Assembly (NCBI GenBank): GCA_963790305.1
Contig: CAWBOC010000009.1
Location: forward strand, 32,001 to 96,000
Direction of reading: 5' to 3'
Length of the DNA stretch: 64,000 nucleotides
DNA from: an uncultured Gemmatimonadaceae bacterium
GTDB taxonomy: Bacteria > Gemmatimonadota > Gemmatimonadetes > Gemmatimonadales > Gemmatimonadaceae
Shown here: positions 1-64,000 of the stretch, piece by piece
How positions within the stretch are numbered: position 1 is the stretch's first letter
Layout of the letters: the number at the start of each line of letters is the position of its first letter
Made by a program: the position numbers and the translations under genes
Notes under the pieces: generated by a model
What the model was told of the DNA's origin: nothing
Database searches by the model: none
What the model saw: only the letters and a program-made list of their open reading frames with translations

Positions 1-1151
1 CGATCGGCAATCTCCGCGTGCAGACGCTCGGCGTGGGCGCCCAGCTCGCGCATCCCGCCGAGGACGGCAACCCGTTGTCGCCCGCGGCCCACCGAATCGA
101 GCAGCTCGAGGGCCGCGCGCATGGATCCAGGGTTGGCGTTGTAGGCGTCGTTGATCAGCGTCGCGGTGCCAACCTTCTCCCAGGCGAGTCGCATCGACGG
201 CACCGGCATCGCAGCGATGCCCTCGGCGGCGAGCTCGAGCGACACCCCGCACTCCTGAGCGACAGCCAGCGCGAGCATCGTGTTGCGCAGATTGTGGAAT
301 CCCCGGAGGGGAGGTCGCACGGTCACGCCCCGAACGCTCAGGCGACCGAGGCCATCCTCCTCGACCGTCCACTCGTCGGCGTGAAGATCGCCAGACTCGA
401 GACCAGCGACGACGAGGCGGCGCGCGCGCCCTTTCGCCGCTTCGGCGATCTCCGGCTGTGCGGCGGGGACGATTCCCACACCGACCCCATCGAAGATCGA
501 TACCTTCTCGCGCATCACCCCGTCGACGCTCCCCAGTCCCTCGAGGTGCCCTTCGGCCACCGAGGTCACGATGGCGATGTCCGGCTCGGCGATCGCGCGT
601 AACGCCGCAATCTCACCGGGAATGCTCATTCCCATTTCGCATACCGCGATGTCCGCTTCATCGCGAAGCGCGAGCAAGGTGAGGGGCACTCCGATGCGGT
701 TGTTCAGGTTCCCGGTCGTCGCGTGCACGTCCAGCGCGGCGCCCAGCGCGGCGCGGGTGAGATCCTTCGTGCTCGTCTTGCCGTTGGTGCCCGTGATCGC
801 GACGACCGGCTTGCCCCACGCGCGCCGTCGAAAGCGTGCGAGGGCGCCGAGTGCCACCGTCGTGTCGGGTACGGCGAACACCGGTACGCCCAGGCCCCCG
901 GTCCGCTCCGGCCTGGCGACGACCAGCGCCGATGCGCCTTTCGCGACCGCGTCGGGCAGAAAGTCGTGCGCGTCGAAGCGCTCACCAGCGAGCGCAACGA
1001 ACAGGTCGCCTGCGGCGATGTTTCGCGTGTCGGTCGATACGCCCTGCAGCGTCGTCGCGCCACGAGGCCATTGTGTGCGAGCACGCTGGGCGGGAAAGGC
1101 GTCGCCCATGGCCGCGGCGACGTGATCGAGTGTCCAGAACGGAGTGCTCAC
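1..1151 (-). CDS. murF: UDP-N-acetylmuramoyl-tripeptide--D-alanyl-D-alanine ligase (3' end outside window)
   Basis: Manual translation from GTG at 1151 (GTGA overlap with murE stop): VSTDTRNIAAGDLFVALAGERFDAHDF, ITGTNGKTSTK, GNLNNRIGVP, INDAYNANPGSM; follows murE. Confidence 0.93.
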   Translation of the reverse strand, partial: MSTPFWTLDHVAAAMGDAFPAQRARTQWPRGATTLQGVSTDTRNIAAGDLFVALAGERFDAHDFLPDAVAKGASALVVARPERTGGLGVPVFAVPDTTVALGALARFRRRAWGKPVVAITGTNGKTSTKDLTRAALGAALDVHATTGNLNNRIGVPLTLLALRDEADIAVCEMGMSIPGEIAALRAIAEPDIAIVTSVAEGHLEGLGSVDGVMREKVSIFDGVGVGIVPAAQPEIAEAAKGRARRLVVAGLESGDLHADEWTVEEDGLGRLSVRGVTVRPPLRGFHNLRNTMLALAVAQECGVSLELAAEGIAAMPVPSMRLAWEKVGTATLINDAYNANPGSMRAALELLDSVGRGRQRVAVLGGMRELGAHAERLHAEIAD

Positions 1152-2662
1152 GTCCGTGATCCCGCGAGCTCGCGCACGATCTCACGCTCGTCGAAGGGCA
1201 GGCGCGCCGTGCCACGAATCTGATAGGTCTCGTGCCCCTTCCCCGCCAGCAGGATCACGTCCTTCGGCGACGCACTCGCCAGCGCACGTGCGATCGCCTC
1301 GCGACGATCCTCGATCCGCTCGTGTTTCCGCTGCATTCCAGTCTCGATCTCGTCGAGAATGCTCTCGGGGTCCTCGGTTCGCGGATTGTCGCTGGTGAGG
1401 ATCACGTGATCTGCAAGCCGCTCGGCGATGCCGCCCATGACCGGCCGCTTGCCACGATCGCGATCGCCGCCGCAGCCGAATACGACGGTGAGCCGACCTT
1501 CCACGAACGGGCGCACTGCATGCAGCGCGCGCTCGAGCGCGTCGGGGGTGTGTGCATAGTCGCGCAGAACCGTCGGACGCTCGTGCACGATCTCCAGGCG
1601 ACCGGGAACCTGTGGAAGGGTCGCGAGGCGTCTCGCCACCTCATCGACCGACACGCCGGTTGCGATGGCCGCCGCCGCGGCGCCGAGCGCGTTCACGACG
1701 TTGAAGTCCCCGATGAGCGGCAGCGTGACGTCCGCGCGGTGGGCCTTGCGCCCGCTCACCTTCGAGGGCTCGACGACGAGCGTCCACGCACTGCCGCGCG
1801 GCGTGTATCGCACGTCATCGGCCCACACCTCGGCACCCTGACCGCGCGATCCGAATCGCAGCCGTCGCGGTCCCGGGGGTAACGCCGTCCACGCGACGTC
1901 GTCGGCATTCACCACCGCGACGCCATTCGTCGAGAGATGCGATACGAGACGCGCCTTGGCGTCGAAGTACAGCTCCATCGTCCCATGATAGTCGAGATGG
2001 TCGCGCGTCAGGTTGGTGAAGACGGCGGTCTCGAAGCGCATCCCTTCAATGCGACGCTGCGCGAGGGAGTGTGATGACACTTCCATCGCGACCGTGCGGA
2101 CGCCGCGATCCCTGAGTGTCCGCAGGACGCGCTGCAGCTCGATCGGTCCGGGCGTCGTGAGCCCTGCCCCGCCCTCGAGGGGAGCGCCCGCACTCCCGAT
2201 CAGCACGCCAATGGTTCCGATCGACGCGCTGGCCGCGGCGGGCTCGTCGAGCAGATGCCGGAGCATCCCGACCGTGGTCGTCTTCCCATTGGTGCCGGTG
2301 ACGGCGATCGCACGAACGGCGCTCGAGGGATCGCCAAAGAAAGCGGCCGCGGCAATCGCGGCGGCGCGACGTCCGTCCCGCACGACGATCGCTGGCAGCG
2401 TCGCGCGAGCCGCATCCTCGACGATCGCGACGGTGGCTCCCCGCTGCTGCGCGTGAGCCAGGTAGTCGTGGCCATCACGCTCGGTGCCGCGCACCGCCAC
2501 GAACAGCGCACCGGAACGAACGGTGCGCGAGTCGTCGACGATGTCTGTCACGGTCGTTGGGAGGATCCCTTCGACGGACAACAGGAGCTCGGCGCGGCGG
2601 AGCGCCTCGACGATTGGCGCGAGCGCCGTCGCCTCGACGACCTCCGCGCCGGCGACCGACAT
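1148..2662 (-). CDS. murE: UDP-N-acetylmuramoyl-L-alanyl-D-glutamate--2,6-diaminopimelate ligase
   Basis: VTGTNGKTT, MEVSSH, FTNLTRDHLDYH, DYAHTPD, DNPR (mDAP-type), AGKGHE motifs. Confidence 0.96.
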   Translation of the reverse strand: MSVAGAEVVEATALAPIVEALRRAELLLSVEGILPTTVTDIVDDSRTVRSGALFVAVRGTERDGHDYLAHAQQRGATVAIVEDAARATLPAIVVRDGRRAAAIAAAAFFGDPSSAVRAIAVTGTNGKTTTVGMLRHLLDEPAAASASIGTIGVLIGSAGAPLEGGAGLTTPGPIELQRVLRTLRDRGVRTVAMEVSSHSLAQRRIEGMRFETAVFTNLTRDHLDYHGTMELYFDAKARLVSHLSTNGVAVVNADDVAWTALPPGPRRLRFGSRGQGAEVWADDVRYTPRGSAWTLVVEPSKVSGRKAHRADVTLPLIGDFNVVNALGAAAAAIATGVSVDEVARRLATLPQVPGRLEIVHERPTVLRDYAHTPDALERALHAVRPFVEGRLTVVFGCGGDRDRGKRPVMGGIAERLADHVILTSDNPRTEDPESILDEIETGMQRKHERIEDRREAIARALASASPKDVILLAGKGHETYQIRGTARLPFDEREIVRELAGSRT

Positions 2663-4642
2663 CACCGATCGCTCACGAGCCTGACGAGCGCCCCCTCACG
2701 AAGCATGGCGCCGGCGTTGGGCCACGTCGCGGATGCTGCTCCCGTCGCGGCACCCAGCTGAACGCGGAAGCCCGCGCGATGCAGCGTGCGAACCGCTTCC
2801 CGGAGCTGCATGCCGCGAACGTTAGGCACCGCTCGCGAAGCCTTCCCCCCTCCCGACAGGGCAGCCGCCCGAGCGTTGCCCGCCAGCGGCAGATCGACCA
2901 CGTGCCTCGGGAGCTGCTCCTCGACGACCCGCTCGGCCTCGCCAAGGCCCTCCGCGTGCGGACCTGCCTTCGCGGCTGCCTCGAGCGACTCTCTCGATGC
3001 CAGCGCACGCCGATCGAGCGCAGCGTCGCGGGCCGCGATGGCCGCTTCGAGGACGGCGCGCGTCACCGGCGCAGCGGTCTGGCCGCCGTAATACGCGCCG
3101 GTGGGGCGGTCGATCTTCACCAACACGACGTATTGTGGTGCGTCGGCGGGAAAGAAGCCGACGAAGGACGCCGTATACTCGCTCGCGGCATAGCGCCCTC
3201 CGCGAGCCACACGGGCCGTGCCCGTCTTCCCTGCCACGGAGAAGCTGCCCAACCCGGCGCCGCCACCGGTGCCCTCCTCGACCGCTCCGACGAGCATGCC
3301 GCGAACGGTGGCCGCGATCTCTTCGCTCATGACACGACGGACGACGCGGCGCTCGTGACGGAACCGAACGGTCCCATCGGGATCCCGGATCTCGCGCACG
3401 ATCGTCGGCTCGAGCAGCTCGCCTCCGTTGGCGATCGCGGCGTACGCGACAGCCAGCTGCACGGGCGTGACCGCGATCTCGTAGCCCATCGCGAGCGACG
3501 CGGGAGACATGCGCGTCCACTCGTCAGGGGTCATCAGCGTGCCGCCCGCCTCGGAGGGAAACGGGACGCCGGTGGGCGTACCGAACCCGAGATCGCGCAG
3601 CACTTCGTACTGCTCTCGCGGCGCGAGCCGGGAGCTGAACTTTGCGATGCCGATGTTGCTGGAGTGTCGGATGACATCGGTGAGCGTCATCGATGCTTCC
3701 GCGTGCACGTCGGTGATCGTGCGGCCCTCGAGCGTGTAGACCCCGTTCTCGGTGTCGATACGCTCGTCAGGCTTCGCGCGGCCGGTCGCGAGCAGGGCTC
3801 CGGCGAAGAATGGCTTGAGGGTGGAGCCGGGCTCGAAGGGAGCGCTCAGCGCCGGCACGCCGGAGAATGACCCATCGGTGCGATGACTGGCGAGCGCGCG
3901 CAGCTCCCCGGTATGCGGATCGAGAATGACGACGTCGCCCCCCGCCGCACCCATGCGCGCGACCGCATCGCGAAGCGCGCGCTCGGCGATGTCCTGGAGC
4001 TCCCGACTCAACGTCAACACGACTTGATGCCCTTGCACCGGCGCGCGGCCCGACTCGCCGGAGGAGCTCGCGCGGCGCCCACGCGCATCGCGCGCGACCA
4101 GCAACGTCCCTTCCTTGCCGCGCAGCAGCGAGTCGAGGGCAAGCTCGAGCCCGTCGATCGGCTGGTCGTCGGCGCCAACGCGTCCCACCACGCGGCGCAT
4201 GGCCTCGCCATGGGCATAGACGCGGTCGATCGCGACCTCGGTGTACACCCCGCGCATCGCGGTCACGTTCGAGGCATCGACTGGAAGGTAGCGACCCGGG
4301 AGCACCACCCATTTGCGTTTCGCGTCCGTCGCGCGCGCGACCCACGCGGGTGGCACGCCGAGCTTTCGCAGCGATTTGCCGAGGAGGCGTCCGATCACGA
4401 ACTTCCTGCGGTGCGATCGAGAGCTTCACCAGCTCGCGACTCTGCGCGAGGGGAACGCCGCGCGCATCGAGCAGCGCGCCGCGGGGCGCGGGAATCGCTT
4501 TCGCGCCGTAATGCTGTTTGTGCGCACGCGCGGCCCAGGCGCGACCTTCCCAGAGCTGGACCTGCGCGGCGCGGACGACGAGCAGCCCGGCGAACGCGCT
4601 GAGCGCGCCGTGTACGACCTGCGAGCGAGTGAGGCGGGGCAT
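2662..4642 (-). CDS. ftsI: Cell division penicillin-binding protein (FtsI/PBP3-like) with C-terminal PASTA domain; apparent frameshift near 4390
   Basis: N-terminal TM and PAPRGALLD in ORF 3767..4642 continue into ORF 2662..4398 with SxxK (STLK), SxN (SSN), KTG and a PASTA-like VPNVRGM; dcw position. Confidence 0.9.
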
Positions 4643-4948
4643 CTACGTGCCGGAGCGGGGGGAGCGCGGAAGGATCACGACCTGCGTATCACTCGGGACT
4701 CGCATCCCGAGCCGCCGCTCGGCGATAGGCGCGAGCGTCGAGCGGCTGGCGGCCTCGCGAATCTCGTTCTCCAGTCGTGCCTGCTGCGCCTCGAGCTGGA
4801 CGACCTGCTGCTCGAGCGCGCGCAGGTCCGCCGCCTGCGAGATCCCCGCGGCCCTACGCCAGATGACGCCTGTGGCGATCAGAACGAAACCGAGGAGTCC
4901 GAGCGCGACGAGCGAGCGGCCTCGGAGCGCTATCCGGCGCTTCGCCAT
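4643..4948 (-). CDS. ftsL: Cell division protein FtsL-like (single TM plus coiled coil)
   Basis: [30 protein letters not shown], leucine coiled coil, IAERRLGM; lies between rsmH and ftsI. Confidence 0.75.
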
Positions 4949-5886
4949 GCGCGCAGCCTCGCCGACCTCGCCCGCGGGTTTCTCCGCCACCTCGGCCGGG
5001 CTCGCCGTAGATGGGGCGCCGCGTGTACCAGCTCCCCCAGGGCGCGTCCGCGGCAGGTGCAGACGGGCTGGCGTCGGAGGGCACACGCACTCGCGTGCTC
5101 CAGTCGCGGAATGCGCCCTTCACAATGCGGTCCTCGCCCGAGTGGTACGCGATCACCGACAATTGATTCCGCCCGGCTCGAGGTGATCGCGGAGCGCCGG
5201 GAGCGCATGGGCGAACCCGCCCAGCTCGTCGTTGATCTCGATGCGGATGGCCTGAAAGAGACGGGCGAAGTCGGGCGGCCCCGAGCGCGGTCCGAGGGCG
5301 CCGCGAATGGCGCCCACGAGGTCATCGCTGATCGCGAAGGGACGATTGGCGCGGCGTCGGACGACCTCTCGCGCGAGGCGCGCGGCACGGCGCTCGTCTC
5401 CGTATTCGCGAAAGACGCGCAGCAGCTCCAGCTCCGCCGTTTCGTTGAGCCAATCGGCGGCGGTGAGCGGCGTGTCGTCGCCCATGCGCATGTCGAGGGG
5501 CGCGCCTTCCCGAAACGAGAAGCCGCGACGCGGATCATCCAGTTGATGCGAGGAGACGCCAAGGTCGAGCAGAATGCCGTCGAAGCGAGCGGGACCGAGC
5601 TCGGGGATGCGTCGAGGTCGGCGTAGTTGCCAAGGAGGGCGCGGAAGCGGGAGGACTGCTCGTACTGGTGCAAACGGGCACGCGCCGCGGCGATCGCCTC
5701 CGGATCCCGATCGAGCGCTGTGACTCGCGCGCCTTGCTCGAGCAGCAAGAGCGCGTGTCCACCTCCGCCCAGCGTTCCGTCGAGCACGTGCGCACTTCCA
5801 CGCAGGAGGTCAGAGACCTCCTTGGCGAGAACCGGCGCGTGGTATGCGCTCGCCCACCGCGACTCGTTCGTTCGCAACGCGGTCAT
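4930..5886 (-). CDS. rsmH: 16S rRNA m4C1402 methyltransferase (several apparent frameshifts)
   Basis: [69 protein letters not shown] spread over three frames. Confidence 0.9.
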
Positions 5887-5914
5887 TCTAGCGGCGCATG
5901 GAGCGCAGGGTCAA
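5885..5914 (-). promoter_or_regulatory. Putative sigma70 promoter for the dcw cluster
   Basis: TTGACC-18nt-TAGAAT on minus strand; the -10 overlaps the ORF ATG, so the in-frame TTG at 5877 may be the true start. Confidence 0.5.
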
Positions 5915-5984
5915 GCTACGCAGATCACAATCGGCACCACGAAAAACGCCGCGGCTTGGTGCTTGCTTGCACTCGCGACCACGA

Positions 5985-6891
5985 ATGCCCCGCACGGTCC
6001 GAAAAGAGCTCATGCTCATCATGCACGGCCAGCGCGCCGACGAACGACGCGCTGCGCCATCTGGTGTCGTGGGTGCGCGACAAAGGACATTCAGTCGATC
6101 CCCGCGTGACGTGGGAGAAGGGCGATGGCATTCGCTTCGCGCGCGAGGGCGCCACGCGTGGCGTCGACGCGGTCATCGCGGTGGGCGGCGATGGCACGAT
6201 CAACGAGGTGGTGAATGGGCTCGATGGCAGCGACGTTCCGCTGGGCATCGTCCCGCTCGGGACCGCCAACGACTTCGCGCGGCAAGTCGGCATCCCGGAT
6301 GATGTCGATCACGCGATGGATGTTGTGCTGCAGCACCGTCCCCGCACGATCGACACCGCGGAACTGAATGGGCGACGGTTTCTCAACGTCTCGAGTGGCG
6401 GCGTAGCGGCGGAGGCGACCGCGGAAACGCCCACCGAGGCCAAGGAGCAGCTCGGCCCTCTCGCCTATGCGATCACCGGCGTTCGGAAGCTGGCCGATCT
6501 CCAGCCGCGCCGGGCGCACATCACCGGTCCCGGCCTCGATCTCAACTGCGAGTTTCTCATCTTCGCCGTCGGAAATGCACGCAGCACCGGCGGTGGCGCG
6601 CGCATCACGCCGCGCGCCTTGGTGACCGATGGCTTGATCGACATTTGCATCGTCGAGGCGATGCCCCGCGCCGACTTCGCGAAGCTCCTCATGCGCATCA
6701 AGAAAGGCGAGCACCTCGGCGAGGCGCGCGTGCGATATCTCCAGCTTCCATCGGTCACGATCGCCGCGGACGGGCCGGTGACGGTGAACGTGGATGGCGA
6801 GTCCTCGGAGGCGACGACGCTCACCTATCGCGCCCGACCGAAGGACCTCCGGATTCATGTTCCGCATTTGCCGGAGGAGGCGCAGGAGTAA
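5985..6891 (+). CDS. yegS: YegS-like diacylglycerol/lipid kinase (apparent frameshift near 6040)
   Basis: RVTWEKGD, GGDGTINEVVNG, PLGTANDFA, NVDGE; N-terminus MPRTVRKELMLIMHG is in another frame. Confidence 0.85.
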
Positions 6892-6899
6892 TGACAAAG

Positions 6900-6932
6900 C
6901 GGCCCGACACCGGAGTGGTGGCGGGCCGTCTT
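6900..6932. terminator. Hairpin between convergent genes (possible bidirectional terminator)
   Basis: CGGCCCG..ACC/GGT..CGGGCCG stem right after the yegS stop. Confidence 0.35.
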
Positions 6933-6952
6933 CGAACCAACTGCCTTGCCCC

Positions 6953-8681
6953 CTATCCGCGGCTGCCCTTGCAGATAGTTCTTTTTCTGCCCTTCAACCG
7001 CTCGCGTGTACTGCGGAATCGCGTTGAGCAGCTGCGTCGAGGCTTCTTGCCTGCACCTGCGCGCCGCTGCGGCAGGTGAATCATCGCCGTCACGAACGAA
7101 TCCTCGGCGAGCTGTGCCAGCTCGCAGCTCTTCGCCTTCTGGTTCTCACGTGCCGCCTGATCGCCGACGCTGAACGCCGAGGCGCCGAGCAGGAAGCTGA
7201 TCGTGGGATTCGGGGCGATCGAGTCGGCCTGCGTCAGGAGACGCACCGCTTCCTGATAGTCCGCGCGCGTTTGCGACTGTCTCGCCGCGCGGAACTTCTT
7301 GTTCGACTCGACGAGCATCAACTGCCCAACGAGGTTCTTGTCCTCGCCGGCTGCGACGGCTCGCTTCGCCGACGCAAATGCGCTGTCGGTCTGGCCGAGG
7401 TCGACGAGCACCTGCGCTCGACCGAACCACCCGTGCTCGACGTTCGGATTGATGCTCAGTGGCGCGATCGATTGCGGTCAGCGACTGCTGAAGCTGGCCA
7501 GCGCTGCGAAGCATTCTGGCCGTACGTGGACCAGAGTGCGGCGTTGTTGGGAAACTTCGCCACGCCGCGCGCGAGCGTTTCGGCTGCCTTCTGTGGCTGA
7601 CTATCGGAGTCGTATGCGACCGCGAGACGGAGGAAGAAGGCGGTGTCCGCCGACGCGGAAGTATCGACACGCGCGAGGTCTTCGCCGGTCTTCGTGGCGC
7701 CCTTCCAGTCCTTCGATGCGAGCTGGATGAGGAAGAGGAGGTTCGTCAGAGCGCGGATCGCCGGGGTTCTGCTCGACCGCCTGCTCGATAATCGGCTTGG
7801 CGATTTCCGGCCGGCCGCTGGCCGCGATCTCGTTCACGACTTCCGAGACGAGCTTCGCGTCGTTCGGGTAGAACCGAATGAGGCGACCCCACGTCTGCAC
7901 TGACTTGTCGACCTGATTGGCCGCCTTGTAGGCGAGACCGAGCTGCTCCAGCGCCGGACGGCTCATCGAGTCGACGGCGAGCACGGCTTCGAGCACCGGA
8001 ATGATCGAATCCGGCGGGCCTTTCTGCGTGGTCAGCGCGCGCGCAAGGCACACGCGCGCCATCGTCGCCTGCGGGTACTCGGTGAGCGCGGTGCGGGCGG
8101 CGGTGGCGGCGCCGGCGCGCGTTGCCGTCCCGGAGAGCGTTCTCGCAGCCGCGGACATCATCGAGCTGCTTGCGCGCTTCCTGGATCGACGCGACCACCG
8201 CTCGCGCGGCGTCCTCGACCTTGGCGGCCTCTGCAGATGGCAGCGGCTGTACCATCGCGTTGTCGCGCGTGAGCACCATGCGCGTATCGAGACGATAGCC
8301 GGCTGGCGTACGCGTCACGCTGCCCTCGAGGTACTCGTCGCCGCGAAGCTGCGCGGCGAGGAGACGCGCGGTAATCGGGTCGGGGGCCTCGTCAGGCGGA
8401 AACCCGGAGCCCTGAAGAATCGCCTCGACATCAGCTCGCGGGATGACGTACATGTCGCGAATGCGATATGCCGTCGACAACCGCGAGCGGATGGCGTCGG
8501 CCGCCTGGACGGCGACCTTCTTGTCCGCCGACTTGAGCGGCAGCACGGGAAAACGAGGGGCATCGGCGGGAGGCGCGACCGGACGGCGCTGCGCCTCGAG
8601 CGTCGACACCTCGGTCGCGCCCAGCGCGGCGACGATGCCGATCATGGTCGTCGCCCCACGAACCAATGGCTTCACTGTCAT
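6953..8681 (-). CDS. Secreted tetratricopeptide-repeat protein (several apparent frameshifts)
   Basis: GGAGG RBS before ATG 8681; signal peptide ending LEA-Q; helical TPR-like segments across ORFs 7746..8750, 7601..8161 and 6953..7411. Confidence 0.65.
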
Positions 8682-8749
8682 AACCTCCAAGACGTTAGCT
8701 CCTACTACCCGGTTTGCCGCACGGGGGTCCTCAAACGGGCCCGCGGGCA

Positions 8750-8823
8750 TGGGCGAAGAGGGACTCGAACCCCCGACATCCTGCGTGTAAGGCAGGCGCT
8801 CTAACCAACTGAGCTATTCGCCC
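8750..8823 (-). tRNA. tRNA-Val (TAC), no encoded CCA
   Basis: GGGCGAATAGCTCAGTTGGTTAGAGCGCCTGCCT-TAC-ACGCAGG...GGTTCGAGTCCCTCTTCGCCCA cloverleaf. Confidence 0.96.
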
Positions 8824-8888
8824 GAACGCGCGGATGCACGTGCCGCCGGGAGCCGCAAAAGCCCCGAAGCCGGACGCCGCGCGCGCCG

Positions 8889-9059
8889 TTATTTCAGAAT
8901 CGCCAGGGGAACGAGTACGCAATACCCGAGCACAAGCATCACGGGTGCCAGGGTAATTCCTCCGCGGGCGAGATCCGCGTACCCGATGCCAAGCGCGAGA
9001 AGCGCGGCACCCCACCACAGTGCCGCGCGCCGCCGCGACCGCGTTTCCGAATTGGGCAT
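8889..9059 (-). CDS. 56-aa membrane protein with two hydrophobic segments (not in ORF track)
   Basis: MPNSETRSRRRAALWWGAALLALGIGYADLARGGITLAPVMLVLGYCVLVPLAILK*; strong promoter immediately upstream. Confidence 0.7.
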   Translation of the reverse strand: MPNSETRSRRRAALWWGAALLALGIGYADLARGGITLAPVMLVLGYCVLVPLAILK

Positions 9060-10120
9060 AGGCGTTTAGTGTACCCGGGCTCACAAATGGTGTCAAGAAA
9101 ACCCGAGGTGCTCGAGGCACGTCGAGGTGCGTCGAGGTGCTCAAGGTGCGGCTGCGGTTCTGGGCGCGAGGCTTGCCCTCGATCACCTCGAGCACCTGGA
9201 GCACCTTGGTCTCCAAGCAACGCCGCCAACGCACTCTCCCGCGCCGCACGCTCCGCGGCGGCATCGGCGGCCCGCATCGCCTCCAGGCGCCGACGGTCAC
9301 GGCGCCGCCGCGCCACGTAGAGGGGCACCACGACGAGCATCAGCAGCGCCGCCGCCAGCGAGAGATCGGCCGCGATCGCGAGGGCGCCGTACTGCCGGCG
9401 GGTCCGCTGTCGCCATCGCTCCTCGAACTGCGCCTGGGTCACGCCGAAGGCGCGACGGATCGAGACCTCCAGCGATCGCGTTTCGCGCCAGTACTGGAAG
9501 AAGAGCGTGAGCCCGCGCTCCGGATCCAGCGCGGCGAGCTCCGCGACCGCCCGATGCGCGAGCGCGTACGCGGCGTCGGCGCGCGAGGCGCCGCCGGCGA
9601 ACGTCGCATCGAGCGAATCGAGCGTCGGCATTCCGCGCACGAGCAGGGCGACGCTCGTCGCGAGCACCTCTTCTCGACCCCATTCCCCTGCCGCGACGCT
9701 GGCGTAGCCCTCGTGGAACCATCGCGGCGGGAGGTCGCCTAACGCCTCGTCGAGCGCGAGGTGCGCCAGCTCGTGCCGCAGGACGACCACGCGGGGATCG
9801 CCGGCATCGGAGCCGGCGGTGCGGCCCTGCATGATGATCGTGCGCTGCGCGGGAAACGCGATCGCGGCGCCCCACTCCGGGGCCGCGGGACCGATCCATT
9901 CACGAAATCGCCGCTCGTCGGGTGCCACCGCGATGACGACGCGGGCGCGCGGCCGCGGCAGCCAGGGGAAGCTGTCCCGCTCGGCCGCGGCGGTGAGCAG
10001 CGAGCGCATGAGCTGGTTGTCACTCGGATACCCGATGATCGTGAAACGATCCCGGACGAGGCGATGTGGCGCGCTCGGTTGTGCGAAGAGAGATGATGCG
10101 AGAACGACCGCCGCGATCAG
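8939..10120 (-). CDS. Peptidase MA-like zinc metalloprotease with signal peptide and C-terminal TM; start and stop uncertain
   Basis: LRHELAH followed by PRWFHEG; TM AAALLMLVVVPLYV; the tail overlaps a promoter and a small ORF, so the true stop is probably near 9180. Confidence 0.75.
   Translation of the reverse strand: MIAAVVLASSLFAQPSAPHRLVRDRFTIIGYPSDNQLMRSLLTAAAERDSFPWLPRPRARVVIAVAPDERRFREWIGPAAPEWGAAIAFPAQRTIIMQGRTAGSDAGDPRVVVLRHELAHLALDEALGDLPPRWFHEGYASVAAGEWGREEVLATSVALLVRGMPTLDSLDATFAGGASRADAAYALAHRAVAELAALDPERGLTLFFQYWRETRSLEVSIRRAFGVTQAQFEERWRQRTRRQYGALAIAADLSLAAALLMLVVVPLYVARRRRDRRRLEAMRAADAAAERAARESALAALLGDQGAPGARGDRGQASRPEPQPHLEHLDAPRRASSTSGFLDTICEPGYTKRLCPIRKRGRGGARHCGGVPRFSRLASGTRISPAEELPWHP
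9068..9096 (-). promoter_or_regulatory. Near-consensus sigma70 promoter
   Basis: TTGACA-17nt-TACACT, 8 nt upstream of ATG 9059. Confidence 0.75.
9104..9210. repeat. Inverted 9-mer tandem repeats (GAGGTGCTC / GAGCACCTS)
   Basis: cgaggtgctcgaggcacgtcgaggtgcgtcgaggtgctcaaggtgc ... cacctcgagcacctggagcacctt. Confidence 0.6.
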
Positions 10121-11017
10121 GCCGTGGCGCGCGACCGCGAGAGCGAGCCTCCACCCTCGACGTGCTTCAGCATCTCTCCGCAGCGCTTTCCCCATGGATT
10201 GAACTTGTTCGTGCGATGTCCGTCGCGCCACGCATCCATGGCCGCGTCCTTCTGCTCATCGAACCAGAGCGCGCGGCCGAGCTCGAAGTACGCCTCGACG
10301 AGATTCGGGCCGATTTGCAGCGTCTTCTTGAAGAAGGTCTGCGCATCCTCGTACATCTCGCGCTCGAGATACACGAGACCGAGGTAGAAGTGCGCGTACA
10401 GCGTCGCCTTCCGGTCGTTGTCGAGACGGATGGCCTTCGACAGATGCTCGATCGCCTCACCGAAGATGCGCTTCTTGAGGCAAATGTAGCCGACGTTGAT
10501 GCGCGCGAGCGCGTTGGCCGGCTCGCGCATCAGCACCTTCTGGAAGTTCAAGAGCGCGTCGTCGTACTTCTCCTGGAGCATCTGCGCCCATCCCAACAGG
10601 GACTCCGACTGCGGATCGTCGGGCGCGAGCTGCAGCGCACGCGTCAGTGCCTTCTCGGCGCCGTCGTACTCCCCGAGGGAGATGAGGCTCCATCCCTTCT
10701 CGATGAACGTCGAAGCGCCGAGGTGGTCCGCCATGGGCTTCGGACGCTCCGGAGCGAACTGTGGGGCGGCGCCGGGCGAGGTCGACGTCGCGCTCACCGG
10801 GGCCGCCGCCGCCTGCGAGGACTTCCACTTCTCGACGAGCCGCTTTACGTCGTCCTTGAGCGTCGAGAGCTCCGCGATCTGCGCTTCGACCTGCTTGAAG
10901 AGCGAGACAATGTCGCCCTTGAGCGCTTCGCGCTCAGCGGGCGTCGACGCCGCGTCGAGGCGCGCGTTGATGCGCCGCATAACGGGACCGCAAATCGCCA
11001 GCCCCGCCGTCAGGCAT
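10117..11017 (-). CDS. Coiled-coil plus TPR protein (apparent frameshift near 10975)
   Basis: N-terminal coiled coil, then five TPRs (AEKALTRALQLAP, ALARINVGY, AHFYLG, AYFELG); probable ATG at 11017 overlapping the cheW stop region. Confidence 0.8.
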
Positions 11018-11489
11018 TGTGGGTCGCTCCATCCGCCGCACGCTCGAGCACGAGGCGCTCGTCGGTCGTCAGCAGCCTCGTCACCTCGAGGAAGACGATG
11101 AGGCGATCATTGCGACGCACCACACCGCGCAGGAACTCGGCGGAGAGGCCGCGAAAGAGCGGCGGTGGTGGCGCCAACTCGTCCGACGTCGGGCTGGCGA
11201 CCTCGAGGACGGCGTCCACGATGGCGCCGATCCAGTCGTTCCCCACCGAGAAGACGAGAATGCGCGACTCCGGCCGTGGCTCGATGCTCTCGAGGCCAAA
11301 GCGCAGACGCAGATCGATCACCGGGATGATCCGGCCTCGATACTCGATGACTCCGTCCACCCATTCCGGCACGTTGGGAATGGGCGTCGGCGGCTGGTAG
11401 CGGAGCACGCGCTCCACCGAATAGATGTCGGCGGCGAACAAGTCATCGCCAAGCCGGAAGGTAACGAGCTGCTGTGCGACCGCGGTCAT
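11010..11489 (-). CDS. cheW: CheW coupling protein
   Basis: QLVTFRLG, PTPIPNVPEWVDGVIEYRGRIIPVIDLR, IGAIVDAV; ATGA overlap with upstream cheW. Confidence 0.9.
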   Translation of the reverse strand: MTAVAQQLVTFRLGDDLFAADIYSVERVLRYQPPTPIPNVPEWVDGVIEYRGRIIPVIDLRLRFGLESIEPRPESRILVFSVGNDWIGAIVDAVLEVASPTSDELAPPPPLFRGLSAEFLRGVVRRNDRLIVFLEVTRLLTTDERLVLERAADGATHNA

Positions 11490-12144
11490 ACCGCCTCCGT
11501 GAGCTGATCCGCCAAACACGCCAGCGCCAGCGACTCGGCGTCGATGAGCGCGAGAAGATCGGCCCCGCGACGGATGACCCCGAGAAGCACGTTGTCATCG
11601 TTGTCGGGGATCGGTGCCCGTCGAACCGCCGCGCCATCGATCGTGAGCACATCCTCGACGTCGTCGACCGCGAGGCCCAGCCGCTTCTCGCGCGATCGCA
11701 GAACGAGCACCGCCGCGGCATCGCGTCCAAGCGCAACGCGCAGCACGCGCTCGGGGGAGTAGATCGGAACGAGCCGCTCCCGGAGCTCGAACACACCCAG
11801 CAGGTGGTCGGGCATCTCCGGCAGATGATGGACCGAGGGCAGCTCGATGGCCTCCTCGACCGCCCCGAGATCGACGGCGAACCGCTCATCTCCGACCCGA
11901 AACACCAGCGTGTCGGACAGCCCTTCCCGCGCTGCGATGGCCTCCCGCAGTGGACGTCGGGTCGGCCCCGATGGCTCTTGATCTTCGAACCGGCGCAGGC
12001 GCCAGCGGCGCTGGAAGCGCTAGAGGCGCTAAAGGCGCTCGGACAGCGTCGGAGCCTCACTGGTGCGTCACTGCCGTCGCGCTCCGCTTGCGCAGGCGTG
12101 CGGCGTGAGCGCTTTCGGCTGTCCGGCTTCTTCTTCTTCGTCAT
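11486..12144 (-). CDS. cheW: CheW-like protein with low-complexity N-terminal extension (frameshifted)
   Basis: FRVGDERFAVDL, LPEMPDHLLGVFELRERLVPIY, LGLAVDDVEDV; start uncertain. Confidence 0.75.
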
Positions 12145-12227
12145 AGCTCGGTACTCGTTGGAGCGCACTGGCTCCAGAGCGGTTAAGTCGAGCGCCTTCA
12201 GCGCCGCCTAGCGCCTCTAGCGCCTCT
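12004..12227. repeat. Pair of inverted 9-mer tandem arrays (AGAGGCGCT / AGCGCCTCT)
   Basis: gcgctggaagcgctagaggcgctaaaggcgct near 12008-12039 and agcgccttcagcgccgcctagcgcctctagcgcctct at 12191-12227. Confidence 0.6.
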
Positions 12228-12258
12228 GACTGAACGGACAGTTCACGCGGAGGCGGCG

Positions 12259-13341
12259 TCACATCACCCCGCTACCCCTGAAGGTCAGCAAATCGGTGAC
12301 GGCGCCGGCGATCGCCGGCAGCGGAAGCACCTGGTCGATTCCCCCCGCCTGCAGCGCCGCGTGCGGCATTCCGTAGATGATCGACGTCGCCTTGTCTTGA
12401 GCGACACCAAGCCCGCCGGCTTCGTGAATGGCCCGCATCCCTTCCGCCCCATCGCGTCCCATGCCTGTCAGCACCACGCCGATCGCCGCTGCGCCGAAGA
12501 CCTCGGCGACGGACTTGAAGAGCGGGTCCGCCGACGGACGCACTCCCCACACCGGCGGTGAGCTGTCGAGCGAGATGACCGGAACTCCGCCCTGAACGCG
12601 CACGCGCATGTGCTGGCCGCCTGGAGCGAGATACACCCGATTGTGCACGACGCGCTCACCATCGCACGCCTCGGCCACGGTGAGTCGCGAGTGAAGGTCG
12701 AGGCGATCGGCCAGGCTCTTCGTAAAGCCTGCGGGCATGTGCTGCACTATGAGCACGGCGGCATCGAGGTCGGGCCGGAGCGCGGGAATGAGATCGGCCA
12801 GGGCCCGCGGTCCGCCGGTGGACGCGGCGATCGCCACGGCACGCGTGGCCCAGGAGCCACCGCCAGCGATGGCCCGTCCAGCCATCGGCGGGTCGGCGCG
12901 GCGAGAGAGCATGGGCATGCCGCGCAGATTCACTTCGCGCGACGCGCGGAGTGCGTCGAGCAGCCGATCGCGAACGCTATCGAGATCGAGTGAGATCGGC
13001 CCGCTCGGCTTCTTGACGAAATCGACCGCCCCGAGCTCGAGGGCCCGGATGGCCGGATCGCGTCCCGACTCGGCCGCCGCGCCGCTCAGCATCACCACCG
13101 GGCGCGGTGTCTCGCTCATGATGTAGCCCAGCGCACCGATGCCATCGAGCTCGGGCATCTCGATGTCCAGCGTGACGAGATCGGGATCGAGGGCGTGAAT
13201 CTTCTTCAGCGCTTCGAGGCCGTTGCGCGCCGTCCCGACGACGCGGAACTCCGCCGAGCCATCGATCATCTCGGAGACGAGCTTGCGCATGAAGGCGCTG
13301 TCGTCGACGACGAGGACCGTCGGCAGCCTAGAGGATGACAT
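12259..13341 (-). CDS. cheB: Chemotaxis methylesterase, REC-CheB
   Basis: VVDDSAFMR, TLDIEMP; catalytic ASTGGP, QHMP, LTGMGRDG. Confidence 0.96.
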   Translation of the reverse strand: MSSSRLPTVLVVDDSAFMRKLVSEMIDGSAEFRVVGTARNGLEALKKIHALDPDLVTLDIEMPELDGIGALGYIMSETPRPVVMLSGAAAESGRDPAIRALELGAVDFVKKPSGPISLDLDSVRDRLLDALRASREVNLRGMPMLSRRADPPMAGRAIAGGGSWATRAVAIAASTGGPRALADLIPALRPDLDAAVLIVQHMPAGFTKSLADRLDLHSRLTVAEACDGERVVHNRVYLAPGGQHMRVRVQGGVPVISLDSSPPVWGVRPSADPLFKSVAEVFGAAAIGVVLTGMGRDGAEGMRAIHEAGGLGVAQDKATSIIYGMPHAALQAGGIDQVLPLPAIAGAVTDLLTFRGSGVM

Positions 13342-13819
13342 GCCCGGCCCTCAGCGATTTCACCGTGAGGCGGCCATCGCGGACGTCGAAGTACACGCTG
13401 CGACCGTAATCCCCACCGACTTCCTGCGCGACGATCGGAATGCCCGCGTGCTCGAGTGCGGCCCGCGTCGCGACCACGTTCCTCTCCCCGATTTGAAGCC
13501 CCGTCGCCGACAGCAGCGAGGTGAACATGCTCGCGCCGCCGACGATCTTGGCCCGCATGCGCCCCGTGCGCGCGCCTAACGCCTGCATGCGCTCGCACAG
13601 GAGCGGCACCGCCGTCGACGGGAACTTCGCCCGGTTGGACCGGTCCTGCGACATGCCAGTGCTCGGCAGGAGCACGTGCGCCAGTCCGCCGATGCGCGCT
13701 TCCGGGTCGTGCAGCGCGATCGCCACGCAGGAGCCCAGCCCCACCGTGACGAGGAGTGTGCCGCCATTGGCGACGGCAAAGTCCGCCACCTTCACGCGGA
13801 TCTCGGTCGGGGCGCTCAC
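13328..13819 (-). CDS. cheD: Chemoreceptor glutamine deamidase CheD
   Basis: GLGSCVAIAL, GGLAHVLLP, AKIVGGASMF, IGERN, VGGDYGRSV. Confidence 0.95.
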   Translation of the reverse strand: MSAPTEIRVKVADFAVANGGTLLVTVGLGSCVAIALHDPEARIGGLAHVLLPSTGMSQDRSNRAKFPSTAVPLLCERMQALGARTGRMRAKIVGGASMFTSLLSATGLQIGERNVVATRAALEHAGIPIVAQEVGGDYGRSVYFDVRDGRLTVKSLRAGHVIL

Positions 13820-14640
13820 GGCTTCCGGAAGATGCGCTCGCGCGGATTCACCGGCACGAACAGGTTTCGCGTGGGACCGAGGAGCGTTTCCACTTTTCCG
13901 AGGACGAGAAACCCGCCCGGCACGAGCGCGTCGAAAAACCGCTGGAAGAGCAGCTCCTGGGAAACGCGGTCGAAGTAGATGATGACGTTGCGACAGGTGA
14001 TGAGGTCGAGCCCCCCCGACGGTGTCGGCTCGTGAAGCAGGTCGCGTCGCTCGAACTGCACCATCGCCTTTACGCGTGGATCGAGCGAGTGGGGCGGCTT
14101 GGGCGTGAAGTACCGGCGTCGGATCGCCGGCGGCGTGTCGGCGAAGGCGTCCTCGCCGAAGGTGCCACGCTCCGCCGCCTTGAGACTCAGGCGATCAATG
14201 TCGGTCCCGAGGATCATGATGCGGGACAGCGCTTTCTCATCCTTGCGTTGCATCGCCTCGCGGTGCAGCAGGATCGCGAGCGAGTAGGGCTCCTCTCCCG
14301 ACGCGCAGCCCGCGCTCCAGCACCGAATGTGCTCGTCGCTCGCTGGCCACAGGGCGGGAATCACATCCTCGGCGATGGCGGCGAACGTCTCCCAGTTTCG
14401 AAAAAGCTTGGTGACGTTGATGGTGAGCGCATCGAGCAGGAGCTCGTACTCGCGCGCGTCGCCATCGAGGATCGCGGCGTAGTCGCGATAGGTATGGACA
14501 CCGCGGGCACGCATACGCACCGCGATGCGGCGACGAAGGCATTTTTCCTTGTAGCTGGCGCACCCGAAGCCGCGCTCACGCGAGATCTTCTCCGTGAGCG
14601 CGGCGAACTCCGCGTCGGCCGGCTGCTGCTGGACGCTCAC
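13816..14640 (-). CDS. cheR: Chemotaxis methyltransferase CheR
   Basis: TINVTKLFRN, WSAGCASGEEPYS, GTDID, CRNVIIYFD; GTG 14640 overlaps the upstream stop. Confidence 0.95.
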   Translation of the reverse strand: MSVQQQPADAEFAALTEKISRERGFGCASYKEKCLRRRIAVRMRARGVHTYRDYAAILDGDAREYELLLDALTINVTKLFRNWETFAAIAEDVIPALWPASDEHIRCWSAGCASGEEPYSLAILLHREAMQRKDEKALSRIMILGTDIDRLSLKAAERGTFGEDAFADTPPAIRRRYFTPKPPHSLDPRVKAMVQFERRDLLHEPTPSGGLDLITCRNVIIYFDRVSQELLFQRFFDALVPGGFLVLGKVETLLGPTRNLFVPVNPRERIFRKP

Positions 14641-16256
14641 ATCACCGTCCGGACGAGGTCGAGATTGGTGCGAATGAGCGCGTTCTCGGGATCCAGCTCG
14701 AGCGCTTTCTCCCAGCACTCGAGCGCCGCCTCGCGCTCGTGCTTGCGATAGCGAATGTTGCCCATCTTGAACCACACGTCGTGCCCCTGCCCCGGCGCCA
14801 GCCGTGCGGCACGCTCGTACGATTCCAGTGCGCGATCGTACTGCCCAGCGCGATAGTGGCAGTCGCCGAGGTTCTTGTGCAGGTGCGGCAGCCCGCTGTC
14901 GTCGCCGAGGCCGGTTTCAGCCGCCTCCACTGCCTGACGATACTGCCCCGCGCGCTCGAGGAGCGTCGCCTTGAGATTGTGGAGCGCCGCCACGTGCGGA
15001 TGCACGGTGAGCGCCTCGTCCACCAGCGCCGAGGCGCGCTCGAAGTCGCCGCCGAGCGCCGCGGCCAGGGCGGCGTAATGGAACCAGGGGGCCGTCGGTT
15101 TGCGCTTGCCGAACAGCGGCCGCGCCGCCGCGAGGAGCGCGTCACCCTCGTCGAGCTGCCCGCGCCTGAGGGCCACGATGCCAAGCGCGATCTGCACGCG
15201 AGGGTCCGCCCCGCCCCCGCGACTCACCGCTTCCTCGAGCGCGATCTGCGCGTCATCGAGCCGCCCGGTCCGCTCGAGCACGAAGGCGAGGTTGTGGAAG
15301 ACCGCCGCCGGAGCGTTCGGTTGGCTTGCCGCCTCGCGCAACGACTCCTCGGCCTGCGGCAGGCGTTCGTTACGCAGGTGCACGAGCGCCATGTAGAAGA
15401 GCGCCTGCCCGTCGTTCGGCCGCAGCTCGGCGACACGTCGGAACTCGCGCGTGGCTTCCTCGTACATGCCGGTCTTGTAGAAGGCGATGCCGAGGTTGCG
15501 GTGCTCCTCGACGCGCGCCTCCCGGACGACGGCATCGGACGCTTTCGACTTGCCGATGCGGTGCAGAAAGCCGGCGGTCGCGAGACCGTAGAGCGCCTTG
15601 CCGACCTCGAACTCGCCGAGGCCCGACTCATCGACGAGTGCAGCGACATCGCGCCGCCCGTCGACCAGCGGGATGAGCTGCTCCTGCTCCATCGTGAGCT
15701 CGGCATCACTGGCGGCCAGCTTGGTGCGATCGAGCTCGAAGATGATGTCGAAGCTCGGGATCTTCTTCTCGATGAGGCTCCACTCGTCGACACGCCGTGC
15801 CCCCTCGAGCAGCAACGACTCCGGGTTGATCGACACCAGAAAGTCGCGCTCGTCAGGCAGCACGTCGGCCTCGAAGCTGAACGTGCCCTGCGTCCAGGTG
15901 AAGAGGAAATACACGGCCTCCTCGATCTGGAGACGGATGTACCGGTGCAGCTCCTCGCGCGTGAGGATCTTCTGCTCGATGAGGATCTCACCGAGCCGCT
16001 TGTCGCGCTGGCGACTCTGGGCCTGGATCGCGGAGTCGAGCTCCTGCTGCGTGATGAGCCCGTTCTTGACGAGAATGTCGCCGAGGCGATCGCGGCGGTT
16101 CACGATCGACGCGTACGAGATACGACCGCGCGAGAAGTACACCGTGCCGAAGCTGCTGCGGTCCGCCACGCTCAGACATCCCGTCTTCTGCCCCATGGCG
16201 AGCAGCTGGAGGACGTCCGGAAGGCTGGCTTCGCGAAGACTGCCTTTGATCGCCAT
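14637..16256 (-). CDS. DUF4388 (PatA-N-like) plus MshEN-like motif plus TPR protein
   Basis: KGSLREASLPDVLQLL...KTGCL; tandem RLG motifs; LLLEGARRVDEW; C-terminal TPRs. Confidence 0.85.
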   Translation of the reverse strand: MAIKGSLREASLPDVLQLLAMGQKTGCLSVADRSSFGTVYFSRGRISYASIVNRRDRLGDILVKNGLITQQELDSAIQAQSRQRDKRLGEILIEQKILTREELHRYIRLQIEEAVYFLFTWTQGTFSFEADVLPDERDFLVSINPESLLLEGARRVDEWSLIEKKIPSFDIIFELDRTKLAASDAELTMEQEQLIPLVDGRRDVAALVDESGLGEFEVGKALYGLATAGFLHRIGKSKASDAVVREARVEEHRNLGIAFYKTGMYEEATREFRRVAELRPNDGQALFYMALVHLRNERLPQAEESLREAASQPNAPAAVFHNLAFVLERTGRLDDAQIALEEAVSRGGGADPRVQIALGIVALRRGQLDEGDALLAAARPLFGKRKPTAPWFHYAALAAALGGDFERASALVDEALTVHPHVAALHNLKATLLERAGQYRQAVEAAETGLGDDSGLPHLHKNLGDCHYRAGQYDRALESYERAARLAPGQGHDVWFKMGNIRYRKHEREAALECWEKALELDPENALIRTNLDLVRTVM

Positions 16257-18170
16257 CAGCGGAGATCCTCAATGATGCGCCCGGCAAGGTCGGGCCAATC
16301 CCACACGGTCTTTTCGCGGTCGCCGAAGTGCGTGTCGCCTGACGGCGTGGCGCGATGCACCGGCGTTGACCGGCGCACCGATGTCACCCGCGCGACATCA
16401 GCGCTCGTAAGGCGCCGGTTGTCATTGCCCGCCATCTCGGCCAGCCGTTCGCCCACGCGAAGCACGTCGCGGGCGGTTGGCATCTCCAGCGCAGCCGCCG
16501 CGTGCAGCACCTCGGGAGCGGGCTCCACCCCTGCGGCAGCGAGTGCGCGGGCGATGAGCTTTTCGCGCAGCAGTCGGTCCGGTGGCTGGATCTCGACGAC
16601 GAGACCACCCTCGAACCGCGAGCGCAGCCGTTCGTCCATCTCGGTCAGCGTGCGCGGCGCGCGCGAGGAGGTGAGGACGACCTGCTTCCCCGCCTCCATG
16701 AGGGTGTTGAAGAGATGAAAAAACTCGTCCTGCGTTCGCTCCGTGCCAGCGAACATCTCGATCTGATCGATCAGCAACGCGTCCACACGGCGGTAGCGTC
16801 CACGCCAGGTCTCGATCGCGCTGTCCTGAAGCGCCGCGATCAGCTCGTTCACGAAGTCGCTGGCGTTCACGCAGGCGATCGTCATCGCGCCGCCACTCGC
16901 GCCGGCGAGCTCGTTCCCGATCGCATGCAGGAGATGCGTCTTCCCCACGCCGGGACTTCCGTGGATGACCAGCGGGTTGTACCGGCGGCCCGGCTCCTCG
17001 ACGATCGCGTCCGCGGCATGTACCGCCAGCTGGTTGGAGGGACCGACCTCGAACTCGGCACGAAGGAGCGACCCGTCGGGCGGCGGGGGCGGGGCCGAGT
17101 CGGCGCGAAGTGTCTCCGCCAATCGCTCGAGATCCTCGATCGCGTCCGGGTCGCGAAACTGCACCGAGCCGCGCTGCGTGGGATCGAGCGCGACGATCTC
17201 CTGCTCCAGTGCGCGCAGCCGCGTGACCTTCTGCTCGAACTGCTGAAGAAGCGCGTCGGGATCCGCGGTATCGGGGCTCTGAAGCGCGCGCTCGAGCGCG
17301 GCTGTTCGGTACCCCTGCGTCCGCCATTCCGCTGTCAACTCGACGAGCCTCACTCGACGCGCATCGACATGCTGCGCGACGGCGACCGCCAGGCCCGAGA
17401 GGAAGCTTTCGTATTCTCCGCTCTTGGGGGCGAGACGCTGCGGTCCGCTGCCGTTGCCGCGATCGCCCAGCAGGCCCTGAATGCTCTCCACGGTCACATC
17501 GCCTTCGCCCAGTGTCTGAAACGCGATCAACCGGTTGATGGCGCCATGCATCTCGCGCACGTTGGCGAAGACGACGCGTGCAACCTCCTCGACGACGCCG
17601 GGTGGGAACGTCACGTCGCGCTCGTCGCACCGGCGCCGCAGGATCGCCACGCGCGTTTCGTAGTCGGGCGCGCCCATGTCGACGAGCAAGCCGCCGGAGA
17701 AGCGCGTCATCAGGCGGTCGTCGAGATCGGCGATCTCCGCCGGCGGCCGATCGCTGGTGAGCACGATCTGCTTGCCGCTCCTCTGCAACACGTTGAACAG
17801 CCGCAGCAGCTCGCTTTGCGTCTCCTGCCGTCCGGTGAGAAACTGCACATCGTCGAGGAGCAGGACATCGAGCGCCGCAAAACGCTGGCGGAACGCGTCC
17901 GTCTCCCCGCGCGTCACCGCCTGATGCAGAATGCTCGACGAGCTCATCGGTCGTGACGTACTCGGCCTGGAGATCGGGCTGCAGCTGCTTCGCGAGCTGT
18001 CCGATGGCGGACAGCAGGTGCGTCTTGCCGAGCCCCGATGCCGCGTAAATGAACAACGGGTTGTAGGCCGCTCCCGGCGACTGCGCGACTGCGCGCGCCG
18101 CCGAGACGGCGAGGCGGTTGGCCGCGCCGACGACGAAGGTGTCGAAGCGAGAGCGGACGTCGAGGGCCAT
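16256..18170 (-). CDS. Tandem double DnaA-type AAA+ protein lacking domains I and IV (apparent frameshift near 17935)
   Basis: Two copies of F..G..N.LA...YNPL.I...G.GKTHLL.AIG...D...GKQ.VLTS.R...RL..RF.GGL. Confidence 0.88.
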
Positions 18171-18173
18171 GCG

Positions 18174-18782
18174 CTACCGGCTCCCGGCCTCGGCCGGCGA
18201 CGCCAGCCGCTTGAGGACGAGCTCCGCGATGCCCCGCAGCGTCTCGAAGACCCCGATGCCGTGCAGCGCGTCGGCAGCGAAACGTGGCACGCCGCGGAAG
18301 TTCAGCGCCTCATCGAGCTCATCCACCGACATGATCATGTCTCGCGGCAGATCCTGCTTGTTGTATTGCAGAACGAGCGGGACCGTCCGAGGGTCCATGC
18401 CCTGGTTGCCAAGGTTGGCGTGCAGGTCCTGGAGACTCTCGATGTTTTCGTCCAGCTGTCGCGACTGACTGTCGGCGACGAAGACCACACCGTCCGCGCC
18501 CTGAAGGACGAGCTTGCGCGTCGCCTGGTAGTAGACCTGTCCCGGGACGGTGTAGAGCTGCAGCCGCGTCGTGAAGCCGGAGATCGTTCCGAGATCGAGC
18601 GGGAGGAAATCGAAGAAGAGCGTGCGATCGGTCTGCGTGGCGAGCGACACCATCTTGCCCTTCCGCTCGTCAGGCACCTGGCCGTAGACGTAATGCAGAT
18701 TCGTCGTCTTCCCCGACCGCCCAGGGCCGTAGTAGACGATCTTGCACGTGATCTCGCGGGACGCGTAGTTGACGAGAGACAC
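18174..18782 (-). CDS. mglA: MglA-family small GTPase
   Basis: REITCKIVYYGPGRSGKTTNL, DRTLFFDFLP, YTVPGQV, DGVVFVADS, NKQD. Confidence 0.95.
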   Translation of the reverse strand: MSLVNYASREITCKIVYYGPGRSGKTTNLHYVYGQVPDERKGKMVSLATQTDRTLFFDFLPLDLGTISGFTTRLQLYTVPGQVYYQATRKLVLQGADGVVFVADSQSRQLDENIESLQDLHANLGNQGMDPRTVPLVLQYNKQDLPRDMIMSVDELDEALNFRGVPRFAADALHGIGVFETLRGIAELVLKRLASPAEAGSR

Positions 18783-18787
18783 GATCG

Positions 18788-19285
18788 TCAGGACGAGGGG
18801 GTGATGTTGCGCCGTCCGGGCGCGCGCCCGAACAGCATCGCGAGGTTGCGATTCAGCTCGACCTCGAAGTTCTCGTCGAGCATGGGGGCGGCATCGGGGA
18901 CCTGCACCTTCGACTGCAGGAGGGCCGTGCGCAGCTCCTCGAAGTATAGTTGCACGAGACCGAGCGAGCTCTGCTCATCGAACACGGTGAGGAGCAGACA
19001 TGTCCCACGTGGCGTCGCCGCTTCCGCGAGGTAGAGTCGCCGCTTGGCACCCGCGTGAAAGACATCGCGAAAGCCTTTTCCGTCAAGTGTGCGACCGAGC
19101 TCGCGCACCGTCGCGTAAATGCCGGCCGCGAGCGCCGCCGCCGACATGACGTCGACCGCGCGCGAGAACCCGCTCTGTCCGAGCACCTGCCCGCTCGGAA
19201 AAATGAGCAGCGCGAACGTGACACGGGCATCGTCGACGAAACGCTTCAATGGCGCCTCGACCCAGGGCTCGGCGACGCTGATCAT
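18788..19285 (-). CDS. mglB: MglB-like Roadblock/LC7 protein (putative GAP of MglA)
   Basis: ALLIFPSGQVL, AALAAG, LLLTVFDEQSSLGLVQL; directly upstream of mglA. Confidence 0.8.
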   Translation of the reverse strand: MISVAEPWVEAPLKRFVDDARVTFALLIFPSGQVLGQSGFSRAVDVMSAAALAAGIYATVRELGRTLDGKGFRDVFHAGAKRRLYLAEAATPRGTCLLLTVFDEQSSLGLVQLYFEELRTALLQSKVQVPDAAPMLDENFEVELNRNLAMLFGRAPGRRNITPSS

Positions 19286-19632
19286 ATGACGAGCCGCTCC
19301 AGCGCCTTGAGCATCTCCATCCGCATGAGGCCGATATTCGCGCGCGCGTCGGCGACGATCACGAGCACCATGTCGTTCTTCCCCGCGGCGCACACGTGCC
19401 CTTCCGTCGCGCGGAGGCGAAGGAACGTGACGCCTCCGAGTCCGGCGGCATCCGCCGACAGGCGCGCCTTGCGATAGAGGGACGCCGCGAGCGCCGCGAA
19501 CGCCGGGCCCTTCATCCCCACGTGCAGCGTCGCGTCGATGATGACGCCGTCGGTCTCGTCGACGAGCAGGCTGCCACGCACGCCGCGTTGGCGCGTGAGG
19601 GCCGCGATGATGGGCGTCAGATTGGTCTTCAT
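19282..19632 (-). CDS. Roadblock/LC7 domain protein
   Basis: GVRGSLLVDETDGVII, AALAASL, LVIVADARANIGLMRMEM; ATGA overlaps at both ends. Confidence 0.85.
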   Translation of the reverse strand: MKTNLTPIIAALTRQRGVRGSLLVDETDGVIIDATLHVGMKGPAFAALAASLYRKARLSADAAGLGGVTFLRLRATEGHVCAAGKNDMVLVIVADARANIGLMRMEMLKALERLVI

Positions 19633-20468
19633 CCGCCCCCCTTCTTCAGCCAGGTGCCCGCGCGCTCGACGCACCGGTCGAGCACGCGATGCACGAGTCC
19701 GAGGGGCATGGCCTTCGACGCGGCGACCAACAGCAACGCATCATCGCGCATGGGGGCCATCGCTACGACGGCGGCGTCGGTCTCGACGGTGAGCGACGAC
19801 CAGTCACCGAGTCCGAGGTGACGCATGGCCCGACGCGCCTCGTCACTGACCCCGCTGAGCTCGGCACCCACTTCCTGCGCGACGTCGCGGCCGTCCTGCG
19901 TCAGGTACGTGCCGGCCATGACGAGCCCGGTGGCGTCGAGGAGGAGCGCGGTGTGCTCGCCGCCTTCGGTGATCTCGTCGAAGAGGCTGAGGTGCTCAGG
20001 GTGCTCAGGGTGCTCAGGGGAACGGCGGTCCGCACCCTGAGCACCCTGAGCACCCTGAGCACCCTCTCGCAAATGCACCCGCACCATGGCGAGCGCCGTC
20101 GCCACCGTCTCGTCCTCGCCATCGAGCTCCGACGCTTCGCTCAAGTAGGTCTGCGCTTCGACGTACTTGCCTTGCTTGAACAGGACGTACCCCATTCCCT
20201 TGCGGGCGCCGAGGTGGGCCGGGGCGATGCGCCGGACCATGTCCCACTCGTCGAAGGCGCGCTCGAGCTCGCCGCGGTCGACGGCAATGCGCGCGAGCAA
20301 ATCGTGCGACTCGGCGTCGTGCGGATGCCGCTCGAGGCCGCGGAGCGCGACCTTGAGCGCGAGATCGAGCTGCCCGCCCTTCCGCAGCGCTTCACCCAGC
20401 TGCAGGTAGACGGGGCTCGCGGGGTCGCGGGCCAACTCCTCGCTCAGGCGGCGAATGTCGTCAGCCAT
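19629..20468 (-). CDS. TPR-Roadblock/LC7 fusion protein
   Basis: N-terminal TPRs; C-terminal ALLLDATGLV...LLLVAASKAMPLGLV. Confidence 0.8.
   Translation of the reverse strand: MADDIRRLSEELARDPASPVYLQLGEALRKGGQLDLALKVALRGLERHPHDAESHDLLARIAVDRGELERAFDEWDMVRRIAPAHLGARKGMGYVLFKQGKYVEAQTYLSEASELDGEDETVATALAMVRVHLREGAQGAQGAQGADRRSPEHPEHPEHLSLFDEITEGGEHTALLLDATGLVMAGTYLTQDGRDVAQEVGAELSGVSDEARRAMRHLGLGDWSSLTVETDAAVVAMAPMRDDALLLVAASKAMPLGLVHRVLDRCVERAGTWLKKGGG
19991..20063. repeat. Perfect 29-bp inverted repeat made of 9-mer tandem units, inside the CDS
   Basis: (GGTGCTCAG)x3 GG, 15-nt loop, exact reverse complement. Confidence 0.9.
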
Positions 20469-21606
20469 GGGCGCGCCCCGTCAACAATCCGTGGAGGGCG
20501 GACGCGCTCGCGAGCGCTTCACGCACACGAGCGGCATTCCCGCTGTTAGGCAGCATACGAAGGTAGCGCTCCCATGCCGCCATGGCTTCGCCAAGATCCC
20601 CTCGGGCCGCCGCGCAGTAGCCCGTCTCGAGATGGGTTTCGGCGTGCAGCGGGTCGAGCTGCAGCGCTCGCCGCAGCTCCTCGGCAGCGTCGTTGAGGCG
20701 ACCCGCTTTGCTCAGCGCACGGGCCATGGCGACCCGGGCCTCCGCCATCTGCGGATCGGCCGAGATCGCCTGGCGCGATGCCGCGAGCGATCCTTCCACG
20801 TTGCCGGATTCCAGCAGCGAACGCGCACGCTCAATGTGGGGGCGCGCATCCTCCGGTGCGCCCACGTGCTGCGGCGTCACCAGACGCGGGTCGCGCAGCT
20901 CGATGACACCCGTCGTCACCATCCCGTAGACGACCTTCGCGATGTCGAAATCGCTTTGCCCCAGACGCAATGCGATCTCGCGCAGGTCCTTGGCCCCATC
21001 GATCTCGGCGAGCACTTCCCACTCGTTGGGCAGCAGGTCGAGCAGCGACGGGTGATCGGCCCGCAAGGGCGCGAGCACCGGCACCACTCCGACGTGTGGC
21101 ACCTTGCCTTCTATGCGCGACCATTCGTCGATGCGGCGCGCGCCCTCCATGAGCAGCGACTCGGTCGAGATGCGCACCAATGCCTCGCTCGGCGCGTCCG
21201 AGATCGGGCGCTCCTCGAAGGAGAAGTATCCCTCTCGCCACGACATCAGCTCGAACACCACTTCCTCAATGTGGAGCCGCACGTGCCGCTCGAGCTCCTT
21301 CGGCGTCACCGCTCCCATCTCGAGGAGAATCTCGCCGAGTCGCCTCGCGTCTCCCTTCTGTTGCGTCGCTCGTGCCCGGTCCAGATCCGCTTCCGAGATC
21401 TTTCCCGCCCGCACCAGCATGTCGCCCAATCGATGCGGATTGCTGCGGATGGAGGCGAACACGACAGCGCCACCGTCGAAGAAGACGGTGCCCTGATTGT
21501 CGCGCAGCGCCGATACGACGCTCAGCGCGCCCGTCTTCCGGCTCAGGTCGAGCAGCTGGAAGACGTCGTGGATTCCAAGCTCGCGCAGCGGTCCTTCGAT
21601 CGGCAT
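20461..21606 (-). CDS. DUF4388 plus MshEN-like motif plus TPR protein (paralog of 14637..16256)
   Basis: EGPLRELGIHDVFQLLDLSRKTGAL, tandem RLG motifs, SLLMEGARRIDEW, TPRs. Confidence 0.85.
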   Translation of the reverse strand: MPIEGPLRELGIHDVFQLLDLSRKTGALSVVSALRDNQGTVFFDGGAVVFASIRSNPHRLGDMLVRAGKISEADLDRARATQQKGDARRLGEILLEMGAVTPKELERHVRLHIEEVVFELMSWREGYFSFEERPISDAPSEALVRISTESLLMEGARRIDEWSRIEGKVPHVGVVPVLAPLRADHPSLLDLLPNEWEVLAEIDGAKDLREIALRLGQSDFDIAKVVYGMVTTGVIELRDPRLVTPQHVGAPEDARPHIERARSLLESGNVEGSLAASRQAISADPQMAEARVAMARALSKAGRLNDAAEELRRALQLDPLHAETHLETGYCAAARGDLGEAMAAWERYLRMLPNSGNAARVREALASASALHGLLTGRAHG

Positions 21607-21608
21607 CG

Positions 21609-24314
21609 CTAGGCGACCTCCTCGCGCGAGCGGAAGATGCGCTGCAGGTCGGCCGCGGTCCGCGCATCGCGTCGCGCGCGTCGTGCGAACTCGCTGGCGG
21701 GCTCCACATCGACCACACGCTGCCACTTCGCGATCGCGTCGCGATACCGATGCTGCTCGGCGAGCAGAACCCCCTGGTAGTAGAGCGCTCCGGCATGATC
21801 AGGATCGAATCGCACAATGCGCTCGAACCCCGTGCGAGCATCGTCTCGCCGCTCGAGCGCCAGCAGCGTCTCGCCGAGCGCCAGGAGCGCGTCGAGGTTA
21901 TAGGGGTCGCGCTTCAACAGGTCGACGAGCGGGCCGAGCGCTTCCTTGGCGCGGCCGAAGTTGCGCCGGACCGCGGCAAGCTCGAGCGTCGCCTCGACGT
22001 ACGTAGGAACGGCTTCGAGCGCGGCGAGCAGATGCTCCTCCGCTTCCTTGGCCTGACCGCGCTCGGCCACCAGGCGCGCAAGCTCGAACCGCACGACCGC
22101 GAAATCCCGGTCCAGGTCGATGGCATCGCGATAGGCGATGATCGCGCCCTCGACGTCCCCCACCGCGCGCGCGACGTCGCCGATCTTCTGGAGAACATCC
22201 GGGCGCGCGGGCGCGAGACGACGCGCCTTGTCGAGATGCTCCAGAGCGCCCGCCGGGTCACCCTCGTCCGCGCGCGCCGAGGCGGCGAGCAGGAGCCCCT
22301 CCACGCTCGTTCCATCGACAGCGAGGAGCTCCTCGGCGACGACACGGGCTTCGGTGGCACGGCCGAGCACGAGCAGCGCGCGTGTCTCGCCTAACAGGGC
22401 GCGTGTCGGGACGTGACCGTTCAGGCCGCGCGCCTCGCGATAGCGCTCCAGCGCCTCGCCGAACAAGCCCTGGCGCGTGAACACATCACCGAGCAGCGCG
22501 AGCCCTTCCCCGCGGTCCCCGCCGCGCGTCATCGCGCGGCTGATCTCGGCCGACGCCCGCTCGAGCAGCCCTTTGGTGAGGTAGTCCACCGCCATCGCGT
22601 AGGGGTTCGCTTCCCCCGGCGCTGCGGTGTCCGCCTTCGCCGGCTTGAGCGACGTGAACAGCGAGTCGAGGACGCGTGCGTCGAAGGCGAACTCTTCGAC
22701 GCTCTCGTCCTGGCGCTTCTCACCGCCAAGGTCGGGGACGATCGAGAGGTCGGGATCCTCGTACTCGAGATCGATCGCCAGCTCGAACTTTTGCGCGACG
22801 TAGTACGGATCGATCTCGAGCGCGCGCTTCGTCTCACGCAGGGCGCCCTCGAAATCGCCGAGGTTGGAGAGCGCGAAGCTGAGATTGTAATGCGCTTCGG
22901 CGTACTCGGGACGTGCCTGAATGGCGCGGCCGAAGGCGTTGCGCGCATCCTCGTACTTCTTGAGCTCCGCCAGCACCAGACCGATCCCGTTCCACGCGAC
23001 GGGCTGCTCGGGCTCAACGGAAAGCACCTGGCGATACGCCTCCAGCGAGAGCTGAAGGCGCTTCCCCTTGAACAGCAGCAGGGCGAGGTTGAGCCACGCC
23101 TTGGTGAACGCCGCTTCGATACCGAGCGCGGCACGGAAGGCGTCGATGGCCTCTTCCGTTTGGCCGCCATGGTACAACGCCACGCCGAGATTGTTGTGCC
23201 CGATCGCGTACCGCGGATCGGACTCGAGTGCGGTGCGATAGCTCTGCGCCGCGTCGGCGTACCGGCCTTCCTGATGGAGTGCGACGCCCCGCTCCGCCCA
23301 GAGCTTGGGGCTGCCAGGCTGCTCGGCGACGAGCTGCTCGTAGAGCTCGTAGGCGGCGCGCGTATCCTTCCGCAGCAGGTGCACCTCGGCCATGGCCTGC
23401 ATAACGAGCAGGCGATCCTCACCCCGCTCCAGCGCAATGCGATACTCGCGTAGCGCCTCGGCGTAGTAGGCCTTCTGGCGAAACGCGAGCCCGAGATTGA
23501 AATGGGCGAGCGTCTTCTCTTCCGCGACCTCGAGCCGCTCGGCCGCGCGTCGACGCTGCTCGGGCAGGAGCGTCTCGTACCGAGCGTCCTTGTATCGCTC
23601 CAGGGAGAGGTTCGCCTGCGCGCGCGAGAGCGTCGGGTTGAGCGCGATCGCCCTCTTTTGCGCGGCACGTGCGTCCTCATGACGTCCCATGTCGCCGAGC
23701 ACGAACCCCATGAGGTAGTGCGCGTCGGGATTGTCGGGGTTGAGCTCGAGCGCGCGCTTGAGCGCGGCCAGCGCCTCGTCGTTGAGGCCGCGGTTGTAGA
23801 TGACCTCGCCGAGGTAGAAGTTCACCACCGAGCTGTTGGGCTCGAGCGCGAGCGCGCGCTCGAACCACTGCTGCGCCTTCTCGAGATCCCCGCTCGCCTT
23901 CTCGGCGAGCCCGAGCTGCACGATGGCACCGAGGTCTTCCGGGTGGTGCAGCAGGAGCGCGCTGAACTCGCGCACCGCTTCCGTCACGTTGCCGAGCGAG
24001 GCGTACGCGCGCCCGAGCTCCCAGCGGGCATCGCGGTCGTCGGGGCGTTGGCGGAGCCGCTCCGTCAGCTCGGAGACGCGACGGTCGTAGTAGCCGGTGT
24101 TGAAGTACGCGATCTCGAGGTTCCGCTGCGCGACCTGCATCTTCGAGTCGAGCTCGAGCGCGCGCGTGAATGCGGACACCGCTTCCTCGTAGAGTCCCTT
24201 GTTGAAGTAGAGAACCCCGAGGTTGTTATGCGCCCCCGCATCCGACGGATCGATCCGTCGAGCGAACGAGCGCAGGACCTCGCGGTCGCGCTCGGATGTG
24301 AGGACGGGGGTCAT
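21609..24314 (-). CDS. Large cytoplasmic multi-TPR protein (901 aa)
   Basis: Many TPRs (AHNNLG, AHYLMG, AHFNLG, AWNGIG, AHYNLS); no signal peptide. Confidence 0.88.
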   Translation of the reverse strand: MTPVLTSERDREVLRSFARRIDPSDAGAHNNLGVLYFNKGLYEEAVSAFTRALELDSKMQVAQRNLEIAYFNTGYYDRRVSELTERLRQRPDDRDARWELGRAYASLGNVTEAVREFSALLLHHPEDLGAIVQLGLAEKASGDLEKAQQWFERALALEPNSSVVNFYLGEVIYNRGLNDEALAALKRALELNPDNPDAHYLMGFVLGDMGRHEDARAAQKRAIALNPTLSRAQANLSLERYKDARYETLLPEQRRRAAERLEVAEEKTLAHFNLGLAFRQKAYYAEALREYRIALERGEDRLLVMQAMAEVHLLRKDTRAAYELYEQLVAEQPGSPKLWAERGVALHQEGRYADAAQSYRTALESDPRYAIGHNNLGVALYHGGQTEEAIDAFRAALGIEAAFTKAWLNLALLLFKGKRLQLSLEAYRQVLSVEPEQPVAWNGIGLVLAELKKYEDARNAFGRAIQARPEYAEAHYNLSFALSNLGDFEGALRETKRALEIDPYYVAQKFELAIDLEYEDPDLSIVPDLGGEKRQDESVEEFAFDARVLDSLFTSLKPAKADTAAPGEANPYAMAVDYLTKGLLERASAEISRAMTRGGDRGEGLALLGDVFTRQGLFGEALERYREARGLNGHVPTRALLGETRALLVLGRATEARVVAEELLAVDGTSVEGLLLAASARADEGDPAGALEHLDKARRLAPARPDVLQKIGDVARAVGDVEGAIIAYRDAIDLDRDFAVVRFELARLVAERGQAKEAEEHLLAALEAVPTYVEATLELAAVRRNFGRAKEALGPLVDLLKRDPYNLDALLALGETLLALERRDDARTGFERIVRFDPDHAGALYYQGVLLAEQHRYRDAIAKWQRVVDVEPASEFARRARRDARTAADLQRIFRSREEVA

Positions 24315-24317
24315 GCG

Positions 24318-24938
24318 TCAGGCCAGTCGTACCGCGCGAAGGATGGCTTGCAGCGACGCGAGGTCCGGCAGCAGGAGGAAGAAGCCGCGGAGATGCTCGT
24401 TCTGCTCCTGGAGGAAGAACTGGCTCTCGACGTAGAAGACGTGATCGCGATCGGTGCCGAACTGCAGGAAGGCTGTCGACAGGATCGCGGAGGACATGTC
24501 GATGGCGAGGCTCGGCGGCGACGGCAGGAGCATGAGGCCCATGAAATCGCTCAGCGCGTTCATGTACGCGCCGCTGAGAATGTTTCCAGCCTCCTTGATC
24601 GCCGACTGCTCGAGCGCACCCATCTCCTGCGAGGAGCCGGACGGGCGGCGCAGCATGAGCTCGGCGAGCCGCATGGCCGTCGGTCGCGGAAAGACGAGCA
24701 GCGTTCGGCCCGTGAGGTCGCCGAGCATGTGCATCAGCACGGCGGCAATCGGCTCTTCCGGCTCGCTGAGCTGCGTCGGCACGTCCTCGAGCGACGAGAT
24801 GTTGATCGTCGGCACGCTGATCATGATCGTGCTGCCGGTCATCTGCGAAAGCGCCGTCGCCGCATGGCCCGCCCCGATGTTGGCCACTTCGCGCAGTGCA
24901 TCGAGCTGGACGGCCTTCAATTCCTTGATGTCGTTCAT
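24318..24938 (-). CDS. cheC: CheC-family CheY-P phosphatase
   Basis: Two phosphatase motifs, DALREVANIGAGHAATALS and SAIKEAGNIL. Confidence 0.93.
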   Translation of the reverse strand: MNDIKELKAVQLDALREVANIGAGHAATALSQMTGSTIMISVPTINISSLEDVPTQLSEPEEPIAAVLMHMLGDLTGRTLLVFPRPTAMRLAELMLRRPSGSSQEMGALEQSAIKEAGNILSGAYMNALSDFMGLMLLPSPPSLAIDMSSAILSTAFLQFGTDRDHVFYVESQFFLQEQNEHLRGFFLLLPDLASLQAILRAVRLA

Positions 24939-24946
24939 TCTCTCCT

Positions 24947-26843
24947 CTACAGAAGGCTGCCCACGTCCACGATCAGCGCCGGGGCCCCGTCGCCCAGGAT
25001 GGTCGCGCCGCTGAACAACGCGGCCGCGTTTCGAACGGCATCGAACTGCTTCACCACGATGTCCTGCTGCCCCGCGAGCTCGTCGACAACCAGTCCGGCG
25101 CGACGTTCCCCGACCTCCAGCACGATCACCTGGGGCATGCGCGCGCCGTCGGCGGCGAGGCCGAGCAACGACCGGAATCGCACGAGTGGCAGCACGTCGT
25201 CGCGAAGCATGAGCACCTCGTGGCCTTTCACCGATTTGAGGGCGGCGCCTTCCAGCTCGACGGTCTCGTTCACGTGCGTCATCGGGACGGCGAACGTGTC
25301 GCCATCCACGCGGACGAGCAGCGCGCGCAGAATCGCCAACGTGAGCGGCAGGCGCAGCGTCACCGTGGTGCCGCGCCCGGGAATGGAGCGAATCTCCACC
25401 GAGCCCCCGAGCGAGCGGATGCGAGCGTGCACGACGTCGATGCCCACGCCTCGGCCCGAGATGTCGGTGACGCGCTCGGCGGTCGAGAAACCCGGCCGTG
25501 AGATGAGGCGAATCAGATCATCGTCGTTGAGCTCGGTGCGTCCCGTATCGACGAGACCGAGATGCCGCGCCTTGGCGAGCACTCGATCGCGATCGATGCC
25601 TCGCCCGTCGTCGCTCACGCGAATGGTGATCGACGAGCGCTCGCGCGCCGCCGACAACACGAGCTTTCCTGCCGGAGGCTTCCCCGCCGCGACGCGCTCG
25701 GACGCCGACTCGAACCCGTGATCGATCGCGTTGCGCAGGAGGTGAACGACGGGATCGCCGATCTCGTCGAGCATGGACCGGTCGAGCTCGATCTCCTTCC
25801 CTTCGATGGTGAACTCGATCTGTTTGCCCAGCGACCGCGCTGCGTCCCGAACGAGCCGCGGGAAGCGGTCGAACACCTGCCACACCGGCACCATGCGGCT
25901 GGCCATGATCTGGTCCTGCAGATCGGAGACGAGCCGCGACGCTTCGGTGACGGCCTCGGTCAGCGCCGGATCATCGCGGGTGATCGCGAGCTGAACCAGC
26001 CGGCCGCGGGTGATCACGAGCTCCCCGATGAGGTTCATGAGCGCATCGAGGCGGCGGAGATCGATGCGCACGTTGCGCGAGGAGCGCGCGCGTCCCGATT
26101 CGGCGGCTTTGGCCGCGGCGCGGGCCTTGGGATCCTCAATGTCTACGCGATCGACGTCCCCGGCGGCGCGGAGCGCCGAGGCGATATCCGCCGGGGGCGC
26201 ATCGGTCTCGAGACGGATGGCGAACTCGCGATCGAACTGCTCGGCCTGAAGCGCCTCCACCGGCGGGAGCACCTCGAGCACGCGGCCTAACGATTCTGCT
26301 CGCTTCACCACCACGAAGGCACGCACGCCCCGGAGCGGAGCGTTGGCGGCGAGGCGGATGCGGATCAGCAGTTGCGAAGGCGCGAGAGGCGCTGAGAGGC
26401 GCGAGGGGCGCTGGGGGCGCTGAGAGCGCTGGAGAAGCGCTGGTGATGGCCGGGAATTCGCCGCTCATGCGGCCCATCGCACGCAGCCGCTCGATCACCG
26501 GGCTCGCATCCGCCGTCGCATCCTGACCGCGCACCGCTTGCTCCACCGACGTCTCGAGCACATCGGCCGCCTCGAAAAGCGCGTCCATGACGGTCGGCGT
26601 GATCTTCCGCTCTCCGCGCCGCACGGCGTCGAGTACCGTCTCCAGCTCGTGCGTCAGCGTCGCGACCGCCTCGTACCCCATCGTCGCGCTCATCCCCTTC
26701 ACCGTGTGCACCGCGCGAAAGATCGCGCTCAACGGCTCCGCAGCCGCTGGGTCGCGCTCCAGCTCCAGCAGCAGATGGTTGATCGCCGAAAGGTGCTCTC
26801 GGCTCTCCGTCAGGAAGAGGTCGGCGTAACGGGTGAGATCCAT
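24947..26843 (-). CDS. cheA: Chemotaxis histidine kinase CheA, P1-P5 (apparent frameshift near 26360)
   Basis: FRAVHTVKGMSATMG (Hpt), LDALMNLIGELVI, HLLRNAIDHG, DDGRGID, GFSTAERVTDISGRGVG, LPLTLAI. Confidence 0.95.
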
Positions 26844-26849
26844 GGCCCT

Positions 26850-26975
26850 GGGGTCAGGAGTCAGGAGTCAGTGGTCAGGGGGTGTCGGGGTCTAGGTGTG
26901 AGGAGACCGGCTCGCGCATGCCCTGACTCCGACCACCTGACACCCCCTGATCCCTGACTCCTGACTCCTGACCCC
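26850..26975. repeat. Heptamer-repeat hairpin (TCAGGAG/CTCCTGA) filling the cheY-cheA spacer
   Basis: Perfect 22-bp inverted arms at 26850-26871 and 26954-26975. Confidence 0.9.
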
Positions 26976-26978
26976 TCG

Positions 26979-27341
26979 TTATCCAAGTACTCGCTGCACT
27001 GCTTCGAGAACTCTGCTCGGTTGGAAGGGCTTGACGACAAAGTCCTTCGCGCCTGCCTGAATCGCTTCGACCACGAGCGCCTGCTGCCCCATGGCGCTGC
27101 ACATGAGGACCTTCGCGTTCGGGTCGAGCTTCGTGATCTCACGCACCGCATCGATCCCGCCCATGTCCGGCATCACGATGTCCATCGTTACGAGATCGGG
27201 TCGCAGCTGCTTGTACTTCTCGACGGCCTGGACGCCCGTCTCAGCCTCCCCGACGATCTCGAAGCCGGACTGCTGCAGGATGTCGCCGATCATCGTGCGC
27301 ATGAAGATGGCGTCATCGCAGATCAGCACCGTGTGACTCAC
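26979..27341 (-). CDS. cheY: CheY single-domain response regulator
   Basis: VLICDDAIFMR, VTMDIVMP, CSAMGQQ, FVVKPF. Confidence 0.93.
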   Translation of the reverse strand: MSHTVLICDDAIFMRTMIGDILQQSGFEIVGEAETGVQAVEKYKQLRPDLVTMDIVMPDMGGIDAVREITKLDPNAKVLMCSAMGQQALVVEAIQAGAKDFVVKPFQPSRVLEAVQRVLG

Positions 27342-27352
27342 CGTTCCCTCCG

Positions 27353-27802
27353 CTAGAGCAGGACGTGCTTGATGATGGAGTGGATGTCGAGGATAATGAC
27401 GACTTTGTCGTCCATTCGTCCCAAGCCGACGATCGATGCATCTTCGCCATCGCGCTCCGTCGCGTGCTCGATCGATTCGGCGGGAAGCATCATGACGTCG
27501 TTCACTTCCGCGACGGCGATTCCGACGAGCTTTTGACGGTGCTCCACGAGGATCACGGAGCCATCCGACGCGAGCGAGCTGTTCCCGTCCAGGCGTGAGC
27601 CGAGGTCGAGAACGGTGACGATCGTCCCGCGAACGTTGATCAGCCCGGCGACGTAGGCGGGCGCGCCGGGGACGCGCGTGGCGCGTCGCACGGGGAGGAT
27701 CTCGCGCACCGCGTCGAGATCGATCCCGTAGAGCCGGTCGCCGAGGCGGAACAGCACCAGGCGGCGAACGGGGACATCAAAGGTTGGTGCGGTAGAAGCC
27801 AA
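27353..27802 (-). CDS. cheW: CheW coupling protein
   Basis: LVLFRLG, TRVPGAPAYVAGLINVRGTIVTVLDL. Confidence 0.9.
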   Translation of the reverse strand: MASTAPTFDVPVRRLVLFRLGDRLYGIDLDAVREILPVRRATRVPGAPAYVAGLINVRGTIVTVLDLGSRLDGNSSLASDGSVILVEHRQKLVGIAVAEVNDVMMLPAESIEHATERDGEDASIVGLGRMDDKVVIILDIHSIIKHVLL

Positions 27803-28766
27803 AGTGGTCGAGCGGGTCGGGGGACTCCAGCGGCTCGCCAGCCACCGCGTCGAGCGCCTTGCGGAGGTCAGCGGGAAGCGGAGACCGCAACTCGACCGTC
27901 TCGCCCGTTTCCGGGTGAGGGAAGATCAACCACGCAGCGTGCAGGAAATGACGCTTCGGCGGGAGTGCAACCAACCGCCGACCGCCTCCTCCGCCGTACG
28001 TGTCATCCCCCAGCACGGGATGCCCGATCGACGCGAGATGCACGCGAATCTGATGGGTGCGCCCCGTGTGCAGGTGCGCCCGCAGCAGATCCGCCGAGTC
28101 GAATCGGGCCAGCCGGACGAAATCGGTCTTTGCGGCCTTCCCCGTATTGACGACCGCCATCCGCTTTCGGTCTCGCGGATCGCGGGCGACCGGTTTCTCG
28201 ACAGTCACACGGTCGGAGGTGAGATGCCCCCATGAAACCGCGGCGTAGCGGCGCTTGATGCGGCGGCCCGCCAGCGCCGCCCCGAGCCACCGATGGGCCC
28301 GATCGGTCTTGGCCACGAGCAGCAGCCCTGACGTCTCCTTGTCGAGCCGGTGGAGGATCCCCTCGCGCCCGGTGCCTCCCTCCGCGGCCAGCGACTGCCC
28401 ACGTCCCTTCAACGCGTTGACGAGGGTCCCCGTCCAGTTGCCCGGAGCTGGATGCACGACCATTCCAGCCGGCTTGTCGACGACGAGCGCGTGCTCGTCC
28501 TCCCACACCACGGTGAGTGGAATGTCCTCGGCGAGGACGGGACGATCGGGAGGTGGAGGGATGTCGACCGCGATGCGTTCCCCGGTCGCCGGCCGGTACG
28601 AGGCTTTCTCGCGGCGCCCGTCCACCGTCACGTTCCCGTTGGCGATGAGCGTCGCGGCGCCGGTGCGCGAGAGATCGAGTCGTGAGGCAACGAGCAAGTC
28701 GAGCCGCAGGCCCGGCGCGTCCTCGATGACGAACTGGTGTAGCCCCGGAGTGGGCGCGCTAGTCAT
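27777..28766 (-). CDS. rluD: RluA/RluD-family pseudouridine synthase with S4 domain
   Basis: VDKPAGMVVHP, HRLDKETSG, TGRTHQIRVH, LHA. Confidence 0.92.
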   Translation of the reverse strand: MTSAPTPGLHQFVIEDAPGLRLDLLVASRLDLSRTGAATLIANGNVTVDGRREKASYRPATGERIAVDIPPPPDRPVLAEDIPLTVVWEDEHALVVDKPAGMVVHPAPGNWTGTLVNALKGRGQSLAAEGGTGREGILHRLDKETSGLLLVAKTDRAHRWLGAALAGRRIKRRYAAVSWGHLTSDRVTVEKPVARDPRDRKRMAVVNTGKAAKTDFVRLARFDSADLLRAHLHTGRTHQIRVHLASIGHPVLGDDTYGGGGGRRLVALPPKRHFLHAAWLIFPHPETGETVELRSPLPADLRKALDAVAGEPLESPDPLDHFGFYRTNL

Positions 28767-28804
28767 GCATCCGATCGCCTAAGGTGCAGCGACGCCCGCT
28801 GTCT

Positions 28805-29335
28805 TCAGGCGCGTTCTACGGAGCTTGCGACACTCGAGGCCGCGGCGCGGGCGCGCGCGCGATCTTCCGCCCACAGGGACCAGGCCAGCATGAAGGCTCC
28901 GATGCTGACCGCCATGTCGGCCACGTTGAACGTCGGCCAGCGCTGCATGCCGACACCGATGTCGATGAAGTCGACGACGCCCATGGGATGCCGAATCCGG
29001 TCGATCACGTTGCCGATCGCGCCGGCGCACACGAGCCCGATCGACGCGATGCGGAACCGGTCGGGGTCAGGCGTCTGCCGATAGAGCCGCCCGAGAATGA
29101 CCAGCGCAACGATCGCGAGGGCGAGAAAGAGCCAGCGTGAGTACGGACCTAACGATATACCGAACGCGGCGCCGGTGTTGTACACGAGCGTGAGACGGAG
29201 CCAGTCCCCGATGACTTCCCGCGGAATCCCGCGCGGCGCCAGCGAGGCTTCGGCCCAGGCCTTCGTCACCACATCGAGCACGATGATGGTCACGATGAGC
29301 CCCCAGAAGAGAACTCGCCGGCTGCGCGCGCTCAT
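28805..29335 (-). CDS. lspA: Lipoprotein signal peptidase II (copy 2)
   Basis: DVVTK, YNTGAAFG, GAIGNVIDR, VVDFID, FNVAD. Confidence 0.92.
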   Translation of the reverse strand: MSARSRRVLFWGLIVTIIVLDVVTKAWAEASLAPRGIPREVIGDWLRLTLVYNTGAAFGISLGPYSRWLFLALAIVALVILGRLYRQTPDPDRFRIASIGLVCAGAIGNVIDRIRHPMGVVDFIDIGVGMQRWPTFNVADMAVSIGAFMLAWSLWAEDRARARAAASSVASSVERA

Positions 29336-29868
29336 CGGGAAGCGCCCTGGGACTCGGTGACGACCGGCACGGCCGCGACCGAATGCTTCCGGTCTTCCTG
29401 CCAGAGAATCCAGGCGAGAAGCACCGCGCCGAAAGTGATCGCGACGTCGGCCACGTTGAACGTATAGAACCGCGCGCTACCGATGCCGAGGTCGATGAAA
29501 TCCACGACGCCGCGCGAGGAGCGTACGCGATCCAGCATGTTGCCGAGCGCGCCCGCCGAGACGAGCGCCAGCGCCGCGGCGCGCGCGCGATCCCGCAGGT
29601 CGGTCGCGCGGTAGAGCTGACCGAGGATGACCAGGGCGACCGCGGCGAGCGCGATGAAGATCACCCGCGAGTACGGCCCGACCCCGATGCCGAACGACGC
29701 CCCGGGGTTGTACGCGAGCGTCAGCTGCACCCAATCGCCCACCACCTCGTGCGGAACGTATTCCGGGACGAGGTGCGTGACGGCGAGCGATTTGGTGGCG
29801 ACATCGAGCGCGAGAACGACCAGGAGCAGTGGCCAGAACAGCGTGGCCTTAGGACTGCTTCTTCCCAT
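29332..29868 (-). CDS. lspA: Lipoprotein signal peptidase II (copy 1)
   Basis: DVATK, YNPGASFG, GALGNMLDR, VVDFID, FNVAD; ATG at 29868. Confidence 0.92.
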   Translation of the reverse strand: MGRSSPKATLFWPLLLVVLALDVATKSLAVTHLVPEYVPHEVVGDWVQLTLAYNPGASFGIGVGPYSRVIFIALAAVALVILGQLYRATDLRDRARAAALALVSAGALGNMLDRVRSSRGVVDFIDLGIGSARFYTFNVADVAITFGAVLLAWILWQEDRKHSVAAVPVVTESQGASR

Positions 29869-30271
29869 CTTCCTCGCGCTGCTTGTCCTTGATGCACAGC
29901 CGCGCGTGGGGCAGCGCGTCGAGTCGGTCGAAGTCGATGTCTTCGCCGCACTGCTGGCACTTGCCGAATGTCTCGGGCGAGCGGTACAGGCGGCGCAGCG
30001 CCTCGTCGATGTGCCAGAGAAAGCGTCCCTCCTGGGATGCGAACAGGAAGGCCTTCTCGCGCTCCATCGCATCGGTGCCCTGGTCGGCCATGTGGAACGA
30101 GTACGAGCTCAGATCCCCATCGGCCGACTGTGGCGTCGCATTGAACGCCTCGCTGTAGTTGCCAAGCTCCTTGAGCACGCGCTTGCGCTCCTCGAGCAGT
30201 CGCTTCTCGAAGTGCGTCAGCAACTTCTTGCTCATCGGCTTGGACTTCTTCGCGCTCGCTGAAGACGCCAT
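29849..30271 (-). CDS. TraR/DksA-family zinc-finger protein
   Basis: Coiled coil with HMADQGT, FGKCQQCGEDI...RLDALPHARLCIKD. Confidence 0.88.
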   Translation of the reverse strand: MASSASAKKSKPMSKKLLTHFEKRLLEERKRVLKELGNYSEAFNATPQSADGDLSSYSFHMADQGTDAMEREKAFLFASQEGRFLWHIDEALRRLYRSPETFGKCQQCGEDIDFDRLDALPHARLCIKDKQREEDGKKQS

Positions 30272-33200
30272 CTAGCTCACTCTTTTCAGGGCGACGCGCA
30301 CATGGAGCCCATCGAGCTCCAGTGACTGCGTCACGTTGACGGTAGTCGGGAAGGTCTCGCCCACACTCAATTCGCGGGCCAGAACCTCGGCGGAAATATA
30401 GTCGGTGAACTCGCGCGCGGTGGCCTCGAGTTCCGGGTCGCCCGCGACGTAGACGACGATCCGGTCGCTCACCGCGAAACCTGCCTCCTTGCGCATTCGC
30501 TGGATCTTGCTCACCAGCTCCCGGGCGAACCCCTCGCGGCGGAGCGCCGGCGTCACGCTGGGGTCGATCGCGGCGAAGAAGCCGCCGGCCTCCTTCACGA
30601 CGAGGGTTCCCGACGCTCGCCGCACGACCGTCAGATCTTCAGCGGTCAAATGGTGCGATTGGCCGTTCACCGAGATCGCGACGGGCTCACCGCGCTCGAA
30701 CGCCGCCAGGGCATCGGGGGTCAGGGACGCGACCGCTTGCGCCGCCAGCGGCGTCGCCTTGCCGAATCGCTTGCCCAGGGACCGAAAGTTGGGCTTCGCC
30801 TCGAGTCGGACGAGCGCATCGCCGGTATCCGCGAACTCGACCCGCTTTACGTTGAGCTCCGCCGCCAGGAGCGGCACTAGCTCTGGCAGCGACTTCGACG
30901 CCCCCTGCGGAACCACGCACACCATCCGGCTGAGCGGCTGGCGTACCTTGACGTCAGCCTCCTCGCGGGCCGCGCGCGCGAGCGTCGCTAGCGTTCTCAC
31001 CTGTGTCATCGCCCGCTCGAGGTCCGGCTCCGCATGCACGTTACGCGCGTCGCCGCCGTCGTCGTGCCGCGTGTACGGCGCGGTGTGCACCGTAGTCCCC
31101 GTGAGCTCGCGATGCATCCAGTCGGTCGCGAATGGCGCGAATGGCGCCAGGAGGCGGCAGGTCACGACGAGGATTTCGTGCAGCGTCGCGAACGCCGCTC
31201 GGCTGTCCGGCGTGTCCACGTCGTAGAAGCGGGACCGATTGAGCCGCACGTACCAGTTCGAGACGTCGTCGACCACAAAGTCCATGACCGTCCGCGCCGC
31301 GAGCGTCGCATCGTAGGCTTCGAGCTGCGCGTCGGCCCGGCGCTCGACGCTCGTAAGGCGCGACAGCACCCAGCGATCGATCAGCGGTCGCTCCGCGAGC
31401 GGCGGGTCCGACTCACCCGGTGACCACCCGAAGTTCGCGTACTGGGCGAAAATGCCGCTGGTACACGTTCTTGAGCGTGAGCAGAAACCGGCCGGCGAGC
31501 TCGCGAATGCCGGACTCATCGAACCTCCGCGGGAGCCAGACCTGGCTCGATGCCACGAGAAAAAGGCGCACGGCATCGGCGCCATGGCCTGGAATGACCT
31601 CCCAGGGATCGACGACGTTCCCGCGACTCTTGGACATCTTGAGCCCTTCCGCATCGAGCACGAGATCGTTGACGACCACGGCGCGATACGGGGCTGTATC
31701 GAACGGCGCTCGCCCCCCTGCCCCCTGACTCCTGACTCCTGACTCCTGGTTGTTCGGCAACGCATCGCCCAACCCGGTCGCGATTGCGAGCAGCGAGTAG
31801 AACCATCCTCGCGTCTGATCCACGCCCTCGGCGATGAAGTCCGCGGGGTACTGCGAGGGCAAAATGTCCTGGTTCTCGAAGGGGTAATGCCATTGAGCAA
31901 ACGACATGGACCCCGAGTCGAACCACGTGTCGATGACCTGTGGCACGCGCCGCATCGACCCCTGGCACTTCTCGCATGGCCACTCATACCGGTCGATGAA
32001 TGGCTTGTGCGGATCGAAGTCCGGTGGGAGCGGCCTGCCTAACCGCTCGGACAGCGCGCCATAGGAGCCGATTGCCACAGTGTGCTGCCCATTTCGATCG
32101 CATACCCAGATCGGCAGTGGCGTGCCCCAGTACCGGTCACGCGAGAGCGCCCAGTCGATGTTGTTCGTGAGCCACTCGCCGAAGCGCTTCTGTCCCATCT
32201 CCGGTGGGGTCCAGTTGACGCGGGCGTTGCGCGCCAGCATGCGATCTCGATACGCCGTGGTACGCACGAACCACGAGTCGCGCGCGTAATAGAGGAGAGG
32301 TGTTCCACAGCGCCAGCAATGTGGATACGGGTGTTCGATCGTCCCCGCCTTCCAGAGCGTGCCGCGATGGCGTAGCTCCTCAATGATCAGCGCGTCCGCA
32401 TCCTTCACGAACTTTCCGCCGATGACGGGGAGATCCGCGGGGAACTCCCCGCGGCCGTCAACCGGCTGGAGGAAGGCGAGCCCGTGGCGACGCCCGGCGG
32501 CGTAGTCGTCGGCGCCGAACGCCGGCGCCATGTGCACGATCCCGCTGCCATCTCCGGCCGAGACGAACGACTCCGTCACGATGAGCTCGTGCTTCCCCTC
32601 GCCGTACGGCACCCAGTCGAGCGGACGCCGATAGCGAAGCCCTTCGAGCGCCGCACCGGGCATACGCTGCACGATGCTCCAGCGGTCGGTCCAGTCGTCG
32701 CCTAACACCGCCGCCGCGCGCGCCTCGGCGAGAATGATCGTTCCCTCATTCTCGCGATCGCGCCTCACGAGCTCGAGATAGGTGAGCTCGGGATGAACGG
32801 CCAGCGCGACGTTGGAGACGAGCGTCCAGGGAGTCGTAGTCCAAACCAAGACTCTACGAGAATGCGGAATGCGGGATGCGGAAGTGCTTTCACCGCTATT
32901 CCGCATTCCGGATTCCGCATTCAGCTCCAAGGCGATGTAAACACTGGGATCGCGCACGTCTTCGTATCCCTGCTTGACCTCGTGGTCCGACAGCGCCGTG
33001 CCGCACCGCGGGCAATACGGAAGGATCTTGTGCCCGCGGTAGAGCAGATCCTGACCGTGCAGCGTCGCCAGCGCCCACCACACGCTCTCGACGTAGTCGT
33101 TCGTGTAGGGTGACGTACGCGTCGTCGTAATCGAGCCAGTATCCGATGCGCGCGCTGAGGCGCTCCCAGTCGGCGCGATACCTCCACACGCTCTCGCGGC

Positions 33201-33585
33201 AGAGCTGGTTGAACCGCTCGACGCCAATCTCCTCGATCTGCTGCTTTCCGCTGATGCCGAGCTGCTTCTCGACCTCGATCTCCACCGGAAGCCCGTGCGT
33301 GTCCCACCCCGCCTTTCGCAGGACGCGGTAGCCCTTCATCACGCGGTACCGACAGAACAGATCCTTGATCGTGCGCGAGAAGACGTGGTGGATGCCGGGC
33401 TTTCCGTTCGCCGTCGGCGGGCCCTCGAAGAACACGAAGTTCTCTCGGCCCTCCCGCGCCTCGAGCGTACGCGCGAGAATGTTCTCCTCGGTCCACCGCG
33501 CGAGCATCTCCTCCTCGAGCACACTCGGAAGCTGCTCGGGCGGGAGTGCACGATAGTGCGTGACCGGCTGGTCGACGGCGGTCAC
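30272..33585 (-). CDS. ileS: Isoleucine--tRNA ligase, type 2 (apparent frameshifts near 33110 and 31460)
   Basis: [64 protein letters not shown]; type-2 C-terminus [13 protein letters not shown]. Confidence 0.95.
31713..31749. repeat. Heptamer tandem repeat (CTGACTC) in frame inside ileS
   Basis: ccccctgccccctgactcctgactcctgactcctgg; same unit as 26850-26975. Confidence 0.8.
32860..32922. repeat. Heptamer-repeat hairpin (GAATGCG/CGCATTC) in frame inside ileS
   Basis: gaatgcggaatgcgggatgcggaa...ttccgcattccggattccgcattc. Confidence 0.85.
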
Positions 33586-34379
33586 AGGCGCTCCAGGACG
33601 CCGCGCACGAGCGTGGTGAGCTGCGGTTCGGCGCGTGCGGCGACGGCGATGATTTCGTCGACCTTCGCCGGCTCCAGCGCATCGGGCAGACAGCGGTCGG
33701 TGAAGATCGAGATGCCGAGCACGCGCATCCCGGCATGCACCGCCACGATCACCTCCGGCACCGTCGACATCCCCACGACGTCGGCGCCGGCGTTCCGGAG
33801 CATGCGATATTCCGCTCGCGTCTCGAGATTCGGGCCGGTGACCGCCGCGTAGACGCCCTCGCGGAGGACCATCTTCGCGTCGACCGCCACCTCGCGGGCG
33901 ATCTCTCGCAATGCAGGATCGTACGGCTGGGACATGTCGGGGAACCGCGGGCCGAGCGTGTCGTCGTTAGGGCCGATGAGCGGGTTGTCGCCCAGCAGGT
34001 TGATGTGGTCGGCGATGAGCATCAGCTCACCCTTGTCCCACAGCGGATTCATGACTCCGCACGCGTTCGAGACGACGAGCGTTCTCGCGCCGAGCGCGTG
34101 CATCACACGCACCGGGAACGACACTTCCTGGAGCGAGTATCCCTCGTAGCGGTGGAACCGCCCCTGCATGGCGACGACCTGCTTGCCACCAAGCGTGCCG
34201 AATAGCAATCGGCCGGAGTGGGACTCTACCGTCGACAGCGGAAACCCTGGAATCGCCGCGTAATCGATCGACGCTTGCACGTCGATCTCCCGTCCCAGGG
34301 CGCCCAGTCCCGTACCGAGGATGATCGCGACGTCCGGCGAGCCCGTGTATCGAGACCGGATCGCGGAGACGGCGGCCAT
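33582..34379 (-). CDS. Purine-nucleoside phosphorylase (trimeric type); may start at 34506 via a frameshift
   Basis: [46 protein letters not shown]. Confidence 0.92.
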
Positions 34380-34502
34380 GATCCGCCCCAGCGCATGCAG
34401 GGCGGTCGGCGGCCGCGCCCTCCGGCGACGCGGCAGGATGCGGCGGCAAGGCGGGTGGCGCGACCGTCGCGCGCGACCCGCCCACAGGGTCCCGCGCTAC
34501 GG

Positions 34503-35066
34503 TCATTCCTTGATCAGTGAATCGAGCCAGGCCGGCGTCTTCTTCTCTGCTCGGGGATCCTCGTAATTCTCGTTTCGCGTCGGCTCGGGCGGTCGCGCGG
34601 GCGCTGTATCGGTCGCGTCGAGCTCGGCGAGCTGTCGCTCGACGATCGCCCGAAGTTGGCCGAGATACGCGCGCCGGGATTTCTCGAGCTGCTTGAGCTC
34701 CACCTCGAGCTTCCGAATCTCACCGCGAGCCGCTTCCAGGAGGCGGTCACCTTCCGCGCGTGCCTCGCGCAGAATCAGCTGCGCCTCGCGCTCGGCCTGC
34801 TCGCGGATCTCGGCGCGCAGTTGCTGCGCGGAGATGAGGGCATCGTTCAGCGCCTTGTCGCGCTCGCGGAACGCGCGGAGCTGCTCGTGGAAGCCCTTCG
34901 CCTTCGCGTCGAGCTCCTGATTCGCTCTCGTGAGGCGCTCGAGCTCTTCCGCCACGCGGTCGCGGAATTCCTCGACGCTGCTCTTTTCATAGCCGCCCAG
35001 ACGTGCCGGCCTGAAGTCGTGGTGCTTGACGTCGACGGACGTCAGCCGAAACGAGTCGTCGATCAT
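34503..35066 (-). CDS. DivIVA-domain protein
   Basis: LTSVDVKHHDF...GGYEKSSVEEF N-domain plus long coiled coil; yggS-divIVA-ileS synteny. Confidence 0.85.
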   Translation of the reverse strand: MIDDSFRLTSVDVKHHDFRPARLGGYEKSSVEEFRDRVAEELERLTRANQELDAKAKGFHEQLRAFRERDKALNDALISAQQLRAEIREQAEREAQLILREARAEGDRLLEAARGEIRKLEVELKQLEKSRRAYLGQLRAIVERQLAELDATDTAPARPPEPTRNENYEDPRAEKKTPAWLDSLIKE

Positions 35067-35746
35067 CGTGGTCTCGCTCCAAACAGGACGGTACCCAGGC
35101 GAATCATGGTGGCGCCCTCTTCCACCGCGATCTCGTAGTCGTTCGACATCCCCATGGACAGCTCGAACGCAGGGTGTCCCGCGTTCTCCAACAGCTCACG
35201 CGCGTCGCGCGCTCCAGCGAACACCCGGCGCAGCACCGGCTCATCCGCGTCCAGCGGCGCCATCACCATCACGCCGCACACTCGCGCACCCGCCAATCCC
35301 GCCAGTCGCTCAGCCTCGGCCGGAAGGTCGCTCGGGGCGTACCCGCCCTTGGTCCCCTCACCGGCGACGTTCACCTGCACAAGCGCATCCACCGCGCGCC
35401 CGCGGGCCAACCCATGGTCGCACACGGCATTAGCGAGACGCGCGCTGTCCAGCGAATGCAACAGCGCAAACCGATCGACCGACTTGACCTTGTTGCGCTG
35501 AAGGTGCCCGATCAGGTGCCATGACACCGGAATGGCGACCTCGCCCATCTTCGCCAACGCTTCCTGCACCTTGTTCTCACCAATGTCCCGAAGCCCGGCG
35601 TCCCAGGCCGCGGTGACCGCGTCGGGACCGTGCGTCTTGGTCACCGCAACGATCGTAACCCGTTGCCCATGTCCCCCGCGGGCCGCGGCTGCGGCGATCC
35701 GGTCCCGCACCTCCGCCACGCGCGCCGGGAGGTGGTCAAAACTCAT
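35063..35746 (-). CDS. yggS: PLP homeostasis protein YggS
   Basis: VAVTKT, GENKVQE, WHLIGHLQRNK, LSMGMSND, IRLGT. Confidence 0.95.
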   Translation of the reverse strand: MSFDHLPARVAEVRDRIAAAAARGGHGQRVTIVAVTKTHGPDAVTAAWDAGLRDIGENKVQEALAKMGEVAIPVSWHLIGHLQRNKVKSVDRFALLHSLDSARLANAVCDHGLARGRAVDALVQVNVAGEGTKGGYAPSDLPAEAERLAGLAGARVCGVMVMAPLDADEPVLRRVFAGARDARELLENAGHPAFELSMGMSNDYEIAVEEGATMIRLGTVLFGARPR

Positions 35747-35754
35747 AACGCCGT

Positions 35755-35783
35755 AACCTATCGGAAGTTACACGTCGAATCAA
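35755..35783 (-). promoter_or_regulatory. Putative sigma70 promoter for yggS (probably leaderless)
   Basis: TTGATT-17nt-TAGGTT, 8 nt before the ATG; no SD sequence. Confidence 0.55.
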
Positions 35784-37675
35784 GCGAACGTAGCGACGCG
35801 GTTCTCCCGCAAGGAGCCCGCAATCACCGAAGGACAACGCAGTGTGCGCGCCATGAATCGCGGCGCCCTGTCCGGTGTGTCCAAAGGCTCGCGCGCGAGC
35901 ACCTTGGCGGGAATGAGCCGTGCCGCCCGCTCCGCCAGCTGGACGTCGCGCGTTATGCCCGGTGGGCCGGGGCGGGCGTGGAAGGTGATCCCGTCGAGGA
36001 GCCAGGCCCGGGAGAGCTGCGAGCGCCGGGCACTGTCCAGGAATACGGACGCGGCGAGCGGACGCCGCTCACGCGCTGCCACGCTCGCCAATGCGCGCAG
36101 CCGCTGGCCCTGGCTCATGCGCGACGTCACCGCCTCGAGGGGCAACAGTCCATGCCGCGTCGCGACTTCCGCGCGGTACCAATCGGCACCGAGCAGCGGC
36201 GCAGTGATGACCGCGACGTCGGGACGTACCCCTTCGACGAGTTGGAGATACCAGAGCGGAAAGGAGTCGTTGTCGCCGCCCGTGACCAGAATCGCGCCCG
36301 CGGGAAGCGGAGCCAGCCATGCCCGTGCCGCGACATGCGCCAACGAGGCCTCTGGCTCGCGACGGCGGTTGGTCACGCGCCAGTTCAGCACGACAGGGAG
36401 GCACGCCACCGCGACGCCTAACCATTGAAGGCGTCGGCTCGACAGGAGACGGACCGCACCGTAGCCGGCCCACGCCCCCCACACGAAAAAGCCGAGAGCA
36501 AAAAAATAGTCCCGCTCGCGCACTTCGTGGCGATCGCCTTCCGGGATGAACGTCCACGCGTAGGACGCCCCCGCCTTGAAGTTCATGTACGCCACGAGTC
36601 CTGCGGTCGCGGACGCAAAGACGGTCATCAGCGCAAGCCAGCTTCGGCGGTCATCCCGCGCGTGCCGCACGCAACCCGTTAGGCCGAGCGCGGCGTAGAT
36701 CGCCGTCCATGGCGTCCGGAGCCACGAGGCGCCCACGGCGGCATCGAGGCCCATGGCGAACTGCCAGTCGAGATACTGAACAAGGTTGCCGAGCTGAATC
36801 CAGAGCGGCGCCTGACGAGGCCACAGTCCGCTCGGGGCATACTGGCGACGGGCGATCACATCGAGGAGCGCGGACCACGTCTCGGGATTTCCGGCATCGA
36901 GCGCGGGGTCGTGTGCCGAGCGCACGAGCAGAACGAGGACTGCCGACAGTCCGAGCAGGACGACTCCGACCATGCTCAGGGCGTCGACTCGCGCTCGCAG
37001 CCCTCCAACCGCCGCAATGATCACCCCGATCAGTATTACGGGCACCGACACCATTCCCCCGCCAGCCGCGATCACTGCTGCGCCAAGGAGCGTCATGGCC
37101 CGCGTCGCGCGCATGCTGCCGGTTTCGTCGAGAGACGCAAGCAGGATCGCCCCCGGCGCGCCAACGAGCGCGCTCATGTGAAGCGGAACGGCCAGCGCGA
37201 AGAGGTAGGCAAGGAGAACGCTCCACCTCGCGTTGCTCTCGCGTCCTGCGCGATCTCCCACCACGAGCATGGCGAGCGACAGCGCGAGTGAGGCGGCGTA
37301 CACCTCCGTCTCGGTGGCGTTCGACCACACGGTCGCCGTCACGCCGGCGCAGACTCCGGCCGCAAGTGCGGCGATGGGCTGCCGTGTCGCGCGGGCCAGC
37401 ATGGCGGCGAGCAGGGCCGCGGCGGCCGCAGTGGCCGCGGCGGAGAACAGGTTCGTCGCCAGGGCGCGGGGGAGGAGCCCGAGCGCATCGCTCCACACGC
37501 GGGCGATGAGGACGTACAGCGGGGTTCCCGGCGGATGCGGGATACCGACGGTCTCGATCGCGGCGATGAACTCGCCCGCATCCCAGAGCGTCACGGTGGG
37601 CGCGACGGTCGCCACGTACACGACGAACAGAAGCGCGCCGGCCAGGGCCGGCGCGAGCCGCTGCCGCGCGAGCAC
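35780..37675 (-). CDS. DUF2723-type polytopic membrane protein (GT-C fold glycosyltransferase-like)
   Basis: TVAPTVTLWDAGEF, IPHPPGTPL, ETEVY, RERDYFF, GDNDSFPLWYLQ. Confidence 0.82.
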   Translation of the reverse strand: MLARQRLAPALAGALLFVVYVATVAPTVTLWDAGEFIAAIETVGIPHPPGTPLYVLIARVWSDALGLLPRALATNLFSAAATAAAAALLAAMLARATRQPIAALAAGVCAGVTATVWSNATETEVYAASLALSLAMLVVGDRAGRESNARWSVLLAYLFALAVPLHMSALVGAPGAILLASLDETGSMRATRAMTLLGAAVIAAGGGMVSVPVILIGVIIAAVGGLRARVDALSMVGVVLLGLSAVLVLLVRSAHDPALDAGNPETWSALLDVIARRQYAPSGLWPRQAPLWIQLGNLVQYLDWQFAMGLDAAVGASWLRTPWTAIYAALGLTGCVRHARDDRRSWLALMTVFASATAGLVAYMNFKAGASYAWTFIPEGDRHEVRERDYFFALGFFVWGAWAGYGAVRLLSSRRLQWLGVAVACLPVVLNWRVTNRRREPEASLAHVAARAWLAPLPAGAILVTGGDNDSFPLWYLQLVEGVRPDVAVITAPLLGADWYRAEVATRHGLLPLEAVTSRMSQGQRLRALASVAARERRPLAASVFLDSARRSQLSRAWLLDGITFHARPGPPGITRDVQLAERAARLIPAKVLAREPLDTPDRAPRFMARTLRCPSVIAGSLRENRVATFA

Positions 37676-37678
37676 GCG

Positions 37679-38479
37679 TTAGGCGCGGAGCTCCAGCACC
37701 GGATGCTCCCCCGTCGGACGCGGGGCGCGTCCGGCGAGCACGTCACGCAGCTGCGGCGCCGTGAGGTTGCGAATCAGCCTGCCCTGCTCCGCCACCGAGA
37801 TGATCGACGTCTCCTCCGACACGACGATGACCAGGGCATCCGTCTCCTCGGAAAGTCCAAGGGCGGCCCGGTGCCGCGTGCCGAGCGTGCGATCGGAAAG
37901 CGGTCGCTGAGAGAGCGGCAGGATGCACCCCGCCCCGATGATCATGTCGCCTCGAATGATCACCGCGCCGTCATGCAGCGGTGAGTACGGCGTGAAGATC
38001 GTCGCCAACAGATCGGCCGACACCTTCGCCTGCATTGCCGAGCCCGAGCCGACGTAATCCCCCAGTCCCATCTCGCGCTCGATCGCCAGAATCGCTCCGA
38101 TTCCCGAGCGGCAGAGGCGCTCGACGGCATCCACGATCTCGTCCGCCACCTCGGCCGCTTCCATCCGCCGGAAGATGCGCGTGAAGCGCGAGTGACCGAG
38201 ATGCGCAAGCGCGGCACGGAGCTCGGGCTGGAACACCACCACCGCGGCGAAGGCACCGTAGGTGAACACGAAGCCGAGCAGATACGTGATCATCGTGAGC
38301 TTGAGCACCCACGCCATCGCGTACACGAGCACGAGCACGATGATGCCGAGGAGCATTCGAAGCGCGCGCGTGCCATGAATGAGGAGCAGCAGCCGGAAGA
38401 TGACGTACGCGACCACGATGATACCGATCGCGTCGCGCCACCCGAACTCGAGGAATCGGAACTGATCGAGAAAGCTCAC
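37679..38479 (-). CDS. cdaA: Diadenylate cyclase CdaA/DacA
   Basis: 3 TMs, FQPELR, PLHDGAV, GTRHRAA. Confidence 0.93.
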   Translation of the reverse strand: MSFLDQFRFLEFGWRDAIGIIVVAYVIFRLLLLIHGTRALRMLLGIIVLVLVYAMAWVLKLTMITYLLGFVFTYGAFAAVVVFQPELRAALAHLGHSRFTRIFRRMEAAEVADEIVDAVERLCRSGIGAILAIEREMGLGDYVGSGSAMQAKVSADLLATIFTPYSPLHDGAVIIRGDMIIGAGCILPLSQRPLSDRTLGTRHRAALGLSEETDALVIVVSEETSIISVAEQGRLIRNLTAPQLRDVLAGRAPRPTGEHPVLELRA

Positions 38480-39335
38480 CCGTTCTGCTCGTGCTGAAGA
38501 ATCGCCCAGGCCACGTCGAGGGCCTGCCGGGCCGCCGCGACATCGTGAACGCGGAAGATACGCGCCCCGAACGCCAGCGCCATCACGTTGGCACCCGTTG
38601 TCCCGTGCACGCGGTCCGCCGGCTCGCGGACCCCGGTGATGTCCCCGAGGAATCGTTTGCGCGAGACGCCCACGAGCACGGGATAGTCGGTGTCGACGAT
38701 CCGTGGCAGCTCGGCGAGCATCGCGAGCGAATGCTCGCTACGCTTCGAGAAGCCGATCCCCGGATCGAGCACGATCGCCTCGCGTCGAACCCCTGCGCGC
38801 TCCGCCGCCTGCGCTCGCGGCAGAAGCTCCCCGAGCACCTCACCGACGACATCATCTCCATACGTCGCGTGCTCGAACGTGGCCATGTCACTCACCCCAC
38901 CGCGGGAATGCATGAGCACGACGCCGGCCCCCGCACGCGCGCATACCTCCGCCATCCGCGCGTCCAGCCGGAACGCTGACACGTCATTGACGATGGCCGC
39001 TCCTTCCCCGAGCGCTCGTTCGGCGACGTCAGCCTTCACCGTATCCACTGAGACGACCGTCTGGGCAAACCGCCGTTTGATGCCCGCGATGACGGGAAGC
39101 ACGCGACGACCCTCTTCGGCCGCATCCACTGGCGTGGCGCCCTGCGGTCGCGTCGACTCTCCACCCACGTCGATGACGTCCGCGCCCTCGGCCACCAACG
39201 CCTCCGCGCGCGCGTGCGCCTCATCAGCGGAAAAAAAACGACCCCCGTCGCTGAACGAATCGGGGGTCACGTTGAGAATCCCCATCACCACTGGACGGTC
39301 GAGAGGGATGGAGCCGAGGGCGTGAACCCACGCCC

Positions 39336-39339
<4 letters not shown>
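38476..39339 (-). CDS. folP: Dihydropteroate synthase
   Basis: MGILNVTPDSFSDGG, DVGGESTRP, DPGIGF, SRKRF, RVHDV. Confidence 0.96.
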
Positions 39340-41317
<1,978 letters not shown>

Positions 41318-41318
<1 letters not shown>

Positions 41319-41869
41319 TACTGCAAGCTCGCTATGTAAGGCAAATGACGGAAGTTCTCGGCGTGATCCAGTCCGTATCCCACCAGGAACTCGTTCGGAG
41401 CATCAAAACCAACCAGCTTCACCGGGTACCGGAGGTGCGTGTCGACGTGCTTGTGCAGGAGAGCGCAAATATCGAGCGAACGAGGACTTCGCACCCTCAG
41501 GAGGTCCATGAGGCGGCTCAACGTCCGCCCCGAGTCGACAATGTCCTCTACAAGAAGAATGTGCTTCCCCTCCAATTCGGTTTCCGGATCGTACACCAGC
41601 TTGACGTTTCCGCTCGATTCCATCTGGTCGCCGTAGCTCGCCGCGACGAGGAAGTCCACCTGTAGCGGACGAGTGACGCTTCGAACGAGATCGCTCAGGA
41701 AGATGAAGCTTCCCTTGAGCAGCCCAAGTACGAGGAGGTCGCCCTCCGGATACATGCGCGTGATCTCGCGGCCAAGCTCAGCGACCCGTTCGGCGATCTG
41801 CTCCGCGCTGTACACGATGCGACGAACCGGACGTCCATCCAGCCGTGGATCAACGGTAGATATGCTCAC
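41318..41869 (-). CDS. hpt: Hypoxanthine phosphoribosyltransferase
   Basis: LLKGSFIF, LLVEDIVDSGRT, FLVGYGLD; GTG at 41869. Confidence 0.95.
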
Positions 41870-43202
41870 AGCGTAACGTGACGTTCGGTCGCCCGGACCG
41901 CGCGGGTGCCGCGAGAGCGCGGCGTACACCAGGAACCCACACTACCTCTCCTCCGGCGACGACCACCGGCCAGCCACGTCGACGCGTCGCGTCAACATTC
42001 GCATCGCGAAACAGCCCCTTGAGCCGGCGTGGTTCTGTCGAGCCTTCCGGAATCATCCGGTCGCCGGGGCGCCATGCACGAACATGAAGCGGTCGATCCG
42101 TGCTCAACGCGGCGGTCCACCGATCCGTCAGCTTCTCCGCCCGAACGAACCGCCAGTCCCCCCACGTTGTGCCAGGCGCGAGCGGTGTCAGGTCAGGCGA
42201 GTCAGCGTGAACGGGGACGCGTCGCACGAGAAACCGGTCACGCTGTCGTACCACCTCGGCGCTCCCGCTCAGCTGAATTCGACCGCCGGGTGACCCTTGA
42301 ATAGTAAACGATACAAGGCGTTCCGTTCCACGGCGATCGAGCGTAACCCCTTGTCGTGCAGCGACTGCCGGCCAGAGGAAGGCGAGCGACTCAGCGTCCA
42401 GCCGAAGGAGCTTCTCCCGCCCAACCACGAGGGCGCCGTCCTGCGTCTCGATCGACAGGCAGTCGTCGATCCAGGAGTCCAGGTCGCTACGTAGCGCCGC
42501 GGCGCGACGAGACAGCTGGAGCAGCTCCCGAGGCAAAGCCGGACTCGCGCGAATGAGCGCTGGCAGCAGGTCCATCCGTACCCGGTTCCGCAGATGGCTG
42601 CGCGAACGGTTGCTCGGGTCTTCGACGAACGGCACCGACCACGTACGCCCGCACTCCGCGATCGTTTCCCGCGTCAGCGTGACGAAAGGACGGCCGATCG
42701 CCGACGGCGCGAGGAGTCCCGCGAGTCCGCGCGCGCCGGAGCCCCGCAGCGCACGCATCACGACGGTTTCGATGTGGTCGTCCAGAGTGTGTGCGGTCAC
42801 TAACCTCGCGGTGAGGTCGGCCGCGACGTTGCCGAGAAATCCCATGCGCTGCCGCCGCCACTCCGCCTCGGTGCGCGCGGGACTGCGGCTCCGTCCACTG
42901 CGCACCGTCAGGCCGAGCACGCGAGCGCGTTCGCCCACGAGCGACGCAGCGGTCGTCGCCGCGACACCGGTCCCGTGATCGAACGTGGCGACAGCCGCGA
43001 CGCTCCCGGGGGCGACGCGCGCGAGCGTCTCGAGGAGCACCATCGAGTCGCGCCCGCCGGACACCGCGACGACGAGTCGAGGTCCGCGCGCCACCTCGGC
43101 CCGCACGGCCTCGGTGGCGAGCGTGACCGGGCTCGCCCGCACCGGCCGCTGCGACGGTCGCGGGCGCCCCAGGCTCCCCCTTGCTACCATGTCTCGATAC
43201 AT
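41850..43202 (-). CDS. tilS: tRNA(Ile)-lysidine synthetase (start uncertain)
   Basis: AVSGGRDS, TAHTLDDHIET, EDPSN...RNRVR; tilS-hpt-ftsH synteny. Confidence 0.92.
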   Translation of the reverse strand: MYRDMVARGSLGRPRPSQRPVRASPVTLATEAVRAEVARGPRLVVAVSGGRDSMVLLETLARVAPGSVAAVATFDHGTGVAATTAASLVGERARVLGLTVRSGRSRSPARTEAEWRRQRMGFLGNVAADLTARLVTAHTLDDHIETVVMRALRGSGARGLAGLLAPSAIGRPFVTLTRETIAECGRTWSVPFVEDPSNRSRSHLRNRVRMDLLPALIRASPALPRELLQLSRRAAALRSDLDSWIDDCLSIETQDGALVVGREKLLRLDAESLAFLWPAVAARQGVTLDRRGTERLVSFTIQGSPGGRIQLSGSAEVVRQRDRFLVRRVPVHADSPDLTPLAPGTTWGDWRFVRAEKLTDRWTAALSTDRPLHVRAWRPGDRMIPEGSTEPRRLKGLFRDANVDATRRRGWPVVVAGGEVVWVPGVRRALAAPARSGRPNVTLRCEHIYR

Positions 43203-43234
43203 TTCCGGCTCCCACTCTCGCGCAGAGGAAAGCT

Positions 43235-43417
43235 GTGGAGACGCAAGGACCGCTCGCAGTGATCTGGGTCGCCGCCGGGCTGATCGCGTTCTATATCGCG
43301 CTGATCTGGATCAACTCACTGCTCGGCCTGTTCCTGACGCCGCTGTTCATCATCCCGCTCACGTGGCTGCAGGACAAGATGAAGAAGCGGAAAGCGAGAA
43401 AGAGTCAGAAGCGCTGA
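43235..43417 (+). CDS. Small membrane protein (60 aa) with basic tail
   Basis: AGAGGA RBS, GTG start, two hydrophobic segments, followed by a terminator. Confidence 0.65.
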   Translation: METQGPLAVIWVAAGLIAFYIALIWINSLLGLFLTPLFIIPLTWLQDKMKKRKARKSQKR

Positions 43418-43440
43418 TCTCAGCGTATTCACGGATTGTC

Positions 43441-43476
43441 CCCGACAGGGCGGTCGCGCTCGGTCGGGCTTTTTTT
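43441..43476 (+). terminator. Rho-independent terminator
   Basis: CCCGAC..GTCGGG stem followed by a T7 tract. Confidence 0.65.
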
Positions 43477-43482
43477 GCGTTC

Positions 43483-43522
43483 AACCCCCGAAGACATCTG
43501 ACCCCTGATGTCTTCGGGGGTT
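43483..43522. repeat. Perfect 16-bp palindrome (REP-like)
   Basis: AACCCCCGAAGACATC-TGACCCCT-GATGTCTTCGGGGGTT. Confidence 0.8.
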
Positions 43523-43602
43523 AGCCTGCCTCCCCTCATGACTCTTACGGCAGGTTGCTCGTCTTTTCACCAAGGTAAGCCCCCCGCACCAGGAGACCAA
43601 CC

Positions 43603-44193
43603 ATGGGACTGCTCGTCCTCTTGGTTCTCGCTGCCGGCGTCCTGTTCTGGATCGTCAGCGCGTACAACGGATTGATCAGCCTCAAGAATCAGGTCGTGAA
43701 CGGCTGGAAGCAGATCGACGTCCAGCTGAAGCGCCGGCACGATCTCATCCCGAATCTCGTCGACACCGTCAAGGGTGCGATGCAGTTCGAGCGCGAGACC
43801 CTTCAGGCGGTCATCGAGGCACGCAACCAGGCGATCGCGATCGAGCGCGGCGGCGCGGGCGTCGCCGCGACGGCACAGGCCGAATCGCAGCTGTCCGCGG
43901 CGCTGGGTCGCCTGTTCGCGGTCGTCGAGGCGTACCCGCAGCTCAAGGCCACCGGCAATGTGAGCCAGCTGCAGGAAGAGCTGACATCGACCGAGAACCG
44001 CATCGCCTTTGCGCGTCAGCACTACAACGACGTCTCCACGCAGTACAACACGAAGCAGCAGCAGTTCCCGACGAACCTGGTTGCTGGTTTGGCGAAAGCA
44101 GCCCCGGCCGAGCTGTGGGAGATCACGGATGCCGCTGAGCGGGCGGTACCGAGGGTCGATTTGTCGCTGCGCCCGGGGGCGAGGACGGCATGA
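43603..44193 (+). CDS. lemA: LemA family protein
   Basis: YNGL, WKQIDVQLKRRHDLIPNLV, EAYPQLKA, ENRIAFARQHYN, FPTN. Confidence 0.95.
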   Translation: MGLLVLLVLAAGVLFWIVSAYNGLISLKNQVVNGWKQIDVQLKRRHDLIPNLVDTVKGAMQFERETLQAVIEARNQAIAIERGGAGVAATAQAESQLSAALGRLFAVVEAYPQLKATGNVSQLQEELTSTENRIAFARQHYNDVSTQYNTKQQQFPTNLVAGLAKAAPAELWEITDAAERAVPRVDLSLRPGARTA

Positions 44194-44225
44194 GGTCCTC
44201 GAGGACCTCGAGCACCTGAAGTCTC

Positions 44226-45272
44226 GTGACCGAGCCCACCGACCTCTTCTCCCAGCAGCAGTCCAACCGTAGCCGGTCGCACTGGCTCATCGTCGGCTTC
44301 GTACTCTTCTTCGCCTGGCTTGGCTTCGGTGGCGACCTCATTCTCCTCGAGATGAGTCGCGGCGAGCCGGCGGACGCCCAGTGGGACATCCCGCTCTTTG
44401 GTCTCACGCTCACGACCTACGCAATCATCACCACGCTCTGGGCGTGGCACGCCGGCTCGGAGGCGGTGCTCCGCGCCACCGGGGCGAACGAGATCGAGCG
44501 GGCCGTCACCGAGCAGGAGCGGCTTCTCGTCAACGTCGTCGAAGAGATGTGCGTGGCGGCGGGGATGACGCGGCCGTCGATCTGGATCATCGCCGACGGC
44601 GACCCCAACGCCTTCGCCACCGGTCGGGACGAGCGAACGGCAGCGATCGCTGTGACGCAAGGGCTGCTCGATACCTGCACTCGTGATGAGCTCCAGGCGG
44701 TCATCGCCCACGAGCTGGCGCACATCAGGAACTACGACGCCCGCCTCATGACGCTCCTGGCAGCGATGGTCGGCGCGATCACCATCGTCTCGGAGTACAT
44801 GCACCGCATTCTCTTCCAGCGCGGGACGCAGCGCGCCCTCGGCGCGGTGGTGCCTCGCGGGAGAAAGAAGGGCGGCGGAGTCTTCGTCCTCCTGCTGCTC
44901 GCGCTGTGGCTGATCAGCTGGCTCCTCGCGCCCCTCATCTCGCGTCTCTTGGCGTTGGGTGTCAGCCGCAAGCGGGAATTCCTCGCCAATGCCATGAGCG
45001 CGCAATTCACCCGCAATCCGATGGCGCTCGCCAGCGCCCTCGAGAAGATCGAGCGGGCCGCGGCGCCTACCCGCTGCATCACGCGAGGCGCCGCGCACCT
45101 GTGCATCGCCGACCCGTTAGGCCGCCAGGTGAATCTCCGCGAAGGCTGGCTGGCCGACCTCTGGGGAACGCACCCACCGATGGCCCTGCGCGTCTCGCGG
45201 CTGCGCGGCATGGCGTTCCGCGACCAGAAGCGCGCGCGGCAGACCTCGGGCGAGGTCCCTCAGCTCGCGTAG
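44226..45272 (+). CDS. M48-family (HtpX-like) membrane zinc metalloprotease
   Basis: PNAFATG, HELAH, SRKREFLA, THPP; downstream of lemA. Confidence 0.9.
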   Translation: MTEPTDLFSQQQSNRSRSHWLIVGFVLFFAWLGFGGDLILLEMSRGEPADAQWDIPLFGLTLTTYAIITTLWAWHAGSEAVLRATGANEIERAVTEQERLLVNVVEEMCVAAGMTRPSIWIIADGDPNAFATGRDERTAAIAVTQGLLDTCTRDELQAVIAHELAHIRNYDARLMTLLAAMVGAITIVSEYMHRILFQRGTQRALGAVVPRGRKKGGGVFVLLLLALWLISWLLAPLISRLLALGVSRKREFLANAMSAQFTRNPMALASALEKIERAAAPTRCITRGAAHLCIADPLGRQVNLREGWLADLWGTHPPMALRVSRLRGMAFRDQKRARQTSGEVPQLA

Positions 45273-45274
45273 CC

Positions 45275-45958
45275 TCACTCCCGAAGCAGGAACACGAACG
45301 GCTGTGAGACGAGCTGCGCAACCTTGCGGCCGCGGAACTCCGCCGGCGTGAATCGCGAGCGGCGCAGCGCATCAATGACCGCGTCGCTGAATGCGGGATG
45401 GGTCGAGGCGTCGACCGTCACGGTTTCCATCACTACGCGACCGGTCGTGTCGACCACGAAGCGCGCGCTGACCGTCCCTTCAATGTGCGCCGCACGAAGC
45501 TCCGCCGGGTATCGCGGTGTGGGATTCGCCGGATGCGGCACGACTTCGCGGTCGACGATCGCCCGGTCGACGCCAGGCTCGGCAGCTCCGCTATGCTGCG
45601 CCCGAGAACCGCGTCGCCATTCCTGGCCGGAGATCACGATCTCCTCGTCAGGCGGGTCGACGCTCTCCGGCACGTCAACGGTGAACTGCCCGATCGGCCT
45701 CGGAGGAAGCGTATGCGACGGGATTCTCCCCCGCCCCTGAGCGGCCGCCCGCGACGACGGACCGCAGTCGGCGCATTGTGGCGGGGGCGGCACTGGCGGA
45801 TGCCAGGTGATGACTGTCGCCAGTTCATCGGGCTCTATCAGGGGATGCGCCGCCACCATAGCGCCGCTCAACGCGATGGCGTGCCCAACGATGCTTGCGA
45901 TGGCGCTGTAGTGCGGCCGCGAACGCCTCGGTGAAGACTCGAGTAGCTGGGTGAGCAT
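45275..45958 (-). CDS. TonB-family energy transducer
   Basis: GGAGG RBS; TM SIVGH; Pro-rich linker; PRYP...IEGTVSARFVVDTTGRV...FTPA. Confidence 0.85.
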   Translation of the reverse strand: MLTQLLESSPRRSRPHYSAIASIVGHAIALSGAMVAAHPLIEPDELATVITWHPPVPPPPQCADCGPSSRAAAQGRGRIPSHTLPPRPIGQFTVDVPESVDPPDEEIVISGQEWRRGSRAQHSGAAEPGVDRAIVDREVVPHPANPTPRYPAELRAAHIEGTVSARFVVDTTGRVVMETVTVDASTHPAFSDAVIDALRRSRFTPAEFRGRKVAQLVSQPFVFLLRE

Positions 45959-46054
45959 GGATACCTCCGAACGAGGGTTGTCATCGTTCGTCCATGCTAG
46001 AACACCCACATGATCGCGCCGTGTCGCGCGGATTAACTGTGGATGAACGCCCCG

Positions 46055-49040
46055 TTAGGATTCGTGCGCGCCCGTCGTCGCCGCCTCGGCGGACGGGGCA
46101 GCCCCCATGTGGCGCGGTATGCGCGCCGTGAACGTGCTGCCCTCCCCCGGGCGGCTCGTCACGGTGATGTCGCCACCCAGGAGCCGAGCGAGCCGCCGCG
46201 CCACGCTCAATCCGATTCCCGTTCCCGCAACGCGCCGTGAAGCCTTGTTCTCTACTTGCCAGAACGGATCGAATATCCGCTCGTGATGCTGCGGGAGAAT
46301 GCCGACGCCGGTGTCCCGCACCTCGAACCGGACATCGCCATTGTCGATCCGCGCCGTCAACACGATCTCGCCGTGATCGGTGAATTTGACAGCGTTCGAC
46401 AACAGGTTGAGCAGAATGTGCCGGACCTTTCCGACGTCGGTCTCCACCGTGACCGGCTCCGTCGGACCGTCCACGCGCAAATCGAGCCGCCGTTCCACCG
46501 CCAACGGCGCGATCACCGACGCTGCCTCGCTGATGACGGCGGTGAGTTGCGCCGACCCGGTGCGCAGCTCTTCGCGACCCGTCTCCAGGCGCGAAAAGGC
46601 GAGCACCTCGTCGATCAAGTGCAGAAGGTGATGCGATGCGTTGCGAACGCGCTCGACCTGCTGCCGGCCCGAATCCGGAATCGGTGCGGGCACTCCCATG
46701 AGGAGCAGCTCCGTGTAGCCAATGATGGCGTTCAGCGGCGTACGGAGCTCGTGCGACATCACGCCGAGGAAATCCGTCTTCGCGTGGTTGGCTACCTGCG
46801 CATCGTGGTAGAGACGCGCGTTGTCCACCGCAAGCCCGGCGCGGCGCGCGAACTCCTCGGCCAGCGCGAGGTCCTGGGTTCCGTAGCGTCGGTCCTCGCT
46901 CTCGACGATGAGCCCGATGGCCCCCCGGGTACGTCCACGCGCGAACAGCGGCACGACGATGAGCGACCTGGGGCGTATTCCGCCGAGGAAGTCGTAGGGA
47001 TCGGCGCTCAGCTGCTCGCCCGATACGCGCGGAAAATCGGCCGACGTGCGCGGCACCATTCCGGGACGTGACGGTCGAACCGGTGGAGGGTATTCCGGGA
47101 AGAGATCCGACATTCCCGTACGCAGCGCGCGGACGAGAGGGTGATGGAGCGCGGTCGGATCGGGTGCGGCGTGCAGGGCCGCGTCGATCGCGTCCGAGCG
47201 TGATGCATCACAGTGCACCGCCGCTACGCGGCGGACGTCTCCATCCACGCCAATGACATCGATGACGCATGCCTCGGCCAGGAAGGGCACCGCAAGCTTG
47301 GCGATAATCGGAAGCGTGTCCTCGTAGTCCAGCGATGCAGCGAGGATACTGCTCGCCTCGGCGAGAAAGCGGAGCGACTCCTCCGAGCGGCGCTGCTCGG
47401 TGACGTCGTACACCGTGGCGACGGCGGCGATGATCTTCCCATCGCGATCGAGGATGGGTGTCGAGCTGACAGTCACGAACCCGCGGGTGCCGTCTCCACG
47501 CGTCACCCGGAACGGCTCGCCGACGACGCGCTCGCCATGGAGAATCGAGCGCGCCAGCGGAAACTCCTCGGGCAGCAATTTCACTCCGCTCGGGGACGCG
47601 AACTGCCAGTCGGCGTAAGCGGAAATATTGGGCGAGGCGACAAAGGGGCGTCGAAGGATCTGTTCGAGCTGCTCGTTGCCGCGTACGAGCTTTCCCGTGG
47701 GCGCTTCGGCGATGATCAGCCCCGCCGGCATCTGCTGCACGATGGTGTCGAGTCGAGCCCGCTCCTCGACGAGCTCATCGAACGCGCGCTGTGCCTCGCG
47801 CCGAGCGATCTGCGACTCGTCATACAGTCGCGCACGCTCCAGCGCGAGAGCGCACTTCGCAGCCAGCCCCTGAATGAATGCGCGCTCGTCGTTGCTGAAC
47901 GCCTGCTCGGTTCGAAAGCTCAGCCCAATGGCGCCCAGTGGTCGACCGTCCACCATGAGCGGCACAGCAGCAAGGGCCTTCGTCCCGGTGATCTGCCGCT
48001 CGGTGACGAGCTGGGGATAGCGCGCGGTGAGCTCTCGATCGTTGCCGATCAGAATGGGGGTTCGCTCGCGCACTGCCTCGCTCAGCGGGAGCGGACCATC
48101 GATGGGGATGTGCTTCCACCGTTCGAGCATGTCTTCGGGATAGCCTACGGCACGCACGCGCTCCAAACGCGTCCCGTCGCTCGTGAGCATCGCCATCGCG
48201 CCTGCGTACGCCCCCAGCGCGCTGATGCCCTTGTCGACGATGATTGCCGCGACGTCGGCGGTCGTGAGGGCGCTCGAAAGCGCGGACGTCACTTCGTGCG
48301 ACGCGTGCACGCGTGCAGCCGCGCGCTCGGCATGAGCCGCACGCTGTTCCAGGTCGCGCACCTCCGACGCGAGCCGTTCCGCGCGATGCTCCAGCTCCGC
48401 CACACGCGCCTCGGCTGACGCCGCCTGCATCGCGGTCGTCTCCACGCGTTGTTCCGCGTCGGTCACGCGCTCGCGTTCATGATCGATTGCGACAGCGGCC
48501 TGCTCGCGAATTCGAACGCTGGTGAGAATCCACGCCACCTGGCGGGCGTACAGAGCCGCGACGCGCTCCTGGCGAGCCGAGAGCTGCAGCGGTCTGCGAA
48601 ACAGGGCGGCAAGCACACCGATCGATGACCCGTCCGGCGCCTGGATCGGCACGAGGTGCAATCCGCGAACGCCCGCGGCCCGTACGAGAGGTTGGGGGGT
48701 GAACGCCGCCTCGATCTCCGCGTCGCCGACCGCCACTGGCCCCCGCAGGGCATCGGCCCAAGGGTGCGCGCTGGCCGGCAAGCGCTCGAGCAGGCGGGCG
48801 TGCTCTGGGGCCAACCCGGCAGCGGCGATCAGCGTGAGTGTGTCCCCGGGATCCACGCGAAGCAGGAGCGCCTTATCAGCGTCCTCCAGAGCGGCCAATG
48901 CCGCCAGCAGCTCGCCCAGAAGGGGCTGTACCTCATCCGCGGAGCGAAGCTGGCGCAACAGCGATTCGAACGCCGTCTCCTGGGGAGACGTCGTCCGTCC
49001 GTTCTGTCGTCGCTGACTCGTGCCGTGCCTCTTCGGTCAT
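46055..49040 (-). CDS. Cytoplasmic GAF/PAS multi-sensor histidine kinase (probable frameshift near 48990)
   Basis: GAF-coil-GAF-PAS-GAF; MSHELRTPLN, NLLSNAVKFT, DTGVGI, GTGIGL; no adjacent response regulator. Confidence 0.9.
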
Positions 49041-49234
49041 GGCCGTCGGATGGGTGACGCGGCGGCTCGTCGATGCACGCCAAAACACGACGATACGCTG
49101 CTGTGCAGCGCAACCTCTCCGCGCGAATGGCGTCGCGCCCCACACCCAAAACGTACCGGACTGGCCCCGGCGCGTAAACGGCCCGGGGCCAGCCGCGGCG
49201 CAACGCTGCTGGGCCCCCAAATCGTCTTGCGGGA

Positions 49235-49951
49235 ATGAAAGCATACCTCCCCACGCTCATATTCGCCCTGGTGTGCGCCGCATCACCAGCTGGCCGGCCA
49301 AGCCGCCACCGGCGAAGTGTATCGAGACATCGGCAATACGCTCATGCAGCGCGGCCGGCCCGCTGACGCCGCCAAGAGTTACGCGGAGGCGCTGCGGCTG
49401 CGTCCCGATCTGCACGACGCGCGACGTGGGCTCGGAATGGCATTCATGAAGATGAAGCGCCATGACGACGCCGAACGCGAATTCCGCGACCTCGTGGCCG
49501 CGCGACCGCGGGATGCGGGCGCGCACTACTATCTCGGACGTCGCGCTGTATGCGCGTGGCGCGCACGAAGAGGCCTTGGCCTCCTATCGTGAGGCGCTGC
49601 GCCTGCAGCCGGGCCACGCCGAGGCGCGGCTCGCGGTCGTCATGGTTCTGACGGATCTGGGACGCAGTGGGGAGGCCGTCGCCGCCCTGTCGGAGACGCC
49701 TCGCGCAGGCGAGCCGGGATGGGTCACACTGAGCAGGCGCGCCCGCGCCGCCCACGTCGCGGGACGCCATGCCGAGGCCGTCTTGTTCTGGTCGCAGACC
49801 CTCGAATCCGACCCAGGCGTATTTCGTCACTCGTGGCGCAGAGCGCCTGCTGTGGAACGAGAGCGTCGCGGCCGTCACCGCGCAAAAACCGGTCACGACC
49901 GTACCGGACCCCCTAACGATCGTATCGCTCGTCCTGCGATTGCTCGCGTGA
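49235..49951 (+). CDS. Secreted TPR protein (several apparent frameshifts; end uncertain)
   Basis: Signal-like N-terminus; TPRs YAEALRLRPD, AHYYLG, YREALRLQPGHAEA across frames. Confidence 0.6.
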
Positions 49952-51537
49952 GCGTCTCTTTCACGTCTGCGGCGTGCACCCGCCTTCCCGCGCGATCGGC
50001 GACCTCCGCGCTCACTGGCGCGAGGTCGGCCAGCGCTGGTCCATTGAGCACTCGCCCCTCCGGCGTCGAACCGCGATCCGTGGCAGGGACAATCCCAGCT
50101 CTTCTCGGCGGAATTCCAATCCACGATGCACCGCAGGTGCGTGCACGTCGCGTCGCGCAGATGCAGCAGACCCCTGTCGTCGCGATAGGCAGCGACCTTG
50201 TGCGTGCCCATGCGCACGAGGCGCCCCTCGCCGCGCGCGAATGTCCTCGAACGATGACTCGCCGGGCGTAATCCAGTCGGCGTACTGGACCGCGACGTTG
50301 AGGTTCTCGCGCAGCATGTCCTTGATCGCGCCGAGCGACTTCCGACTTTGGATCGTAGAGCTCCGCCCACGGATTCTCCTTTCCCTGGGCGAGATCGGCG
50401 AGCAGAATCCCGGCGATCGTTCCGTGAGTCATTCCCTGCCCGGAGTCGGCGGTCGCCAGATAGACGTTCTCGGCGCCATCCGGATTGGGCCCGATCATCG
50501 CGAAGCCGTCAGCCGGCTCCATCACCTGACCCGACCACCGATACTCGACCGCCTCGACCATCGGGTAGCGACGACGAGTCCATTCCTCGAGACGGCGGAA
50601 GCGATCGGGTGCGTCGTCCTTCTGTCCGGTCTTGTGATCCTCACCGCCCACGATCAGGACATCGTTCGCATCGTCGAGCGGAGTGCGGTGCGGACGTAGA
50701 TGTACGGATCATCGGTATCCCAGACGAGCGCGCGCGGCACCGAGTCTTTCGGGATGCGCGCGCCGATGACGTACGTGCGATACGGCGCCATTTTCACGTG
50801 CGTCTCCACGTAGTCGCTGATCGGGGAGTTCGTCGCGACGATGAACCGAGCTCGCGGTGACGACGTTCTTGTTACGCGTCTTCACCTGCGGACGCCGCGG
50901 TTTGCCTTCGATGGAATCGACGTGAGTGCCGGTGAAGATCCGCCCCTTGCCTTTCACGATCGCGCGCGTGACGGCGGCGAGATACTCGAGGGGATGGAAC
51001 TGCGCCTGCATGCGGGAACTCGAGGCAGGGACCGCTGTCCCACGACAGCCCCGGAACTCGTGCCAGCCTGCGCCCATCGGTGAGGCCCGCGCGCTTCGCC
51101 GCCTCGAGCTCGCGATCGAGGAACTCCGGAGACTCGCGCTTGCCGAGGAACAGATATCCCGGAACACGCTCGAAATCGCACGCAATGTTCTCTTCGCGCA
51201 CGATCGACTCGATGCGATTGATCGCCGCCATGTGGCTCGCGGTGCCTTCGCGCACGCGCTTCTCGCCGTGTACGCGCTCCAGCCATTGGAATCGGTCGTC
51301 GAGCACGCAGCTCAAGTGCGCGGTCGTCCGCGACGTCTCGCCGCCGCATACCTGTCCGTCATCGAGGATGATGACGTCGACGCCCGCACGGACCAGGTGG
51401 TAGGCGGCTGTGAGACCAACGATGCCGGCACCGACGATGCACACGTCGCAGGAGAGGTCTTCCTCGAGGGCCGCGAAGGTCGGCATCTTGGTGGTGGTCA
51501 TCCACACCGACACGGTGCTTCCCGAATCGCTCTGCAT
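49893..51537 (-). CDS. FAD-dependent oxidoreductase with C-terminal Rieske 2Fe-2S domain (YhfW-like; frameshifted)
   Basis: DVCIVGAGIVG, GETSRTTAHL, QFHPLEYL, GGEDHKTG, WSGQV, CTHLRC...DCPCHGSRF. Confidence 0.88.
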
Positions 51538-51634
51538 GGTCGCGTCCCCAGGTTGGATATCTCGAGCGCTGCGCGGCGGCGCTGTCTGCGCCCGCGAAAT
51601 GGGCATGGCGTATGCCAGCCCGGGGGACCCAGTG

Positions 51635-52665
51635 ATGACCGTATCGCACGATGCGGTGCACGACCCAGGGTCCCCTCGCGCGGCGCTGCGAATCCGCGAC
51701 GTCGAGCCTCCACCGCGCGCCGAGATTCGCGCGCGCGACAGGCGCATCCGCGTAGGCATTGCGGCGTGGACGGAACCAACCTTGGTGAAACCTGGAGTTT
51801 TCTACCCCCAGGGCGTGACGAGCGCGGAGGACCGGCTCCGGCATTACGCCTCGCGATTCACGCTCACGGAAGTCGACTCGACCTACTACGCCATTCCTGC
51901 GCGTCAGATGGCCGAGCTGTGGGTGGAGCGTACACCGGACGACTTCGTGTTCGACGTGAAGGCCCACGCCCTCATGACCGATCACCCGACGGAGACCAAG
52001 CGTCTCCCGAAGGCGATTCGCGAGGCGCTCCCAGCTGAGCAGGCCGAGAAACCGCGCCTCTACGCGAAGGACCTCCCCGCGGACGTCCTGGACGAGGTCT
52101 GGCGCCTCTTTGGGGAGGCGCTCGAGCCGCTGCACACGAGCGGGAAGCTCGGCGTCGTGCTGCTCCAGTATCCGCCCTGGTTCCTGCCCTCGCGCGTCAA
52201 CGCCGAGGCGTTGGTAGCGGCACGCGAGCGACTCGATGGATTGCCCGTCGCGGTCGAGTTTCGGCACCGCTCATGGCTGAGCGGGCGCATGGCGACGCGG
52301 ACACCCGAGTTTCTCGCCGAGCATGACATCCCAATGGTGATCGTCGACGCCCCACCGGGGATGAAGAGCAGCCTTCCCGCCACCCCACTCGTCACGTCGA
52401 GCCGTCTCGCGATCGTGCGGTTACATGGACGGCGCGAGGAGACGTGGGAGCAGCGCAACGAGATCACCTCGGAACGGTACCGGTACCTCTACGACGAATC
52501 CGAGCTCAGCGAGTGGGTGCAGCCGGTGCTCGACGTCGCCGCGCAGGCACCGGAGACGCACGTCATCTTCAACAACTGTTATGGCAACTATGCCCCGACC
52601 AACGCCATCGAGTTCTCGGCACTCCTGCACGAGGCCCGTGCGCGCATGGGAGGCTGGACCGATGA
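51635..52665 (+). CDS. DUF72 domain protein (true stop probably 52665 after an indel)
   Basis: GIAAW, EVDSTYY, FDVKA, LQYPPWF, VEFRHRSW, RLHGR, FNN. Confidence 0.85.
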
Positions 52666-52964
52666 GCGAAGTGCTCGAGACGCGCGTCGTCTCGCGCAAG
52701 ACGGCGCGCGACGGCAAGCACGAGATTTCGGCCGACACCGCGGCGCGACTTCGCGCGCTTCCGTCCCCACTGAGCGTCGTCGTCGATGGCGTCGCCGACC
52801 GCGGCACGGTCGCGTCAATGCCGTGCACCTGCCGGCCCGAGGCGCACGAGCACTGGTTCGTGGAGTCGCACGCCCTGCGTTCGCTCGAGCAGGGCCGCGA
52901 AGCGACGACGTCGATCGCGGGTGACGGGCGGACGGTCACCATCCGCACGACCGCCGATCGTTAG
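52662..52964 (+). CDS. Hypothetical 100-aa protein with CxC..HxH motif
   Basis: GGAGG RBS, ATGA overlap; MSEVLETRVVSRKTARDGKHEIS...MPCTCRPEAHEHWFVES. Confidence 0.65.
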   Translation: MSEVLETRVVSRKTARDGKHEISADTAARLRALPSPLSVVVDGVADRGTVASMPCTCRPEAHEHWFVESHALRSLEQGREATTSIAGDGRTVTIRTTADR

Positions 52965-54872
52965 GCGCCGAGCGAGGGGTGAATGTCGCTGCGCGGCGTG
53001 AAGGTGTGTGCGGGGGAGACGGGACGCGCACGCTCGCTCATGCCCGCCTCGACGGGCCAGCAGGGCCTCCGCCTCTCGCGGCGGCACCGGGCGCGCGCAC
53101 GCGTAGCCCTGGAGCAGGTGGCATCCAATCTCGCGAAGGTGCATGCTCTGATCATCCGACTCCGCACCCTCGGCGATCGTGTCCATCCGGAGGCGCTTCG
53201 CGAGCTCGACGACCGACCGTACGATCTCCTCGCACTCCGGCGCGTCGAGGCGGCTGATGAAATAACGGTCGATCTTCACCGCCGAGATGGGAAATCGGTG
53301 CAGGTAGCTGAGCGATGAGTACCCGGTGCCGAAGTCATCGAGGTGGAGGCGAACACCGAGTGCCGCGAGCTCCCGCAGCGTCGCAAGGGTCGCGTCCCCG
53401 GTATCGACGAACAGGCTCTCGGTGATCTCCAGCGCCAGCGATTCCGGGGCTACGTTCGCCTCCCGCAGTGCTTCGGCGACGTTGGATGGGAGACGCGGCT
53501 GAAGCACTTCTCGGGGCGAGAGGTTGACGCTCACGCCGAGCGGCCGTTCCGAGGGGTAGTCGCGCTGCCAGTGGGCGAGCTGCGCGAGCGCTTCGCGAAG
53601 CACCCACCGGCCGAGCGCCGAAATCGTACCGCTCTCCTCGGCCAATGGGATGAACGATGCGGCGTTGAGCAGTCCCCGCTGCGGGTGGGCCCACCGCGCA
53701 AGCGCCTCGAAGGCAACGATTCGCCCGGTGTGGGCGTCGACGATCGGCTGATAGTGCACCCGCAGCTCTCCTCGCTCCAGTGCGCGTCGCAAGTCGTTCT
53801 CGAGCTCCATGCGAGCGCGCTCGGTCGCGCGGGAACCGGTGTCGAACACTTCGAACCGGGCCTTGCCGCTTGCCTTTGCCCGATACATCGCGAGGTCCGC
53901 ATCGCGCAGCAGCTCCTGGTGACCTTCGAGGTCCGCGCCACCGAATGCGATCCCAATGCTGGCGGTGACCACGACCTCGATCTCCTCGTTGCGCAACGGC
54001 GTGTGCAGCGCCTCCTGCATGCGCTCGGCGATACGCGTGGCATCGGTGGCATCCTTGAGGTCGTCGAGCAGCACCGCGAACTCGTCTCCGCCGAGGCGTG
54101 CCAGCACGTCGCCGGGGCGGACGCAGCTCTGCAGCCGCCGCGCGATGCTCGTGAGAAGCCGGTCGCCGGCGAGATGGCCGAGGCTGTCGTTGATCTGCTT
54201 GAACCGATCGAGATCGAGGAAGAGGAGCGCGATGGTCTGGTCAGGCCGCCGCTGCACGCGCGCAACGGCGCGCTCCAGCGACTCGAGGAAGTAGGCGCGG
54301 TTGACGAGTCCGGTCAGCGCGTCGTGCATGGCGGCGCGGCGCAGATCCTCTTCGGCGCGCTTCCGGGCGCTGATGTCGGTCATCGACCCCGCGATGCGGA
54401 CGGGACGGGCGTCGCGCTCTCGAAGCGCCAGCGCGCGCACGAGCATCCATCGCCAGTTCCCGTCGGCGTGACGCAGCCGGTGCTCGCTCTCCAGTCGCGG
54501 GGAGGTCCCGGCCAGGAGCGCGTCCATGTCGGCGCGCAGGTGCGGGGCGTCGTCGGGATGCACGCGATCGAGCCATTCGCGGGCGAGCGGCAGGAGCTCC
54601 GTATTCTCGAGGCCGAGCATCGTGCGCCACCGCGGCGAAAAGTCGCATCGGTCGCGGACGAGGTCCCAGTCCCACAGGCCGTCGTTGGCCGCGAGGGCCG
54701 CGAGCGCGTACCGCTCCTCGCTTTGCCGGAGGGCGCTGCGCGCACGCTGGAGCTTGTTGTCGAGCCGCGTCATTTCCAGCGCGCGTCGCGCGCTGGAGCG
54801 TCGCTGCCTGACGAGTGACCACAGAAGCGGTGCGCCGAGCACCGCGGCCAACGGGAGGAGTGCTACCCACAT
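52815..54872 (-). CDS. TM-PAS-GGDEF-EAL c-di-GMP cyclase/phosphodiesterase (C-terminal end uncertain)
   Basis: DGLWDWD PAS, DLDRFK, RLGGDEF, FEALARW, DDFGTGYSSL. Confidence 0.93.
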   Translation of the reverse strand: MWVALLPLAAVLGAPLLWSLVRQRRSSARRALEMTRLDNKLQRARSALRQSEERYALAALAANDGLWDWDLVRDRCDFSPRWRTMLGLENTELLPLAREWLDRVHPDDAPHLRADMDALLAGTSPRLESEHRLRHADGNWRWMLVRALALRERDARPVRIAGSMTDISARKRAEEDLRRAAMHDALTGLVNRAYFLESLERAVARVQRRPDQTIALLFLDLDRFKQINDSLGHLAGDRLLTSIARRLQSCVRPGDVLARLGGDEFAVLLDDLKDATDATRIAERMQEALHTPLRNEEIEVVVTASIGIAFGGADLEGHQELLRDADLAMYRAKASGKARFEVFDTGSRATERARMELENDLRRALERGELRVHYQPIVDAHTGRIVAFEALARWAHPQRGLLNAASFIPLAEESGTISALGRWVLREALAQLAHWQRDYPSERPLGVSVNLSPREVLQPRLPSNVAEALREANVAPESLALEITESLFVDTGDATLATLRELAALGVRLHLDDFGTGYSSLSYLHRFPISAVKIDRYFISRLDAPECEEIVRSVVELAKRLRMDTIAEGAESDDQSMHLREIGCHLLQGYACARPVPPREAEALLARRGGHERACASRLPRTHLHAAQRHSPLARRLTIGGRADGDRPPVTRDRRRRFAALLERTQGVRLHEPVLVRLGPAGARH

Positions 54873-55007
54873 CGTCCCACCTCCCCGCGCGAAAGGGCCG
54901 GCCGCGGAGCGACCTCATCGTCGCGTCCCTCGCACGGGCCTCACTCGCTTCTAGTTAGCGAGAATCATACCCTCGCTAGGCAGTGTGGACTGCTCGCACG
55001 TCGTGTT

Positions 55008-55023
55008 CGTGACACGGGTCACG
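55008..55023. promoter_or_regulatory. CRP/FNR-like site upstream of the GGDEF-EAL gene
   Basis: CGTGA-N6-TCACG; TATGAT -10 on minus strand at 54964-54969. Confidence 0.4.
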
Positions 55024-55059
55024 CGCGTTAGGTGGTTGTTCGGTACACAAACGGCGGAG

Positions 55060-55140
55060 ACGTCAGATGGCAGAATCCGGAACTCAGAATTCAGCGGTTG
55101 GCAATCTGAAATCTGACATTCCGTATTCCGACGTCTGACG
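55060..55140. repeat. Degenerate heptamer-repeat hairpin
   Basis: cgtcagatggcagaatccggaactcagaattcag...ctgaaatctgacattccgtattccgacgtctgacg. Confidence 0.55.
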
Positions 55141-55149
55141 GCTTTGCCG

Positions 55150-56034
55150 TTATCCGATGAGATGCCGTACCACGGCCTCGATCGCCGACGCATCGTAGAG
55201 CACGCGGCGGTGCCCCATGCCTCGCACGGCGTGGAGCGTCGCCCCGCGCCATGCACTCGCCAGCGCCTCCGCCTGCGAGAACGGCACCTGGCGGTCGGCG
55301 GGATCGTGCAGTATCAGCGCGCGTGCCTCGAGCGATCGCACGGCGTCGGCGCCGTCGATATCCTGAATGCCAACCCCCGCGCGGCGCCCGATGGCGGCGG
55401 CGAGACCCTCGCACCGGGCATCAGCGAAGCCGAGCAGATCGGCAAGTCGCCGCACGAACAGCCACGGCTCGGCGACGGGCGCGAGCAGTGCCGCCGCCGA
55501 CGCCGACAGGCCATCGCGAAGCGCGAGGACCGTCGCCGCTGCACCTAACGAATGCCCCACCACCGCGTCGGGCGTCCCGGTAGCGCGGGCGACCGCCGCC
55601 ACGGCGTCGGCCATCTCGATCAGTGTCGTGGTTCGACCGGTCGACCGTCCGTGAGCCGGCATGTCGAAGACCGTCACGCTTCGACCCCGCTGCGCGACCG
55701 CGTCCGCCATCGGCACCATGTCCCGACCGGTGCCTTCCCACCCGTGCGAGAAGAGCACGCGAGGGCCCTCACCCCAGGTCCACGTCACGACGCGCCTCGA
55801 CCCCGATGACACCAGCTGCTCGCGCGCGTGCGCAGGGACCGTTGGCACGTCGCGGTGCGTGAGCCGTCGCGGAAAGCAGAAGAGGAACGCGGCCTGGCGG
55901 TCGGCGGCGCGCGGCGCCACGCGCGCGAGGAGACCGAAGTAGGCGCGCATGAGGGAGATGTGAAGCGCGCCGATGCGAACGCTCGTGCTTTTTGTGCGGC
56001 GCGGTCCACGCGCGACGGCCGTCGACGTTTCCAT
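55150..56034 (-). CDS. Alpha/beta hydrolase
   Basis: HGWEG, DMPAHGRS, GHSLG, HDPADRQV, GMGHRR. Confidence 0.9.
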   Translation of the reverse strand: METSTAVARGPRRTKSTSVRIGALHISLMRAYFGLLARVAPRAADRQAAFLFCFPRRLTHRDVPTVPAHAREQLVSSGSRRVVTWTWGEGPRVLFSHGWEGTGRDMVPMADAVAQRGRSVTVFDMPAHGRSTGRTTTLIEMADAVAAVARATGTPDAVVGHSLGAAATVLALRDGLSASAAALLAPVAEPWLFVRRLADLLGFADARCEGLAAAIGRRAGVGIQDIDGADAVRSLEARALILHDPADRQVPFSQAEALASAWRGATLHAVRGMGHRRVLYDASAIEAVVRHLIG

Positions 56035-56037
56035 TGG

Positions 56038-56640
56038 TTAGCGGGCTTTGCGCGGACGGGCGCTGATGATCAGCGCCTCGAAGGCGTCGCGTGCACGACG
56101 TCCAGCCTCGGGGTCGCGCAGCAGACGCCGCGCGTGATGGTAGCCGAGGAGGATCGAGTGAAGCTGGAACGCGAACAGGTAGGGGTCGACGTCGCCGCGA
56201 AAATGACGCTCCTCGATCGCGATGCGCACCGCGCGCGCGAGCGTGTCGGTCCACAGCCGTTGGGCATCGACCAGCGCATCACGGGCGGCACCAGGCTGGT
56301 CGTCCAGCTCCACCGCAGCCGCCGTGAGGAGGCACCCGCCGGGGGCGGACTGGTGATCGGCCCAATCGATCCAGTGCGTGAACAACGCACGAAGGCGGGG
56401 CTCGCCACGGTCGGCGCGAAGCGCCGGGGTGAAGACGCTCTCTCGAAATTTCGCCGTCGCGAGCTCGAGCACGTCGAGCTGCAACCCTTCCTTGGATCCG
56501 AAGTGCGCGAACAGCCCGCTCTTCGACATCCCGTTCCGATCGGCGAGCCGTCCGATCGACAGGCCCGTCAGCCCTTCGGTGCTCGCGAGCTCGAGCGCCG
56601 ACTCCAGGATGCGTTCGCGCGTCGCTTCGCCTTTGCGCAT
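56038..56640 (-). CDS. TetR/AcrR-family regulator
   Basis: TRERIL...LSIGRLA...MSKSGLFAHFGSKE HTH; PGGC. Confidence 0.93.
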   Translation of the reverse strand: MRKGEATRERILESALELASTEGLTGLSIGRLADRNGMSKSGLFAHFGSKEGLQLDVLELATAKFRESVFTPALRADRGEPRLRALFTHWIDWADHQSAPGGCLLTAAAVELDDQPGAARDALVDAQRLWTDTLARAVRIAIEERHFRGDVDPYLFAFQLHSILLGYHHARRLLRDPEAGRRARDAFEALIISARPRKAR

Positions 56641-56645
56641 GGCGA

Positions 56646-56675
56646 ACGATGCGAACGATCGTGCTTTTCTGTCAA
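56646..56675 (-). promoter_or_regulatory. tetR promoter and probable operator
   Basis: TTGACA-18nt-CATCGT, 5 nt before the ATG; this sequence recurs 21/22 at 55971-55992. Confidence 0.6.
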
Positions 56676-56679
56676 GGGC

Positions 56680-57495
56680 TCATGCGCCCCACTGCCGCCC
56701 GTTCCCCGCACCACCCGCGACTTCGAGAGCGTGCGAGCTGGGGGCCTTGGACTCGTGCATGCCGAACTGGCGACGGAAGCGCTGCTGCACGACTTCGTAG
56801 CACTCGCAGGCCGCCGCTTCAAGTCCCGGGCGATTCTGGATGACGACGCGGCCATACAGGTAGCGAATGAGCTTCGCCCGCTGCAGCTCCCCGGCGGCGA
56901 CCGTCACGCTCGCCCGGCGGACGCCCAGCATCATGGCGAGGAACTGATGCGTGAGAGCAAACTCGTCGGCATGCGCGCGGTCGTGCGTCATGAGCAGCCA
57001 TCGCGCGCAGCGCTGGACCGTGGTGTGCCGCCGGTTGCACGCCACCGACTGCGCGGTCTGCTCGAGCAGGGTGTGGGAGTAGCGCAGGGTCAGCAGGCGG
57101 AGCGCGGCGTCGTCCTCGACGATCTCGCTGAATATTCTCGCGCTGATGCGAAGCGCCTCCCCCGGAATCTGCGCCAGCACCAGCATGGGGCTTCGCTCGG
57201 CGCCGAGCACGGTGCTCATGCCGAGGAGCCCTTCGTTCCCGACCGTGGCGGCTTCCACCGGCGCGCGCTGCTTGAGAACGACGAGCAGCGAGAGCACACA
57301 CCGTCGCGGAAAGTAGACGAAGTCGATGGGATCATCGACGTTCCACACGACGTGTTTCTTTGGGAGGTGAATGCTCTCGAGGTACGCCCGGATGCGGTAG
57401 TACGAGGACGCGGGCAGCATTCGGAGAAACCGATTCTCCTCGGTGTCCTGGTCGTACGCGAGAACGAGAGGAGCCGTGCGTGCGCCATTGGGCAT
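56680..57495 (-). CDS. Crp/Fnr-family transcriptional regulator (start uncertain)
   Basis: VYFP, VGNEG, ACNRRH..QRCARWLL, LTHQFLAMMLGVRRASVT, LEAAACECY. Confidence 0.9.
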   Translation of the reverse strand: MPNGARTAPLVLAYDQDTEENRFLRMLPASSYYRIRAYLESIHLPKKHVVWNVDDPIDFVYFPRRCVLSLLVVLKQRAPVEAATVGNEGLLGMSTVLGAERSPMLVLAQIPGEALRISARIFSEIVEDDAALRLLTLRYSHTLLEQTAQSVACNRRHTTVQRCARWLLMTHDRAHADEFALTHQFLAMMLGVRRASVTVAAGELQRAKLIRYLYGRVVIQNRPGLEAAACECYEVVQQRFRRQFGMHESKAPSSHALEVAGGAGNGRQWGA

Positions 57496-57673
57496 AGGAC
57501 TCAACTGCTCGATCTGGTGAACGAGATGCATCAGTGGCAGGGGCGCGCGGGCGTGCCGCCGAGTCCCAGCGACCGAGCGAACCGATATGGCTCCATGAGC
57601 CATTCGCCGCTATTTGCGGAAAGCGTACCACGGTCGCCGACAGGCGAACAATTGGTGGCACGAAGGGACGAAC

Positions 57674-57703
57674 AAAAAAAAGGCGCACCCCGCAGGGTGC
57701 GCC
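57674..57703 (-). terminator. Rho-independent terminator
   Basis: GGCGCACCC-TGCG-GGGTGCGCC followed by T8. Confidence 0.85.
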
Positions 57704-57722
57704 CACCGTACACTCGGCTGCC

Positions 57723-57950
57723 TTACGCGCCGGGGCTCTTGTAGATCTCCTCGAGCACCGCTTCATCGCTGCGTGCCTCGGCCGACGGCAGCTCGATGTA
57801 GACGACGTTGCCCGACGGCGGGGTGCAGGCCAGCCGCATGCGGCCGCGCAGGTCCGGATAATTCGAACCCCCGCTTGGCCGCCAGGCGAGGAAGCCAACC
57901 TTCCAGTTTTGGCCCCGCTCGTCTCGCACGACTCGGTCAATTTCCTTCAT
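57723..57950 (-). CDS. Hypothetical 75-aa protein
   Basis: GAGGA RBS, plausible composition, terminator directly downstream. Confidence 0.6.
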   Translation of the reverse strand: MKEIDRVVRDERGQNWKVGFLAWRPSGGSNYPDLRGRMRLACTPPSGNVVYIELPSAEARSDEAVLEEIYKSPGA

Positions 57951-58109
57951 GGCTTCCTCGCAAGCGCTCTAGTGGATGATGCCATTGCCCGCTTCTGCGG
58001 CATTCGTGCCTGGCGGAAGATAACCAAATCACCACCGCATCACCGGAGTTGTGTAGGGGCGGGGCGCTCGATAGGCAGCCACACCAAGCCCGCCCGAAAG
58101 CCCATTCGG

Positions 58110-58146
58110 AAAGACTCGAGCCAACCACCGAACAGTGATTGGCTCG
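58110..58146 (-). terminator. Hairpin downstream of the tRNA pair
   Basis: CGAGCCAATCAC..GTGGTTGGCTCG followed by AGTCTTT. Confidence 0.4.
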
Positions 58147-58152
58147 TTCGAA

Positions 58153-58226
58153 TAGCAGGGGCGGGACTCGAACCCGCGACCCCGGCATTATGAGTGCCGT
58201 GCTCTAACCAGCTGAGCTACCCTGCC
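58153..58226 (-). tRNA. tRNA-Met (CAT), probably elongator (Ile2 not excluded)
   Basis: GGCAGGGTAGCTCAGCTGGTTAGAGCACGGCACT-CAT-AATGCCG...TTCGAGTCCCGCCCCTGCTA. Confidence 0.9.
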
Positions 58227-58270
58227 AGAAACCTGAAACGGCCGGCCCTTTTAGGACCGGCCGTCTGCAA

Positions 58271-58344
<74 letters not shown>

Positions 58345-58355
58345 ATAGTGACCGA

Positions 58356-58384
58356 AAAGTAGTCCGTGCAGGGGGCTTGGTCAA
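58356..58384 (-). promoter_or_regulatory. Putative sigma70 promoter of the tRNA pair
   Basis: TTGACC-17nt-TACTTT, 11 nt before tRNA-fMet. Confidence 0.65.
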
Positions 58385-58385
58385 G

Positions 58386-58455
58386 GCGAATGCGAAAAGC
58401 GGAATGCGGAACCAGATGCAGTAAAAACCTTCCGCATTCCGCCTTCCGCATTCCG
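58386..58455. repeat. Heptamer-repeat hairpin (GAATGCG/CGCATTC)
   Basis: gcgaatgcgaaaagcggaatgcggaa...ttccgcattccgccttccgcattccg; same unit as inside ileS. Confidence 0.8.
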
Positions 58456-58457
58456 TC

Positions 58458-60836
<2,379 letters not shown>

Positions 60837-60837
<1 letters not shown>

Positions 60838-61775
60838 TATCGCGAAAAATGATCGTAGCCCGTGGGCGATGCAACGCGCTCGCCGCCGATCAACAGGTCG
60901 ACGCCGGCGTCACCCTGCTCCACCGTACCAATGCGCGTCAGCGGAAGCGCGAACTCGCGTTGAAAAGCGCCCGCGTCCAGCGGCGAGCGCGTCGTCACGA
61001 GCAGCTCGTACTCTTCGCCGCTCCGTTGGGCGATCGAGACGTCGGCGCCGGAAACTCGGGGGAGCGCGTCCGAATCGATCGAGATGCGGACGCCGCTCGC
61101 AGCGGCGAGATGCGCCGCATCGCCACCGAGGCCGTCGGAGATGTCGATTCCCGCCGTCGCGCCGGCGGACGCCAGCCACTGCGCCTCACGGATCCGCGGC
61201 ACCGGGCGAGCGAACCGCGCCCGCGCCTCCGGTGTCGGCTGGCGTCCCTCGCTCCAGGCGGCGATCGCGAGCGCAGGCCCGCCGAGCTGGCCGGTTATCC
61301 AGACAGAGTCTCCGGGCTGCGCACCGACGCGTCGCAGCGGCGTGGCAGCGCTCCCCACGACGGTCACGGTGATCGCGAGACGGTCGCCGCGCGTCAGGTC
61401 TCCACCCACGATCGGCGTACCCGCTGCCGACGCCGATTGGCCGATCCCCTCCGCCAACTCCCCCAGGTCGTCGAGCCAGCGATCGGACAGGGTGAGCGCG
61501 ATGAGGATGCCTAACGGCCGGGCCGCCATCGCCGCGAGGTCGCTCAGCCCCGCCGCGGTGGCGCGCCACCCAATCTCCTCCGGCGAGAGCCATTCGCGGC
61601 GAAAGTGCACGTCCTCGAGCGAAGCGTCGGTGCTCAGCACCAGCTGCTCGCCGCTGGGTACGGCAAGCACTGTGGCGTCGTCGCCGATCCCGCGCGCGCG
61701 ATCCCCCCACCGCGACATCATGACCCGAACGAGGTCGAACTCACGCCCGGGGCCGAGTGACGTCTCGTCGCTCAT
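60837..61775 (-). CDS. thiL: Thiamine-monophosphate kinase
   Basis: GIGDDA, LSDLAAM, VGGD, DISDGL, GEEYELL, GYDHF. Confidence 0.94.
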
Positions 61776-63358
61776 GGCGGCATCCCATCGGAGCGACGCC
61801 GGATGCGTACGAGCCCGTCGCGAGTACCGATCCAGGCCACGTCGCGCGCCAGCGCGACGCTCGTCGCAGCGGCCGGCAGGCCCATCCCGACCGAAAGCAC
61901 CGTTGAACGCCCACTGGCGCGATGAATCGCGAGTGCCCCTCCCTCGCCCACGAGCCAGAGGGTCTGGCCATCCATCGCCAGGCGCGCAATCCGACGGATC
62001 GCCGCCACGTTTACCGCGCGCGGAGGGAGCACACGCCGCGTGCTGAGGTCGATCTCGATCAGCTCCGTGTCCGTCGCGACGGCGAGCACGGTATCGGTCC
62101 GGGCAAGCGCGACAATCCCGCGCGACAGGCGAGCGTCATCGATCGCCAGACGGCGCGGTGCGCTGTCGGGCGAGGCAAGCGCCAGGACCCCCGCGCCCGA
62201 TGCGATCCAGAGGGTGTCGGTCCAGAGCGCGAGATCATTGACCGCTATTCGCGGCCCGATGCCGCGTGCCGAGCGCTCGACCAACGCGAGCCCGGCCGTT
62301 GTGCCAACCCAAGCGCCGCCGGTGTGAGGGGCGACGCTGGTGACGACGTCCGACGGGAGGCCATCGCCGAGGTCCCACCGGCTGACATCGTTGTCGTCCT
62401 CCAGGTTCATGCGCAGCAGCCCGCCTGTCGTCCCGATCCATGCACTTCGCTCGCGGATGGCAAGCGCGTTGACCCGAGCTCCCATGAGCGGCCGCGACGG
62501 AGGGCCGCTGAGCCAGCGCCACCGCTGGAGATCGTTGGACGCGAAGACGAGGCCCGCGCGTGTGACGGGCGAGCCGAGCCCGGCACACCAGACGCCGTCG
62601 GCGGCGAGCGCCACGGCTCCAACGCCGGGCTCCAACAGACCGAAGGGAAGATGCTCCGCCTGATTGAAGGTGGGATCGACACGAAACAGCCCATTCCCGC
62701 GCGTGCCTAACCAGACTTCACTGCGACCGGGCGCGAGGGTCGCGGCGCTGGCTTGCCACTGTTCAACATTGTCGTCGCGGGTGAGCAAGGGAAGGAACGT
62801 CTCGAGCGACGGATACTGGCGAAACACGTCCCGCCCAGTCGGCGAGTGGAGACGGTCCTCCGGCCCCGGCAAAGCGCCAACTGGTATCGCACCTCCAGTG
62901 CGCGAGATGCGGACGACCGAAGACGCCGGCGCGCACGTAGGCACCGGCGCTGAGATCGCGCCGATCGAAGAAGATCTCCTGCGGAGTTCCCGAGACCGTC
63001 GCCGTCACCGCATAGTCCAGTCGCGGGCGATAATAGATGACCCGCCCGGTCGCGCCCACCCATACGGCATCCTCGGTGGGATCGACGGCGAGCGCTGTAG
63101 GCGAGCGCCGAAAGGTGTCGTCCATCTCCATCGGCGGAAGCCAGGCGCGAAAGAGCGCGTCGTAAATGATGACCCCGCGCGTCGACGCCGCGAACACGAG
63201 GCGCTCGCTGGCGGTGACGTGCGTGATCTCGTTATGCGCGCCAATGGTGACCTGCTCTTCACGACGGGCCGTCGTGAGCGCGGAGCGTCCTTCGGTCGCC
63301 CGCACCGCCTGCGCATCCGGTCGAGCGCCACGAGACTCGCGAGAACCCAGGCCCTCAT
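61772..63358 (-). CDS. Beta-propeller-repeat protein, probable lipoprotein (frameshifted)
   Basis: Repeated W.GT..GL and GLPSDVV motifs; removing one base near 63322 gives the lipobox ALTG-C. Confidence 0.6.
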
Positions 63359-64000
63359 GATTCTGCGACCGCTGGAAGCTCCAGGATCGCTGGATAGGAG
63401 GGCGGTGGCGGCGAGAAGTTCCAGGCGAGCTCGAGGCCCTCGAGTACTCTCGACAACGGAACCCCTCGCGGTGCCCGCCCGCGCGTCGCAACCTCGCCCG
63501 CCCGGCCATGGACCCACGCGGCGCACGCACCGGCGGCGAGGGGATCTGGCATTCGCGAAAGCAGCGACGCGGTAATTCCCGCCAACAGGTCACCGCTACC
63601 CGCCGCCGCGAGCGCCGGCGTTCCCGTTGCGCTCACCATCGTTCGGCCACCGGGCGCGGTGATGATCGTCGGAACTCCCTTCAGCACAACGGTTGCGTGC
63701 GTCATGGCGGCGAGGCGCTCGGCTGCCTCGTACCGGTCGCGTGCGACCGTCGCGTTGTCCTGATCGAGCAGACGCGCAGCCTCGGCGAGATGCGGCGTCA
63801 CCACTGCAGGACGGCCCTTGCACAGGCTGCCTAACGTCTTGCCCTCACCGGCGAAGACGTTCAGACCGTCAGCATCGACCACCACCGGTCCGCGCCATTC
63901 CCGCAGCAGGTCACGCGCAAGGGCGTGCGTTTCATCGGTGGCGCCGAGCCCTGGTCCGAGCAGCACGACGTGCGCCCAGGATGTGAGCGTCGCGTGAGTC
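63355..64000 (-). CDS. nnr: NAD(P)H-hydrate dehydratase (YjeF C-terminal domain; 5' part outside window)
   Basis: GPGLG, VVDADGL, TPH..E, VLKG, LAAAGSGDLLAG, VHGRAG. Confidence 0.9.
   Translation of the reverse strand, partial: THATLTSWAHVVLLGPGLGATDETHALARDLLREWRGPVVVDADGLNVFAGEGKTLGSLCKGRPAVVTPHLAEAARLLDQDNATVARDRYEAAERLAAMTHATVVLKGVPTIITAPGGRTMVSATGTPALAAAGSGDLLAGITASLLSRMPDPLAAGACAAWVHGRAGEVATRGRAPRGVPLSRVLEGLELAWNFSPPPPSYPAILELPAVAES

Follow-up and report, generated by a model that had tools for sequence, protein, structure and literature searches.

What could a gene string do that places a Che-type chemosensory pathway, a polarity GTPase and a DnaA-type ATPase side by side, and do these parts form one system? 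We followed up an earlier note on such a string in a 64,000-nucleotide stretch (the window) from an uncultured Gemmatimonadaceae bacterium. Gemmatimonadota are abundant in soil and, to our knowledge, their behaviour is almost unstudied. Across a widespread group of soil bacteria, genes for the two, Che-type pathway and polarity GTPase, are strung together in this way.

Make-up of the gene string

We checked gene identities and order on the minus strand of the window with Pfam and NCBIfam. Both were borne out from cheW-cheY-cheA-cheC through to cheR-cheD-cheB, with a count of 18 genes where 19 had been claimed. The genes had also been called mostly overlapping, which holds for only about half: 8 of the 17 junctions overlap, and 14 of 17 either overlap or are at most 11 bp wide, the longest gaps being 135 bp and about 114 bp. 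The first cheW (27353..27802; PF01584, E 4.7e-34) has its start codon overlapped by rluD, so the string probably begins further upstream. It is followed by a cheY of the Thermotoga/Bacillus type (26979..27341), which at a mean identity of 85% is better conserved than any other gene here and has its phospho-acceptor motif in 24 of 25, by cheA (24947..26843), to which profile matches and comparison with relatives assign the domain order Hpt-P2-dimer-HATPase-CheW, and by the phosphatase gene cheC (24318..24938), with both ExxN motifs in 26 of 26.

Domain searches identify the next genes as those for a 901-aa all-TPR protein (21609..24314), SgmX-like by analogy only, for a PATAN (DUF4388) protein with an MshEN-type insert and TPR repeats (copy a, 20461..21606), for a TPR-Roadblock fusion (19629..20468) and for a stand-alone Roadblock/LC7 protein (19282..19632). 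An MglB-like GAP (18788..19285; best PDB match MglB 6h5b, E 1.5e-11), a Group 1 MglA GTPase (18174..18782), the DnaA-type protein (16256..18170) and a second PATAN-TPR protein with a tandem MshEN-type insert (copy b, or PATAN-b, 14637..16256) complete the middle of the string. Beyond them lie cheR (13816..14640), cheD (13328..13819; Pfam/NCBIfam), cheB with receiver and methylesterase domains (12259..13341), the second and third cheW copies (11486..12144 and 11010..11489) and a 287-aa TPR protein present in most loci (10117..10980), all assigned by domain search. The usual downstream neighbour, by domain search and comparison with relatives, is a peptidase MA-like gene on the same strand (8939..10085, start approximate).

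Three genes are frameshifted in this assembly. Compared with G169, an extra base near 26395 splits cheA and another near 17930 splits the double-DnaA gene, the latter seen again in comparison with L288; among relatives, cheA is a single ORF in 26 of 26 and the double-DnaA gene in 26 of 28. The second cheW is cut off by a frameshift from an upstream ATG near 12144, and its N-terminal extension, out of frame here, is in frame in G169. Because ileS (three ORFs) and rsmH (two) are also broken in the same window, the breaks are most likely sequencing indels or assembly errors.

The Group 1 motifs of MglA are intact, which upholds its identification: the intrinsic arginine (defined for this group in sections of PMC4316618) stands beside the G2 threonine in 30 of 30 operon copies, and TVPGQ in G3 and NKxD in G4 are each found in 29 of 30. 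No MglB homologue was detected beside mglA in seven genomes (G065, G101, G134, G092, G193, G112, G166). This MglA is a second copy, a canonical mglBA lying elsewhere, after recR (contig C9, 255 kb, of G000, the window's own genome). The note knew of no characterised operon with such a make-up, yet the central piece of the string already has a row in the Wuichet and Sogaard-Andersen supplement, entered for Gemmatimonas aurantiaca T-27 (GAU_1409) as 'PATAN>MglA>-PATAN>' (PMC4316618 file 3). The che genes and the DnaA-type gene go unnamed in that row, and passages of the paper offer no function.

Chemosensory class and candidate output

The presence of a P2-containing CheA with CheC and CheD agrees with the proposed Bacillus/Thermotoga/Dif-type set; the best NCBIfam models are a Thermotogales CheC and a Firmicutes CheD, both below cut-off. 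A CheA with P2 plus CheC and CheD defines the F1/Dif-like class, to which we take the Dif pathway of Myxococcus xanthus and the Dif-like clusters of Geobacter to belong. All seven receptor genes of genome G000 lie on other contigs, and the cluster contains no 44H receptor gene. The stretch after the tip measures 152-157 residues in four of the seven, is longer in two and is shorter in one; one receptor aligns along T. maritima 2ch7, presumably a 44H receptor.

The locus CheA has P2 and no receiver domain and is thus not a FrzE-type CheA-CheY hybrid, FrzE having a receiver and lacking P2 in the table of PMC3945109. The Frz and MglA/MglB system of M. xanthus, with SgmX, FrzS and SopA, shares with the locus a Group 1 MglA (intrinsic arginine, TVPGQ), a Roadblock GAP, TPR effector logic and chemosensory input. 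It differs in that the Che set here is of the CheC/CheD/P2 type, the genes stand in one string, MglA is a second copy, and the constant core consists of PATAN adaptors and the DnaA-type ATPase.

To the reading of the locus as a non-flagellar hub that integrates signals and would most likely govern the activity of type IV pili or their polar placement, we assign a probability of about one half, the output being argued by analogy. In its favour, we found no FliG, flagellin or FliM/N in G000 (94% complete), where the cheA of the string is the sole CheA found and four PilT-family genes score above cut-off. FliG is also absent from 75 of the 100 genomes with cheA and mglA on one contig among the matches listed, which points to a non-flagellar output in most genomes. 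PATAN, the domain also known as DUF4388, binds PilB1 and PilC in Synechocystis according to passages of 10.1101/2021.06.11.447907, and in sections of PMC11580455 the TPR protein SgmX is the route by which MglA acts on pili. No direct SgmX-PilB contact was found in that work on Myxococcus. Against it, no pilus genes were noted in the locus, and in 6 of the 25 flagellated linked genomes the locus CheA is the only one found among the matches listed. PilM-family matches occur in 195 of 201 phylum genomes, including lineages without the locus, and in control genomes as well, so that co-occurrence with pili says little.

A different output, which we consider rather unlikely, is Dif-like control of exopolysaccharide, adhesion or biofilm, with the Che block driving matrix production and pili serving as upstream sensors instead of the target. 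The order cheW-cheY-cheA-cheC is similar to the dif gene order, difC-D-E-G, and c-di-GMP motifs are compatible with a sessility switch. P2 CheA, CheW, CheY, CheC, CheD and a presumed non-flagellar use, with long and perhaps 44H-like receptors encoded elsewhere in the genome, link the locus to Dif and the Dif-like Geobacter clusters (the class features fit portions of PMC2577667), and listings in PMC3945109 give DifE as the M. xanthus CheA with P2 and DifA and McpK as 44H. However, the locus has no receptor gene, unlike those clusters, and has GTPase, Roadblock, PATAN and ATPase genes inserted and three CheW copies; no polysaccharide genes were noted beside it, and its core persists without any Che gene.

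Linkage, separate losses and the constant core

Gene order is conserved across relatives. Wherever the matches listed put cheA and mglA on one contig (100 of 100 genomes), the two share a strand and cheA is the upstream gene, at a distance of 4-9.5 kb; a further 16 genomes have them on different contigs, and 14 have no cheA among those matches. The linkage is therefore not due to chance. The REP repeat that marks the locus was found in 135 of the 201 phylum genomes searched.

The blocks are nevertheless lost separately. Four genomes keep the Mgl block and have lost the Che genes (G107, G110, G147, G091), four keep the Che genes and have lost MglA (G070, G072, G182, G050), and two core-only loci have neither block and keep the peptidase MA-like gene (G114, G157). 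From these separate losses we infer that Che and Mgl are parallel inputs, a new result here; the idea of one system, if meant as an obligatory chain, is not supported.

Could the string then be a conserved neighbourhood in which two or three systems of separate function merely adjoin, such as a Che set of ancestral flagellar type and an MglA/PATAN module that has nothing to do with it? Independent loss, the at least five changes that CheA loss takes on the PATAN-b tree, the canonical mglBA elsewhere and the six flagellated genomes with no other CheA among the matches listed would all fit. We think it decidedly unlikely, since the core has Che genes to either side of it, joined by stop and start codons that overlap, the linked genomes show this order without exception, the 75 without FliG keep the Che set, and 19 of the 25 flagellated ones have further CheA matches, several 19-86 kb from fliG (matches listed in each case).

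The constant part of the locus is the conserved C-terminal tail of the DnaA-type protein (16259..16340, with a W-x-W-P motif) and the adjacent PATAN/MshEN-TPR gene, which is also new here. PATAN-b directly follows the tail in 50 of 50 genome loci (24 of which built the model), in 74 of 74 metagenome loci (none of which did) and in 3 of 3 loci of a separate check, with reverse-strand controls of 0/50 and 0/74. Eight loci that have lost both ATPase domains retain it as an ORF of 67-104 codons, a mini-protein of ~70 residues, and four of these have also lost MglA. The mini-protein has only one or two origins, so the eight cases are not independent, which tells against the hub reading.

We predict that the tail probably binds the TPR groove of PATAN-b. 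A folding model of the G112 pair docked it there with a score of 0.79, against 0.01 for the best control; 116 of 157 solved complexes came up to that mark, as did 2 of 215 mismatched pairs. The runs for this pair have at least 71% of contacts in common, with a partner pLDDT of at least 53. Since solved structures include many TPR-peptide complexes, the model may have passed on likeness.

Both PATAN copies score above cut-off for PF14332 and for the MshEN model NF053729 (49.4 bits for copy a and 52.7 for copy b; cut-off 38), so the suggested c-di-GMP input is supported at the level of motifs. In the tandem RLG motif of copy b, the first site is kept in 29 of 30 and the strict tandem pattern in 20 of 30; the insert is deleted in 7 of 50 loci, all in one clade. 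Synthesis genes are present in G000 (16 GGDEF-domain matches). The cyanobacterial PatA-type regulators PixE, PixG and LsiR likewise combine PATAN with an alpha-clip/MshEN-type insert and are encoded with chemosensory genes. Their C-terminal receiver domain is replaced here by TPR arrays, with the ATPase tail as predicted ligand.

The DnaA-type protein and a proposed mechanism

In this locus the protein runs ATPase 1, helical repeat, ATPase 2, tail. The description as a double DnaA is correct here and not constant, there being one ATPase domain in G104, G047 and G186 and none in the eight mini-protein loci. ATPase 1 has the AAA+ domain III features of the DnaA initiator in 20-23 of 23 per motif (Walker A and Walker B 23, arginine finger 22, sensor II 20), as the hub reading would expect. 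ATPase 2 is decayed (Walker A and Walker B 15/20, sensor I 5/20, sensor II 10/20), with the DnaA-like segment after Walker B retained. The ATPase domain is 42% identical to B. subtilis DnaA domain III (TM 0.94), and the possibility that it arose as a duplicate of the dnaA native to the phylum was not rejected (AU p 0.30).

The protein shares its fold and catalytic motifs with DnaA domain III and Hda, and differs from both in its tandem or single ATPase joined to a helical repeat and tail. Neither domain I nor the DnaA-box-binding domain IV was found on the intact G169 protein, the only domain IV match in G000 is dnaA on contig C5, and a complete separate dnaA is present in 25 of 25 phylum genomes. 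Hda models score below cut-off, and by eye the ATPase appears to start at about residue 4, which would leave no room for the N-terminal clamp-binding motif of Hda.

The linker between the ATPase domains, a helical repeat unit of about 110 residues (REP, 17084..17419), is shared with tandem-repeat proteins of Thermoplasmata, a new result here. Those proteins also have DnaA ATPase domains without a DNA-binding domain, and the same kind of domain occurs in 28 of 201 Thermoplasmatota genomes. One of them, a single case, is fused to a pilus assembly ATPase in a pilin-TadC-type operon, which favours the hub reading. Against this, the loci read for neighbours hold 50 archaeal DnaA-domain proteins, of which 1 is the fusion, the other 47 regions showed no homologue of its operon's pilus genes out to about 7 kb, and the best 120 matches include no second such fusion, its nearest relatives there being ordinary bacterial DnaAs.

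It is likewise decidedly unlikely that the ATPase instead co-assembles with real DnaA or binds single-stranded DNA, coupling polarity to replication initiation in cell-cycle or division-asymmetry control: the likeness to domain III, the arginine finger, the retained segment in ATPase 2, the possible duplication and the peptidase gene of the minimal locus speak for it, but domains I and IV are missing, dnaA is complete elsewhere, the tail persists in eight loci without either ATPase domain, and a domain of the same kind occurs in archaea, where replication is initiated by Orc1/Cdc6.

Returning to the hub, its core would be the tail seated in the TPR groove of PATAN-b, conserved as observed and bound as predicted. 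Three separately dispensable inputs may reach it: a Thermotoga/Bacillus/Dif-type Che pathway whose long-class receptors have their genes outside the locus, a second MglA dedicated to it along with Roadblock GAPs and TPR scaffolds, and c-di-GMP through the MshEN inserts. ATPase 1, its catalytic motifs kept, could cycle between an ATP-bound oligomer and an ADP-bound state and so cluster or release the bound PATAN adaptor, whose PATAN domain might act on the pilus motor PilB/PilC by analogy with cyanobacteria.

The locus offers a natural test of how a chemosensory signal gets to a polarity GTPase and the pilus motor, a link still to be made in Myxococcus, and narrows a puzzle of 18 genes down to a single contact that can be tested, that of a tail of roughly 25 residues with a TPR domain. 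A family of DnaA ATPase domains lacking a DNA-binding domain comes into view as well; its archaeal members carry the annotation of replication initiators, for which archaea should have no use. A broader view, which we hold tentatively and regard as doubtful, is that in a bacterial class and in Thermoplasmatota archaea the DnaA ATPase core has left replication to serve in signalling, as a module whose polymerisation depends on nucleotide; with the shared helical repeat and PATAN or DUF2226 adaptors it would position type IV filament motors, and here a single contact of tail and TPR would let it join inputs from chemosensing, the small GTPase and c-di-GMP. If true, this would make the repurposed DnaA core a signalling switch of a new kind, spanning two domains of life.

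A conserved gene string with separable modules

The locus (10117..27802, minus strand) contains every gene that the earlier note had named, all on the minus strand and in the order given there, but there are 18 genes rather than 19. The description of these genes as mostly overlapping holds as regards tight packing, since 14 of the 17 junctions overlap or are separated by 11 bp or less, but actual overlap occurs at only 8 of the 17, or about half. Three genes of the locus (cheA, the DnaA-like gene and the second cheW) are broken in the window assembly. Set against their counterparts in G169, which belongs to the same genus, both cheA and the DnaA-like gene have one extra base apiece; cheA is an unbroken ORF in 26 of 26 relatives and the DnaA-like gene in 26 of 28. 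In the second cheW, the frame of the N-terminal extension is lost. Because ileS and rsmH, which also lie in the window, are split too, we read the breaks as probable sequencing indels; programmed frameshifting was rejected on the single ORFs in relatives together with the split in ileS. A scan of the locus for promoters and terminators gave results at chance level.

The window holds several further features. A short repeated element is present in the cheY-cheA gap (26855-26970) and inside ileS (31724-31748). One 11-mer of this element has 241 copies in the genome of the window (G000), where 3 are expected, and a second 14-mer has 155 copies; the element resembles a family of interspersed repeats, with insertions within genes as well. 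The stretch from ileS to rluD also carries two copies of lspA and one dksA/traR gene (28805-30271), oriented in the same direction as the locus; a TPR-rich gene in several ORF pieces (6953-8750) lies downstream of a tRNA-like stretch at approximately 8760-8830.

Gene order is conserved in relatives, as a synteny search was to establish. Among the matches listed, at least 116 genomes have both operon-type mglA and cheA, and in all 100 where the two share a contig, cheA is upstream of the operon mglA by 4-9.5 kb on the same strand. The order from cheA to PATAN-b, the PATAN (DUF4388)/TPR gene with an MshEN insert (14637..16256, minus strand), is kept in all 24 metagenome loci whose upstream sequence extends for 9 kb or more, three of which have no mglB; the metagenome loci were drawn from the best 80 of 631 matches and are therefore close relatives. 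We detected the marker repeat of the DnaA-like gene in 135 of 201 genomes of the phylum (tallies include the unpublished genome G155) and in 0 of 17 genomes of other classes. Atlas clusters of the DnaA-like protein support Gemmatimonadota as the phylum. The usual flanks of the locus are rluD on one side and a peptidase gene on the other.

We scored module states over 50 loci and three more. Some have the complete string, four have lost the Che genes and kept the Mgl block (G107, G110, G147 and G091), four have lost MglA and kept the Che genes (G070, G072, G182 and G050), and two have lost both the Che and the Roadblock genes and kept MglA (G112 and G166). In G114 and G157 only the core is left, in the order rluD, double ATPase, PATAN-b, peptidase. 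The loss of cheA takes at least five changes on the PATAN-b tree. The Che and Mgl modules are separable.

The ATPase domains also vary, with two, one (G104, G047 and G186) or none (8 loci) per locus; the 8 loci without them trace to one or two origins. Catalytic motifs are kept in ATPase domain 1 and decayed in domain 2. In 7 of the 8 loci, where a mini-ORF is left, the MshEN insert and the ATPases are gone jointly, which is a single event on the tree and was not counted as evidence.

The tail of the DnaA-like protein and its predicted partner

The C-terminal tail of the DnaA-like protein (16256..18170, minus strand) is encoded directly upstream of PATAN-b in all 50 genome loci, of which 24 served to build the model, and likewise in all 74 metagenome loci, which are independent of it. 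Reverse-strand controls for the tail gave 0 matches. Where both ATPases are deleted, the mini-ORF that is left consists of one helix and the tail.

A monomer model has poor confidence in the tail region. In a complex model of the G112 pair, the mini-protein (69 residues) places its residues 44-69 in TPR residues 283-435 of PATAN-b. This complex scored 0.79, against 0.01 for the best of three controls, although TPR-peptide complexes are common among solved structures and likeness to them may contribute to the score; of 157 solved complexes, 116 attain that mark, as do 2 of 215 mismatched pairs. At least 71% of the contacts were common to the runs, with a partner pLDDT of at least 53. The complex model supports a predicted binding of the tail in the TPR groove of PATAN-b. 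Among the TPR columns of PATAN-b, N322 is present in 24 of 27 sequences and N427 in 21 of 27; a pattern for an asparagine ladder, probably mis-specified, was matched by 0 of 30.

Chemotaxis proteins, MglA and a possible pilus output

The genome of the window has one CheA and seven receptors, all of the latter outside the locus. The suggestion of a Bacillus/Thermotoga-type system is borne out by a P2 domain in CheA, by CheC and CheD, and by mostly long receptors, and the nearest solved structure to CheY is from T. maritima. Judged by sequence, the Che set appears to be of the Thermotoga/Bacillus/Dif type. A second cheR and a receiver-less cheB lie beside a response regulator at G000:C10:69,900-71,300 (region L044), with no cheA near.

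The operon MglA has intact Group 1 motifs and is the second MglA of the genome, whose canonical mglBA lies after recR at another site. That canonical pair is found behind dnaX-ybaB-recR at G000:C9:254,500-255,800 (L032), and its MglA has an insertion of approximately 30 residues before G5. In one genus (G105, G093 and G063; regions L266, L277 and L278), the operon MglA is strongly diverged, at 35-47% identity, and the 901-aa TPR gene is shortened or undetected, which suggests relaxed selection on the GTPase arm there.

Neither FliG nor FliM/N nor flagellin was detected in the genome of the window, which is 94% complete, and four PilT-family genes were over the cut-off. Among the matches listed, FliG is absent from 75 of 100 linked genomes; of the 25 that have it, 19 have further CheA matches, several of them near fliG, and 6 have none, so that a flagellar role is possible in those six. 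PilM-family matches occur in 195 of 201 genomes, which means that pili are available but that their overlap with the locus is uninformative. The proposed comparison of pilus and flagellar co-occurrence was informative on the flagellar side only: most carriers lack flagella, and in these the locus does not serve a flagellar system.

We put the probability at roughly 0.5 that the locus encodes a hub with output to the pilus motor. ATPase domain 1 would cluster the adaptor in an ATP-dependent manner, with inputs that may come from CheY-phosphate, MglA-GTP and c-di-GMP. The output to the pilus motor is proposed by analogy with PATAN-PilB1 binding in Synechocystis (10.1101/2021.06.11.447907) and with the MglA-SgmX-PilB pathway (PMC11580455), as the consulted portions of these papers present them. 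Control of matrix or adhesion instead is possible but rather unlikely. That these are separate systems merely co-located gains from the six FliG-bearing genomes without a further CheA match, and we regard it as improbable. Coupling to the cell cycle seems the least probable of these readings.

Archaeal relatives of the helical repeat, and known systems

Searching with a profile of the inter-ATPase linker gave 507 cluster representatives at E ≤0.001. The top matches are long and carry 4-25 copies in tandem; their named sources include Thermoplasmata and two other archaea, as well as Wallbacteria for one protein. A reciprocal profile, built on 69 repeats from 12 top-match proteins, had the 28 operon proteins as its sole matches among 6,952 ORFs, and profile-profile comparison gave a probability of 98.7%. 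A fold search with the repeat produced no clear-cut match (best Z 5.8, rmsd 6.0, 91 aligned), a result that says little for a helical bundle, and an Atlas search yielded no usable match. Two proteins of helical repeat, P0001 and P0009 (the latter from Candidatus Wallbacteria), have approximately 3,100 residues. In G048, a 666-codon ORF outside the locus (L285:7363-9360) contains a single copy of the helical repeat, with neither an ATPase nor a Pfam match.

Five of the top proteins combine 6-8 repeats with a DnaA ATPase domain. Such domains occur in 28 of 201 Thermoplasmatota genomes, with up to 8 matches each, and are fused to repeats in 17 of 49 proteins; other fusion partners are DUF835, TPR, HEAT, zinc ribbons and a DUF2226-like domain. 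Domain IV was found in none of the 35 archaeal proteins scanned, one of which is a proteasome ATPase. In a single case, an operon of a Thermoplasmata genome (L094:5719-13972), the DnaA domain is joined with a type IV filament assembly ATPase in one protein; the operon also contains a pilin, a DUF7289 protein and two TadC-type genes, and the fusion gene lies between the pilin and TadC-type genes. Regions L191-L237 (Thermoplasmatota) hold DnaA ATPases without domain IV, one with a ubiquitin-conjugating-like fusion (L206), and among the genes beside them are those for KaiC-like ATPases and a Ras/Roc GTPase (L230), and an MreB/salactin-like gene (L198). Several related archaeal proteins are labelled chromosomal replication initiator by their sources.

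No MglA or MglB/Roadblock neighbours of the archaeal genes were found by blastp, nor was the tail motif found beside them. The archaeal N-terminal domain matched DUF2226 in 5 of 14 cases, 2 of them over the cut-off, and its profile comparison with PATAN gave a probability of only 0.3, too low to show homology. In trees, which used a bacterial DnaA sample biased by the search motif, the operon ATPase domains group separately from the dnaA of the phylum, in clades of their own. An AU test on 38 of 138 rows (LG+G4, long rows excluded) rejected neither of two groupings for them, whether with dnaA of the phylum (p 0.30) or with their archaeal counterparts (p 0.69).

On the features tested, the locus falls outside Frz, the Dif-like clusters and the PatA regulators, and its DnaA-like protein falls outside DnaA. 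By analogy, it would function as if a Dif-type pathway (PMC2577667, PMC3945109), an MglA polarity switch (PMC3441718, PMC4316618) and PATAN adaptors had been merged, as far as the consulted portions of those papers describe them. Our search of open-access literature, judged on its listings, found no description of the whole locus, the DnaA-type protein or the repeat. Within that search, the claim that no operon of this make-up has been characterised stands for the whole, but one piece of it, PATAN-MglA-PATAN, is already recorded for Gemmatimonas aurantiaca T-27 in a supplement row of PMC4316618. The locus is real and undescribed, and it combines known kinds of part with one sharply testable contact, that predicted between the tail and the TPR domain of PATAN-b.

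Follow-up and report, generated by a model that had tools for sequence, protein, structure and literature searches.

A single gene on the minus strand at 16256–18170 of the window, which is the whole 64,000-nucleotide stretch of DNA analysed from a soil Gemmatimonadota bacterium, encodes two DnaA-type AAA+ modules, and this tandem ATPase is a fixed part of the Che/MglA–MglB/PATAN-TPR operon of Gemmatimonadota. A replication engine seems to be reused for signalling here, because the protein is encoded in a polarity and chemotaxis operon and probably docks its tail onto a scaffold neighbour. On balance, we think that it serves the polarity pathway as an ATP-driven switch or scaffold and is not a replication factor. 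The original prediction had proposed two tandem DnaA AAA+ modules with no DNA-binding domain beside mglA, and all of the motifs that it listed were found on the minus strand. Its view of the protein as an initiator-clade ATPase co-opted for signalling fits all the findings, namely the synteny with mglA, PATAN-TPR and Che genes, the separate dnaA and the predicted contact between tail and TPR. The features are as follows.

16256–18170, minus strand: tandem DnaA-type ATPase gene, ~637 codons with the extra base skipped, stop codon 16256–16258
17465–18170, minus strand: AAA+ module 1, base and lid (ortholog residues 1–235), catalytic motifs all conserved
17930–17931, minus strand: TT, one T extra relative to congeners, which breaks the frame (congener alignment; a near-identical soil contig omits one base at 17930)
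17090–17413, minus strand: helical "linker", one copy of a ~100-aa repeat (ortholog residues ~253–360), with the motif W-x-x-EGY-x-T ... LE
16379–17077, minus strand: AAA+ module 2 (ortholog residues 365–597), with Walker A and the arginine finger intact, a degenerate sensor I and, in the window's genus, DQ at Walker B
16259–16324, minus strand: conserved C-terminal tail, EK-x-V-W-x-W-P ... R-x-x-E-[ED]-L, predicted TPR-binding peptide
14637–16256, minus strand: PATAN(DUF4388)-TPR gene, its start overlapping the ATPase stop; predicted docking partner (TPR residues 284–494)
18174–18782, minus strand: mglA-type small GTPase gene, directly upstream of the ATPase
18788–20468, minus strand: three Roadblock/LC7 genes (MglB-like 18788–19393; 19282–19674; TPR-Roadblock 19629–20468)
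20461–24314, minus strand: second PATAN-TPR gene (20461–21726) and the gene of a 901-aa TPR protein (21609–24314)
24318–27802, minus strand: CheC, CheA, CheY and CheW, the upstream arm of the cluster
10117–14775, minus strand: CheR, CheD, CheB, two CheW-like genes and a TPR protein, the downstream arm

The ATPase gene is read as two overlapping ORFs, one at 16422–18170, of which the first ~80 codons are real, and one at 16256–17947 (563 aa). An indel near 17935, which had been proposed for correction from reads, proved to be one extra T at 17930/17931 (GAGCAT-T-CTG), extra relative to all of the aligned congeners (4/4). All eight same-genus loci encode an uninterrupted protein of 636–637 aa. 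A near-identical soil contig from run X1, the only contig bridging 17930 (1/1), lacks the extra base (315 nt, 1 substitution, depth 2.8); only X1 informs on the indel, because no contig from runs X2, X3 or X4 spans 17930. In the assembly, the one ileS gene is broken twice and split over three frames, which points to indel errors in the assembly. Because eight congeners and the near-identical soil contig are without the extra T, and the only ileS is also broken, the frame break is most likely an assembly error. The gene in the window's genome could instead be a true pseudogene with a real one-base insertion, whatever the family does elsewhere, and the protein would then not be made in this genome. 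The extra T is present in the window sequence, and the copies in two other genomes, G155 and G220, are also frame-broken, between module 1 and the repeat. However, the intact congeners, the X1 contig and the split ileS speak against decay, and neither half of the gene shows more stops or other signs of it, which makes a pseudogene improbable. A programmed frameshift was ruled out, since the relatives encode one frame.

When the gene is read through the one-base insertion, its product is a ~637-aa cytoplasmic protein with module 1, a ~100-aa three-helix repeat, module 2, a disordered stretch and the conserved C-terminal tail in this order. It is 94% identical to the intact G004 ortholog (residues 81–637) and has all of the family features, which are the two modules, the one helical repeat, the W-x-W tail and the place between mglA and PATAN-TPR. 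Pfam matched Bac_DnaA (PF00308), positions 1–78, in the N-terminal piece (E 5e-26) and two PF00308 stretches in the 563-aa ORF (E 3e-77), the better one covering residues 298–452, and a genome-wide scan agrees with these PF00308 copies. The Pfam search of the gene gave no match to Bac_DnaA_C (PF08299) and none to DnaA_N at E ≤ 0.01, as the original prediction had anticipated for a protein with two copies of Bac_DnaA and no Bac_DnaA_C. Thus the protein has neither domain I nor domain IV. Its first residues are the onset of DnaA domain III, with positions 1–103 of TIGR00362 unmatched, and PF08299 is in none of the best 120 homologs listed. The mutual position of modules 1 and 2 is not predicted, because the full-length structure model has a pTM of 0.48.

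The catalytic motifs were compared over 55 orthologs. In module 1, the Walker A lysine and the Walker B DD are kept in all 55, the sensor I aspartate in 50, the arginine finger in 49 and the sensor II arginine in 51, so judged from its sequence module 1 carries all five active-site motifs of an AAA+ ATPase. In module 2, the Walker A lysine is kept in 51 orthologs, the first Walker B aspartate in 52, the arginine finger in 54 and the sensor II arginine in 43. Nucleotide binding by module 2 is therefore likely, and hydrolysis is doubtful. Module 2 had been called degenerate at both sensor I and Walker B. The first part holds for the whole family, in which sensor I is variable (D in 15, P in 15 and S in 9 of the 55) and is aspartate in 15/55 only. 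The second does not hold as a family trait: the second Walker B position is D in 43 orthologs and Q in 5, and DQ is found in the window's genus only. The arginine finger is kept in both modules (49/55 and 54/55), as had been claimed.

The "linker" between the modules is a single unit of a helical repeat (~100 aa, unnamed). This repeat forms long arrays elsewhere, some of which end in a DnaA AAA+ module, and the window's genome has only the one copy. Modelled alone (pLDDT 84.6), it has three long helices over ~100 residues, in which it resembles the spectrin-like three-helix repeats of EzrA. No Foldseek match in the PDB was found at E ≤ 0.001. The best VIA-align match was EzrA itself (4uy3; Z 6.4, rmsd 3.0, 111 aligned), which is within the noise of the tool for helical bundles. 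No sequence relation to EzrA is shown, and membership of a fold family is not claimed. The linker as a decayed domain IV was ruled out, since it has no Pfam match and its unit occurs in arrays. For the genomic context of the arrays and array-plus-DnaA proteins, no confirmed locus was found (P0127 and P0122 in metagenome contigs; P0148 and P0271 in genome contigs).

The place of the gene in the operon is nearly invariant. In the window, the ATPase gene starts 3 nt after the mglA stop and its own stop overlaps the start of the PATAN(DUF4388)-TPR gene. The ~640-aa family is kept in Gemmatimonadales and in some of their sister orders, and its loci were collected as a near set (39) and a distant set (20), which share one genome and hence make 58 loci. 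PATAN-TPR is directly downstream of the ATPase in 58/58 loci (39/39 near, 20/20 distant), and mglA is directly upstream in 56/58 (39/39 near, 18/20 distant). In two loci, G144 and G184, the ATPase and PATAN-TPR genes are present and mglA is not nearby. In the ESM Atlas, the large clusters closest to the protein belong to its own family, which is commonest in Gemmatimonadota. In two other classes, the genes of relatives with one module likewise lie ahead of a TPR gene and CheY, CheR and CheW. Neither an MCP gene nor any replication gene was found in the Che–MglAB cluster. The window's genome, which is 94% complete, carries four PilT-family genes that score above the cut-off, and a flagellin was not found in it.

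The protein shares with DnaA the initiator-clade AAA+ core with Walker A and B, sensors I and II and the box VII arginine finger. It differs in having two modules per chain, the helical repeat and the tail, in lacking domains I, II and IV, and in its place in a Che/MglA operon while a normal dnaA is elsewhere. The canonical dnaA, which had been expected elsewhere in the genome, is on contig C5 as a 505-aa frame with a PF00308 score of 238.5 bits and the only PF08299 match of the genome. The two modules each group in a clade of their own, and neither falls within the DnaA clade, which includes E. coli. Among the solved DnaA domain III chains 8bv3, 8btg, 2z4r and 1l8q/2hcb, the family profile scored 293 bits against 8bv3 over positions 3–235, that is, in module 1, whereas solved Hda chains scored ~50 bits. 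Hda/HdaA is likewise a DnaA-related AAA+ protein without domain IV, but it has one module, and the Hda models stayed under their cut-offs on the tandem ATPase (TIGR03420 160.7 versus 194.8; NF005982 74.4 versus 268; NF051883 53.5 versus 300). Hda has an N-terminal clamp-binding motif, QL[SDEN]LF or similar. A strict motif of this kind was found in 0/55 orthologs by a regular expression, which is a weak test.

The modules might still act in replication and link initiation to the polarity state, either by capping or co-polymerising with DnaA, as the original prediction had suggested, or by giving DnaA-ATP an arginine finger in the manner of Hda. The score of module 1 against solved DnaA domain III is consistent with this, as is the retention in both modules of the box VII residues that make DnaA–DnaA contacts, with R281 in 50/52 for each module, R285 in 46/52 and 51/52, and L290 in 48/52 and 49/52 (modules 1 and 2, respectively); Arg285 is described as the arginine finger of DnaA (PMC3287180). 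However, the missing clamp-binding-like motif, the TIGR03420 score under its cut-off and the absence of replication genes from the cluster all leave the suggestion of a link to DnaA without support. Furthermore, the gene was not found in many dnaA-bearing Gemmatimonadota, and its link to PATAN-TPR and Che genes is strict. We regard a replication-linked regulator as highly improbable.

Another reading is that module 2 binds ssDNA or RNA through the H and B motifs of DnaA and makes the protein a nucleic-acid-anchored scaffold, which would hold the chemosensory and polarity proteins, encoded without an MCP, at the nucleoid. V211 and R245 of DnaA are reported to act in ssDNA binding (PMC3287180). 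At the E. coli DnaA positions (n = 52), module 2 has I/V at 211 in 44, R227 in 45, K243 in 30 and R245 in 45, whereas module 1 has His at 211 in 37 and Glu at 245 in 43. The residues at 211 and 245 are kept in module 2 and not in module 1, and the lack of an MCP in the cluster would also suit such an anchor. Against this reading, the ssDNA binding of DnaA is described as needing an oligomer that is set by domain IV on DnaA boxes (PMC3287180), and the tandem ATPase lacks this domain. The residues that module 2 keeps may have a structural role, and in four sister-order or divergent loci module 2 matches in the base sub-domain only, without the lid. Nucleic-acid anchoring therefore appears quite improbable. 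The signalling reading, for its part, has no need of the ssDNA-binding residues that module 2 keeps.

The switch or scaffold that we favour would work through the C-terminal tail. Conservation of the EK-x-V-W-x-W-P tail matches that of module 1, with a mean pairwise identity of 0.54 versus 0.55 (module 2, 0.46). W625 is invariant (55/55 orthologs), and E619 and K620 are each found in 53/55. When tail residues 520–563 were predicted in complex with the full PATAN-TPR protein, the ipSAE was 0.81, 0.48 and 0.84 (median 0.81), and the best of three controls gave 0.00. The same mark was reached by 116/157 solved complexes and 2/215 mismatched pairs, a calibration that holds only roughly, because the alignments were our own. 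The runs share at least 56% of the contacts with a partner pLDDT of at least 49, and the predicted interface sets tail residues 540–563 against TPR residues 284–494. One of the three runs stayed at 0.48, and the fold of the PATAN-TPR partner is uncertain. Conservation of the TPR residues that form the interface does not clearly exceed that of the remaining TPR region (0.63 versus 0.59; 1222/10000 random subsets reach it). According to these models, the ATPase tail probably docks onto the TPR groove of the neighbouring PATAN-TPR protein.

The EEVD peptides of Hsp70 and Hsp90 dock into the TPR grooves of Hop in a comparable manner. The likeness is a short conserved end peptide that follows disorder and is predicted along the concave face of the TPR superhelix. 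The ATPase tail differs from EEVD in being rich in tryptophan and in having a short helix after the motif, and the proteins themselves have no relationship. We found no solved example of a pair of tandem ATPase tail and PATAN-TPR.

A possible mechanism would be the following. ATP would drive head-to-tail association of the modules through their arginine fingers, as between DnaA protomers, both within and between molecules, and ATP hydrolysis by module 1 may reset the assembly. The tail is predicted to grip the TPR groove of the PATAN-TPR adaptor from the same operon, so that the nucleotide state would set the clustering or the availability of this adaptor downstream of MglA. The output would probably be type IV pilus polarity, a guess from gene content. 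The Frz/MglA–MglB/SgmX system of Myxococcus xanthus has a similar set of parts, with a Che-type pathway, MglA, Roadblock and TPR proteins. MglA binds the TPR protein SgmX there, and PATAN proteins are among the candidates of the same study (PMC11580455). In the window, however, all parts are in one operon with three Roadblock genes, and the Myxococcus module is not known to include a DnaA-type ATPase. In Wuichet and Sogaard-Andersen 2014 (PMC4316618), the passages on PATAN place it near mglA and mention no DnaA-like neighbour, although the main supplementary table may list it. By title or abstract, none of the listed papers on MglA/DnaA/Gemmatimonadetes or on DnaA-like/tandem AAA+ proteins concerns the tandem ATPase, and none of those listed was relevant on combinations of spectrin-like repeat, Thermoplasmata, DnaA and zinc ribbon.

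The naming of these proteins has practical consequences. On the tandem ATPase, TIGR00362 scored 488.6 bits versus a cut-off of 343.9, a sum over two partial stretches of which the reported one is model positions 104–338. JGI labels such proteins "replication initiator", and databases also call them "DnaA/Hda family protein". Since they pass the DnaA equivalog score under such names, they may mislead origin and dnaA counts in metagenome genomes.

The ATPase core of DnaA is known almost exclusively in its role in replication (DnaA, Hda and helicase loaders), and Thermoplasmata archaea do not use DnaA for replication. A single chain combines TPR with DnaA AAA+ in Candidatus Sumerlaeota, and another joins DnaA AAA+ to a T2SSE ATPase in a Thermoplasmata MAG. 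The unnamed helical repeat and such further fusions suggest a larger class. In a bolder proposal, which we hold to be possible and rather unlikely, DnaA-type AAA+ modules, joined to TPR, HEAT/DUF835, MshEN, PilB-like ATPase, zinc-ribbon and spectrin-like repeat modules in several bacterial phyla and Thermoplasmata, would be a widespread, unrecognised class of polymerising switches that are driven by ATP, have no part in replication and act in the motility and polarity signalling of prokaryotes. The tandem form in Gemmatimonadota would then assemble into an ATP-dependent filament, which gathers PATAN-TPR adaptors behind MglA and so sets the active pole. Given its strict operon place and the predicted peptide–TPR link, the tandem ATPase would be a clear case of a DnaA core working as a signalling or assembly switch.

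The tandem ATPase gene lies on the minus strand of the window between mglA and a PATAN-TPR gene, and has the following elements.

14637-16256, minus strand, downstream PATAN(DUF4388)-TPR gene
16256-18170, minus strand, tandem ATPase gene
16259-16324, minus strand, C-terminal tail
16379-17077, minus strand, module 2
17090-17413, minus strand, linker repeat
17465-18170, minus strand, module 1
18174-18782, minus strand, mglA
16422..18170 and 16256..17947, minus strand, two overlapping ORFs called within the tandem ATPase gene

In Pfam, the first 82 codons from 18170 match Bac_DnaA positions 1-78, and the 563-aa ORF has two Bac_DnaA matches (E 3e-77), the better stretch being residues 298-452. Neither Bac_DnaA_C nor DnaA_N was found in the gene. 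The original prediction, which expected two Bac_DnaA modules and no Bac_DnaA_C, was therefore borne out, with Bac_DnaA present in both ORFs. The two frames join at GAGCAT-T-CTG, where the window carries an extra T (17930/17931) compared with 4/4 aligned genomes of the same genus. At 8/8 same-genus loci the gene encodes a single unbroken protein of 636-637 aa. The intact ortholog of the congener G004 (L007:1261-3171, 637 aa), which serves as the reference for residue numbering, is 94% identical to the window copy over residues 81-637.

The read-level evidence on the indel is one contig from the soil-metagenome run X1, as the contigs of X2-X4 do not bridge the site. It is 315 nt long, covers window 17699-18014 with 1 substitution at a depth of 2.8, and omits one base at 17930. 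Across the whole assembly, no ileS match above the cut-off was found, and the sole ileS-level match (window 30275-33966, minus strand) is spread over three frames (model positions 9-152, 147-594 and 672-848), which points to indel errors in the assembly. Since the essential ileS is broken twice in this way, an assembly artefact is also the likeliest cause of the frame break in the ATPase gene. A true pseudogene in this genome would explain the interrupted frame of the window copy, and is improbable given the broken ileS, the X1 contig and the intact congeners; the gene is probably intact in the organism. Frame breaks between module 1 and the repeat also occur in G155 (L060, 8823-10819) and G220 (L061, 8965-10943), and may reflect error, decay or a true split. 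Both of these assemblies are nearly complete, and the downstream PATAN-TPR protein of G155 is also shortened, to 422 aa.

Databases name the homologs 'DnaA/Hda family protein' or 'DnaA ATPase domain-containing protein' [Gemmatimonadaceae bacterium], and JGI uses 'chromosomal replication initiator protein'. A canonical dnaA, the presence of which had been proposed as a check, is encoded elsewhere in the genome, on contig C5, by a 505-aa frame that combines PF00308 (238.5 bits) with the only PF08299 match of the genome. The tandem ATPase scores 488.6 bits against TIGR00362 (cut-off 343.9), summed from two partial stretches, one of which is printed as model positions 104-338. Because the cut-off is passed only through these two stretches, the total score is an annotation trap. 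With solved DnaA domain III (8bv3, 8btg) the family profile scores 293 bits, compared with about 50 for Hda chains, and the scores of the tandem ATPase with Hda models are below their cut-offs.

A tree built from 79 module sequences places module 1 with three single-module relatives in one clade (SH-aLRT 100), which adjoins the DnaA clade of E. coli and 18 Gemmatimonadota DnaAs (support 90); module 2 is on a long branch. A tree constrained to unite modules 1 and 2 was not rejected (p-AU 0.82), and its log-likelihood exceeded that of the free quick search by 14.5 units. In a second tree, the support was 99 for module 1, 99 for module 2 and 81 for both together. These trees fit one DnaA-derived ancestor that was duplicated in tandem, with module 2 then changing faster; the root, a single non-Gemmatimonadota DnaA and Hda, does not fix the order of events.

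The catalytic motifs were counted in 55 orthologs.

Catalytic motifs of the two modules in 55 orthologs
Walker A Lys: module 1, 55/55; module 2, 51/55
Walker B: module 1, DD 55/55; module 2, first D 52, second position D 43 or Q 5 (of 55)
Sensor I: module 1, D 50/55; module 2, D 15, P 15, S 9 (of 55)
Arginine finger: module 1, 49/55; module 2, 54/55
Sensor II Arg: module 1, 51/55; module 2, 43/55

Module 2 had been described as degenerate at both sensor I and Walker B. Sensor I is lost across the family, but the Walker B 'DQ' is confined to this genus. Retention of the arginine finger by both modules was confirmed, and because both are retained, an arginine in trans probably reaches each ATP site. 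Since both arginines could not come from a closed pair within one molecule, the tandem ATPase may form higher oligomers. The mean pairwise identity is 0.55 for module 1, 0.42 for the repeat, 0.46 for module 2 and 0.54 for the tail, and 0.18 and 0.23 for two disordered stretches.

According to passages of a report on E. coli DnaA, binding to unwound origin DNA requires Val211 and Arg245, and the arginine finger is Arg285 (PMC3287180). At the ssDNA columns, module 2 has I/V at 211 (44/52), K243 (30/52) and R245 (45/52), and module 1 has His at 211 (37/52), Arg at 243 (35/52) and Glu at 245 (43/52), in an alignment that may be off by a residue or two around 243-245. The original prediction of a protein with no DNA-binding domain thus stands for domain IV, but module 2 may keep residual nucleic-acid contact.

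The AlphaFold2 model of the intact ortholog (49-row alignment; pLDDT 84.9, pTM 0.48) contains two confident AAA+ modules, the relative placement of which is not predicted. Residues 254-357 are helical and residues 628-636 form a short terminal helix, while 236-265 and 599-620 are disordered. A search of 1.84 billion representatives with the linker profile A5 (125 positions) gave 487 proteins with E <= 0.001, of which 95 reached E <= 1e-30. These matches identify the linker as a single unit of an unnamed helical repeat of ~100 aa, which no Pfam model covers.

Domain combinations by local count in the best 150 of the 487 A5 matches
One repeat and two DnaA modules: 48
One repeat and one DnaA module: 38
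One repeat and no module, mostly fragments: 34
Three or more repeats and no DnaA module: 24
Six to eight repeats, then one DnaA AAA+ module: 5
One repeat and three modules: 1

The array period is roughly 85-130 residues where consecutive copies were detected, and the arrays share the motif W-x-x-EGY-x-[TV]-x-x-LE followed by F-x-x-F-E-x-D-V and D-P elements. The longest array has 24 matched stretches in a 3090-aa protein (15 by local count). Arrays of 7 to 24 matched stretches were seen in proteins of up to 3143 aa (P0121, P0122, P0126, P0128, P0134, P0148). Named members come from Thermoplasmata archaeon MAGs, some with N-terminal DUF835, and from Candidatus Wallbacteria.

The array-plus-DnaA proteins (P0127, P0138, P0151, P0165, P0256) score 230-243 bits for Bac_DnaA in 5/5, lack domain IV, and carry a C-terminal double zinc ribbon in 4/5; in the second tree, their AAA+ modules group within the DnaA clade and apart from modules 1 and 2. 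When the AAA+ end of one of them was used as query (targets 781-2485 aa), the matches listed included further DnaA AAA+ proteins without PF08299, six of which were checked by Pfam. P0382, P0391, P0290, P0347 and P0309 are TPR, MshEN, HEAT/DUF835 and T2SSE fusions with DnaA AAA+. The architectures are a long TPR region with C-terminal Bac_DnaA in two Candidatus Sumerlaeota proteins, MshEN with two Bac_DnaA stretches (1892 aa), HEAT repeats with Bac_DnaA and DUF835 in one protein, Bac_DnaA with a T2SSE (PilB-like) ATPase in a Thermoplasmata MAG, and C-terminal Bac_DnaA as the only match at threshold in a 1266-aa Thermoplasmata MAG protein. The TPR fusion gives Rosetta-stone-type support for a DnaA-AAA+/TPR partnership, by way of modules that may not be orthologous to modules 1 and 2.

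From 27802 down to 10117, every gene is on the minus strand, and neighbours overlap or are separated by small gaps. The order is CheW, CheY, CheA and CheC; a 901-aa TPR protein and a PATAN(DUF4388)-TPR protein; TPR-Roadblock, Roadblock and MglB-like Roadblock; MglA, the tandem ATPase and the second PATAN-TPR; and CheR, CheD, CheB, two CheW-like genes and a TPR protein. The Che genes of this cluster (10117-27802, minus strand) are thus CheA, CheY, CheC, CheR, CheD, CheB and three CheW-like genes, and the single mglA is surrounded by three Roadblock genes. No MCP gene is in the cluster, and 7 MCP matches are elsewhere in the genome. The predicted linkage to mglA holds in relatives: at 39/39 near loci the gene is flanked immediately upstream by mglA and immediately downstream by PATAN-TPR, all in the same orientation, and at 20 more distant loci PATAN-TPR is next in 20/20 and mglA precedes the gene in 18/20 (absent in G144 and G184). 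These 58 distinct loci (G131 belongs to both sets) were picked for holding the gene and come from relatives that are not independent; they include L024, L033 and L066 (genomes G015, G204 and G125, flagged unpublished), on which alone no claim depends.

All tandem members share a conserved tail, formed by the last ~22 residues, with the motif [RD]-E-K-x-[VI]-W-x-W-P ... R-x-[IV]-E-[ED]-L (W625 55/55, E619 53/55 and K620 53/55 orthologs). The tail is retained in a 392-aa one-module form with the same synteny (G078). One-module relatives in two other classes, L092 (G044:C35, 7834-8874; 346 aa) and L093 (G042:C166, 582-1646; 354 aa), carry a related W ... E-D-R ... E motif at the C terminus; downstream of them come a TPR gene and genes for CheY, CheR and CheW, and mglA is absent. 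Since these relatives keep the TPR gene without mglA, the TPR protein is the most constant neighbour.

When the tail (residues 520-563 of the window ORF) was modelled in complex with the entire downstream PATAN-TPR protein, the ipSAE values were 0.81, 0.48 and 0.84 (median 0.81), against 0.00 for the best of 3 controls. The ipSAE mark was reached by 116/157 solved complexes and 2/215 mismatched pairs, in a calibration that is only rough (own alignments). At least 56% of contacts were common to the runs, partner pLDDT was at least 49, and tail residues 540-563 lie along TPR residues 284-494. The models support binding of the tail in the PATAN-TPR groove, where N322, E434, K461, N462, D465 and D493 are nearly invariant. 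However, the TPR interface residues are not significantly more conserved than those elsewhere (0.63 vs 0.59; reached by 1222/10000 random subsets), which counts against the docking model.

Within the order, 37/40 relatives have a match far above the DnaA level (exceptions G011, G019, G024). In an even sample of the phylum, the best E is <=1e-65 in ~129/201 genomes (own count of rows), where DnaA alone yields E ~1e-47 to 1e-63. By family, matches above the DnaA level were found in 27/39 (f1), 91/96 (f2), 3/3 (f3), 4/4 (f4), 2/23 (f7) and 1/3 (f8) rows; f5 is a single genome with the one-module form, and f6 and f9-f12 had nothing above the DnaA level among the genomes searched. In sister orders and divergent members (L048-L052, L062, L066; 549-669 aa), only the base sub-domain of module 2 was matched (profile ~19-170), and its lid seems lost or replaced.

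Searches of the genome (94% completeness) gave 4 PilT-family matches above the cut-off and none for flagellin. Published passages describe binding of the TPR protein SgmX by MglA in Myxococcus (PMC11580455) and interaction of the pilus motor with PATAN-domain regulators in Synechocystis (bioRxiv 10.1101/2021.06.11.447907), which are precedents for TPR/PATAN adaptors that connect type IV pili with MglA or Che signalling. A literature search, which did not cover the supplementary neighbourhood table of PMC4316618, found no paper on the tandem ATPase. The tandem ATPase is a real, conserved and experimentally unstudied DnaA AAA+ variant in a signalling context, and it may feed a type IV pilus output.
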